From Mobula hypostoma (taxonomy: Eukaryota): DNA of 64,000 nt. The position numbers were made by a program, and so were the translations under genes. The stretch lies in the NCBI RefSeq assembly GCF_963921235.1, contig NC_086108.1:22940001-23004000 (forward strand). The letters are read 5' to 3'. How positions within the stretch are numbered: the first letter of the stretch is position 1; the number at the start of each line of letters is the position of its first letter. Shown piece by piece: positions 1 to 64,000 of the stretch. The notes under the pieces were generated by a model. That model did not search any database. It was not told the DNA's origin and worked only from the letters and a program-made list of their open reading frames with translations.

Positions 1-1254
1 TTTTTGAGGATGTAACTAGTAGAGTGGATAGGGGAGAACCAGTGGATGTGGTATATTTGGATTTTCAAAAGGCTTTTGACAAGGTCCCAGACAAGAGATT
101 AGTGTGCAAACTTAAAGCACACGGTATTGGGGGTAAGATATTGGTGTGGGTGGAGAATTGGTTAGCAGACAGGAAGCAAAGAGTGGGAATAAACGGGACC
201 TTTTCAGAATGGCAGGCGGTGACTAGTGGGGTACCGCAAGGCTCAGTGCTGGGACCCCAGTTGTTTACAATATATATTAATGACTTGGATGAGGGAATTA
301 AATGCAGCATCTCCAAGTTTGCGGATGACACGAAGCTGGGTGGCAGTGTTAGCAGTGAGGAGGATGCTAAGAGGATGCAGGGTGACTTGGATAGGTTGGG
401 TGAGTGGGCAAACTCATGGCAGATGCAATTTAATGTGGATAAATGTGAAGTTATCCACTTTGGTGGCAAAAATAGGAAAACAGATTATTATCTGAATGGT
501 GGCCGATTAGGAAAAGGGGAGGTGCAACGAGACCTGGGTGTCATTATACACCAGTCATTTAAAGTGGGCATGCAGGTACAGCAGGCGGTGAAAAAGGCGA
601 ATGGTATGCTGGCATTTATAGCGAGAGGATTCGAGTACAGGAGCAGGGAGGTACTACTGCAGTTGTACAAGGCCTTGATGAGACCACACCTGGAGTATTG
701 TGTGCAGTTTTGGTCCCCTAATCTGAGGAAAGACATCTTTGCCATAGAGGGAGTACAAAGAAGGTTCACCAGATTGATTCCTGGGATGGCAGGACTTTCA
801 TATGAAGAAAGACTGGATGAACTGGGCTTGTACTCGTTGGAATTTAGAAGATTGAGGGGGGATCTGATTGAAACGTATAAGATCCTAAAGGGATTGGACA
901 GGCTAGATGCAGGAAGATTGTTCCCGATGTTGGGGAAGTCCAGAACGAGGGGTCACAGTTTGAGGATAGAGGGGAAGCCTTTTAGGACCGAGATTAGGAA
1001 AAACTTCTTCACACAGAGAGTGGTGAATCTGTGGAATTCTCTGCCACAGGAAACTGTTGAGGCCAGTTCATTGGCTATATTTAAGAGGGAGTTAGATATG
1101 GCCCTTGTGGCTACAGGGGTCAGGGGGTATGGAGGGAAGGCTGGGGCGGGGTTCTGAGTTGGATGATCAGCCATGATCATAATAAATGGCGGTGCAGGCT
1201 CGAAGGGCCGAATGGCCTACTCCTGCACCTATTTTCTATGTTTCTATGTTTCTA
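1..1254 (+). mobile_element. CR1 LINE, young copy: 3' part of ORF2 (reverse transcriptase) plus 3' UTR; runs off the left edge of the window
   Basis: Open ORF 24..1157 has the CR1 RT motifs YLDFQKAFDKVP, SGVPQGSVLGP, KFADD and RDLGV. The element ends in the CR1-type (TTCTATGT)n tail at ~1233-1254. Confidence 0.97.
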
Positions 1255-1919
1255 AACCATTGCACTGGCCTGATCCTCTATCTTGCTGTCAAGAGTGCTG
1301 ATAAGTGTCATATAGACACCTTTAATTCTCTGCCATATTTTCACGACAAACTTCACAACATATGCCGGTGATATTAAATCCAGTTCTGATTCTGCCTGTT
1401 TTTAATATTAAGCAACTCATCCTGAAAATCACTACCTATATTATACCACGTGATATCACTACATTTATTCCTAAAACAGCATTAATAACTTTCCTAATTT
1501 TAATCCATTTATACCAAACAGGTTAAAGTATTAAGGCAGAAAAGTTTGATGAAAATACAATAATTGATTGCAGCAAAATTTTTAGTTCTGGCACAGTTTC
1601 CATTTGCGAGCCATTTGGCTATCTATGGCAGAGTAACAGTGTGCAAAAAGCTCACTACAGCACATGTAATGCAGTTGTATTGTCAGACCATCTCTATCTC
1701 CAACTCATCTGTTCAGTCATGTTTTCACTGGTGGCTCATTAAGCAACAATATTTACAATCAGTCAAATCCTGTACACATTCTGTGGTACACTGGGTTCAA
1801 TCCAAGGCTGAAATCTGCTTAGAAATTCAGTAAGTTGCTGAGCCACAGGTGACCTTGGCCACATTGTGAGTTGTTTGTCACTGCAGCAAACAAGGTGGCA
1901 GGGCACAAGTGTGCCTCAT

Positions 1920-2364
1920 CATCAATACCTTCAAATTCTTCATAGTTCCTCACATGTGGAAGCAGTGAAGTCTTTCATTTTCACTCCCAGCCATTTCTGG
2001 CATCGCCAAGCCTGAATGCTTGAAACCGCAGTGAGCAAAATGGTTCAGAATTGTCTTACTGTTTATTTCTCACCAACTATCAGTAACAATAATCACTGCT
2101 TTTTGGACACAAGAACACACAATTGACACTGTTTACAAACTGTTCACTCTAGGCACTATGTAGCGTTTAGCAGTCACACAAATAACACAACTGATGCTAG
2201 TTAGAAATTTCAGCAAAAGTTTCCTGGCCCAATTAAGTAGCATAGTGTCCCAAATAAACTAAAGGAATCTCAGCTATTTTTTGATTAGGGTTTGTTCTAT
2301 AAGAATTGCCCCAAATAAACAGCTGCCCTAATTAACCTAGGGTCCAATTAACTGGAATCTACTG
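1920..2364 (-). mobile_element. Tigger/pogo DNA transposon remnant (deletion derivative)
   Basis: Minus strand translates to TILNHFAHCGFKHSGL...NYEEFEGID, resembling the pogo/Tigger transposase C-terminus. The right end reads TA-CAGTAGATTCCAGTTAATTGG on the minus strand, which is TIR-like. The partner TIR was not found. Confidence 0.65.
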
Positions 2365-2869
2365 TACACCCAACACATGAATAATATCACTTGAAATCTG
2401 TGGCATGTTTTCCTCCTGTTGGCTGATTCAGCTTTAACATGGTGTTCCTCCATTACACCAGGATTGTTACTGTGCTCTGCAGGGACATAATTAACTCAGC
2501 CAAGTGTGCCAACAAAATTCACATTCATCTCATGGGCTCTGATGGGTAAATGCATGGCTTGGACTTTCATTTAATCAACTTTACTGTTGGCTCCACTGAG
2601 CTTCTATTGAGGACTTCGAGTTGAAATTTATTCTCCATAATCAGAATCACTGCCCATTACTATTGTAATGTCACCAACATCCATGATACCTACTGTCAGT
2701 GATCCCTTTTTGTTGAAGCTCAACCTTACCCATAGATCTCACCAAGGTGAGACTTTATCATGCCGCAAAGACTTGCAAATCATTCCAATCATCACAGCTC
2801 ACAACTGGAGTTAAACCAGAATCTACAATGCAGCAGAATATCTGAGGGCACTTTTCAGAAATACACATA

Positions 2870-3560
2870 AAAGGCATGAGGAATGGAAGGAGTAGGCTAT
2901 TTGGCCCATTGAGATTGTTCTGCCTCATCAAGATGGTGGATGATCTACCTCAACATCATATCCTTGCACTATCCCCTAATTCTCTTCATTTCCAGAGATC
3001 TATCGATGTCTGCACTGAATGGAATTGATAACAGACTCTTCACTATCCTCTGGGATAGAGATGTCCAAAGGTTGGCCACCCACTTACAACACTGTTACCA
3101 TTACTAGAACCAGTCTGGTGAATCTTCACTGCTCTCCCAACTAGTATAAGCATATCCTTTTTCAGATGAGGAGACTAAAACTGCACAGTAATCCAAGTGC
3201 CATGTTACCAAGGCCCACAATAATGGCAGCAAGTCATCTCCACTCTTGAACTCTAATCTCTTGGTATAACGGTTAACATATCATTTGCCTTCCTAATTGC
3301 TTGTTGCACCTATATGTTTAAGGACATCTGGGTCTCTTTGAACATCAACATTATCCAATCTCTCAGTTATTTAAAAACAACTTTCTTTTCTGTTTTGTGC
3401 AGGATAACTTCACAATCATCTACATTATATTCCTTCTGCTGCATTCTTGTCCCCTCGCTCAATTTGTCCTGTAGTTTGAAAGCTCTCTAATCCCACTCCT
3501 TACACACAATCCCACCGAGGTTTGTCTTTCCAGCAATTTTGGTCAGGTGGCATTTGGTCG
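2870..3560 (-). mobile_element. Degraded CR1 LINE 3' fragment
   Basis: Contains the reverse complement of the CR1 3' UTR (ggagtaggctatttggccc) followed by decayed RT-region sequence. Confidence 0.75.
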
Positions 3561-5015
3561 CTGAACAGCTGGGGGCTAAGATTCGATTCCCGTGGTGCAC
3601 AATATGAGAGAGGTTTTTTTTATTCCCAATCCTAGGTTAATATAACGTGTGTGAGCCTTTTTGGTGAGGAGGAGGGCTTAAGGGATGGAATTCCTGAGCT
3701 TAGGGCTGAGATATACATAGATATGGGTAGCCTGTGCAAGTAATCAATGTTGGGAAAGCCTTTTATTCCCACCATCCTGTTCTCCAAGATCCAGGGTCTC
3801 TCACTGCCCCAGTCAACTTCAAGATCCTTGCCTTCATCTTGAACCTAACTGCCTTTCTCCGGTCTACTTTGGGAGCTACAATTGATCACCACCGCTCCTT
3901 TCTCCTGAGCTAGCATTCTTCCAAGTGTTCCATCTTCACATTAGTGATTGTTTTCGCTGGCCATCTCTGCCCTCTGAAATTCCTTTCCTAAATCTCCTCA
4001 CCCTTTGTACCCTGCCCTCAGACTGAATTAATCTATTAACACCCCTCACACTTTCCCTGCCTCTGCATTCGTGATCTGCCTTCAGCCTTCTTCCTTCTTC
4101 CTTCTTCCTCTACTCAGCTACTTCTAAATCTCTCATACACATTGCTGTTACATCTGCAATGCCTTTTTGATTAATTTAATTCAGCTGGCATCAGAGCACA
4201 GTGACTCGCTGTAAGCTGCTCTCTGCAGATCCACTGATTACTCTTATTATAATCATTCTACCCTTTTGTAGCTAAATCCGGTGACTCTAAGAATTACAAA
4301 TAATGCTCTTTTAAATCTGCTTATTGATCTGGTAATCTTCTGACTTCCAGGAGCAATCAATCTACTGACCCAACTCCTGGACCCAGGCAATAAATGAACT
4401 TCCGACCTCCCAAGTTACCTTGTTTTGATTTTGCTCCTTATTGCCTAATACACTACACTTTCTCTGGAACTATAGCACTTTATGTGCATTTTGTCATTGT
4501 TTTAGCTTCTACTTCCTCAAGGCTCTGTTGTAAGGAATTGATCCGTATGAACAGGGTGCAAGAAAAGCTTTTCATTGTACTTATGTGAACGTAATAAACC
4601 AAATGACCAATAAATTTACTACCTCTACTATTGTGTCATTTTAGTACCTGGAATAGACCTACCTTTCCCCTACTCTGACTTACAATGGCCCAAAGATGGA
4701 TGTTTGGACCCCAGCTCTTCATAGTCTATGTCAATGTATGGCGGTGCAGGTCAAGTACCGTATTTCCAGACTTGTTCTCCGAACAGAACTCTCCACCTTC
4801 ATGAATATGAGATAACCTAAAATGCTGCTGACTGTAACTTAACTCCTAGCCAGCACCATACAGCTAGAATTCCTGCGCTTGCTGACCCTAGCCTTGGTTT
4901 TGAAATGTGGATATCCTCATGGCATTGCTGCTCCGTCTCTCTGTAGCCTCTTACTGCCCAACAGTTCTCCAAAATCTCTGCACAGTTTCGAGCCTGACCT
5001 CTTGAACATTGTTAA

Positions 5016-5290
5016 TGTAGTGGTTAGGGTGACACTATTACACCTCAGGGCAACAGAGTTCGGAGTTCAAATCCCGTGTCAGTGGTATTTCCCCCCTGTG
5101 GAGTGAGGGGGTATTCTCTGGTCCTCCAGTTCCCTCCCGTAGTCCAAAGCCAAATTAGGTAGGTTAATTGGTGATTGTAAATTCTCCTGTGATTAGGTTT
5201 GGGTTAAACTGCGGTTGTCAGGGGCTGTTGGGCAGTGCGGGTCAAAGGGCCAGAAGGGCCTATTCAGTGCTGCATAACTAAGTTAATAAA
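5016..5290 (+). mobile_element. tRNA-derived V-SINE (HE1-like)
   Basis: A-box-like GTAGTGGTTAG, B-box-like GAGTTCAAATCCC, V-domain-like ctccagttccctcccgtagtccaaag, and a CR1-like tail (gggccagaagggcctatt). Confidence 0.75.
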
Positions 5291-5629
5291 TGTCCATATC
5301 AGTAGCTGTGCACTTAACTGATTAGTACCCAACCCCAGGAGTTTCTTGCTTTAGCTTCATCACCTCACTCTCTCTCCTACTTACAAATGTTTTGTAAGAC
5401 TTACTTGTTTGACTAATCTTTAGGTCAACCTCATCTAGCAGCTTCATATGTACTTTGGTGACATATTTGGTTCAATAACTGTCCTAGAGTCAAAGACTCA
5501 GATGACATGGAAATAAGCCATTTGGTCCATTGCATCCATGATGATCAAAAGCCACCATTTATGCCAGTCCTGCATTAATAAGACTTCATTGTCATTGTCC
5601 CCACATTTCCATCATCTCTTCCAAGATTA

Positions 5630-5830
5630 TACCACCCTTCAATGCAGTAACAGAACTTATAGCATCCAATTAACCTATCAACCTATCTGTCTTTGGAACG
5701 GGGAAGGAAACTGGAGCACCTGCTGGAACCCCACACAGTCACGGAGCAAGACCACACTGCACTGGAGGTCAGAGTTGAGCCGACATCTCTGGAGTTGTGA
5801 GACAGCAGCACTATGTGCTGCATCCACGTG
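5630..5830 (-). mobile_element. V-SINE fragment
   Basis: Reverse V-domain (tctttggaacggggaaggaaactggagcacc) and a tRNA-like head at ~5760-5830. Confidence 0.6.
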
Positions 5831-5989
5831 CCAATTTATTGGGATTACTCATCCTAAAAAGTTGCCACATTAATTGCACATTCATCTCATTCCCAACAAT
5901 CTGAAGCATCTTAATGTTTGTAACTGTAATTTATCACACTCCCTTTCCGCATTCACCACTATCTTCACCACTGCACGATATTGTCTGTA

Positions 5990-8250
5990 AACAAGAAACG
6001 GCCCATCCAGATGCATTTCAAATTATAGTCGTGACTTTAAACAGGCCTGTTTGAAGAAAACTCCGCCCAATTATCACCAGCTTGTAACCCTTTGCACCAG
6101 AGGTCCAAACACACTGGACCACTGCTACATTGCGATAAGGAATGCGCATTGTTCCTTCCTGAGACTGCATTTTGTCTACTGGGATCATTTGGCTGTACCC
6201 CTATTACCTGCATACGGACAGAGCCTAGAGAGCAAGGCTCCAGAGATCAAAACAGCTAAGAGGTGGTTGTGGGAGGCAGGTTGCCTCGAGTCAGTGGATT
6301 GGGCTGTGTCCAAAAATTTATCTGTAGACCTGAATGACTACTCCAGGGTTGTTACAGACTTTATTAAAACAGCTGTGGATGAGTGTGTCCCCACCAAATT
6401 GTTCAGAGTTTATTCCCCAGTCAGAAGCCCTGAATGTACAATGAAATCCAGAACCTGCCAAGAGCCAGATCAGAGGCATTCAAGTCTGGAGATCAAGAAT
6501 GCTACAAGAGGTGCAGGTATGATGTCCGGAAATCCATCATTCGGGTGAAGTGGATATTCTGGACTAGACTGGAGTCAACGAGGGATGCTCAGCAGCTGTG
6601 GCTCCTAAAAAGCTGAATCCTGTGACATAGGGGACAGCAGAGCTTCGCTTCCAGTTGAGCTCAATGCCTTCTATGCTCCCTTTGACCACCAGAATATGGA
6701 GAAATAATCACACTCCCCCATGTCTCCCAATGATCCTTTGGTCTCAGTATCTGAAGATGATGTGAATCCAAGGAAAGCATCCAGTCCAGACAGAGTACTT
6801 GGCTGAGTACTGAAGATCTGTGTTGACCAACTGGCTGGTGTATTCATGGAAGCCTTCAATCTCTCGTGCTGGTAGTGTGTGGTACCCACCTGCTTCAAGC
6901 AAACTTCAGTCGTATCGGTGCCCAAGAAGAACGGGGTGACCTGACTGAATGACTATCGCCCTGTATAACTTACATCCACAGTGATGAAGGTTTTGAGAGG
7001 CTGGTGTTGAAGCACATTAGCTCCTGTCTGAATGGCAACTTGCATCCACTCCAATTCACCTACTAAAGCAACAGGTTTACGGCAGATGCCATCTCATTAG
7101 CTCTTCACACAACCCTGGAACATCTGGATAGCAAAGGTGCACACATCAGGATGTTCTTTATCGATTACTGCTCAGCACTTAATACTATCATCCCCTCAAA
7201 ACTAATCAGTAAACTCCAAGACCTGGGCCTCAATACACCCTTGTGCAACTGGATCCTGGATTTCCTCACTTGTAGACCCCAGTCAGTTTGAATTGACAAA
7301 AACATTTCCACCACAATCTCGATCAACAAAGGTGAACCACAGGGATGTGTGCTTTAGCCCCCTGCTCAGTTGACTTACACCTATGACTGTTCAGGCTGTA
7401 TCAAAGGTGGTGATGGATCAACATACAGGAGGGAGACTGAAAACTTGACTGAGTGATGTAATAACAACAACCTCTCACTCAATGTCAATAAGACCAAGGA
7501 ACTGATTGTAGCCTTCAGAAGAGGGAAACCAGAGGTCAATGAGTCAGTAATCATCGGAGGATCAGAGGTGGAGAGGATCAGTAACTTTAAATGTCTGGGT
7601 GTCACTATCTCAGAGAATCTGTCCTGGACCCATCATATAAATATTATTGTGCAGAAAGCACGACAGGGCCCCTGCTTCCTCGGAAGTCTGTGGAGATGTG
7701 GCATATCATCAAAAACCTTGGCAGACTTCTATAGATGTGTGGTGGAAAGTGTGCTGACTGGCTGCATTACGGCCTGGTATGGGAACACCAATGCCTTTGA
7801 GTGGAAAATCCAATGAAAGGTAGTGGATTCAGCCCAGTATATCATGGGTAAAACCCTACCACATATCTATGTGAAGTATTGCTGTAGAACAGCAGCATCC
7901 ACCATCAAAGATCCTCATCACCCAGGCAACGCTGTTTACTCACTGCTGCCATCAGATAGAAGGTATAGGTGCCTCAGGACTCACACCACCTGGTTCAAGA
8001 ACAGTTACTACCCCTCAACTATCAGGCTCTTGAACAAAAGGGGATAGCTACACTCATTTAAGGAATCCGTTATATTCTTATTTCATATTTGTTATTTATT
8101 TATATATGCATGTGCACAGTTTACAGTTTACAGCTTCTGATGTTTACCATTTACAGTTACTGTTCTATAGATTTGCTAATTATGCCTACAGAAAAAGAAT
8201 CTCAGGGTTGTACGTGGTGACATGTATGCATCTGATAATAAATTTTACTT
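5990..8250 (+). mobile_element. Rex1/Babar-type non-LTR retrotransposon, degraded (APE C-terminus plus RT)
   Basis: Fragmented ORFs 6051..6548 (TRGPNTLDHCY), 7568..7816 (FKCLGVTISENLSW, ESVLTGCITAWYG) and 7823..8047 (DPHHPG..SLLPS.RRYR). Many stops and frameshifts; AT-rich 3' tail. Confidence 0.88.
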
Positions 8251-8261
8251 AATTGAGCTTT

Positions 8262-8425
8262 GATCTAGACTATTCCCACACTCTATCCTGTAAAAATCTT
8301 ATTCCCTTTTCTCAGTTCCTCTGTCTCTGCCTCGTCTGTTTCCAGGATCAGGCTTTTCTTTGCAGGATATCAGAGATGCCCTCCTTCTTCAGAGAATGGG
8401 GTTTCTTTTCCTCCACCACTGATGC
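8262..8425 (+). mobile_element. Penelope-like RT C-terminal fragment, fused to a minus-strand Rex1 RT fragment (~8425-8555)
   Basis: LDYSHTLSCKNLIPFSQFLCLCLVC matches the region downstream of the RT core in the PLE at 45-46 kb. The adjacent minus-strand ORF reads HDCVT..IKFAFDTAVVGLI. Confidence 0.7.
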
Positions 8426-8861
8426 GTTATTGATGAGACCAACCACTGCTGTGTCGAATGCAAACTTGATGACACAGTTTGAGCTGAATCCTGTGACACA
8501 ATCATGCGTCAGCAGTGTGAACAGCCGTGGTCTGAGCACACAGTCCTGGGGAAACCCATGGACTACAGTCTTCATGAAAATCTCTGGGCATCAGAATTAA
8601 TCTTGATTTTCCTTCTGGAGAAAAAGCAGGGCATATCTCCCTAACAGTGGCTGAACGACTTTATAAGTGGCTCTGGGGAATACTGGCTACCTCCAAAGCT
8701 CACTGCTGCAGTCTGCAGGTGGAATTATCGAGTGTCGGAGTTGCCCTTCTGAGAGCAGAGCTGCGGTTTCTGTGAATGGCCAGATACTTTTCTCTACCAT
8801 TTCCGGTGGAGTATTGCACGGTGGATGAAAACACTCAGTGTGAGCCCAAACACCAGGTGTC

Positions 8862-8995
8862 TGAGCAACACACACAAATTGCTGGAGGAACTTAATAGGT
8901 CAGGCAGCATCTATGGAAAAGAGTAAACAGTCGATGCTTTGGGGCCGAGACCCTTCAGCAGCTTTCCAGCATCTGCAGATTTCCTCTTGTTTGTG
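8862..8995. mobile_element. Short Penelope-derived insertion with a decayed hammerhead (minus strand) and an inverted tail
   Basis: Minus-strand PLE 3' terminus truncated at a CTGCTGA core, joined to a plus-strand tail ttccagcatctgcagatttcctcttgtttg. Confidence 0.75.
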
Positions 8996-10951
8996 ACCAA
9001 GTGTACAGTATGTGCCAGCACACATAATGACAAGAGATACTACAAGAACCTAAAATCCACTGTTCCTGGAGAACAACTGCAATTCCTAGAGTACATTTAA
9101 AAATATTAAAGTTCAGTAACCAAGCCTAAAAAGAGCACATGATCCCATTTCAAGACAAAGAACTAGACAAAAAGATATTCAATGATTTTTGGATTTTTGG
9201 AAGAATGCTTTGAGTTCAATATCACATTCCCACAAGGACTGGTTAATATGTTATGAGGTCATTTGCGTCTACCAAAGTGTTCAAAAATCCAACTCTCCGA
9301 TGATAATTGCTCCGAATGTAATTTGGGTCGTGTGCCATCCTTTCTGTGTGATATGCCTTCTTTCACCATACCTTGACTCCCTGACAACTTCCTGAGTATT
9401 GCTCAGTGACACTCTTCTTTCAAACATTCAAGCAGGCCAGTGCAAATGACACAGTAAGTGACATGTGTATTGGTTGATGAGAAGAATGGAGAAATGGAGA
9501 CATTTATGATTAACTCATTTACAGCGAGACAAGGAGATAAACTGCTACAGACAGCCAACCCATGATTTGGAGACAAAACAAGAATTTGAGCTGATTATTC
9601 TATAGAACCATCCAACATTTTATTTTTAATGCTGAGCAGCCTGACAGAATCTATCTGAATAGTTTAATGGATCAGTGGTCATAGAATGAGATGTTTCTGT
9701 GAATTTTAATTCAAAATGATACCTCTAAACATCAAAGCCCAACAAGTCAAACAGCATATGTGGAAAGACAAACAGAATAAATATTCCAGGTCAGAAATCA
9801 GAATTGAAATCGATATGACATTTTATGACCACACATTTGCTCAGATCGAGTACCAGTGAAGGGGCGAACACTGATTTTCTGCAAAAATGAAATAACCCAG
9901 GAATCAATCTCAACACCTCAACTCTATTACTTTTACCCTTTGTATTAAACGTGTATAATATTTACATAACAATGAGTTTCTTCTCTCACCTTTCATGGGA
10001 GCATTATGTGTTTTATATTAGCTTTGATTCACAAACAAATAATTATTACAGCAAATACAAGCGTAAACAAAAGGGCCTGTCCATTTCTATCAATAGCACA
10101 GATGATATTAGAAAATGATAACTCTAGGGACATTGTACCAGAAAGTAAGCAGGCATAAATAAATAAGCTAAGTAGAGGTATAGAGCTTTAATAATTATGA
10201 AAATTGGAACAGATAAAACTATGGTTTCTCATCACAACAGGATTACTTGAAGGGCAGGAGATTACTGGCAAGAGGCTGCTTTGAGGGAATGCATTGAGGT
10301 TGTTTACAATAAAGCAAGCCTCAGTAAAGGCAGTACTGTCATAGGAAATAACATTACAGTGTTCAAAGACTTCTCTCTGGTAATCAGTTTGAGCAGCTAA
10401 ATGTTCATAAAATGTCAGATAATGTTGCATCTGGTATAAAGAAGACCTTAAAGCAGGTGGTAGAGTTTGAGGAAATGAAACAGTACTTTTGCTTCCAAAA
10501 TAGGATTTTGGTTGCTGCCATTGTGTACAATACACTACATTGCGACAGTGATTGTTTGGAGTTCTCTGCTCCAGAAACTTATGGAAGCTGGGTCATGAGA
10601 AATATTTAAGGTGGAGGTAGATACTTTTTTGAAAGATCAGAGGATTAAAGGCTATGGGACCTGAGGCAGATCAGCCATGATCATATTGGGAATGGCAGTG
10701 CAGGCTTGATGGGCTAAGTGGCCTACTCCCTCTTTTGTTGTCTTGTTTTCTGTTGAATAGAGAACCATTGGCAAAGCCATCTTCTCACGTCCTCATTAAA
10801 TCTAAGCAAAAGTCACTTGCAAGACTACTTGCTAACATTCTTTACAAGTCCTTATGAATTTGTCAATAGTAATTGAGCTGTGAGATATATCACTGTTTGT
10901 ACATACGTGTGTTTTTGTATATACATACATACACACACAGACATATGTACA

Positions 10952-11388
10952 TATGGAGCAGATAGCGAGGTTGTAAATCTGGCAGGAACAAAGGATGTCG
11001 GGAATGGCGAGGGTGGAACACCATGGCTTGGTGTGAGACAGGTGACAAAGAAAGAGTGCCAGGGGTGGGGGGGGGGGGGTTGGCAGAGGTGCAGACACAC
11101 CTAGCCCTGAGACACAAGACAAGGTCATTTGATACCAAACAATTGATTTATTGATCATTACAGGATGCCTCTCTGGTGCTTCCTGCTCCCTCCCCTCTCC
11201 TTGCCCCCTTCTGTTCTCAGTCCACAATAGAGAGCCATATCAGAATCAGCTTTAACATCACTCACATATGTTATGAAATTTGTTTTTTTCTTGTGGCAGC
11301 AGTACAGTGTAATACATAAAATTACTACAGTGCTGTGCAAAAATCTTAGGCACTCTAGGTACGTGCGCAAGACTTTTGCACAGTACTG
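10952..11388 (+). mobile_element. Hairpin-ended composite non-autonomous element, copy 1 (left hairpin missing)
   Basis: Core is homologous to 51.6-52.0 kb and 56.8-57.2 kb. Terminal palindrome CAGTGCTGTGCAAAAATCTT...AAGACTTTTGCACAGTACTG at 11328-11388 is flanked by TA. Confidence 0.8.
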
Positions 11389-11529
11389 TATTTACAGGGT
11401 GCAGAAGTTATCTACATGTTCAGGAAACAATACCAAGTTGAATGTTGAACTGAGAGTGAAAGAGTTTCCACTTGGTAAGAAGTAGAAAGAAAATTGACAT
11501 GGTTTGTTCCTGTGGCTGGAACCAATTTA

Positions 11530-13450
11530 TAATTGCTGTCAGTATATTATTGTCACATGTACCAAAATACAGTGAAAAGCTTGTCTTGCATACTGTTCAT
11601 ACAGATCAAATCTTTACACAGTGCATTGAAGTAGAATAAGGTAAAAGAATAACAATGCAGAATAAAGTGTAAAAGCTACTGAAAGAGTGCAGTGCAGATA
11701 AACGCTAAGTTGAAAACCATAACAAGGTAGATTGTGAGGCCAAGGGTCCACCTTATCATACAAAAGGTCCATTCAAGAGTCAGATAACAGTGGGATAGAA
11801 GCTGTCCTTGAGCTTGGTGGTGCACGCTTTCAGGCTTTTGTACCTTCTGCTTGATGGAAAAGGGGAGAAGAGAGAATATCGGGGGTGGGTGAGGTCTTTG
11901 ATAACGCTAGCTGCTTTGCTGAGGTAGACCAAGTCAATAGTGGGGAGGCTGGTTCCAGTGATGTGCTGAGCTCTGTCCATAATTCTCTGCAGTTACCTGT
12001 GGTCATCTGCAGAGCAGTTTCCGTAACAACCTGTTATGCATCCAGACAAAATGCTTTCTAAGGTGCATCAATAATAATTGTAATTGACAGGGACATGCCA
12101 AATTTCTTTAGCTTCCTGAGGAAATAAAGGCATTGTTGAACTTCTTTTGACTGTGACATCAATGTGATTAGATCAGGTAATGTTTGCACCTAGGAATTTG
12201 ATGCTCTTAACCCTCTCAATCTCAACATCGTTGACGTAGACAGGAGCATGTGCACAACCCAACTTTCTGAAGTTAATCACCAGCTCTTTGTTTCGTTGAC
12301 ATTTGAGGGAAAGTTGTTGTCATGACATCATGTCACGAAGCTAACTATCTCCTTCCTGTACGCTGGCTCATCGTTAAATGATTTGAGATGTGGCCCACTA
12401 CAATGGTATCATCTGCAAATGTGTAGATGGAATCTCTCCACGCAGTCATGAATGTGCAGGGGAAGAATAGGGGACTGAGGACACAACCTTGTGTTGAGCA
12501 TCAGTGTTTTTAGTAATCATGGTGGAGATGTTACTGCCTATCCTTAGTGATTGTGGTTTGTTGATCAGAAAGTCAAGGGTCTAGATGCAGAAGGAGGCAT
12601 TAACTCTCAGAGCCCAGAGTTTGTTTATGTGTTTATTTGTAATAATAGTATTGAAAACGGAACGACAGGTGTCTTTACTGTCCAGATGCGGTATCCTTCG
12701 TAGACCTGTTTAATCGGTGGGCAAATTGCAGTGGGATGGGGTTGTCTGAAAGGCTGGAGTTGACGCATGCCATGACCAGCCTGTTAAAAAATACTTAATG
12801 ATGGTAGATGTTTGAGCCACTGGATGGCCGTAATTAAATCACGTTACTTTGTTACTTTGGGATGAAAGTGGTCTTCTTGAAGTGGGGGTGGGGGGGGGAG
12901 CCACAGCCTGAGGGAGGGAGAGTTAAAAGATAGCTGCAAATACCTCTGCTAGCTGATCTGCATTGGATCTAAGGACATGGACAGGGACACCACCCGGGCT
13001 TTATACTTTCTGCGGGTTCATCTTCTGGAAGAGCGATCTTACATCCGTGACGGTGACTGTAGATTTAGGTAAGATGGAGACCATCAAAGTGGGTGGTGAC
13101 ATATCAATTCCCTTCTGTTTAAGAACACAAAATAAACTGCAGATGCTTGGGTCAAAGCAACACTCACAACACGCTGGAGGAACTCAGCAGGTCAGGCAGC
13201 ATCCATGGAAAAGATCAGTTGACGTTTCGGGCCGGAATCCTTCGTCAGTTTCTCCAGCGTGTTGTGAGTGTTCCCTTCTGTTTAAGCGTGCATGGAATGT
13301 GTCAAGCTGACTGGGAAGGGATATGCTTTTGTCAGCAATGCTGCCTGACTTTGATTTGTATCCCACTATAGTATGTAACAGCTGCAGCTAACGGCTAGGC
13401 TGAGGCTCAATGTTGGATTGATACTTTCTGAGCATCTCTGATAGCGCTAT
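11530..13450 (-). mobile_element. Rex1/Babar-type LINE, degraded, interrupted by a mini-PLE
   Basis: ORF 11780..11980 (KAASVIKDLTHP..RRYKSLKA..LKDSFYP) plus upstream decayed RT sequence. Confidence 0.8.
13124..13270 (-). mobile_element. 147-bp mini Penelope-derived insertion carrying a hammerhead core
   Basis: Flanking direct repeat TTCCCTTCTGTTTAAG (13108-13123 and 13271-13286). Perfect 19-bp inverted repeat at 13161-13179/13252-13270 and a 37-bp one-sided tail. Minus strand reads CTGACGA-AGGATTCCGGCCC-GAAACGTC. Confidence 0.85.
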
Positions 13451-14197
13451 TAACTGATTACAGCACAAACTTATATACAGTGCCTATTAAAAAGTCTTCA
13501 CCCACCCCCTTTAAATCACAGTGGATTTAATTTAGCTTCTATTTTTGAAACTGATCAAGAAAAAGACTCGTGTCAAAGTGAAATCAGATCTCTACAAAGT
13601 GATTGAAATTAACTAAAAATATAAAACAAAATAATTGACTGCATAAGTATTCACCCCATGCAAGTCAGTATTTAGGAGATGCACCTTTGGCAGCAATTAC
13701 AGCCTTGAGTTTGTGTGGATAGGTCTACATCAGCTTTGCACATCTGAACACTGCAATTTTTCTCCATTCTTCCTTACAAAACTGCTCAAGCTCTGACAGA
13801 TTGCATGGGCAGCATGGGAGAACAGCCCTTTTCAAGTCCAGCCACAAATTCTCAATTGCATTGAGGTTTAAACTCTGACTTGGCCCCTTCCGGACATTAG
13901 CTTTATTGTTTTAAGCATTCCTGTGTAGCTTTGGCTCTTTGCTTGGGGTCATTGTCCTGCTGAAAAACAAATCTTCTCCCAAGTCACAGTTCTCTTGTAG
14001 ACCGCATCAGGTTTTCCTCCAGGATTTCCCTGTACTGTGCTGCATTCATTTTACCCTCTACCTTCACAAGCCTTTCAGGGCCTGCTGCAGTGAAGCATCC
14101 CCTCAGCATGATGCAGCCATCACCATGCTTCATGGTAGGGCTGGTGTGTTTTTGATTATGTGTGGTGTTTGGCTTACGCCAAACTAGCATTTAGTCT

Positions 14198-15413
14198 CAA
14201 ACAAGAGAAAATCTGCAGATGCTGGAAATATGAGCAACACACACAAGATGCTGGATGAACTCAGAAGGCCAGGCAGCATCTAAGGGAAAGAGTACAGTTG
14301 ACATTTCGGGCCGAAAGCCTTTGGCAGGACTGGAGAAGAAAAGCTGAGGAGTAGATTTAAAAGGTGGGGAAGGGGAGAGAGAAACACAAGGTAAAAAGTG
14401 AAAACTGAAGGGGGATGGATGAAGTAAAAAGCTAGGAATTAAATTGTTCAAAGAGACAGAGGGCCTTGGAAGAAAGAAAAAGGGGGCAGGAGCACCAGCG
14501 GGAGTTGATGGGTGGGCAAGGAGATGAGGTGAGAGAGGGAAAAGGGGATGGGAAATGGTGAAGGAGAGGGGGGTGTGGGGGGCATTACCGTAAGTTTGAG
14601 CAATCGATGTTCATGCCATCAGGTTGGAGGCTACACAAACTGAACACAAGGTGTTGTTCCTCCAACCTAACTGTGGCCTCGTCATGACAATGGAGGAGGC
14701 CATGGATAGACATATTGGAATGGGAATGGGAAGTGGAATTAAAATGGGTGGCCACTGCGAGATCCCATTTATCAGGCGGACAAAGCGTAGGTGCTCGGCG
14801 AAGCGGTCTGCCAATTTACGGCGGCTCTCACCGATATACAGGAGGCCACACCAGAAGAAAATGCTGCACCTGTCCCTACACCAACTCCCTCACTACCATT
14901 CAGTGCCCTAAACAATCCGTCCAGGTAAAGACCTGTGAGTCTGCTGGGGTCACATACTGTGTCCGGTGTTCCCGGCATGGCCTCCTGTGTATCGGTGAGA
15001 GCATCTTATATTCCGTTTGGGCAGCTCCAACCTGATAGCATGAACATCAATTTCTCCAACTTCCAGAAATCTCCCCACTCCCCCCTCCCCTTCACCACTT
15101 CACATCCCCTTTTCCCTTTGTCACCTTATCTCCTTGTTTGTCCATCGCCTCCCTCTTGTGCTCCTCCCTCCCTTTTCTTTCTTCCATGGCCTTCTAACGC
15201 TTTCACCAATTTACTTCCTAACTTTTTACTCCATCCCTCCCACTTCAGGTTTCACCCATCACCTTATGTTTCTCTCTTTCCCCCCACCTTTTAAATCTAC
15301 TCCTCAGCGTTTTTTCTCCAGTCCTACCAAAGGGTTTTGGTCCGAAACATCGACTGCTCTCTTTTCCTAGATGTTGCCTGGCCTGCTGAGTTCCTCCAGC
15401 ATTTTGTGTGTGT
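14198..15413. mobile_element. Penelope-like element, inverted head-to-head 3' fragments, nested in the Tc1 transposase
   Basis: 13-bp TSD TAGCATTTAGTCT (14185-14197 and 15414-15426). GIY-YIG remnants on both strands (ADRFAEHLR; YCVRCSRHGLLCIGE). 39-bp extra tail on the left; both hammerhead cores are decayed. Confidence 0.9.
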
Positions 15414-16020
15414 TAGCATTTAGTCTGATAGCCAAAAAGCTCAATTTTGGTTTCACCAGGCCATAGAACCTCCTTCCAGCTGACTTCAGTCTCCCACATG
15501 CCTTCTAGCAAACTCTAGCCAAGATTTCATGCGAGTTTTTTTCAACAGAGACTTTCTCTTTGCCACTCTCCCATAAAGCTGCGACTGGTAAAGCAACCGA
15601 GCAACAGTTAATATGCATGGTCTCTCTCATCCCAGCCACTGAAGCTGGTAACTCCTCCAGAATTGTCATACGGCTCTTGATGGCTTCCGTCATGAGTCCC
15701 CTTCTGCACGGTCACCCAATGTTTGAGGACGGTCTGCTCTAGGCAGATTTACAGCTGTGCCATATTCTTTCCATTTCTTGATAATTGACTTAATTGCACT
15801 CCAAGGGATATTCAGTGACTTGGAAATTTCCTTGTATCCTTTTCCTGACTTGTGCTTTTCAATAACCTTTTTGCAGAGTTGCTTGGAGTGTTCTTTTGTC
15901 TTCATGGTGTAGTCTTTGCCAGGATACTGACTCACCAGCAGCTAGACCTTCCATTTAACTAATTATATGACTTCTCAAACCAATTGGTTGTACCAGTGAT
16001 GATTTGGTGTGTCATATTAA

Positions 16021-16130
16021 AGAAAAATAGAGGGCTATGGGTAACCCTCGGTAATTTCTAAAGTACATGTTCAGCACAGAATTGTGGGCTGAAGGTTCTG
16101 TATTGTACTGTAGGTTTTCTATGTTTCTAT
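16021..16130 (+). mobile_element. CR1 3' tail fragment inserted at the inner edge of the Tc1 right TIR
   Basis: Matches the 3' UTR of the CR1 at 23.9-24.05 kb and ends in ttctatgtttctatg. Confidence 0.8.
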
Positions 16131-16350
16131 GGGTCAATACGTATGCAATCAATTATTTTGTGTTTTAAATTTGTGATTAATTTAGATCACTTCGTAGAGA
16201 TCTGTTTTCATTTTGACATTAAAGAGTCTTTTTCTGTTGATCAGTGTCAAAAAAGCCAAATTAAATCCATTGTGATTCAACGTTGTAAAACAATAAAAAA
16301 TTTAAAAACATCCGGGGGGGGGGGCTGGTGAATACTTTTTATGGGCACTG

Positions 16351-17348
16351 TGGCTAGTGTGCCAAAGACTCTCGCACAGTACTATTGTAAGTTTATGTAT
16401 TGCCACAAAAAAAACTAATTTCATGACATATATGAGTGATGATAAACCTGATTCTGGTCTGGGTCTCTACTGTGGACTGAGAGTGGGAAGGGGGAAGAGA
16501 GAGGGGAATCATGGTTGGGAAAAGGGGAAGTGGGTGGGAAGCACCACGGAGACATTCTGTAATGTCAATAAAGTAATTGTCTGGATTCAAATAAGCTTGC
16601 CTGGTGTCTCTGAGCTGGGTGTGTTTGCACTAGCACTGCTCCTCTACCATCTGTCCCACACCCCTCCTGCAGTGCTCCACCTTCGCCATTCTCCCCACCA
16701 GATTTATAAACTTGCTCTCTGCTCCACATTGACAAAAACAGTACTGTGCAAAAGTTTTAGGTGTCTATATATGTAACATGCTGTAGGGTTTCACTGCTGT
16801 GTAACATGCTGTAAGGTTTCACTGATAATGTAATGGTTTCTCTGTAGCAGCGATGTTTGGGTTATGACTAGAGATAACGGGGTTTAGAGTGCTATTGTTC
16901 TTTCTTGTGAGTCTGGAAGAGAGATTTTCACGGTCTTTGAGGAGAGGAGAGAGGACACGAGTGGAGGGAGTTGGTAGACCGCTGGACAGGGCGGATGGAG
17001 CGAGGGTCCAAAGGGCAGTGATGATCGGAGAAGGTCGATGGTGGACAATCGGCTTATCAGTGAGCTCCAACGTTGCGCAATAGACTGTTCCATAAGATTG
17101 GGCCCTCTTACTTTTTTTTCGTTTTCTTTACTAACCATATAGTCAAGGTAAGGACTAATCATTTAATCGCATATTGTGTACGGTTTGTTATTTCAGGGTA
17201 CTGATTTGTAACAGGGGACACATCGCACAGCATCCACCCAAACGAGATTTCTTAAGTTTGGCCGGGCCGGGGGCTATCACCCCCTATATTAAGCAACTAG
17301 CTGAAGCGTGAGTTACATATATATACCTAAAACTTTTGCATAGTACTG
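16351..17348 (-). mobile_element. Hairpin-ended composite element, copy 2 (reverse orientation), interrupted by a solo LTR
   Basis: Core is the reverse complement of the 51.5 kb copy. Half hairpin at 16351-16385; the second hairpin is split into 16739-16771 and 17318-17348. Confidence 0.8.
16772..17317. mobile_element. Solo LTR (546 bp)
   Basis: TGTAAC...GTTACA terminal inverted repeats, 4-bp TATA duplication on both sides, and a short internal duplication of the first ~28 bp. Confidence 0.8.
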
Positions 17349-20300
17349 TGTTAGGCCTTATTCTGGAGTTAGGGTATATACCAAATATTATGTTCGATAG
17401 CAGCCATCCTTCAGACTTGAATGTGGATTGTGGATTAAATTTAAAATATAGTCCTGAACAATAGTTTCCTGGAGCTGTGGGCACCAGTTGATTGAAAAAC
17501 AGACAAATCTGATTAACATTTATTTTGGGTGTCTGGAGTGTGAGTGTGAGGAAGGACATATGTGAAAAATATATGCAATTCAAAGGAAGCATTGCAGGTA
17601 CGCTGTAACTATAGAATTGTCCTACTGTTACCTTTGATCTTTAGCATTAGAATGTCATATAATATTGGGTCGGGAGGCCTCTGTATTGACTAACTTCAGA
17701 GTCTCTCTGGTGACTTTGTTCGTGTTACAGCATTTAGGGCCTTATCTGGGATATCTTCATGACTCATCATCGGCAATCTGAGCAGTCTAAGTGGGTGAGT
17801 ATTTTTAAAGTTAACACTCACACTTGGATCTATTCAGGTCGGTAACGACGGGATCACAAACACAGCAGTATGGCTCAGGCAGTGCAGGATGGTACATGGC
17901 CAACTATCAGGAACGCCAACATTGAAGAGAAATATCACTACTTTAAGGGGAAAGTGAGGCAGTGACTGAGGGGAGGTGAAATTCACTGGGGAACAATAAT
18001 GTCAGTGGTTCAGAGAGATGATGAGCCTGCCATGGATTATGCAGAATGTAAGTATAAAGCATCTGAGCAGTATTCAGGGAGATTTGACCCAACCTTCCTG
18101 AAAATGCTGAAGTTCAGCCCAGCAAGAAGTTTTAGATTTGGGAATAGCTCTGGAATCAACCTTCTCAATGATAATGTCATGGGCCAGTGAGATAGACCAG
18201 AAGAGGGGGAGTGTCCTGAAAAGAGAGCGAAGTGTGAGAATCACTCAGCAAAGCAAGCAGAATTCACAGCAACACCCTTTCTTTCTGATTTCACTGCTGA
18301 GCAGATTATAGAGTTGGTGAGGTCAGGCAAATAGCTGATGGCAGCCTCTATTGCCAGTGGAGGTCATCCACTGTACACAAGAGGTTTATTAGGTGCCAGC
18401 AATGCGAACTGTTAGTGGACACGGGGTTGTCAATATTGATAACGGATCTACCCTTGCCCATGACTGGAGAGGCAATTTACATTACCAGTGCAGGAGGAGA
18501 AACAATGAGGGCAGAGACTTCAGCCTCAGGTACTTGACATTGAGGGGGTGCAGCTTCCAGTAGGTTTCTGGGTGTGTCCAGGGGATGGTCACACTGAGTA
18601 AGGCAGGTGCTATCATAGACTCAGGAGAAGGAGAAATAACATGGACAAGACAGGGACAGCGAACTTATGTGACCAGCAAAGCAACCAACATGACTCAGAG
18701 AGACAGCAGCACCAAGCAGGTAGGGAAGGCAGGGTGATGTGTGTGAACAAAATGCAGCTCTGAACAATAGTTCTCCTGGAGCTGTGGACACCAGTTGATT
18801 GAAAAGCAGACAAAGCTAATTAGTATGTCAGGAGGTCCCAAGAGGAGGGACAGCACCATGAGGAGCTGTTAAAAGTAGTGCAGCTCCTGAGGAGGGAGCA
18901 GTGATTGAAGTAAAGGCTCACCAGAAAGGGGATAGTAAGGAGCAGAAAGGGAATGAGGGGGCAGACATCGATGTGAGAAGGGGAAGAACAAAAAGCACCA
19001 GAAATTACAAGTGTACGGGAAGAAACCACAATGCCAATTTATTAAAATTACATAAAGATATGAAGGACCTCTGTAACCAGGGTAACACATTGAGGGACTG
19101 AGCAAAGCAGCAGTGACATATTGCAGATCAGAGAGAGTCCGAGGGAGAGAAGGTAGTTCTCCCATAGCCAGGTAACCAAGTCATGGTAAGGGAGCTGGTT
19201 GAAAAGACAGGAGGATAGAACCACAGGTGGTGTTCCCGATGAATAACGCCTGTGTTGGTGTACAGTCCCAACGAGGCAGCCAGTGGAAACTCTGGACTCA
19301 GGTTAAACTGTACCACCCAGCTTCTTGTCCCCCTCACAGACAGAGCGAGAGATCGAGTGTACCCAGTAACAGCGTCATTGCAGAGAACCGAAGTGAAGGA
19401 CCCTAGCCAGCTATGTCAGACCTGAACACAGCTGGTGGAAACAGACCTGCGGCAAACGCAAAGGCAGAGGACGCCGAGGGAGTGTGAGAGCAAGCTGTGA
19501 ATAGCATGTTAAAGTATAATAGTAACTGTACTCTGTGATGAAGCCTGGTTGCTGAAGGCAGATGATTAGTTGTATAGTTCAATATAGAAAAACATTTGAG
19601 AAAAATAGATAGGAAGGGTTCCAAGCTACAGCAGAGACATCAGGCTCCACAACTCTGAAGGTGTGGCAGATTAAGAAAGAAATTAAACACAGACTCTGAA
19701 GGTAGTCACTCACAGCCTGTAAAGGGGGGGGGAGGGGATACAAATGAGCTGGGCCCTTACAGAGGTGGGCCAGTGATCATATGGACAGTCCAGAAGAGGG
19801 TCCCACCCGGGTGAGGTCCTTGCAGTCACTCAAATAGAGAGAACCACAGCCCCTCCTGGGGACCTGGAGATGTGAGAGACTAATCATTAAGAATCTAACC
19901 ATCTTTTGTCATGACATGGAGCATGAAATGTTGCAACTGTGTCTGATACATAAAGGGATGAAGATAAAGGATGTGATTAAACTGTAATTGGCCAGCAGGG
20001 AAGGAGGCAATAGGCATACAAAGCTGCATTTTAAAGATTTGGTCAAATTTCTGAAACAATCTCTGCTTGTAGATAGCCATTAGGGATGATAGGGTAGATG
20101 CAGATTCACATGATAGGTAATTTGTGAAAGGGTTCACAAATTTTTGCTGCCCTATTTGCTTAGATCCTCCTTAAGGTTTGGCCTTTCCTGGAACAAACTT
20201 ATTTTTGTCCAGGAGGGCCAAGAGGAGGGCCTGTTAGGACGTATTCTGGAGTTAGGGCATATAACAATTATTAAGTTCAACAGCAGCCATTCTTCAGATT

Positions 20301-20657
20301 TGAACGTGGATTGTAGATTGAACTTAAAATGCCGCCCTGAGTGATAATTTTCTTGGAGCTGTGGACACCAGCTATTTGCAAAGCAGACAAAGCTGATCAG
20401 CATTCATTTTGGGTGTCTGGAGTGTGGGTGCGAAGAAAGAGCTGTGCGAAAATTATATGCGATTCAAAGGAAGCATTGTAAATATTGCAACGATAGAATT
20501 GTTCTGCTGTTACCTTTGATCTTTAGCATAAAAAATGTCATGTAATATTGCGTTCAACCAGCCTCTTCCTCCAAGAGTGTCTCATTTTGTTGAATAAAAC
20601 ACTTTTGTATCCATCAGCTTCATGTGTCACTCCAGTGATTTTGTTCACATTATAACA
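17349..20657 (+). mobile_element. Internally deleted class I (gamma/epsilon-like) endogenous retrovirus
   Basis: LTRs at 17349-17732 and 20232-20657 (TG...CA) with 4-bp TSD ACTG. PBS 17735-17752 is 13/18 identical to the tRNA-Pro PBS TGGGGGCTCGTCCGGGAT. Purine-rich PPT precedes the 3' LTR. Protease LLVDTG at ~18409-18426 and RNase H VKAHQKG..KGNEGAD in ORF 18901..19101. Confidence 0.9.
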
Positions 20658-21544
20658 ACTGTATATGACAGATAAATGTCTGACAGATGATCAATGTATA
20701 TTGTGTGTTGGTTTTGCCATTTGCACAGAACCTTCTTATCAGCAGGTTACAGGAAACAAAAATAAAAATCTAGTTATAAATGTAAGTATGGGAGGAAGTC
20801 CTTTTGTAGATCAGCTTTAAAGTTCTGCCTCCTGACATTGTAACTCTCATCCTTCATTAGAGATTTTCCCACTAGTGGAAGCATCTTGACATCCACCCTG
20901 TCTTTCCCCTCAAGATGTCATGTGCTTCAATAAGCTCTCACCTAATTTTTTTCTGAACTCTTAAAAAAATGTATATATACAGGTATATGCATATATTCAA
21001 TAGGTGATCAGGAGGTCTAGTGATTCAGGGATTAGGTTCAAAGGTCAAATTTAATGTCAGAGAAATGTATACAATATACATTCTGAAATGCTTTTTCTTC
21101 GCAAACATCCACAAAAACAGAGAAGTGCCCCAAAGGATGAACAAACGACAGTTAAATCTGAGAGCCCCAAAGTCCCCTCCAAACTCCCCCCTCCCACGTG
21201 TAAGTGGCAGCGAGCAATGATTAGGAGAAGATTTGTAAAGCTTCACTGACTATGAATTTACTGAGACTACTCTTCCTCTTCTTAGTGAATTCTTTAACAA
21301 AGTAGTTTTCTCTTCATTCAATTGTCAAGGTATCCAGAGGGTTGTCACCAGCCCTTTTGCATCAAGAGGAAGTTTGAAATGGTTTTGTAAGAAATGTCTT
21401 CAACAGGTGCAGAAAGAACAAAAAGAGATTTGGGAGGATAAAGAATTGACAGACCAACAAATGTCAAAGTGTTCCATTGTTGTGAGCCATAGGATTGAAG
21501 CAAAAGGCCTAAAGGATTTCCTTTTGCATTTATTATAAAGAAAT

Positions 21545-21780
21545 TGTAAGGCAGGCAGAGAAAATGCATTAATGATGCATCTAAAGCCTCCTTGAAGAAA
21601 TGCACCATCCCTAACAACTTTCAGGGACTGTTGGCACGTGACCACTAAGGTGGAGAAGGAGATTGGGGATGACATTCAGCATAAACAGCACCACCCATCA
21701 CTTGCATCATCAGCCACTGTGATAAAACTCTGCCTTCCCAGAGGTGCAAGCAAAACATCTTCCATCTTGAGCCCTTACCT
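21545..21780 (+). mobile_element. RTE-clade LINE 3' remnant
   Basis: ggcaggcagagaaaatgc..aaagcctccttgaagaaatgc..gaccactaaggtggagaagg resembles the RTE C-terminal region (GRQRK..D.LK.SLK..DR..WR). Confidence 0.45.
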
Positions 21781-22029
21781 CACCAGAGGAAGAAGCGCAT
21801 GCCATGCCTTCTGCCATTTTGCTTCAATTAAAGCAGTTTAGTTGAACATAAAACAGTACCACATTTGGCCCATTATGTCTGTGCTGACCGTAGCACCAAT
21901 TTAAACTGCACGAGGTCCATCTTCCCTGCCTGTTCCTGCTTCTGTCTTCTTAAATGATGTTATTGTTCATACCTTCTGGAGTCCTCGTTGCCATCAAGAG
22001 TGAATAAAGCATTTTTATCATTACCTTTT

Positions 22030-22565
22030 CCAGAAGACACAGGAGCAGAATCAGGCTACTTCGCCTGTTGTCTGCTCCACCATTTCATCATGGCTGATCT
22101 ATTCCCTCTCTACTTCATTCTCCTACCTTCCCCCTGTAACCTTTCATGCCCTGACTTATCAAAAACCTATCAACCTCCACCTTAAATACACCCAATGACT
22201 TGTCCTCCTCAGCTGCCTGTGGCAATGAATTCCACATATTCTCTACCCTCCGGCTAACAAGATTCTTCCTCTTCTCCATTCTAAATGGATGTTCTTCTAT
22301 TCTGAGGCTGTGTCCTAGGTGTCTCCACTGTAGGAAGTATCATCTCCGCACCCACTCTTTTCGAGGCCTTAATATTCAATAGGTTTCAATGAGGTACCCC
22401 CACATTCTTCTAAATTCCAGCGAGTACAGGCCCAGATCCATCAATTGCTCGTCAAACAATAAGCCGTTCTTTCCTAGAATCACTCTCATGAATCTCCTTC
22501 CGAAAACTCCCTAACATCAGCACATCCTTTCTTAAATAAGGGGTCCCAAAACTCCTCTCAATACT
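22030..22565 (-). mobile_element. CR1 LINE 3' fragment
   Basis: Reverse CR1 3' UTR (ggagcagaatcaggc..catggctgat) and RT C-terminal sequence. Confidence 0.8.
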
Positions 22566-23084
22566 TTCTAGAAATGTAAGCTTTTTTTTCTCCCTGCCTA
22601 CGGATGTGAATGTTATTACTAGAAAAGAGTCTTCTATTCCTGGATTTTAAAACTGAATTAGCAGGCCAGATGATCAAAGTATGATGTTGTGTCTCTATCA
22701 GTGACTGCTGACTCCTTCAGTACCGTAAACAATGTCCAGAACATGACTTGGGATTATTAGATGAAAATTGACATTGTTCTAGTCACCAACCCATGATTAG
22801 GTATTAAGGGTTGGAGGACTGAGTGCAGCACTTGCATTTGTCACAGAAGTGTGAATTGAGCAGACTTAATACTTTCATATTGCACTCAGGAAATAAAATT
22901 GTAATTGCAATTTAAATATTCCCCTGTCAATTAGTTAGTTTCTGTTGGAAGATTTTAATCACCTTAGCATTATTTCTGAAACTGTTGTGCTGATTTCTCC
23001 CCAACCCCAATGGTGTTTTCTCTCCTGTGAACTAGTAATTAACCCTTTCTATCTGTCACATTGAGTTGCTGCTTTTTTAAAGAA

Positions 23085-23925
23085 ACTATGTGGCTAGGCA
23101 CAGCTCAAATACCATCTATAAATTTGCTGATGATACAACCATTGTTGGTAGAATCTCAGGTGGTGACAAGATTGCGTACAGGAGTGAGATATGCCAACTA
23201 GTGGAGTGGTGCTACAGCAACAACCTGGCACTCAACATCAGTAAGATGAAAGAGCTAATTATGGACTTCAGGAAGGGTAAGATGAAGGAACACATACCAA
23301 TCCTCAGAGAGGGATCAGAAGTGGAGAGAGGGAGCAGCTTCAAGTTCCTGTGTGTCAAGATCTCTGAGGAACTAACCTGGTCCCAACACACTGATGTAGT
23401 CATAAAGAAGGCAAGACAGCTTCACTTCACTAGGAGTTTGAAGCGATTTGGCATGTCAACAAATACACTCAAAAACTTCTATAGATGGACCATGGAGAGC
23501 ATTCTGCCAGGCTGCATCACTGTTGGGTGTGGAGGGGCTACTGCACAGGTTCAAAAGAAGCTGCAGAAGGTTGTAAATCTAGTCAGTTCCATCTTGGGTA
23601 CTAGCCTACGAAGTACCCAGGACATCTTTAGGGAGCAGTGAATCAGAAAGGCAGTGTCCATTATTAAAGATCTCCAGCACCCAGGGCATGCCCTTTTCTT
23701 ACTGTTACCATCAGGTAGGAGGTACAGAAGCCTGAAGACACACACTCAGTGATTTAGGAATGGCTTCTTCCCCTCTGCCATCCAATTCCTAAATGGACAT
23801 TGAATCTTTGGACATTACCTCACTTTTTTTTAATATAAAGTATTTCTGTTTTTGCATATTTTTTGAATCTATTCAATATATGTAATTTATTTACTCATTT
23901 ATTTACTATTATTATTTTTTAATTT
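23085..23925 (+). mobile_element. Rex1/Babar-type LINE 3' portion; its tail resumes at ~26285-26387 after a CR1 insertion
   Basis: ORF 23090..23641 (YKFADDTTIVGRI, FKFLCVKISEELTW). The AT-rich 3' UTR is split by the CR1. Confidence 0.88.
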
Positions 23926-23926
23926 T

Positions 23927-26283
23927 AGAAACACTGAAACATAGAAAACCTACAGCACAATACAGGCCCTTCAGCCCACAAAATGTGCCGAACATGTCCC
24001 TACCTTAGAAATTACTAGGATTACTCATAGCCCTCTATTTTTCTAAGCTCCACGTATCTATCCAAAAGTCTTTTAAAAGACACTATCATATCCGCCTCCA
24101 CCACCGTTGCCGGCAGTCCATTCCACGCAGTCACCACTTTCTGAGTAAAAAACTTACCCCTGACACCTCCTCTGTACCTACTCCCAAGCACCTTAAACCT
24201 CTGCCCTCTTGTGGCAGCCGCTTCAGCCCTGGGAAAAAGCTTCTGACTATCCACACGATCAATGCCTCTCATCATCTTATACACCTCTATCAGGTCACCT
24301 CTCATCCTCCGTCGCTCCAAGGAGAAAAGGCCGAGTTCACTCAACCTGTTTTCATAAGGCATGCTCCCCAATCCAGGCAACATCCTTGTAAATCTCCTCT
24401 GCACCCTTTCTATGGTTTCCACATCCTTCCTGTAGTGAGGCGACTAGAACTGAGCACAGTACTGCAAGTGGGGTCTGACCATGGTCCTATATAGTTGCAT
24501 CATTACCTCTCGGCTCCTAAATTCAATTCCACGATCGATGAAGGCCAATACACCGTATGCCTTCTTAACCACAGAGTCAACCTGCACAGCTGCTTTGAGC
24601 GTCCTATGGACTCGGACCCCAAAATCCTTCTGATCCTCCACACTGCCAAGAGTCTTATCATTAATATTATATTCTGCCATCATACTTGACCTACCAAAAT
24701 GAACTACTTCACACTTATCTGGGTTGAATGCCATCTGCCACTTCTCAACCCAGTTTTGCATCCTATCAATGTCCTGCTGTAACCTCTGACACCCTCCACA
24801 CTATCCACAACACCCCCAACCTTTGTGTCATCAGCAAACTTACTAACCCATCCCTCCACTTCCTCATCCAGGTCATTTAGTCAGGGTCCCAGAACAGATC
24901 CCTGAGGCACACCACTAGTCACCGACCTCCGTGCAGAATATGACCCGTCTACAACCACTCTTTGCCTTCTGTGGGCAATCCAGTTCTGGATCCATAAAGC
25001 AATGTCCCCTTAGATCCCATGCCTCCTTACTTTCTCAATAAGCCTTGCATGGGGTATCTTATCAAATGCCTTGCTGAAATCCACATACACTGCATCTACT
25101 GCTCTTCCTTCATCAATGTGTTTAGTCACATCCTCAAAAAATTCAATCAGGCTTGTAAGGCATGACTTGCCCTTGACAAAGCTATGCTGACTATTCCTAA
25201 TCATATTATACCTCTCCAAATGTTCATAAATCTTGCCTCTCAGGATCTTCTCCATCAACTTACCAACCACTGAAGTAAGACTCACTGGTCTATAATTTCC
25301 TGGGCTATCTACTCCTTTTCTTGAATAGGGGAACAACATCCGCAACCCTCCAATCCTCCGGAACCTCTCCCGTCTCCATTAATGGTGCAAAGATCATTGC
25401 CAGAGGCTCAGCAATCTCCTCCCTCGCCTCCCACAGTAGCCTGGGGTACATCTCATCTGGTCCCGGCAACTTATCCAACTTGATGCTTTCCAAAAGCTCC
25501 AGCACATCCTCTTTCTCAATATCTACATGCTCAAGCTTTTCAGTCTGCTGGAAGTCATCACTACAATCACCAAGATCCTTTTCCATAGTGAATACTGAAG
25601 TAAAGTATTCATTAAGTACCTCTGCTATTTCCTCTGGTTCCATACACACTTTCCCACTGTCACACTTGATAGGTCCTATTCTTTCACGTCTTATCCTCTT
25701 GCTCTTCACATACTTGTAGAATGCCTTGGGGTTTTTCTTAATCCTGCCTGTCAAGGCCTTCTCATGGCCCCTTCTGGCTCTCCTAATTTCGTTCTTAAGC
25801 TCCTTCCTGTTAGCCTTATAATCTTCTAGGTTGCTAATATTACTTAGCTGTCTGAACCTTTCGTAAGTTTTTCTTTTCCTCTTGACTCGATTTACTACAG
25901 CCTTTGTACACCACGGTTCCTGTACCCTACCATAACTTCCTTGTCTCTTTCGAAGGTACCTATGGAGAACTCCACACAAATATCCCCTGAACATTTGCTG
26001 CATTTCTTCCATACCTTTCTCTGAGAACATCTGTTCCCAATTTAAGCTTCCAAGTTCCTGTCTGATAGCCTCATAATTCTCCTTACTCTAATTAAACGCC
26101 ATTCTAACTTGTCTGTTCATATCTCTCTCCAATGCTATTGTAAAGGAGATAGAATTATGATCACTATCTCCAAAATGCTCTCCCACTGAGAGATGTGACA
26201 CCTGACCAGGTTCATTTCCCAATACCAAATCAAGTACAGTCTCTCCTCTTGTAGGCTTATCTACATATTGTGTCAAGAAACCT
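23927..26283 (-). mobile_element. CR1 LINE (second family), 5'-truncated ORF2 with stops and an internal deletion
   Basis: ORFs 26088..26276 (APE: LDLVLGNEPG..SDHN), 25305..26030, 25010..25345 (NYRPVSLTS, DFSKAFDK), 24444..24761 and 24021..24422. Confidence 0.95.
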
Positions 26284-27784
26284 TTTATTTATTATTAATT
26301 TTTTCTCTGAGCTAGATTATGTATTGCATTGAACTGCTGATGCTAAGTTAACAAATTTCACGTCACATGCTGGTGATAATAAACCTTTCTATCTATAGTA
26401 ATAACTGGTGATGTTAATTAAACAGGGTGGGTTCTGAGAGAGACAGGTCATGAGTTAGAGATATCACTGAAATTCCTCATCTCATTGCACTTGCTGTTAA
26501 AATGTTTAAAAACAGTTGATCAAAAAATGGATGGGTTATTTTCTGCTTTAAATAATGTGCAAGATCATCTTAAACTGGTGTAAATAATTTCTAGGTGAAA
26601 ATACACACACTCAATTTGGAGCAAGTATTTCCATGGCTATTCTTGGTAGATGTCAAAAGTTTTTTCTTCATTAGAAACCTCCACAAGGCGTTGTTGTTTG
26701 CTATGGGCCAATTTTGTTCCTTACAATCTGGAGCTGAAAGGGCCAAGCCTCACTGGCATTACTCCACCTCTAAAGGCATCAGGATGGAATGACTCCTTGG
26801 GGCAAAAACATACCCACTCTCACTGTACCACATCCAGATTTACCTCTTTGGTGAAGAACGTACCTTTGGGTTCAGGTTTTTCAAGACATTCTGAAGGAAG
26901 GCCTCTGGCCACACTCTTGTTCTAGGCTATTCTCTCCATGAGATCGCTGGTGAGTTGACTCTCCTGGGTCACAGCAGATCTTTGCCATGCCTTCCTCTTT
27001 GCTGCCCATTGCCACATCGGGGAGACTGCACTGCACATGGTGAAATGACTCGTCTTCCCCTTCACCTCCATGCTGACTAACCCACACCTCACAACCTGGG
27101 GTCTGTCAGTGTTGTACACTTCCCCTGAGTGCTTACTGCCAGTGACTGCACCCAGGTGTTCAGGGGTTTCTATTCTCAAATGAGAAAAATTGCATCAACT
27201 GAAGAAGTTTGCACTCTGTTTCAGTGTTTGTAAAGGATTTTCCAGACAGTGAAAGCAGTTTTTTCCAGGAAACATGAGACAGATGATTTCTGTTTGATCA
27301 TGACCTGGAGAGATGGACCCAGGATACGGGCTATATTTTGGCTCAGGAGACCAACTGTCATTCCTGGCTCAGCACCACAATGACTTCAGCAGTGCAGGCA
27401 CCAAAATCATTTGCTGAAAACCCCACTGTGCTTTCCAAAGTGCAATTCCATCTCCTTCCTCAGCCAGGGGCAGCTTGCAGTTCACGCCAACCAAGTGTAC
27501 AGACTGCCCTGTAATGTGCCCCATGCCTGCACAACCTAGCAAACCGTTCCATGTTGCAGGAAGGACAAAGGTGACCTGGAGCCCAAGGACCATGCAGAGC
27601 AGAAGGTAGAGGGTAAGGATTTTATGGTCTGCTTAGCTTCCATAGCCTCACCTCCCAGTGGTCATTGGAGACATGCGGGATGTGTTAGTCCCCGAGGGAG
27701 ACAATCAGTCCTCAGAAGAAGCCTTTGAGATCATACTTCCTAAGCAAACCTGGTGAAGATCTCCACACTCCAATAATGACATTG

Positions 27785-28152
27785 ACAATAGACAATGGAC
27801 AATAGGTGCAGGAGTAGGCCATTCAGCCCTCTGAGCCAGCACCACCATTTACTGTGATCATGGCTGATCATCCACAATCAGTACCCTTTTCCTGCCTTCT
27901 CCCCATATCCCTTGACTCCGCTATCTTTAAGAGCTCTATCTAACTTTTTCTTGAAAGAATACAGAGAATTGGCCTCCACTGCCTTCTGAGGCAGAGCATT
28001 TCACAGAACCACAACCCTCTGTGTGAAAAAGTTTTTCTTCAACTCTGTTCATGGTCTACCCCTTATTCTTAAACTGTTGCCTCTGGTTCTGGACGCCCCA
28101 AGATCAGGAACATGTTTCCTGCCTCTAGTGTGTTCAATCCCTTAATAATCTT
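27785..28152 (-). mobile_element. CR1 LINE 3' end with (ATTGTCT)n-like tail
   Basis: gacaatagacaat repeats followed by aggtgcaggagtaggccattc and RT C-terminal sequence. Confidence 0.85.
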
Positions 28153-28419
28153 AACGTCAAGCAGGGGAGGCTAACTGACAATTAGTGGTCCTGTACATTC
28201 TAGTTTCCATGTTCAAATACACTTATTATAAAATATCAATAAACAAATTACAGAAACATTTGCTACAACTGTCCTTGATGATTCACAGTTCCCTCTGACA
28301 ATTTTTTGTAAGGGATGTAACTCATAGGTGCATTGTTCAATGGTTAGGGATTCTCATACTGAGCCAGTGAGCTGACAAACAGAAGTGGGATATGAGCCAC
28401 ATGCCACATGCAATATCAG

Positions 28420-29250
28420 GACAACCTTGTGCCCTGTGACCTGGCTTTACCTTGTAATGAAGATGAGGTTGGGAGCACTCCTATATTCCCAATTTCTGTT
28501 CCAGTTTGGCTATGCTCACCACCCAGTCCTTGGTGCATGCCAAGCTCTTTAGGGGTATGTTCCCAAAATGTCAGGTAATCAATCAGGATGATGGAAGGAG
28601 CAAAGGACTGGTTGGACCAACTGTTAAATGACACAGCTTCATTTTTGCCTTGTGCCCTGCTAAAAAAGCTGATCGATCTGTGGAACAACAGCAGGTCTGA
28701 GTAAAAGATGGTAATTGTGTCCACATACAAGGAGGCTTTGACTTGAGTGCCCCTGCTGCCTGTGAATGTCACTGTTCCAATGGCCATGTTCAAAATGCTA
28801 ATTTAGACGAGACACTTAAGGCTGCAGTCCTTTCTTGTCTGGTATGTAGCAAAGTGTCCGTAGATGTGCTGCACTGGATCTGGTTCCATCACAACCTGCG
28901 CAAGTCCCATTTTGGTGCATGTTCCATTAGGTTTGTTCAAATGACTCTTGGGTCAACATGGTGTGCTATGTAGTACTAGTTCTAAACACAGTATCTGAAT
29001 GAGATTGGGTTTTAAAATACTCTGTATTTTAATAACATTTGTAGGAATGGAATCTTCTTGTGTTCATCCGACAGAGCTGAAGATCCCTCATTTACAAGTG
29101 CAATGAAAAGTTTGCAGGTTGGCCTTGGCAAGATCTTTAACCCTGCATGGTCCATGGGTACGAGCAGTGGGCAGTCCAGTAGGTATTGCACACAGTCTCT
29201 TGCTACATTCATAGTTCTTAGGTATTTCAGTATTGCCCCATTTCAACACA
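28420..29250 (-). mobile_element. Tx1/L1-clade LINE remnant, highly degraded
   Basis: GSRGTQVKASLYVDTITIFYSD resembles the Tx1 RT catalytic region (GSGG.QVK.SLYMDDV.VF). Boundaries are approximate. Confidence 0.55.
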
Positions 29251-30649
29251 TAATCTATTGACTGACTGACTGGGTGAAGGAGGCACATGGTTTTTCTTTC
29301 TCCCTCTTTAAGAGGCAGCCCAGTCACCCTAATGATCCTAATGACTCAAAAATTAAGCCTGAATGGCTGAAGACCAAGAAGGACACCAAGAGGTCTCCTC
29401 AAAACTGTCCCACCTCAGTGGTCCAACCAGGGGTCAACACTGATGGCCCTTCCTCAGATAATAGGTAATTGTAAAGTTGTGTTCTGAAACGAATGTTAGA
29501 TTATATGTTTAAATGATTTGGTATTTTCTCACAAACATGTGGCCTCTCAGTGATCAACACATAAAAACATATGCTATTGTTCTCCCTTAGCTGCACTGAC
29601 ACCAGAAGTCACTGAATTAAGATGAGAGGGAAAAGATTTAAAAGGATCTCACACAGGATGGTTAACAACCTGCCAGAGGAGTGTTTGAGGCAGGTACAAA
29701 TATGTTCAAAGAAGACATGTGGATGGGTACATGGAAGGTTTTGGGTGATATAGGCCAAACACTGGCCAATAGAACTAGCTCAGGAAGGCACCTTGATCAG
29801 CATGCACTCGGGCCTGTTTCCATGTTGTATAACTCTATGACTTCAGTTTCTTGAACTATGACCCATAGTGAGAATTAATTCTTTTTCAGGCTGAAATGTT
29901 TCTTTCAGTTCTGATTTTTTTTGTATGAACAAAATGGAGAACCACCACAGTACTTGACTACTCTACTTGCTGGTCAAAGGAGGCCCAATACCCAGAGTAA
30001 TTCACCAAAATTTCCATATTTGTATATTTCTGGCATCAAGACCAATAAAATAATGATTATTGGTTGGGATAGTCCTCTAAACCATAGATTCGGGTTAAAA
30101 GAAGCTGAAATTCTACACATCAAATCTAAATTGTATGAAGTTTATTTAATAACAAGATTTATGATTTAGAGAGAACAATTGGACATGATTTGTAATCTTG
30201 ATATGGAAATATTTGTACTCAGCATTTTTCTTTGTATCTTTGCCTTCTATTGTATGTCCTTGTGCGTAAAACTTAATCACAGATTGCCGACAAATTATGC
30301 ATAGTTTTTCTAAATGCAATTCAAAAATAAAATTATGCGATGAGCATGTGTGAATATATTGTGACAAGGCACTAGCAATTAAAATAGACTCTATAAAAAA
30401 TAAGCAAGAATGTAAAGGGTGGAATATTAGATTAATAAGAACAAGTACTATTACACATGAAGAGTTCCTACAAGAATCAGATTTGCAACGAATCAAATGA
30501 CATAAAAATATTGAACGTCAAATTTTATATCGGGCAAATGACTAAAAAAAAATGAACGAGCAACAATGATTTGGTAAATCGAGTGAAAATTTGGGTAAGT
30601 GCATTATACCAGAAAGCTTGCATGCAGATGTACCCAAAGGAACGGCAGA

Positions 30650-30970
30650 GACCTATACAGTTTGGTACCAGCAGTGTCACAGGAGTTGCCTGTCAACATT
30701 GAACTCAATGTAGGACTGCCTTAGGGACTCCAGTTTCGAATGTTTCCTTCGGGGTTTTCCCCAGAGCCTTCCCCATGAGTGGCTATAGCTGCAAAGCAGT
30801 GGAGGTTTGAGATCAGAGTTTTCCTTCTCCTAGATTAGCTCTAACCTTGGCTGACAAGCCCCGTCTACCCAATGCGACTGGTTTGAAGGCGCCAATAACC
30901 CGCCTTTGCCCCTTCTCCTGTAGGTTGAAACGGTTCCGCCGGGCTTAGTAGCTAAGCCACACGTGAAGGC
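30650..30970 (-). mobile_element. Probable RTE-type retroelement 5' UTR or derived SINE fragment
   Basis: Minus strand contains ctaggagaaggaaaactctgatctcaaacc, recalled from RTE 5' UTRs. No ORF. Confidence 0.4.
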
Positions 30971-32032
30971 GGGTTAAGCGATTCCAATGTTAATAGCAAT
31001 GAATTCAATGCATTACCTATTGAATGTAAACTTGAGTCGCGATGGAAGATATCTATATATACACACACAAAGAGTCTGTAAGATATCTTGGGATATTGAC
31101 TGAAGGAACTGAAAGACTTGATAACCCCTGGATTTTTGGTGATATTCCCAGAAAAGTGGTAGCTGGCTTTGCAGCTGTGATGTGCTACAGAACTCTACTA
31201 GCATATGGCATTACCTTGGATAACTGCAAAGCTGATGAGACACAAAGGGCATAAAGTAAGGAAGCTCACAGCGTTCTCAATGTCCAGTGAAACGAGGAAG
31301 AAGTGGAGAGAAAGGGGCTTTTGATGAAGTGATATTAGAATCGGGGCTTCCATATTTCAGCCCCGGTGATGTTCTAGAGCAACAACGCCCTTTAAGTAGG
31401 AGCGATTCCGCTAAGTAATGATAGAGGTCCCGTCCTTTATTTGTCATATTTACCAAGGTTTATTTCTCCACGTCACCAACGTCAGGAAGAGCTTGCCAGA
31501 CCCTCCTCGACCACCTGGATCAGACCTCGTGTCCGCTTGGGTTGGGCTGTAGAGGCAACATGTAGGCCAGTGCGCGTACAGTCTTGTTCACCGAGGTAAC
31601 CGTAATTTGGAGCCCAGAGATATTACCATCCGGGCTTCCCATTCACCCGGCAGAACAGGTTAGTTTTCTGCAGCCAGTAGCGGGAGCCTCTGCGCTCACT
31701 TTTCCTTCCAGTTTGCAATGCAAAACTGCGCTGTTTGAGTCGCCCACTGTCGCTTCTTTTATATCCCTGACATTGATGGGTGCAAATTGTAGGTCAAAAT
31801 GAACAAGTCTGCAATTAAAAAAAAACTGGGTCCCGGTATCCAACAATAAATTAGACTGTGCCGTTGAAATGCCATGTATGAAAGCCGAACACATTTCAGG
31901 ATCTCATTCTGCGCGCACATCGCTAAGAGCTCGCCAAGCGCAAAATCAATCGGTGATTTTCACATAATCAAATAATGTACGCTATGTGCAACAACAGAAT
32001 ATAGAGGAATTGCAAAACCCTCGATGTCTTAC

Positions 32033-32145
32033 CTTCAGCAGTTGCTTCGGATTATCTTGATGTCCTTTCCTTTCTCCCAGAATCGGGAACTTGCTCTTTG
32101 TGACGTTGTACTCAAGTTTCAAACGTTAAATTGTGATTGTCTATT
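32033..32145 (-). other. Candidate non-coding (5' UTR or alternative first) exon; 5' boundary uncertain
   Basis: Consensus donor AAG|GTAAGA at 32033/32032. No ATG in the exon. A TGACGTC/CCGGAA (CRE/ETS-like) motif lies just upstream at ~32150-32161. Confidence 0.45.
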
Positions 32146-32965
32146 TACTTTCCGGACGTCAGTTCTACAAATGGGGTGATCCGACTTGACCCATTGTCCC
32201 AAATGATACTGTAATTAGTTTCCTTCGTTAATTTGCGTACTATTTCGGCCCTTAAGGTCCCGATCCAGGAGATCCAAAGTTCTGATGAATACGAAAGGTC
32301 ATTTCTGAATCGTAAGTTCTGAGCAGATAGAGCAAATTAAATTACGATAAAGTGGCGAAGCGGACAAATGCAGGGATCGGGTAATGTATTCCTAGCAACT
32401 CAGCTGACTAGAATCCCAGAACGAATAGTAGTTAGCACCAAGACTGGAAAAAGAGAAAGAGAGAGAGAGAGACACGAGTCTGAAATTAAAGAAGGTGAAT
32501 CCAACACATTAAATGTCACCTACAAAGCGGTGCCGACGTACCGGATATGCTATAAAATTCATCGAAAGTATGTCCTGGAGTGATAATCCAAGCGATATGT
32601 AACTGACCGTTGTTGAACCGCTCCTGGAGCTGAACAGTACCGAGCCGCTCCTAAAACTAACAAGTGCTAACCCAGTCTCGACGCCGACTAGTCTCCCGCC
32701 GACAATTCGGGAAACTGAAGAAATCGGATAGGCCGATCCGAGCTCAAGCTGTGCCCGGCACAGAGGACGGGGCGAGCAAATCACTCGCCGCGCTGAGCTC
32801 CCTCCGTTTTCGCCCTCTTTCTCCTGCTCTGCCCCTTGGAGATGGCCTGTTAGAGAGCCCAGCTGTGGTGCAGTCGAGCGAAGTAATCGCGCCCTTCCTC
32901 TCTCACACCGTGCACCGCAGGAAACATTAACCCACTTCCAAAGTTGAAATCTCACCTTGCGATTC

Positions 32966-32993
32966 GGAGCTGTCACAGGTCCGAGGTGCTGAA
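32966..32993 (-). promoter_or_regulatory. RE1/NRSE (REST)-like motif
   Basis: Minus strand reads TTCAGCACC-TC-GGAC-CTGT-GACAGCTCC versus consensus TTCAGCACCnnGGACAGCGCC. Confidence 0.5.
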
Positions 32994-33046
32994 ATCCAGG
33001 CGTGTTCGTCCGGACCGTTTGGTATCTCCTTGAATATTTACTCTCC

Positions 33047-33060
33047 GCGCCCCCTGCTGA
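33047..33060 (-). promoter_or_regulatory. CTCF-like motif
   Basis: Minus strand TCAGCAGGGGGCGC versus core consensus CCASYAGRKGGCRS. Confidence 0.55.
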
Positions 33061-34407
33061 ACAAAAGTGATCTTCCAGTCACCTGCGCCCAGCGCCCGGG
33101 ATAAGCTTCCGATATGCTGTCTTCCCTCTTCACACCCCTCCCTTCTCCTATCCTTCTCCATACCTCTCTATCCCTTTTCGATTCCCTTCGAACAATTCAA
33201 TTCTCTTTTGGGACTATGGGAAAATAGTGGGACTCATTAGATGGAACCCGAGCCCACAGGATGGGCCATAGAATTACTTTGGCACCGATGCTGCAGGACC
33301 TCGCATCTCACTCTCTCCAAGCTGTGGTTCTATTATTCCTAAACTGTTGGGTCTCATGTTTGCCAGTGTTTGTGTAGTTACCCTTTCCCAGTCGACAGTC
33401 GAGCTATCAATCCGCTGGGAAGCCCCCTGAGATTTGCCGAGTGGGAGCTAGCATCATGGGGCGCCAGGAAGAGCCGCCCTATTGCAATCAGCTATCAGTC
33501 CCAAATTCTGAACCCGAACGCTCAATCCCTTTCCAAGTAATGCAGTCTCACAGTCAAGTGGGTATCACCCTCGGCACTTTATAAATAAAACAGTGAATGC
33601 ATTTACGTGATGATATTTCATCAATTCATTTTCAGGAAAATACATTCGATACAGCGGAAGAGTTTTTAATATTTGCTTACGAACATTTTAAGAGACCTGA
33701 CTGCTCAAAAGGGACAAAGCTCCAAAATCCCACCCACGAGACGCACAGAGGATGAAGTAGAAAAGACAATTAGAAGACGTAATTAGAGTTCAGTCATATA
33801 TAATTGGCACAATAGATAAATGTTCCACAAAAAAGATAAATGCAAAAATTAACATGTTAAAAGTGAATTTTTATCATTTAAAATGTTTCAACATTAAGTA
33901 AAATCTGAAGGATTGGGACTTCACATCTGTAGAAATTAATTTTCCACACAAGAGTCTGTTTGACAGTGATTAATACTGACTAACCAAGAGGTACTGGCAC
34001 TGGAGCAGACAATTTTGACCTTTATTGGTACCTTTATTTATTATCATTTAATATCAGATGAAAAATCAGATACCTTGGTTACATTTCCAAGCTGCTTTTA
34101 GAGAACTATTTTTTAAATCCAGTTAGCAACTTTTTATTACATTTGTGCAGTCTGACTGACTTACACTTTAATCACCTCAAACAGCTTTGTTTCATCATTC
34201 TATCTACAGAGAGACAGCCAAACATGTCCAAACTTCCAGAAGGCATTTTGTTTTTTGGAATTAAGTAAATTAGATTGCTATATGGAGGAATGGGATGTAT
34301 CCTAGCAATTATGCTTTTAGGGTTGTCATTAATGTTGTTCTGTAAGATATAGTGTAGATCTTGAGCTGGATTGTTGCATAGGCAAAGACTCAGGTAGCTT
34401 TCCAGTA

Positions 34408-36911
34408 AGAAACAGAAACATAGAAAATAGGTGCAGGAGTAGGCCATTTGGCCCTTCGAGCCTGCACCACCATTTATTATGATCATGGCTGATCATCTAA
34501 CTCAGAACCCTGCCCCAGCCTTCCCTCCATACCCCCTGATCCCCGTAGCCACAAGGGCCATATCTAACTCCCTCTTAAATATAGCCAATGAACTGGCCTC
34601 AACTGTTTCCTATGGCAGAGAATTCCACAGATTCACCACTCTCTGTGTGAAGAAGTTTTTCCTAATCTCGGTCCTAAAAGGCTTCCCCTTTATCCTCAAA
34701 CTGTGACCCCTCGTTCTGGACTTCCCCAACATCAGGAACAATCTTCCTGCATCTAGCCTGTCCAATCCCTTTAGGATCTTATACGTTTCAATCAGATCCC
34801 CCCTCAATCTTCTAAATTCCAACGAGTACAAGCCCAGTTCATCCAGTCTTTCTTCATATGAAAGTCCTGCCATCCCAGGAATCAATCTGGTGAACCTTCT
34901 TTGTACTCCCTCTATGGTAAAGAAGTCTTTCCTCAGATTAGGGGACCAAAACTGCACACAATACTCCAGGTGTGGTCTCACCAAGGCCTTGTACAACTGC
35001 AGTAGTACCTCCCTGGTCCTGTACTCGAATCCTCTCGCTATAAATGCCAGCATACCATTTGCCTTTTTCACCGCCTGCTGTACCTGCATGCCCACTTTCA
35101 ATAACTGGTGTATAATGACACCCAGGTCTCGTTGCACCTCCCCTTTTCCTAATCGGCCACCATTCAGATAATAATCTGTTTTCCTATTTTTGCCACCAAA
35201 GTGGATAACTTCACATTTATCCACATTAAATTGCATCTGCCATGAATTTGCCCACTCACCCAACCTATCCAAGTCACTCTGCATCCTCTTAGCATCCTCC
35301 TCACAGCTAACACTGCCACCCAGCTTTGTGTCATCCTCAAACTTGGAGATGCTGCATTTAATTCCCTCATCCAAGTCATTAATATATATTGTAAACAACT
35401 GGGGTCCCAGCACTGAGCCTTGCGGTACCCCACTAGTCACTGCCTGCCATTCTGAAAAGGTCCCGTTTATTCCCACTCTTTGCTTCCTGTCTGCTAACCA
35501 ATTCTCTATCCACATCAATACCTTACCCCCAATATCGTGTGCTTTAAGTTTGCACACTAATCTCCTGTGTGGGACCTTGTCAAAAGCCTTTTGAAAATCC
35601 AAATATACCACATCCACTGGTTCTCCCCTATCCACTCTACTATTACATCCTCAAAAAATTGTATGAGATTCGTCAGACATGATTCTCCTTTCACAAATCC
35701 ATGCTGACTTTGTCCGATTATTTCACTGCTTTCCAAATGTGCTGTTATCACATCTTTGATAACTGACTCCAGCAGTTTCCCCACCACCGACGTTAGGCTA
35801 ACCGGTCTATAATTCCCCGGTTTCTCTCTCCCTCCTTTTTTAAAAAGTGGGGTTACATTAGCCACCCTCCAATCCTCAGGAACTAGTCCAGAATCTAACG
35901 AGTTTTGAAAAATTATCACTAATGCATCCACTATTTCTTGGGCTACTTCCTTAAGCACTCTGGGATGCAGACCATCTGGCCCTGGGGATTTATCTGCCTT
36001 TAATCCCTTCAATTTACCTAACACCACTTCCCTACTAACATGTATTTCGCTCAGTTCCTCCATCTCACTGGACCCTCTGTCCCCTACTATTTCTGGAAGA
36101 TTATTTATGTCCTCCTTAGTGAAGACAGAACCAAAGTAATTATTCAATTGGTCTGCCATGTCCTTGCTCCCCTAATCAATTCACCTGTTTCTGTCTGTAG
36201 GGGACCTACATTTGTCTTTACCAGTCTTTTCCTTTTTACATATCTATAAAAGCTTTTACAGTCATTTTTTATGTTCCCTGCCAGTTTTCTCTCATAATCT
36301 TTTTTCCCCTTCCTAATTAAGCCCTTTGTCCTCCTCTGCTGAACTCTGAATTTCTCCCAGTCCTCAGGTGAGCCACTTTTTCTGGCTAATTTATGCTTCT
36401 TCTTTGGAATTGATACTATCCCTAATTTCTCTTGTCAGCCACAGGTGCACTACCTTCCTTGATTTATTCTTTTGCCAAACTGGGATGAACATTTGTTGTA
36501 GTTCATCCATGCAATCTTTAAATGCTTGCCATTGCATCTCCACCGTCAATCCTTTAAGTGTCATTTGCCAGTCTATCTTAGCTAATTCACGTCTCATACC
36601 TTCAAAGTTACACCTCTTTAAGTTCAGACCCTTGGTTTCTGAATTAACTATGTCACTCTCCATCTTAATGAAGAATTCCACCATATTATGGTCACTCTTA
36701 CCCAAGGGGCCTCTCACGACAAGATTGCTAATTAACCCTTCCTCATTGCTCAAAACCCAGTCCAGAATAGCCTGCTCTCTAGTTGGTTCCTTGACATGTT
36801 GGTTCAAAAAACCATCCCGCATACATTCCAAGAAATCCTCTTCCTCAGCACCTTTACCAATTTGGTTCACCCAATCTACATGTAGATTGAAGTCACCCAT
36901 TATAACTGCTG
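34408..36911 (-). mobile_element. CR1 LINE, young 5'-truncated copy of the same family as 1-1254
   Basis: ORFs 36391..36900 (APE: MGDFN..SDHN), 35557..36159 and 34610..35635, the last nearly identical to ORF 24..1157. Has FEDD instead of FADD, frameshifts and a premature stop. Confidence 0.97.
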
Positions 36912-37570
36912 AGACTCAGACTATTTGCAATATGGTCAATGGAAATTATGTACTAACTTCTGACCACAGTAAGACCAAAGATTTACAATAGCAAATATCT
37001 GTCCATGAATTTTGATCCCTTTGTAAGGCCAACTGAATTCCAACTAAATAAGTGTTGCTTGGCTTTCCTTGGGTCATCTTCTGCGAACTGCATGCAATCC
37101 GAATTCAATGTCTGTAGCACTGTTGAAATGGTTATTATCTTGAAACAGATGTGGCTGGTACCGAAAACACCAATATTTATTAACTATAGCTATTTGCTCT
37201 TGAATTAGTAATGATGAGACAGCTTCTTGAACCATTAAAGACTGTTTTGTCAGGGTCCTTCCACAACGCCGGGGATGGGGAGATCCAGAAGTTAGATCCA
37301 ATGGTGAGGAAGGAGCAGTGATATATTTCAAGCTAGGATGATATATGATGTGCAGCTGGTGGTGATGTTCCCATTTGACCCCTGCCACAGCCATTGCCTG
37401 TGTTGGGAATAGAAGTAATATATTTGGTGATGGGGAGGGATGCAATAACAGGAGGCTTGAGAAGCTCTGTGGATATGAAAGAGATGGTATGTTGCCTTGC
37501 AGGTGCCAGAGTCAGGGATGTCTCCGATTAGGTCCTCGGCATTCTAAAGGTGGGGGTGTGAAAATGCCAG

Positions 37571-38381
37571 TGTCACAGTCCGGTCCTTTGACTCCTCATT
37601 TCAGTTAATTTCCTTTTCCCCATGTTCTACGGGCCTCCTTGATTAGGGCACCTGATTTTCATCCGAACCAGCAGCATAAAAACTCCAGCTTACATCTACT
37701 CAGTGCTGGTCCGTCTCCTGAGCAGGGCGGTAATGCACGTTCCGGGCCACCGAGAATAGTGGACTCTAACTTGCTTCGGTGCCTGGGGTTGCTTTGTGAA
37801 TTCTGTCGTTTTTGTGTCCAGCTGAGTTTAGCCAGCCGTTTGCTGCTACTCCGAGTCAAGAAATGAATTCTGTCATTTTCGTGGGCAGCTAAGAATTGCA
37901 GGCCGTTTGCCACTCTTCCGAGTCAAGATACAAATTGACTGTCATTGTTTGGTGTTTACATCTTGTGTCCAGCTGAGTATTGCAGGCCGTTGGCCGCTAC
38001 TCTGAGCCAAGATACGAATCGACTGTCATTGTTTGGTTTTGCTGTCCTGTGTCCAAGTTTGAGTCCAGGCTCCGTGTCCGAGTCTGAATCCAGGCTCCAT
38101 GTCCGCGTCCGAGTCCCAGTCCAGGCTCCGTGTCCAAGTCCAGGCTCCGTGTCCGAGTCCGAATCCAGGCTCCGTGTCTGCGTCCGAGTCCAAGTCCAGG
38201 TTCTGTGGCCAAGTCCAAGTCCAGTTTCCTCCAATTTGTTGTCCAAAGTTTATGTCCATGTAAGCATTTAACGCTCACTCTCCGGCCTTCCTGGCAACTA
38301 TTAATAAAATACACTTCTGTAATGCTACCTCCATGTCTGTGTCCTGCAACTTGGGTCTGCTTGCAGTCTCTCATTGTAACA
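37571..38381 (+). mobile_element. Solo LTR (811 bp), probably Ty3/Gypsy type
   Basis: TGTCACA...TGTAACA termini, 5-bp TSD GCCAG (37566-37570 and 38382-38386), AATAAA at ~38302, and internal tandem repeats. Confidence 0.9.
38045..38225. repeat. Degenerate (GTCCRA)n-based tandem array within the solo LTR
   Basis: Repeated gtccgagtcc/aggctccgt units, which produce the low-complexity ORFs in all frames. Confidence 0.85.
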
Positions 38382-41300
38382 GCCAGAATTCATGACACAC
38401 ATTGGTACCAACAACATAAAGTAAGCAGAAAAAGGGAGGAGTTCCTGAAGAGAGAGATAGAGAGCTAGGCAGTATGCTAACTAGCAGGACCTACGGAGTA
38501 GTAATCTTTGGATTGCTACCTGTGCCACATGCCAGTGAGGGTAACAATTTGACACATGAATGTGTGGCTGAGGAATTGGTGTGGGGGCATGGATTCAGAT
38601 TTCTGGATCATTAGAGAAGGTAGGACATGTACAAAAAGGCCGGTTTACACCTGAGCCCTGGGTGGACCAACAACCTTGCAGGAAGATACGCTTGAACTGT
38701 TGGGAAGGGTTTAAACTAATTTGGCTGGGGGATGGAAACTGGACTGATAGGTCTGACGATTGGGCAGTTGGAGTACTAGATACACTGTGTAGTGAGACTG
38801 TGAGGAAAGACAGGCATTTGATAAGGCAAAATTGTAGTCAGTGGGATGAATTAAGGTGCAACAGGGGACCAAAATCAAAAAGGGGTAATGAATACAGTAC
38901 TGAAGGTGTTATATTTGAATGCACACAGTTTCTGGAATAAGGAAGATGATCTTTTAGTGCAGTTAGAGATTGGCAGGTATGACGTTATGGGAATCACTGA
39001 GTCATGGTGGAAAGAAGATCATATTTGGGATCTTAACATATAAGGATACACCTTGTACTGAAAGGACAGGCAGGTAGGCAGAGGAGGTAAGATGGCTCTA
39101 TTAGTGAAAAAAAAAACGATCAAATCCTTGGAAAGAGGTGACATCAGATCAAAAGGTGTAGAAATCTTGTAGTTTACTGCAAGAGTAAAAATACCCTAAT
39201 GGAAGTATATACAGGCTTCTGAACTGTAGGTAGGATGTGGGCTGCAAATTACAAAAGGAGATAGAAATTGGATGTAAAAAGGGCAATGTTGTGATAATCA
39301 TGGGGATTTCAATATGCAGGTAGATTGGGAAAATCCGGTTGGTTCTGGATCCCAAGAGATGGAATTTGCAGAATGCCTACGAGTTGGCTTTTTAGAGCAG
39401 CTTTTGGTTGAGCCTACGAGGAGAATAGCAAGTCTGGAATGGATGTTATATAATAACGTAGATTTGATTAGGAATCTTAAGGTAAAGGAACCCTTGGGAG
39501 GCACTGTTCATAATATAATAGAATTCACTCCACAGTTTGAGAAGGAGAACATACAATTGAATGTATCAATATTACAGTAGAGCAAAGGGAATTGCAGAGG
39601 CATGAGAGAAGAGGTGGCCAAAGTAGATTGAAAGGGGCCACGAGCAAGGATGATAGCACAACTGCAATGGCTGCTGTTTCTGGGGGAAATTCAGAAGGTG
39701 CAGGAGATATGCATCCTGAAGATGAAGAAGTCCTCTAAAGAGAAGATAAGTAACTATGGCTGACAAGGGAGGTCAAAGACAACATCAAAACAAATGAGAG
39801 GGCATATAATATAGCAAAATTTGGTGGGAAGGTAGAGGATTGTGAAGCTTTTAAAACTAACAAAACAACTTAAAAAAAGCATAAAGAGAGAAAAGATGAA
39901 ATATGAAGTTAAGTTCGCCAAGATTATAAAAGAAGATACACAAAGTTTTTTTTTCAGATACATAAAGATTAAACGAGAGACAAGAGTGGGTGTAGGACTA
40001 CTGGAAAGTTATTTTGGAGAGATAGTAATGGGGAAGGAAGAAATGGTGGAGGAACTTAATCGGTATTTTGCATCAGTCTTCAGTGAGGAAGATATTAATA
40101 GAATGCTTGAAATGTCAGAGTGTCAGGGGGCAGAAGTGAGTGTGATCTCTATTTCTAAGGAAAAGGTGCTTGGGAAGCTGAAAAGCCTGAAGATAGATAA
40201 GTCAACTGGACCAGATGGACTACACCCTAGGGTTCTGAAGTAGTTAGCCTAAGAGACTGAGGAGGTATTAGAAATGATCATTCAAGAATCACTAGATTCT
40301 GAAATGGTTCTGGAGGACTGGAAAATTGAAAATGTCACTCTACTATTTAAGAAGGGAGGGAGGCAGAAGAAATGAAGTTATAGGCCAGTTAGCCTGACTT
40401 CAAAGGCTGGAAAGATATTGGAATCAATTATTAAGGATGAGATTTTGGGATACTTGGAATCACGTGATAAAATAGTCCAAAGTCAGCATGATGACTTTGG
40501 GGAAATTTTGCCTAACAAATCCATTGGAATTCATTAAGGAAATAACAGGCAGGATAGACAAAGGAGAGTCAGTGGATGGTGTTTATTTGGATTTTCAGAA
40601 GGCCTTTGACAAGGTACTGCACAGAGGTTCTTAACAAGATAAAGCCCAAGGTATTACAGGGAAGATACTAGCATGGATCGAAGATTGGCTGACTGGCAGG
40701 CGGCAAAGAGTGGGAATAAAAGAGGCTTTTTGGTTGGCAACTGATGACTAGTGTTGTGCTGCAGGGGTCAATGTTCAGACCACTTTTCACATTGTATGTC
40801 AATGATTTGGATGAAGAATTGATGGCATTTTGGTCAAGTTTGCGGACAAAGCAAATTTAGGTGGAGGGGGCAGGTAGTATTGAGAAAGCATGGTGTCAGC
40901 AGAGAACTTAGTCAGATTGGGGGCATGGGCAAGTAAGTGGCAGATGGAAAATAATGTAGGGAAGTGTATTGTCATGCACTTTGGCAGAAGAAATACCGGT
41001 GTGAACTATTTTCTAAATTGTGGGAAAATTCAAAAATCAGAGGTGCAGAGGGACTTGGGAGTCCTCATGCAGGGTTCCATAAAGTTTACCTTGCAGGTTA
41101 ACTCAGTGGTAAGGAAGGCAAGTGCAATATTAGCATTCATTTTGAAAGGACTGGAATATACTGTAAAAGAAAAGTTGTAATGCTAAGGCACTATAAGGCA
41201 TTGGTCAAACCGCACTTGGAGTATTGGGCCCCTTATCTAAGAAAAGATGTATTTGCATTGGAGAGGGTCCAGAGGAGGTTCACGAGAATTATGTCAGGAT

Positions 41301-44019
41301 GAAAAGGTTAATACATGGGGAGCCCTTGATGGCTTTGGTCCTGTAGTCAATGCAGTTTAAAAGAATGAGAGGAGATGTCATTGCAACCTATCGAATATTG
41401 AAATGTCTGGATAAAGTGGATGTAGAGAGGATATTTATCCACCAACTATAGTGGGAGAATCTAGAACAAGAGGCCAAAGCCTCAGAATTGAGGGTTGTCA
41501 TTTAGAACAGAGAAGAGGAAAAATTTCTTTAGCCAGAATGGTGAATCTGTGGAATTCATTGCCACAGACTACTGTGCAGGCCATGTCAGTGGGTATATTT
41601 AAGGTGGAGGTTAATAGGTTCTTCATTAATCAGGGAGTTAAAGATTACAAGGAGAAGGCAGGAGAATGGGATTAAGAGGGAAAATAAATCAGCCATGATG
41701 GTAAGGTGGAGGAGAGCTGATGGGCTAATTGGCCTGATTCTGCTCTTGTGTTTTATGGTCTTATGGTATAAGCAAATATAGTGCAACTTATAGATGCATC
41801 CACTGTAGACACTGTGAATGAGTAAGTGTTTAGGGTGGTTGTCACCAATCAAGAAACTTAATAAGCTAACTGTTTGCTGATAAGCCTCTGTATGGATTGT
41901 CTGGATGGAGAGGGAAGTGTGAGCAAAGATGAGATTCTTTGGACATTGCAATATATTGGACATCTCCGACCAACAAAGAAGAAAGGAGATTGGCTAAGAA
42001 CAGGAGGAAGCAACAGAGAGATACTACACTGCATTCAGTCAAATATCAGCTGTCGTAACAGCTGCAAAACTGGACTAATAACTCAGGAGACTGGTAGCTG
42101 AGATGAGTGTGAGATCAGATTCCATCAAGGCAGATTGCAAACCGGAACTGAATGAACTCTGTGTACTAATCTCCTGAACCAATGTGATGAGGTACAGGCG
42201 ATCTTTGTTAGATGTTATTTCAGGGGTAAATATTGCCTCAAGCACAAGGCTGATTTCCTACCGTCGTCATCAGATGGTCTGTTACAGCCACCCAGAAGGC
42301 AGGTGGATCCCAGCTGACACCTCAGCAAAGTCCTGCAGGGCAAGTCTGGATTATGCTAAGGTCTCTGGAGTCTTAGAGTGATGGAGTCAGAGATACACAG
42401 CATGGAAACAGGCTCTTCAGCCCAACTAGGCCATACTGACCAAGATATCCCATTTGCCTGTGCTTGACCAATATCCCTATAAATCTTTCCTGTCCTCATA
42501 TCAGTCCAAATGTATTTTAAATGTTGTTATTGTATTGGTTTCAACCATTTTCTCTGACAGCTACCTACCATTCACCTACAAAATCAGGACAATTTGCAGA
42601 GGCCAGTTAACCTACTTACCCATGCATCCGCATGATGTGGGAGGAAACTAGAGCACGTTGGAGAGAACCTATATGATCAAAAAGTTCAAAGTATGTATAT
42701 ATTATACAACCATAGGCTTTGTCTCTTTACAGGCAGCCACAAAACAAAGAAATCCAGAAGTACCCATTTTTCAAAAAGACCATCAAACCCAATGTGCAAA
42801 GAAAAAAAACAAATCACGCAAACAATAAATGCAAGGAAATAGCATTCTGAACTGAAGTCTGCAAAGAGAATCCAACTACAGACGCTTAGTTCAGCACAGA
42901 GCCAAGTAAACCTCACAGAGCAGTGATCTGAACTGACACACCCCTTGCCTCGGGCCCCAACCCCCTAACCTTCTCATCCTGGCCCGGGTGCTTAAATCAT
43001 TGTCCAAGCACAAGGAGAATGTAAGATACTCTGCACAGACAGCATCCAACGCCAGGAATGAACCAGGTCTCTGACTCTGTGAAACAGTAGTTTTACTTGC
43101 TGTGGCCTAGTATTCTCTCTCTGAAGTAAGGTGTTCCCACTGAGCCAGACATGAGCGTTCACTGGACATTCACAGCTCTTCAGACTATGTTTTAGTTTAC
43201 CGAACAAACTGTGCCTCGGTGACGTAGAAGCAACAGCCTAAAGTTGCAATGGAAGAATGTTTGTATGGATTCTTCCTGAGAGCAAGCATACAGATTAATG
43301 ATAAGAACCATGACTATTTACAGTAAAAATTAAAAACACAATTAATGCCTGTTTCCACTAATCAATGGATCAAGCAATACTTGAGTGAAAATGCTTTTCT
43401 CAGCCAGATATAATGATATAACACAGATTGGTTTTGTTTTACTGTAACTTGGAACTGGGAAGATGAAAAAGGATTTTCAGTACCTAGTTAGATTAAATTT
43501 TAATTCCAAGTGCTTTTATATCCCTCATCTAGGCAGTATTTACACTGAGTAATGTTCAGCTGGTTCAAGGATAAGAAATGCAGGCGAGAAAGATTGATTT
43601 TGGGAAGCAAATGTAGCTAGTTGATGGTTTCAACCAAGCAGGTGTTTTGAGAGAGGAGAGAGAGGGAGAGTGTGTAAATCTAGAGGTATAAAGTAAGAAA
43701 CAGATACCTTGAAAATAGTTTGCATTTTTATTTTGGTGCACTAAAGCAGATGGATGTTATTGTTGCATGGAACATTAATAGTATCTGGTTTCTTGAAAGT
43801 CCTGTGAACTTGGCCAAATAGATACTTGTATCAGTGTTAATGTGGCTTCCACCCAGAATCATGCATTGAGATGGGGATCTGATGAGACCATAGTCAGTAG
43901 GAAACTGGTTTCAATAACTCTTGGCATATTGGACAGGGGAGGGATGCCACTCCCCATGGCAACCATAAGGGAGGAGTGAACAAGAGACTTTCTAGATTGA
44001 GCGTCACCAGCGTGTGCTG

Positions 44020-44072
44020 GGGAGGGCAGCAGATCGGGAGGGCAGCAGATCAGGAGGGCAGCAGATCGGGAG
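44020..44072. repeat. 16-bp minisatellite, ~3.3 copies (GGGAGGGCAGCAGATC)
   Basis: Directly visible tandem units with one substitution. Confidence 0.9.
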
Positions 44073-44808
44073 AGCCACCATAGACAAAGCCTGGTAGGAT
44101 TCCCTTGGATGACACAGAATGCCCTCATACTATACATCAGGATGAGCTGCCCACCATTGAACTCAGTGAGACTGAGGCATTTCTGTAATTGGGTCATGGA
44201 TTGTCATGAAACCTCTTAGGGCCATTCAGTATAGAATCAGCTCTTCCCTCCATGTTGACCCTCAAGCACCCAATTACACTAGCCCCTGATATTGATATTC
44301 TTTTCTCCCCAATCTCTGATTGATTCCACAATGTCTTCCACAGTAGAGGATTTGAGGCTTATTAACGTGGGTCGGTAGATTACAGGTGAGTGACCTTGAT
44401 AATTTTGGTAAGCTCCCTTTCACTGGATTGAATTCTACTGCATGATTTTGCAGGTTCTTCATAAGAGACATCTATTTACCAGTGTAATGAAAATATTTTA
44501 AAATTTGTTCTTTGTTCTTTTCTGAGACAGCAGTAAGAGGTATCCATAAACAAAGGGGGCACTGTATACATGTTAAAGATTATGAAAAAGTACTTTATTA
44601 GAATTATATAAACATTAAAAATCAAAAAAGAGGAAGAATACTTAATAAAGTAGAGAAGGAAGCAAAATAATACTTATCATCCACATAATGAACGAATCTA
44701 TACAATGCCAGAGGGAAGCACAGCTGTCCAACAATCTTTCACACAGCTTCACACATCAAAGTTGCTGGTGAACGCAGCAGGCCAGGCAGCATCTCTAGGA
44801 AGAGGTGC

Positions 44809-44844
44809 AGTTGACGTTTCAGGCTGAGACCCTTCGTCAGGACT
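44809..44844 (-). ncRNA. Minimal type I hammerhead ribozyme motif in the PLE pseudo-LTR
   Basis: Minus strand AGTC-CTGACGA-AGGGTCTCAGCCT-GAAACGTC-AACT; one mismatch in helix I. Confidence 0.75.
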
Positions 44845-47800
44845 AACTGAAAGAAGAGCTGGTAAGAGATTTGAAAGTGGGAAGGGAGGGGGAGATACAA
44901 AATGATAGGAGAAGACAGGAGGGGGAGGGATGGAGCCAAGAGCTGGACAGGTGATTGGCAAAAGGGGATACGAGAGGATCATGGGACAGGAGGCCCAGGG
45001 AGAAGGAAAAGGGGGGGGGACCCAGAAGATGGGCAAGGGGTATAGTCAGAGGGACAGAGGGAGAAAAAGGAGAGTGAGAGAAAGAATGTGTGTATATAAA
45101 TAACGGATGGGGTACGAGGAGGAGGTGGGGCATTAGCAGAAGTTAGAGAAGCCAATGTTCATGCCATCAGGTTGGAGGCTACCCAGACGGAATGTAAGGT
45201 GTTGTTCCTCCAACCTGAGTGTGGCTTCATCTTTACAGTAGAGGAGGCCGTGGATAGAGATGTCAGAATGTGAATGGGATGTGGAATTAAAATGTGTGGC
45301 CACTGGGAGATCCTGCTTTCTCTGGCGGACAGAGCGTGGGTGTTCAGCAAAACGATCTCCCAGTCTGCGTCGGGTCTCGCGAATATATAGAAGGCCACAT
45401 CGGGAGCACCGGACGCAGTATACCACCCCAGCCGACTCACAGGTGAAGTGTCACCTCACCTGGATGGACTGTCTGGGGCCCTGAATGGTGGTAAGGGAGG
45501 AAGTGTAAGGGCATGTGTAGCACTTGTTCCGCTTACAAGGATAAGTGCCAGGAGGGAGATCGGTGGGGAGGAATGGGGGGGACGAATGGACAAGGGAGTC
45601 GCGTAGGGAGCGATTCTTGCGGAAAGCAGAGGTGGGGGAGGGAAAGATGTGCTTATCGGTGGGATCCCATTGGAGGTGGTGGAAGTTACGGAGAATAATA
45701 TGTTGGACCCGGAGGCTGGGGGGGGGGGGCGTGGTAGGTGAGAACCAGGGGAACCCTATTCCTAGTGGGGTGGCGGGAGTTTGGAGTGAGAGCAGATGTG
45801 CGTGAAATGGGGGAGATGCGTTTGAGAGCAGAGTTGATAGTGAAGGAAGGGAAGCCCTTTTCTTTAAAGAAGGAGGATATCTCCCTCGTCCTGGAATGAA
45901 AAGCCTCATCCTGAGAGCAGATACGGTGGAGATGGAGGAATTGCGAGAAGGGGATGGCATTTTTACAAGAGACAGGGTGAGAAGAGGATTAGTCCTGATA
46001 GCTGTGAGAGTCGGTAGGCTTATAGTAGACATCAGTAGATAAGCTGTCTCTGAGATAGAGACAGAAAGATCTAGAAAGGGGAGGAAGGGGTCGGAAATGG
46101 ACCAGGTAAACTTGAGGGCAGGGTGAAAGTTGGAGGCAAAGTTAATAAAGTCAAAGAGCTCAGCATGCGTGCAGGAAGCAGTGCCAATGCAGTTGTCGAT
46201 GTAGCGAAGGAAAAGTGGGGGACAAATACCAGAATAGGTACGGTACATAGATTGTTCCACAAAGCCAACAAAAAGCAGGCATAGCTTGGACCCATGCTGG
46301 TGCCCATAGCTACACCTTTAGTTTGGAGGAAGTGGGAGGAGCCAAAGGAGAAGTTATTAAGAGTAAGGACTAATTCCACTAGATGGAGCAGAGTGGTAGT
46401 AGAGGGGAACTGATTAGGTCTGGAATCCAAAAAGAAGCGTAGAGCTTTGAGACCTTCCTGATGGGGGATGGAAGTATATAGGGACTGGACATCCATGGTG
46501 AAAATAAAGTGGTGGGGCCAGGGAACTTAAAATCATTGAAAAGTTTAAGAGCGTGAGAAGTGTCACGAACATAGGTCGGAAGGGATTGAACAAGGGGTGA
46601 TAAAACCGTGTCGAGGTATGCAGAAACGGGTTCGGTGGGGCAGGAGCAAGCTGAGACACCAGGTCTGCCAGGACAGGCAGGTCTCTGGATCTTGGATAGG
46701 AGGTAGAAACGGGAAGTGCGAGGTGTGGGAACTATAAGGTTGGTAGCCGTGGATGGGAGATCCCATGAGCGGATAAAGTCGGTGATGGTGTGGGAGACAA
46801 TGGCCTGGTGCTCCTTAGTGGGGTCACGATCGAGGGGTAAATAAGAGGAGGTATCCGCGAGTTGTCTCTGTGCCTCGGCAAGGTAGAGGTCAGTACGCCA
46901 GACTACAACAGCACCCCCCCTTATCGGCGGGTCTAAGAGTAAGGTTAGGATTAGTGCGGAGGGAGTGGAGAGCAGAGCGTTCCGAAGGAGTGAGGTTGGA
47001 ATGGGAACAAGGTGTGGTGAAGTTGAGACGGTTGATGTCCCGTTGGCAGTTAGCAATAAAGAGATCCAGGGTAGGCAGAAGACCAGAGCGGGGTGTCCAT
47101 GAAGAGGAGGAGGGTTGAAGACAGGAGAAGGGGTCATCGGTGGGGCTGGAAGAGTACTTGCCGAAGAAGTAGGCTCGGAGACAGAGACGGCGGAAGAACA
47201 GTTCCGCATCATGGCGAACGTGGAACTCGCTGAGGTGTGGGTGAAGGGGGACAAAGGTGAGGCCCTTACTGAGGACAGAGCAAACTGTCTCAGACAGTTG
47301 AAGGTCGGAGGGGATGGTAAAGACCCAGCACGGATGAGAGCTGGGATCAGAGGGGGGACGGGGGAGGCTGGGGGTGTCAGTGGAGATGGGAGGATTGGGG
47401 TGAGAGGAAGTTGGAGCCTCTGAGGGCCCAGGAGCTGACAATGGGGTCTGAGGGAGACGGGGTTGCAGAGTAGTGGTGGGGGAAGGGGAGACGGGAGTCA
47501 CAATAGCAGCACATAAAGACCCAGCCTGGAATTGAAGGCTGGAGTCGCAGTTGGTGGATGCGCAATGGCTTTGGAGGTGTCCATGATCGTTGCTGGAGAT
47601 CCAGGCCGGGTCTTTATGTGCTGCTGTTGTGACTCCCTCAGAGGCTCCATCTTCCGCTCACCCCAACCCTCACTTCACCTGTGAGTCGGCTAGTGTGATA
47701 TACTGCGTCCGGTGCTCCCGATGTGGCCTTCTATATATTGGCGAGACCCGACACAGGCTGGGAGATCGTTTTGCTGAATACCTACGCTCTGTCCGCCAGA

Positions 47801-48282
47801 GAAAGCAGGATCTCCCAGTGGCCACACATTTTAATTCCACATCCCATTCCCATTCTGATATGTCTATCCATGGCCTCCTCTACTGTAAAGATGAAGCCAC
47901 ACTCAGGTTGGAGGAACAACATCTTATGTTCCGTCTGGGTAGCCTCCAACCTGATGGCATGAACATTGACTTCTCTAACTTCTGCTAATGCCCCACCTCC
48001 CCCTCATACCCCATACGTTATTTATGTACACACATTCTTTCTCTCACTCTACTTTTTCTCCCTCTGCCCCTCTGACTATACCCCTTGCCCATCCTCTGGG
48101 TTCCCCCCCCTCCCCCTTTTCCTTCCCCCTGGGCCTCCTGTCCCATGATCCTCTCATATCCTTTTTGCCAATCACCTGTCCAGCTCTTGGCTCCATCCCT
48201 CCCCCTCCTGTCTTTTCCTATCATTTTGGATCTCCCCCTCCCCCTCCCACTTTTAAATCTCTTACTAACTCTTTTTTCAGTT

Positions 48283-48318
48283 AGTCCTGACGAAGGGTCT
48301 CAGCCCGAAACGTCGACT
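48283..48318 (+). ncRNA. Minimal type I hammerhead ribozyme motif in the PLE pseudo-LTR
   Basis: AGTC-CTGACGA-AGGGTCTCAGCCC-GAAACGTC-GACT: intact CUGANGA, GAAA and GUC, helix I AGTC/GACT, helix II GGGT/GCCC. Confidence 0.85.
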
Positions 48319-48659
48319 GTACCTCTTCCTAGAGATGCTGCCTGGCCTGCTGTGTTCACCAGCAACTTTGATGTGTGTTGCTTGAATTTGTAGCATCTGC
48401 AGAATTCCTCGTGTTTGCGTTTCACACAGCTTTCTCTATTTATCCTAGCACTGGTCATGACTCAGTCTGAAGGAAGATTCCAATTTGCACAAAGAAGTTG
48501 CTCCCTTTAATACCTTACAAAAATTATTTACCCTCTTTTTTTCTCATGGGAAAAGTAGCAGGAGGTATTTGCACCTGTAGAGTCAGCTTCCCCTTCCCAG
48601 ACAAACACGTTTTTCACCATATCTACTCTCAAGGCTATAGACTGGTAACTCAAACTTGT

Positions 48660-49010
48660 TGATTCATTATGTGCCATGTCGTATGATGTAGGTGATCATG
48701 GTCTTTCCGTGACTATGATTGTTCTTGGCAAATGTTTTCACATAAATGGCTTGCCATTGCCTTCTTCTGGGCAGTGTCTTTACAGGGCAAGTGACCCCAG
48801 CCATTATCAACACTCTTCAGAGATTGTCTGCCTGGTGTCAGGGGTCGCATAATCAGGACTTATGATATGCACCAGTGATTTATAGAACCATCCACCACCT
48901 GCTCCCATGGCTTCACATGAGCCTGATCGGGAGGCTAAGCACGTGCACCTTGCCCAAGGATGACCTGAAGGACTGCCTTACACCTCCTTTGGTAGAGACA
49001 TATCTCAGCC
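48660..49010 (-). mobile_element. Probable RTE/BovB-related SINE or LINE fragment
   Basis: Contains tggcttgccattgccttcttc, typical of RTE-related 3' ends read in reverse. Confidence 0.4.
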
Positions 49011-49849
49011 CCAGTACTCACACTTCCACAAAACACTGGCGTGAACTAGCTTCCTTATACTTTCTCAAAACATTCCCACATTTGAGACTGACTCCATTTG
49101 GTCTTATAAACTTCCTTTTTGTGTTATGCCTTTTAGCTTATTCTAAGAAGGAATCAAATTTTAACTCTTTCCTTACATCTAGAGAGTCCCTTGCAGTTGC
49201 ACTTCCTCTGAACTCTTGCTGCTCCCTTCCCTCTGGCATTGACTGCTGACCCTGGTTGGAGAGGTTGTACGATGAGCAGCAGACAATGAGGGCACCATAT
49301 CTACACGGTATAAATGCAGACAACTTGGCTAATGCAGGGAGTGAAATCTTTCTGTGGCATCATCAATAATCTTTGTACATCAATGGTTCTTGTTGTAGCA
49401 GGGCTCAGCAGGTTTGAAGGGGAAACTTAACAAACAACCAGTTGGTTTACGATATTTAAAGTCAGTTACATCGCTTTTTTTGAGCTCTGTGCTCAAAGAT
49501 CTTGAGTCTCTGGGCACACAGCCATAGATCTTCTGGCTCTCCCGACGACACATGGCATGACACCGAACTTTGATCCGCCCATCTCCAGAGCCCCGAGATC
49601 CTAGGCCTCCAAAGTCAAGTAGAACTCTTAGGCCAAGCTCTTGGCGTGTTGAACAACGGCTAGTTGTGAAACCCATAGACTGGGTCTCACTCCCGCAAAG
49701 AACTGTAGTCAGCATGTAACTCCAGGTCAGGGTCTTCAAAAGAACCCTGAAAGGGAAAAATAGAGATATTAAAGATGGAAATAAACTGTATCCGAAGATG
49801 CAAGCAAAGGAGTCGCCATTTAGCGCGATTCTCACTTTGCTCCACTCTG

Positions 49850-50465
49850 AGTGAGAGGTCTCAACAATAACCTCTTGGAATTGATTGTAGGCTTCAGGAA
49901 GGGGAAGTCCCCAATCAATGGGGGCATACCAATCCTCACCGAGGGGTTAGCAATGGAAAGGATACTTTGTTCAGAGATTTAGTATGTCAGCAAAATCTTG
50001 CAAAGCTTATAGATATAAGATGAGAGTATTCTGACTGGTTGCATCACAGCCAGGTATGTGAACTCCAATGTATAGTTTTGCAAGAGGCTGCAGAGGGTTG
50101 CAGACACAGCCGGCTCCATCATGGGCACATCTCTCCCCACCATCAAGGATATCTTCGAGAGGCAGTACCCCAAGACCCTACCTTGGGGTCCTCACCATCT
50201 GGGTACAAGCCTTCCTCTCGTTAACACCATCAGGGAAGCGATTCAGGAGCCTGAAAACCCACATTCAATGATTCAAAAACAATTTCATCCCTTCTGCCAA
50301 GATTTCTGAAAGGTCCATGAACTGACGAACACGACCTTATTATTCCTTCTTTTATAATATGTTTGTGTTTTGTAATTTATTTCAATTTTAAGTCTTTGCT
50401 GTGACAAAATAACTAATGTCATATACATAAGACAGTGATAATTAACCTAATTCTGATTTGGATTC
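49850..50465 (+). mobile_element. Rex1/Babar LINE 3' fragment
   Basis: gagagtattctgactggttgcatcac, MGTSLPTIKDIF, and the characteristic tail gtgataattaacctaattctgatt. Confidence 0.75.
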
Positions 50466-51533
50466 CTTGAATTTAAATATTACAAATTCTCCATTTAGTA
50501 ATATCTTCCTGAGCAATTAGCTAAGCAATTACTAATACACAAAGTGAGAAGCTGCAAAATGAGACAGAAAAATATTGTAAGGGCTCCAGAAAAGGAGATC
50601 AAAAAAGAAGCTTGTGAGAGACACCACAATTAATACATAAAGCTATTTGAAAAGAAAGGGAATTCAAGGTTCACCATAAAAACAAATGGGACACACTTTC
50701 ATCAATGAAAATTAGGAAACAGCAAATTCCTTGAACAATTACTGTTCATCGGTCTTTACAGTAGGGAAGGGGATTATTTTCCTGATCTTCCAAAAGACTT
50801 AGTAAACAGATCAAGGCGTGGAACTCACTGATGCTTTGGCAATCAACCTATATCTGCAAAATTAATGAAATATGTATCATAAAATGGAAGCATGTCATTG
50901 TAGATACATTAAGTATTCTGTAAAGCACTCCCTGGCTCTCAGACATAGTTGCTTTCATTCCCTCCAAATCTCATAGAATTTGATCTTGCTGTCCAATAAT
51001 TCATTTTCATTTCCTAATGCTTGCAAACATGAAGACATTCTTTACTTTGAACAATCGTTGTTGTTTTCTTTCTGCCATTTATATACTGCGAAGGCACTGT
51101 AGGTTCAGAGGACTGATGGGTGATTAGAAGAGAACCTGATGATTGCTCACACATTTGCTTTGAATCTATTGAGTGGTAGACAGGCTACACTTGCCATGGT
51201 TTCTCCTTCAGCTTACTCAGTGTTATCTCTTTCCACGTCACTGTTACTGGACAATGTGCACATTTCCTGCCACATTTGTCTATGCTGCATTTCTCTGTGT
51301 TGTATTTCTGTATGCTATAATTATATTCTGTCTTAAAAAATGTACTTCAAATACTGAGTTCTCTGGAATGCGCTGAAGTCACAGAGTGCAGGCATACTTG
51401 GCAGGCGTAGTATTTATTGTCCTTAAGAAGAGGGTGGTGAGCCACCTTCTTGAACTGCTGTAATGCAGGTGAGATCACTGCAGGAGAGAGAAATTCCAGA
51501 ATTTAGACGTAGTGAAGACAAAGGGCAGTAATA

Positions 51534-52063
51534 CAGTGCTGTGCAAAAGTCTTAGGCACATACATATAGCTCGGGTGTCTAGGACCTTTGCACAGTATTG
51601 TATTTGTCAACATGGAGCAAAGAGCGAGTTTGTATATCTGGCAGGAGCAAACCATGTTGGGAATGGTAAGGTAGAGCACCACGGGGGTGTGGGAGATAGG
51701 TAGCAGAGAAAGAGTGCCAGGAGTGGGGCGGGGGGTGGCGAAGGTGCAGAAACACCCAGCCTTGAGACACCAGGCAAGGTTGTTTGATATCAAGTATTGC
51801 TTTATTGATCTTTACAGAATGTCTGTCTGGTGCTTCTTCCTCCTTCCCCTTTTCCCAACCTTGATACCATGATCCCCCTCTCTCTGACCTCTTCCACAAC
51901 AGAGACCCATATCGGAATCAGGTTTATCATCACTCACATATGTCATGAAATTTGTTTTTTTGCAGCAACAGTACAATGCAATACATAAAATTACTATACT
52001 ACAGTGTAAAAGTATTAGGCACTTTAACTTTATATATGCATCTACAGCTTTTGCACAGTGCTG
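51534..52063 (+). mobile_element. Hairpin-ended composite element, copy 3 (most complete)
   Basis: Palindrome at 51534-51600, ~400-bp core, and a second degenerate palindrome at ~52002-52063. Confidence 0.85.
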
Positions 52064-52859
52064 AACATTTCCACATCAGGATGGTTTGTAACTGGGAGAG
52101 GAACCTGTGGGTGATGGTATTCCCAAGCATCTGCTGCCTTTGTCCTTGGTGACGAAGGCTGTGTGTTTAAGAGGTGCTGTCAGTGTAGCATTGTCAGTAA
52201 ATGCAGTGCATTTTGTTGCTGGTACACACTGTAGTTTAACATTTCAACATTTTGATTGATGGATGGGGTGATAATAAATACTGATTTAAAATGGATGGTG
52301 TCCACCTTCTTGAATGTTGTTGAATTTGTCCTGGAAGGTTTCCAGATTCCTGAATATTGTGGACAGCATTCAATCATGACCCCGAAATGCACCCTGTGGA
52401 TGCTGATGAGGAAGGGAATCATTCACCGTGGGGCATCCAGGCTTTGGCATGCCCTTGTACTCCACTTTTTATGTGTCTGGCCCAGTTAAAGTTCTGCTAA
52501 TGGTGAGAAACTCAGTCCTGGCAATCCCATTTACTCAACATGGTGTATAATTTGGCCCTCTCTTGTTAGATATTCCAACTGCCCATTACTTGCGTGGCAC
52601 ATATGTTACCTGTCACTTAGCTAAACCACCTGAATTGAAATCTGCATCTTGTAGCATACAGGCAAAGCTGCTTCATTTGCTGAGAAGTTGTGAATGGATT
52701 TGTGCATTATGCAATCATCAGCTAGCAGCTCATTTCCAAAATAATGTTAAAAGAAACATCATTGGAAGATGGTTGTATAAATGAAGGTATTTTTTTTGCT
52801 ATCACCTGAGACCAAACCCTTGTGTGGTGCTAGAATGTGCAGCACTGCAATCACATATT

Positions 52860-54150
52860 GAGGTGGCCCAAAACTCAGGCCATGGTCCGCATGGCTTCCT
52901 CAAGGGAAGATCTTTCTGGACAAATCTGTTGGAATTCTTTAAAGAAATAACAAGCAGAATAGACAAAAGAGAATCACTTGATGTTGTGTACTTGGAGTTT
53001 CAGAAGGCCTTTGGCACATGAAGCTGCTTAACATGAGCCCATGGTAATGCAGGAAAGATTCCAGCATGGATATATCATTGGCTGATTTGCAGAAGGCAAA
53101 GCGAGGGTGTAAAGGGAGACTTTTCTGGCTGGCTGCCAGTGACTAGTGGTTTTCCACAGGGGTCTGTGTTGGGACCAATTCTTTTTACGTTATGTGTCAA
53201 TAATTTGAATGATGGAATTGTTGGTTTTGCTGCCAAGTTTGCAGATGATATGAAGATAGGTGGAGGGGCAGGTAGTTTTGAGGAAGTGGAGTGGCTACAG
53301 ATTAGGAGAATGGGCAAAGAGATGGCAGATGGAATACAGTGTTAGGAAGTGTATGGTCATGCACTTTGGTAGAAGAAATGTAAGGGCTGACTGTTTTCTA
53401 AATGGACAGAAAATACAAAAAACTGAGGTGCAAAGGGACTTGTGAGTCCTTGTGCAGGATACCATAAAGGTTAATTTGCAGGTTGAGTCTGAGGTGAGGA
53501 GGGCAACTGCAATTTCAAGAGGACTAGAACATGAAAGCAAGGATGTAATGTTGAGACTTTATGAAGCACTGGTGAGGCCTCACTTGGAGTATTGTGAGCA
53601 GGTTTTGGCTCCTTACCTTAGAAAGGATGTGCTGAAACTGGAGAGGGTTCAAAGGAGGTTCACGAAAATGATTCCAGGATTGAATGGCCTCTCATAAGAA
53701 GAATGTTTGATGGCTGTACTCACTGGTATTGAGAAGAATGAGGCGTGACCCGAGGCCTTTCAAGGCCTTTCAACATTCAATAGGGTTCAATGCCTTGATA
53801 GGGTGGGATGTGGAGAGGATATTTCCTATGGTGGGAGAGTCTAAAACCAGCAGACACAGCCTCAAAGTAGAGAGGCATCCTTTTAGAACAGAGATGAGGA
53901 AGAATTTCTTTAGCCAGGAGTGATAAATCTGCAGAATTCTTTGCCACAGGCAGCTCTGGAGGCCAAGTCTTCATGTATATTTATGGCAGAGGTTGATAGA
54001 TTCTTGCTTGTTCAGGTCATGAAGGGATATGGGGAGAAGGTCGAAGATTGAGGCTGAGAGGAAAATTGGATCAGCCACGATGAAATGGCGGAGCAGATGT
54101 GATGGGCCAAATGGCCTAATTCTGCTCTTATATCTTATGGTGTTATGGTC
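52860..54150 (+). mobile_element. Degraded CR1 LINE (RT plus 3' UTR)
   Basis: ORFs with HGFLKGRS, SGFPQGSVLGP, KFADD and LVRPHLEYC; CR1 tail. Confidence 0.92.
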
Positions 54151-54409
54151 TAAAACTCGACTATTAGAGGACAACAGCAGATGTCAGCATCTTGTCATTG
54201 TTGGTTTCTGTATGTTTGCACTGTCTGGACTTTATTCTGGATATTACTCAGGTTTGGAAAATCAGAGCTCCCAGCATACAGATCACTTACACACAGTTCC
54301 TGATTAGATTTTCACTCTCCGTAGATACTTCATGATCTGCCAGGCCTTCACAATACTTTCGTTTTGTTTCATGTCTCAGTGACCGATCTGTATTTCACAG
54401 ATTCTTGAG

Positions 54410-54843
54410 GTGTTGAGTTACTGGGAAAGGTTGAATAGGTAAGGACTATTCCCTAGAGTGTAGGAGAATGAGGGGAGATTTGACAGAGGTATACTAAATG
54501 ATGAGAAGTATAGATAGGTTAAATGCAAGCAGTCTATTTTTCCACTGAGGTGGGGTGAGATTAGTCCTGGATATCATAGGTTAAGGGTGAAAGGTGAAGT
54601 ATGTTAAGGGGAACCTGAGGGGGAACTTCTTCACTCAGAGGATGGTGTGAGTGTGAAATGAGCTGCCAGCGGAAGTGGTGGATATGGGTTCGACTGTAAT
54701 GTCTAAGAGAAGTTTGGATGAGTGCATGGATGGGAGGATTACTTTGGGCTAAGGTCCAGGTGCAGGGTCAATAGGATTAGGAAGAACAGTCGGCACAGAC
54801 TAGTTGGACTACAAGGCCTGTGCTGTAGTGCATAATGACTCTA
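54410..54843 (+). mobile_element. CR1 LINE 3' fragment
   Basis: aggagaatgaggggagatttga..ttcttcactcagagg..aatgagctgccag, ending in atgactctat. Confidence 0.8.
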
Positions 54844-56129
54844 TCAACTTCGTCCTCTAGAAACACGGAAATTAGTTGGGTAACTTTACCCAATCTGAGA
54901 TATCCCATCCTCGCCCTCTCTGCCACTTCAAAGTAACTTATTTTCTCGGCTTCTTAGTCCTTCACCTGAAATATTAACCCAATGTCTCTCTCCACAGTTA
55001 CTGTCTGACCTGCTGAGTGTTTCTGGTATCGTCTACTGTTATTCCTAAAAGGGAGCTTGTTGTGGGTCCAGTGAACAGACCTTACCACACCTTAGACTGT
55101 GACTTTCACATCGGGGTGGGTTAGCCCAAATCTTAAAAACGTAATAAAGAAAATAATATTGGTGTGAAGACATTTCCGTTCTTCCTAATGAACAGCCCCA
55201 CAAGAGTCCAGCCAGACCGAGCGGAGGGTGAGTTCCTGAGAAGGGTAAATGTAAATTCAGCCTCTCTTTGCTGATGTTCTCTGGGTTTATCTGTGGGCCT
55301 GAACCATTTATGGCCATGTGCCTGTTTGTCTTGCAGCGAGGAGATGGTACCTGCTTTTCAATGCAACAGGGATTTATATCTGCAAGCCCCTGCCACAAAA
55401 TATAGCTAAGGGCGCCAGGCAGAATTCCTTCTGCTCTACAGATCTCATTAATTTGTGGTTCTAAACTCCACTAAGTGCAAGGATAGGCCATCTGTATACC
55501 TGCCTGAAAACACACATACTGTCACCCAGAGGGTCGTGATTAACAGTAAGGAAGGCCAGGTTCTTTTCTGGTTGTTTATTAATGTGAGAAATATAATTTT
55601 CCCTCAATAAGAACACACTTCTACATTTAAAGAGAAGTATGTAAATGAATATTTGCAGCTGAATTGCTTCTACTGTGAGTATATAGGTCAGGAAGAGATC
55701 AGCTGTACAGCAATCTGATGCACTACTCAAAGATGAACTTGAAAAAATCATGGGCTAAGTAATCCTCTGGGCATCTTTCTAGATTTTAGAGTCGCCACAA
55801 GATTGATAAAGCCAAGCATTTCAAAATCTCTCGAAATTCCTTCTGCAGAGTGTTCCTAAGCAATTATTCCTTCGTTCCAGGCAACAATTCCGATATTTTT
55901 AATGGAATGATTCAAGACATCATGGACTCTTAGAGAATGAATTCATCATTGGAGACTAAGTATTTCCCACCGTATGAGATCCTCCTTAAGACCAGGCCCG
56001 TTTATCGGATGCAATCATTCTGTAGCAGCTGATTAGTACATTCATTTAAGAAATCAGATCAGGATTATGGTGTTATTACTTGGAGCTATACAATATGTTT
56101 CATGCTCTGAGCCAGATCCCACAGACCGA

Positions 56130-57550
56130 AGTCAAAATTAGGTTTATTGTCACCTGCACAAGTACATATATGCACAGATGTAAGGAAAAGCTTACTTGCA
56201 GCAGCATCACAGATTCATAGCATCAGATAAAGAGTATTCACAAGAAAAGCATAAATTAAATTATGCATAATTTTTACAAGAAAGAACGCAATTAGAACAA
56301 AAAAAAAACTCCATTGCATGCAAAGTAGTTAGAGTATTGCTCTACTTGGGGTAGTGACTAGGGTTGTACAGATTGGTTTGAAAGTTGAATAGTTGAAGGG
56401 AAATAGGTGTCTTTCACCTGGTGGCATGGGACTTCAGTCTTTGGTGCTCCTGCCTGATACCCTGTGAAAAGATGGCATGTTCTGGATGGTGGGGATCTTT
56501 GAGATGGGTGTGGCACCTCATGTAGATACAACTGATGGTGGGGAGGGGCATTCCCATATTAGGCTGATTCCACTACTCTCTGTAGCTTTTTACATTCCTT
56601 CCATTCAATCCATTGAAGTACATCTGCAGTACATACTGTAGACAACACAGACTGCTGCTACTGTGCATCTGTGCTGGAGAGAGTGAATCTTTGTGGAGGG
56701 GGTGTATATCTAGTGGACTGTCATGTCAGCATCAGAATCATGTTTATTATCACTGACATAGAGTACTGTGCAAAAGTCTTACGCAGCTAGGCTGCCTACA
56801 ACTATTGCACAGTACTGTATTTGTCAATGCGCAGTAGAGAGTGAGTTTGTAAATCTGGTGGGAGCAAATGATGTTGGGAATGGTGAGGGTGGAACAGCAT
56901 GGGAGGAGTGTGGAATAGGGGGCAGAGAAGGAGTGCCAGGGATTGGGGTGGGAGTGGGTGACGTGGGTGCAGACACACCCAGCCTTCAGACACCAGGCAA
57001 GGTCATTTGGTCGCAAACAACTGGTTTATTGATCATTACAGAATGTCTCTCTGGCGCTTCCGGCTCCTTCCTCTTTTCCCAGCCATGATTCCCCTCTCCT
57101 TGTCCCTTTCCCACTCACAATGCACAATAGAAACACAGGTTCATCAACACTCAAGTATATCATGAAATTTGTATTTTTCTTGTAGCAGCAGAACAGTGCA
57201 ATCTATAAAATCACTACAGTACTTGCAAATGCCTTATGCTCCCTGGATACATATATGTGCCTAAGGCTTTTGCACAGTACTGTGTCATAAAATCAGTTGT
57301 TCTGCGCAGCAGTATGGTGCAAGACATAAAATTTACAGTAAGTTACAAAAGTAAATAGTGCAAAGGAGGAATAATATAGTCTTCCTTATTGATGTATGCC
57401 ACTTTCGTCAGGCACCACCCTTTGAAGATGCCCTTGATGGTGGGGAGTGTTGTGCCCATGACAAACCTGACTGAGTCTGCAACACTCTGTATCACTTGTA
57501 ATCCAATGCATTGTAGCCTCCAAACCAGACAGTGATGCATCCTGTCAGAC
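56130..57550 (-). mobile_element. Two Rex1/Babar LINE 3' fragments, the second split by composite element copy 4
   Basis: Reverse tails (tttattgtcacctgcac; gtttattatcactgacata|tgtcat) and ORF 57343..57621 (MGTTLPTIKGIF). Confidence 0.7.
56761..57282 (+). mobile_element. Hairpin-ended composite element, copy 4
   Basis: Palindromes at 56761-56817 and ~57217-57282 around the shared core; cleanly splits a LINE tail. Confidence 0.85.
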
Positions 57551-57559
57551 GCTCCTTCC

Positions 57560-58320
57560 CTGATTAGAGTTGAGTTTCTTGAAGCTGCACACGTCCAGGA
57601 AAGTGCAGAGCATTCCATCACACCGACTCCTAGCCTCTGACCTGTGGTCTATATGACTACTCCAGTTTCTAGTCAATGGTCGATGCCCATCCTTGAGGAT
57701 GGGATATTTGTGGAGCCACCTCCTCTGAAGAATTTATTGTCCACCACCATTCACATCTGAATGTGGCAGGATTGCAGAGCCTAGCTGGCCAGTCCTGTTT
57801 GGCCAGGTCTGGCCCATTTAGCATGGCAGTAGTGCCATACACATGATGATGTGTTTTTTCACTGTGGAGATGAGATTTTGTCTCCACAAGGACTCTTACT
57901 GACACTGTTATGGACAGATGCATCTGTAACAGGTCTATTGGGTAAGTCAAGATCAAACAGGCTTTTCTCTCCTGTTGGTTCCCTCACCACCATCTGCAGA
58001 GCCAACAGAGCACCAATGTCCTTTAGTGCTCGACCAGCTGGATCTGCAGTGGAGCTACTGAGCCACTCTTGGTGATGGATGTAGACGTCCCCCACCCAGG
58101 GTACATTTTGTGATTAGTCACCCTCAGTGCTTCCTCCAAATGATTTTCTACGTTGAGAATTGATTCCTCAGCCAAGGGGAGCATGGGGAGAGACAGCTGA
58201 CGGCAATCGATTCCTTACTAAAGTTTAACCAAATGCCACAGGGCTTCATGGATGTGGAGTCAATGTTGCGGACTGCCAGGGTAGTTCTCTTCCCCCCACC
58301 CCCATTGTACACACTACCTC
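57560..58320 (-). mobile_element. Ancient CR1/L2-group LINE endonuclease remnant (related pieces at ~37210-37400 and ~52070-52780)
   Basis: MGDVYIHHQEWLSSSTADPAG..VVREPTGEKSLFDL is a decayed APE (GDFN.HH..W, PTRG..LDL). Confidence 0.7.
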
Positions 58321-58847
58321 TGCAGACATGTAGAACACAACGTATCCAAAAATAAGAAGAGCTTGTGCTGTTAATTATAAATTATGATTCAGTGAGTATG
58401 ACTTGATAGACAGTTGTTTGACTAGTTTGTATGATGAGTTTGATTACCAGACAACATTGACAACTGATAACAGAGTCATGGAAATGCAGAGATAGTTGTG
58501 AAGGAAAATCCTAGTTTTCTGCAACCCCTCAAGGGATGGTAAGAAATCCTCTCATAGAAGTATATGCAGAAGTCTAAAATTTTTCTTCCGGCATTGGAAC
58601 CAGGGAGACATCTGAATGTGACTAACATAAGCTAGACTCAATGCTCAAATGGCAGCAGCTAAGGTCAGTGACCTGCCATTACTGATGACTGGGGACACAG
58701 TGAGGATGACATTCATACCAGACTGACACCAGGCATCACTGCAGGGAAAGTAACTCAACACATTGCAAGGTCAGGATGGATAAAGTTGTCCCAGAGTGGA
58801 GCAGGCAACATCCCTGGGAATCCACTCAAGAAGGTTGCTTAATATAA

Positions 58848-59600
58848 TTGAATTGAATTGACTTGTTGCTATTTCTTACATCCTTCACATACGAGGAGTA
58901 GAAATCTTTACGTTATGTCTCTGTCTAAATGTGCAATGTGCAATCATAGTAATTTATAATAATTTATAATAAATAGAACAGTCAATGTAACAGAAGTACA
59001 CTCAAATCAGTGTAAGTTAATCAGTCAGATGGCCTGGTGGAAGAAGTTGTCCTGGAGCCTGTTGGTCCTGGCTTTTATGCTACAGTACCGTTTCCCAGAT
59101 GGTAGCAGCTGGAATACATTGTGGTTGGGGTGACTCGGGTTCCCAGTGATCCTTCGGACCCTTTTTACACACCTGTCTTTGTAAATGTCCTGAATCATGG
59201 GAAGTTCACAACTGTAGATGTGCTGGGCTGTCCACACCACTCTCTGCAGAGTCCTGCGATTAAGGGAGGTACAGTTCCCATACCAGGCAGTGATGCAGCC
59301 AGTCAGGATGCTTTCAATTGTGCCCCTGTAGAAAGTTCTTAGGATTTGGGGGCCCATACCAAACTTCTTCAACTGTCTGAGGTGAAAGAGGCACTGTTGT
59401 GCCTTTTTTACCACACAGCTGGTGTGTACAGAGGTGATGTGGATGCTGAGGAACTTAAAGCTGTTTCCCCTCTCAACCCCAGGTCCATTGATGTCAATAG
59501 AGGTTAGCCCATCTCCATCCTCCTGTAATCCACAACCAATTCCTTTGTTTTTGTGACATTGAGGGAGAGGTTGTTTTCTTGGCATCACTGTGTCAGAGAG
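58848..59600 (-). mobile_element. Rex1/Babar LINE 3' portion
   Basis: ORF 59025..59627 (FKFLSIHI, ESILTGCITAWYGNC, FQLLPSGKRY) and an (ATTCA)n tail. Confidence 0.9.
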
Positions 59601-60249
59601 ATAGTCAAGATACTGGTATGCAGACACATCAGTAACCCAGCAGGATGAAAACTACCAGACCTTGCCAATGTGAGCACAGTAACTGCACCATATATGTATA
59701 GATATGCACGGGCAGCCCAGCAGCCCAGGTAAATGGAAAACTTTGTGCCAAAGTGAAGCAGGGACAAAAACAAATATTTTCAACATTTGATTCTTTTGCT
59801 TTTTTTATTATTAAAGAAGTAATGTAATATGTGGCTTATATGTTACAATTAAGGATTGTAGTATATGCTAAGTGTTTTGTTTATAAACTGCAATAATCTT
59901 TACAGAAACACTTCCAGGAAGTCTCTCCCTGTTGTTGGCTTGTCTCTGTGCAGCATACTCATAGCAGAGGAAAGATGAAAGTCTCACAGGTCCCATTGTA
60001 AGGTCTTTTGTTTAATAATGGACTTAGCTGGTTTAACCTGCTGCCTACCCCACTGATTCAAATATGAAGGATTTCAGGGATAGCGTGTGGTTGGAGATCT
60101 GTCTGCGGTGGCTGGTTCTCTCGATATTATCCTCCAGTGCAACCCCAGCATAACAGAAAATACCGAATGAGGTACCGTACCTATGACTCTCTTGCAGGAG
60201 TGACCATGGGAAGATTCTATGTGGTGACGGGGATCATGATACAGTCTGT

Positions 60250-60620
60250 GAGTCACACAGTATGGAAACAGGCCCTTCGGCCCAACTCATCCATCCTGAC
60301 CAAGTTGTCACTCTGAGATGATCCCATTCGCCCACATCCTCCAAACCTTCCCTGTCCACATGTGCTTTAAACATCATAATTCTACTTACCTGTACTACTT
60401 CCTCTGGCAGCTCAATCCACATACCCATCACTCTGTGTGAAAAGGTCGCTTTCAAATATTTTTCCTCTTAGCTTAAACCCATGCTGAGTTTTAGAGTCTC
60501 CTACCATGAGAATCAACTGTGGATCATTCATCTTATCTGTGTCCTTCATAATCATATATGATCATCCGTCAGCCTCCAGTACTCCATGGGGAAAATTCCT
60601 AACCTATCCAAATTCTTGCA
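60250..60620 (-). mobile_element. Degraded CR1 3' fragment
   Basis: ORF 60234..60455 (FSHRVMGMWIELPEEVV) and tail ggaaacaggcccttcggccc. Confidence 0.75.
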
Positions 60621-60899
60621 ACTCAAGTCCAAATCTCACACACACATGCATGTGGGTGTTACAGAGAAGCTTAATGTATCCTCCAGCTACTCTAATATGC
60701 TGTGCTGTCTTTCGGCTCCTGCTTTTTTGTATTCCTGTGGAGACTCTGGATCCCTCACTGGGGCCAGAAGACCTTGGATAGAAATCTCAGAATACAAGTC
60801 ACCTTGGAATGGGACATCCCATCACAGGTTGTAGCCATGATTCACTATGGAGAGTCATCTGCTTGTATTGAGATGGCAATCAGCAAAAAACAAAAGGAC

Positions 60900-61185
60900 G
60901 GCCCAGTGGCGTAGTGGTTAGAGTATCATCTTACAGCACCTGGCGGTTCAATCCTTGCCACTTTTAAAGAGTTTTCATGTTCTCTTTGTGGCCATGTGTA
61001 GTTCCTCCAGGTGCTTCAGGTATGGTTAGAGTTTATGAGTTTTGGGCATGTTATTTTGCTGCCAGGAGCATGCCAACACTTGCAAAATCCATGCTGATTT
61101 AATTTGATGTAAATGATGCATTTTACTGTATGTTTTGATGTTCATGTGACAAACAAAACTAATCTTTAATCTAATCTTTAATCCT
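60900..61185 (+). mobile_element. tRNA-derived SINE (V-SINE-like) with a LINE-derived tail
   Basis: A-box TGGCGTAGTGG, B-box GGTTCAATCC, V-like ttcctccaggtgct, and an (aatctt)n tail. Confidence 0.7.
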
Positions 61186-61519
61186 ATTTACAACATCATC
61201 TTTTTAAATTAATGTTGATGTAATGTACCAAATTGCTGATGCTCTCCATGTGTGTTCACTTGGCAGGCTTGCATATTTGTTACAGGAGTCTAGTTTGCAG
61301 TATTTGCTGCCATGATGTACACCAGATGGAATATCAGATGATGTGGTTAAAGGTTCTATGCTACCGGTGCAAGTTGTCTCGGTTCTCTGCCGCTTGGAAG
61401 GTTTTGATGCCACATTTGGTGAGGGGGCAACAAGCTACCAATGGAATAGTCAATGCCTTTGTCACCTGTGGTGATACCTGTTTGGCCAGATCATATCAAG
61501 GCCCTTGACTCTGCGTTTG

Positions 61520-62800
61520 CTCCAACCTCATAGCCCAATGGCTAAGCAAGCTCACCACCTCCTCTACTTCCTAATTTTTACGGTGCACCATAGAAAGCAT
61601 CCTTTCTGGATGGATCACAGCTTGCTATGGCAACCACAGTGCATGTAACCGCAAGAAGCTGCAGAGAGTTGCAGATGAAGCTCGGCGCATCAGGGAAGCA
61701 TCTATGGACTCTGTCTGTATTTCTCACTGCCTTTTTAAAGCAGGGAACTTAATCAAAGACCCCACCCACCCCGGGCATACTCTATTCTCCCCCCTTCCCC
61801 CGGATAGAAGATACAAATGCCTGAAAGCACGTACTATAAGGCTCAAGGACAGTTTCTACCCTGCTGCTATAAGAGAAATAAATAGTTCCTTGGTACAATA
61901 AGTTGAGCTCTAGATCTCATAATTTACTCAGTTAGGATCTTACATCTTACTACTGCACCACAGTTTCTCTGTAACTCTTACACTTTATTCTACTTGTACT
62001 ACCTCAATGCACTGTGTAATGATCTGATCTATATGAACAGTATTTAAGACAAATCTTTCATTGCATCTAGTTACATGTGACAATGATAAACCAATTCCAA
62101 TTCCAATTCTAATATGGTTTAATTGCTGAGAAATTGACTTCATGGATATCATCCACTGTATGTAAAATCCATGTCAACTTCTATAGATGTGTAGTGGACA
62201 ATATATTGACTGGCTGTATCACAGCGTGGTATGAAAACACCAATATCCTCGAATGGAAAACCCTACAAAACTGGTAGATACAGCCCAGCCCATCTCAGGT
62301 GAAACCCTCTCCATCATTAAGCATATCTACATGGAGCGTCGTCACCAGAAAGCAGCATCAACCATCAGGGATCCCCACCACCCGGGTCATGCTCTCTTCT
62401 TGCTGCTGCCATCAGGGATGTGATACAGGAGCCTCAGCACTCATACCACTAGGTTCAGGAACAGTTACTACCTCTAAAATCTCTTTGGCACTTTAACCGA
62501 GGGGGATAACTTCACTCAACTTCACTTGCCCCGTAACGCACTGTTCCCAATACTGATGGACTCGTTTTCAAGGACTTTTCATCTCACGTTCTTGATAATT
62601 GTTGCTTGTTTGTTTGTTTATTTATTTATTTATCTTTTGTATTTGCAGAGTTTGTTGTCTTTTGCACACTGGCTGTCTGTCCTGTTGGATTCTATTATTA
62701 TTAATAGATTTATTGAGTATGACCACAAGAAAATGAATCTCAGGGTTGTACATGGTGTCGAAAATGTACTTTGATAAAAAGTTGCATTGAACTTTGAACT
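61520..62800 (+). mobile_element. Two tandem Rex1/Babar LINE 3' fragments (~61520-62110 and ~62170-62800)
   Basis: ORF 61704..61901 (IKDPTHPGH..RRYKCLKART.RLKDSFYP). The first copy has an (attcca)n tail and the second a (ttgaac)n tail. Confidence 0.85.
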
Positions 62801-63005
62801 TTGAAATTCTTCAAAGCATCCAATGGATCAAATCCTCCAGTACACAGAATAGTAGAGATACAGCAGCTCAGTAATGCAAACGTAATCAGGCTTAAAGGAG
62901 AGAATGGACGATGAAGGAAACTAAAGGAATTAAAATGAAAGCAATAAACATTATTGAGTTACATGTATCAGGGCTGAGACAGGAAAACTGTGATAAAGAA
63001 AATGC

Positions 63006-63232
63006 AAACAACAGGAATTCTGCAGATGCTGGAAATTCAAGCAACATACATCAAAGTTGCTGGTGAACGCAGCAGGCCAAACAGCATCTATAGGAAGAGG
63101 CGCAGTCGACGTTTCAGGCCGAGACCCTTCGTCAGGACTGTCCTGACGAAGGGTCTCGGCCTGAAACGTCGACTGCGCCTCTTCCTATAGATGCTGCTTG
63201 GCCTGCTGCGTTCACCAGCAACTTTGATGTAT
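63006..63232. mobile_element. 227-bp palindromic mini-Penelope with two back-to-back hammerhead motifs
   Basis: 93-bp arms (63046-63138 and 63140-63232) with 1 mismatch and a 1-nt spacer. 40-bp one-sided tail. 13-bp TSD ATAAAGAAAATGC (62993-63005 and 63233-63245). Confidence 0.93.
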
Positions 63233-63749
63233 ATAAAGAAAATGCTACTGATTGTAAAAGTGAACCTTTCTCAACAGATTGAACATAACCAAAATTATAA
63301 AAATCTGAAGTAAAAGTGGAAAATTTTGAAAACATTCAGCTGCTCAGGCAGCAGAAGTGGAAGAGAACTGGAGTGAATGTTTCAGGGAACTCTACACTCT
63401 AATTGTGTTACTTGGACAATGGATTTTACTGAAAGGGAACTAATTTATGAGCCTATTTTTTGCCCCCTATATGAAGTGTCTTGGGATGTGTTTTAATGTT
63501 AAACGCTCGGTCAGATTCTGTTCGCATTGTGGTTAAATGATTGGTCAGATACATTCATTTGGTTTATCTCAATGCCCAGTGCTTTAAACCCCACGAGACT
63601 TTATTTTGTTCTTATGCAATTCATTTGGTTCAAAACAGTTAATACCTTGGAGTAGTGGTTCTTCCCGCTCTGCTTCCTCCAGACCTTTAGCATTGGGCTG
63701 GTGTGAGACAGGATGAAACAGACTGGAAATGATAGAAGATAATAATCCT

Positions 63750-64000
63750 CCCAACAGTAGATGGGATGTGGACCACAGGAAATGGAAAGGGCGTGTCAAA
63801 AGGGCAATGTTATGAGAGTCATGGGAGATTTCAACTTGCAGATTAATTAGGAAAATCAGTTTGTTGAATGCTTATGAGATGGTTTTTAGAGCAGTTTGTT
63901 GATGAGTCTACTAGGGGATCAGCTATACTGGACTGGGTGTAAACCAGAGGTGATTAGGGAGTTTAAGGCAAAAGAACTCTTAGGAGACAGTGATCACAAT
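63750..64000 (+). mobile_element. CR1 endonuclease fragment, runs off the right edge
   Basis: gtcatgggagatttcaac (MGDFN), actaggggatcagctatactggactgg (TRGSAILDW) and agtgatcacaat (SDHN). Confidence 0.85.

Follow-up and report, generated by a model that had tools for sequence, protein, structure and literature searches.

How Penelope-like elements complete their insertion is an open question, the steps after first-strand synthesis being left unvalidated in PMC11167929 (cited here and below from its accessible sections). The window analyzed here, a stretch of 64,000 nucleotides of Mobula hypostoma (NC_086108.1, positions 22,940,001 to 23,004,000), holds a layout that bears on it. A preliminary description had listed four insertions (E1 to E4) with element 3′ ends facing outward on both sides, and the coordinates and numbers given for this arrangement were recovered. 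The features are as follows, all hammerhead features being putative.

13108-13123: E1 left target-site copy, 16 bp (14-16 with edge overlap)
13124-13248, minus strand: E1 long arm, outer end carrying a 37-nt tail, inner end on the 5′ border of the hammerhead core
13249-13270, plus strand: E1 short arm, 22 nt, tail-less
13271-13286: E1 right target-site copy, exact repeat of 16 bp
14185-14197: E2 left target-site copy, 13 bp (12-13), within a Tc1-type transposase gene
14198-14850, minus strand: E2 left arm, endonuclease end, 3′ UTR, 39-nt tail
14859-15413, plus strand: E2 right arm, tail-less, internal deletion at 15000/15002 of ~175 nt when compared with E3
15414-15426: E2 right target-site copy, exact repeat of 13 bp
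44737-44749: E3 left target-site copy, 13 bp, exact
44750-47600, minus strand: E3 long arm, tail-less, 5′-truncated, frameshifted ORF; contains DKG, RT motifs, C-X4-C-X2-C linker, GIY-YIG with CCHH, 3′ UTR and hammerhead motif
47600-47679, plus strand: E3 junction, two templated pieces of 38 and 45 nt
47671-48419, plus strand: E3 short arm with 42-nt tail; contains endonuclease, 3′ UTR and hammerhead motif
48420-48432: E3 right target-site copy, 13 bp, exact
62993-63005: E4 left target-site copy, 13 bp (11-13)
63006-63139, minus strand: E4 left arm, 40-nt tail, ending on the 5′ border of hammerhead stem I
63140-63232, plus strand: E4 right arm, tail-less, matching the left arm at 92/93 nt
63233-63245: E4 right target-site copy, 13 bp, exact

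A fifth two-armed copy (E0, 8862-8995) is absent from the earlier list.

8862-8961, minus strand: E0 left arm, beginning on the template 2 nt inward of the right-arm stop
8963-8995, plus strand: E0 right arm, consisting only of tail, ~33 nt

Identity of the element

Judging by sequence, the four units E1 to E4 are insertions of a Neptune-type, endonuclease-positive Penelope-like retrotransposon. Their Penelope-like nature, already proposed, is borne out by the RT, DKG and GIY-YIG features, by the CCHH zinc finger, by the putative hammerhead motif of the terminal region, and by the layout, in which an inverted arm, an optional tail of 30-40 nt and a target-site duplication are all present. On the minus strand of E3, DKG, the RT motifs and, at the C-terminus, a GIY-YIG endonuclease follow in order. 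This ORF runs toward 44750, and a second endonuclease copy on the plus strand runs toward 48419. The Pfam matches of E3 were GIY-YIG (E = 0.00093, under the Pfam cut-off) and a weak RVT_1 (E = 0.013); the homolog P0009 has both domains. The CCHH zinc finger, whose two cysteines fall between GIY and YIG, was found in E3 and its homologs as VYCVRCSRCGLLYIGE plus two histidines downstream, with one His altered in the right arm of E3. The linker between RT and endonuclease contains, in E3 and homologs, a C-X4-C-X2-C zinc finger (PCKRNKCYTC); a CX2-5CxxC finger at this place is the mark of Neptune/Nematis (PMC8557442).

A pattern scan of the window found the core of a minimal hammerhead motif intact in five arms, and stems I and II appear on folding. 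The motif shares the CUGANGA and GAAAC core and the minimal helix III with the minimal hammerheads of metazoan Penelope-like elements (PMC4209133). Unlike those, the candidate Mobula hammerhead is missed by Rfam, where a search returned no hammerhead match and only hairpin-driven microRNA matches below cut-off. When four element ends were folded, no structure reached significance (z from -0.78 to 1.58). Between Neptune and Nematis, we presume the Mobula element to be Neptune.

The ends fall into three sequence groups, namely E1, E2, and E3 with E4; identity between groups is 76-84% over the terminal 20-135 nt, and that between E3 and E4 is 90-94%. Every copy in the window is 5′-truncated, and no direct tandem (a pseudo-LTR before a full ORF) was seen there. 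Tens of thousands of contigs per run align to E4, and the element family is very abundant and recently active.

Target-site duplications and the empty site

Exact direct repeats of 16, 13, 13 and 13 bp bracket E1, E2, E3 and E4, as had been reported. In a control of 3000 random pairs of 30-nt stretches drawn within the window, close pairs left out, the longest common word never exceeded 9 nt. A stagger fixed at 13 bp, which had also been claimed, did not hold as worded. Because edge letters match target and element alike, the true stagger is given as a range, which is 14-16 for E1, 12-13 for E2, 13 for E3 (where one edge is not checkable) and 11-13 for E4. The targets have an AT content of 62-77%, versus 57% for the whole window.

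The empty site that had been called for was found in a related species (organism B) for E4, the youngest of the copies. Letters 1-264 of its contig correspond to 62730-62992 and letters 265-832 to 63233-63800, leaving the locus without the element and with a single 13-mer; thus the E4 duplication is real. A contig from a different run matches from 63233 on, its 68 preceding letters being unplaced, which is at most consistent with the E4 empty site. No paralogous empty site was found for any element of the window. For E2, the host gene serves a similar end: aligned with Sleeping Beauty, the Tc1 transposase stops at residue 56 on one side of the insertion (an ungapped count onward from the aligned residue 53) and resumes at residue 58 on the other, so that removing the insert and one repeat copy restores the gene within 1 nt.

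These data bear on whether the paired arms are chance neighbors, that is, two independent adjoining insertions or insertions with fortuitous flanking repeats. The 17% difference between the E2 arms would fit such an origin, as would E0, which lacks a clear duplication: its flanking repeat (8/9 nt) is not above chance, being equaled by 17% of 2983 random pairs, so its origin in one event is not proven. In the other four cases, however, a single duplication encloses both arms, no control pair gave a 13-nt match, and the empty site of E4 lacks both arms together, which largely refutes this reading for E4. We regard it as very improbable.

Tails, start sites and the origin of the two arms

We consider it probable that each unit is one insertion in which both nicks primed and truncated cDNAs were joined head to head. 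In this scheme, an element protein would make a staggered double cut with 3′ overhangs of ~11-16 nt, as the duplications suggest. Reverse transcription would be primed by both 3′ ends, from two start sites ~40 nt apart on the element RNA, the outer site serving one end and the inner site the other; the two truncated cDNAs would be joined head to head through end joining, and fill-in would yield the target-site duplication. With the Poseidon protein of the anole, for which a dimer is predicted, both target strands were cut and extended in vitro, from two start sites that bound the tail (PMC11167929). Against the scheme stand the small number of cases, five in all, the like use of start sites on the two strands in vitro, and the origin of the in vitro data in a Poseidon rather than a Neptune element.

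The main rival is single priming followed by fold-back or self-priming, in which one cDNA is copied back into the inverted arm. Self-priming of antisense RNA was proposed in PMC3846280, where it was inferred from palindromic junctions. Such a course fits E1 equally well, the short arm lying wholly inside the span of the long arm and being joined to it via a 2-3 nt match. It also fits E4, whose nearly identical arms end at the same point, save for the tight center: E4 is centered on a palindrome with a spacer of 1 nt, which would be too tight for a hairpin loop. The two pieces at the E3 junction, inverted copies of 47493-47530 and 47382-47426, are likewise in its favor, and these two templated jumps indicate that DNA-templated steps occur too. 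However, a folded-back copy must sit inside the first cDNA, and the arms of E3 and E0 are not nested. In E3 (3.7 kb), the tailed arm is the short one and the long arm extends 2.1 kb deeper into the element, so that neither arm was copied from the other. In E0, the arms are adjacent and non-overlapping, with a 2-nt gap on the template, and neither contains the other. The E2 arms also argue against copying one from the other, since they differ at 68/409 aligned sites (17%) and a deletion is confined to one of them, whereas the two copies of the duplication agree at 13/13 positions (p ~0.09 if the arms were identical at the start). Of the two, we favor priming at both nicks; cDNA fold-back we judge unlikely. 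Simple fold-back can give neither E3 nor E0, and so the earlier proposal, with priming at both nicks, remains the one best supported; the "one integration rule" attached to it is unestablished.

Where arms overlap, priming at both nicks calls for a second RNA (dual priming) or for read-through. The template of E0 looks like one RNA, and that of E2 more like two. In a test for separate templates, the arms of E3 showed 5 synonymous and 11 non-synonymous changes.

Alignment of the ends confirmed the one-sided extensions of 37, 39, 42 and 40 nt in E1, E2, E3 and E4. Outer ends lie in alignment columns 1-5 and inner ends in columns 42-44, that of E0 being at column 36, 5-8 nt further out than the inner ends of E1-E4. 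The preliminary description had placed priming at two defined positions of the RNA 3′ end, conserved across at least three subfamilies. We find two narrow zones ~40 nt apart in three groups; four to five cases establish no rule.

The tail could also be a product of "endonuclease-mediated resolution" (PMC8557442), with both arms starting alike and one being trimmed by ~40 nt. This would give exactly one tail without coupled site choice, and the D. virilis endonuclease needs the tail for recognition (as cited in PMC11167929). Against it, reverse transcription starts were mapped in vitro to both tail edges (PMC11167929), and trimming cannot account for E0, one arm of which is tail alone. Trimming appears distinctly improbable.

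A variant of priming at both nicks, rather than an alternative to it, is that start sites are chosen independently and that the stagger is a family-typical spread of ~13-15 bp, the apparent rule being a small-sample impression. If both nicks do prime, this variant has somewhat less than an even chance of being right. Under independent choice, one-sided tails would arise with p = 0.06 for 4/4 copies and p ~0.03 for 5/5; start-site use was alike on the top and bottom strands in vitro for the Poseidon element (PMC11167929), and it is common for a family to have a typical length of duplication (15 bp for L1 and 5 bp for ZfL2-1, PMC4245944). Set against this, all 10 recognizable ends of the window pair as one tailed and one untailed, although the end profile was built from these same ten ends (one more weak match has no ends), and a tail frequently stands at just one end (PMC8557442).

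More tentatively, and with rather more doubt than confidence, the two-armed insertion may be the normal and obligate route. A single dimeric protein would cut the two strands ~13 bp apart and always assign the outer site to one of the nicks and the inner to its partner, with no need for separate second-strand priming; copies of the E0 type would arise when, on a shared RNA, the outer polymerase is stopped by the inner primer. If start sites pair with nicks, a single step would account for the inverted arms, the one-sided tail and the duplication.

Relation to known systems

Already published (PMC8557442, PMC3846280, PMC11167929) are the layout of inverted arm, 30-40 nt tail and short duplication, two reverse transcription start sites bounding the tail and, in vitro, the extension of both strands after nicking. 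In the accessible sections of PMC11167929, no link is drawn between the two sites and the ends of a single inverted insertion, and duplication and stagger go unmentioned. Among the titles and abstracts searched, none paired start sites with nicks. The accessible parts of PMC9977147, PMC8969392 and bioRxiv 10.64898/2026.07.22.740005 hold nothing on this pairing, a search for Penelope twin priming with inverted arms returned, in the records accessible, unrelated papers only, and one for a Neptune Penelope target-site duplication in shark gave no match. No locus matched the element-end pattern in contigs from metagenomes, prokaryote genomes or viruses; with the endonuclease, viral contigs yielded a single 16-residue match, and metagenome and genome contigs nothing.

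The Poseidon element PAc of Anolis carolinensis (PMC11167929) likewise has two start sites bounding the tail, a hammerhead just upstream and AT-rich targets. It belongs to the Penelope/Poseidon clade, whereas the Mobula element has the linker zinc finger of Neptune/Nematis.

In L1 twin or dual priming (PMC2837659, accessible sections), both nicks also prime and inverted pieces lie within one duplication. Duplication lengths of L1 spread over 7-20 bp. In L1 twin priming, annealing determines the second site, an internal one, and there is no overlap between the arms; in the Mobula element, the second site lies ~40 nt in and the arms overlap in four of the five copies. The L1-type geometry of adjacent, non-overlapping arms is found in one copy of five (E0) and is absent from E1-E4. 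Arm geometry suggests that both nicked strands prime before joining.

The closest likeness in layout is to Pen2a_Av and Pen2_Av of the rotifer Adineta vaga (PMC3846280; scheme in Figure 2 of PMC8557442), which share the head-to-head arms, the single duplication, the 30-40 nt tail, the palindromic junctions and the 5′ truncation. The Mobula copies differ in their duplications (13-16 bp versus 8-10 bp in the rotifer), in tails of up to 42 nt, in their cartilaginous-fish host and in units as short as 134-227 bp.

Two-armed insertions and their flanking repeats

The two-armed units, in which inverted copies (arms) of a Penelope-like element (PLE) face outward with their 3' ends, are a real feature of the window. 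E1 to E4 lie where the preliminary description had placed them, with the same exact repeats and one-sided tails, and a fifth unit, E0, was added.

Two-armed PLE insertions (window positions; the tail is extra length at one outer end only)
E0, 8862-8995: right arm is the tail alone; left arm starts 2 nt further into the template
E1, 13124-13270: exact 16-bp direct repeat; 37-nt tail, left end
E2, 14198-15413: exact 13-bp direct repeat; 39-nt tail, left end
E3, 44750-48419: exact 13-bp direct repeat; 42-nt tail, right end
E4, 63006-63232: exact 13-bp direct repeat; 40-nt tail, left end

Searching the window with a profile of the ends gave 11 matches at E < 0.05, 10 of which form the five units; the profile was built from the same ten ends that it recovers. 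The eleventh (54964-55019, E = 0.001) is an old fragment without ends. Together with 63334-63386 (E = 0.35), it is a diverged look-alike of the element end, possibly from an ancient related family.

Random pairs of 30-nt window stretches share words of at most 9 nt. The E0 flanks match at 8 of 9 nt, no better than chance, since 17% of 2983 random pairs score at least as high. For E4, contigs of four runs were aligned to 62500-63800. An 846-nt contig of run X5, from a related species (organism B) about 2% apart from the window (16 differing letters in 832), joins 62730-62992 directly to 63233 onward; 264 of its letters lie to the left of the joint and 568 to the right. The E4 repeat is therefore a true duplication: the element and exactly one 13-mer are absent. 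The preliminary description had named an empty site keeping both repeat copies as evidence against its reading; organism B has a single 13-mer, so that reading withstood the comparison. Empty-site or host-gene evidence covers E4 and E2. E2 sits in a Tc1-type transposon (inverted ends 13511-13656 and 16131-16280). The alignment of its transposase to Sleeping Beauty ends at residue 56 on one flank of the insert and resumes at residue 58 on the opposite flank; removing E2 and one repeat copy leaves 2 nt where 3 are expected. This host (13511-16280) is a decayed Tc1/mariner transposon with inverted ends of ~150 bp, the right one also resembling 23936-24044.

Some edge letters fit both target and element (two at the E1 inner end, one at the E2 inner end, two at the E4 outer end), so the cut distance is a range: 14-16 bp in E1, 12-13 in E2, 13 in E3 and 11-13 in E4. 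This ambiguity is beyond what an empty site can resolve. Of the proposed fixed ~13-bp stagger, the exact repeats stand, but the fixedness is not supported, the overlaps giving 11-16 bp. In the accessible parts of the sources, PLE duplications are called variable (PMC8557442), and target-primed elements ordinarily have a family-typical duplication length (PMC4245944).

Identity of the element

The minus strand of E3 carries a 5'-truncated, frameshifted ORF with DKG, RT motifs, a C-X4-C-X2-C linker and GIY-YIG with CCHH. Pfam support for these fragments of the ORF was weak (GIY-YIG, E = 0.00093; RVT_1, E = 0.013). One piece returned 24 homologs, of which the top ones carry the labels Hypanus sabinus, Mobula hypostoma and Rhincodon typus, making a ray or other cartilaginous fish the probable host. 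A linker zinc finger sets Neptune/Nematis apart from Penelope/Poseidon in the text available of PMC8557442. Because of the zinc finger in its RT-EN linker, the element is predicted to group with Neptune/Nematis, not Penelope/Poseidon. A lone internal PLE ORF fragment without ends lies at 8255-8430.

Pattern scan and folding placed a minimal hammerhead core (motif type as in PMC4209133) ~90-95 nt inside the inner end, that is, the inner of two element 3' end positions ~40 nt apart. In the short units E0, E1 and E4 the longer arm (8961, 13248 and 63139) stops within ~4 nt of the 5' edge of hammerhead stem I/core; the predicted cut site is not this stop point.

The ends in the window sort into three groups, 76-84% alike, which makes the three subfamilies described earlier a fair count. 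Expansion of the E4 subfamily was apparently confined to this lineage: in summed depth, E4 letters at 63047, 63101 and 63177 account for 20-37% in run X1, <3% in X5 and <1% in X11, depth being no copy number.

Probable priming at the two nicks

On both sides of the units, the strand whose 3' end completes the duplication runs on as antisense element sequence, a geometry that would be expected if target-primed synthesis had started at each end of a staggered cut. Both nicks would then prime synthesis, from two start sites, the tailed arm starting at the outer end and the untailed arm at the inner. We consider this the best reading and a reasonably probable one, with useful support from the E4 empty site and the non-nested arms. 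Alternatively, a single cDNA could fold on itself and be copied back into the inverted arm. E1 is compatible with such folding as well as with two-ended priming. A fold-back copy must lie inside the first cDNA. E3 does not satisfy this, its 750-nt arm being the tailed one and its untailed arm measuring 2.85 kb; nor does E0, where neither arm lies inside the other. The centre of E4 holds a 1-nt spacer. The E3 junction (47600-47679) contains two short templated jumps, of 38 and 45 nt, that span 1.9 kb of element; each involves a match of 2-3 nt.

Priming at both nicks, as first proposed, is retained; five copies do not suffice to establish the fixed integration rule attached to it. The evidence for an obligatory use of different start sites at the two nicks is that five of five units show it (p = 0.03 under independent choice).

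E0 has classic twin-priming geometry, its tail-only arm adjoining the other arm's start on the template, and points to one RNA as template. E0 may not be unique, since two of the 15 joints listed, out of 614 in the E4 contig alignment, have the tailed arm ending before the inner site (63036 to 63180 and 63042 to 63149, each in X1 and X5). Weak hints of two RNAs come from E2, where 68 of 409 sites differ between the arms and the duplication is intact (p about 0.09), and from E3, whose arms differ at a G/A site on which the family is divided (63102; in three runs, 38-52% of summed depth).

The units belong to a known kind of insertion. The portions available of earlier papers describe inverted pseudo-LTRs, one with a 31-bp tail, and duplications of 8, 9 and 10 bp with an empty allele (PMC3846280), a 30-40 bp tail often at one end only (PMC8557442), and 34-37 bp for Penelope (PMC2377424). 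According to PMC11167929, likewise available in part, the purified Poseidon protein of Anolis carolinensis, a predicted dimer, cut and extended both strands and used two internal start sites bounding the tail, with no difference in start site between strands. Hence the priming positions earlier placed on the RNA 3' end should be internal sites. Twin priming and dual priming were defined for L1 (PMC2837659, in part). In the openly available literature searched, no paper was found that assigns the two start sites to the two nicks made for a single insertion.

Other repeats in the window

A 1.2-kb RT region is present twice, in opposite orientations, at 17-1245 and 34414-35642; the two copies are 98% alike and represent a recently active LINE family, which we take to be CR1-type. 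Finally, a short tandem array of 25-nt units was located at 38044-38218.
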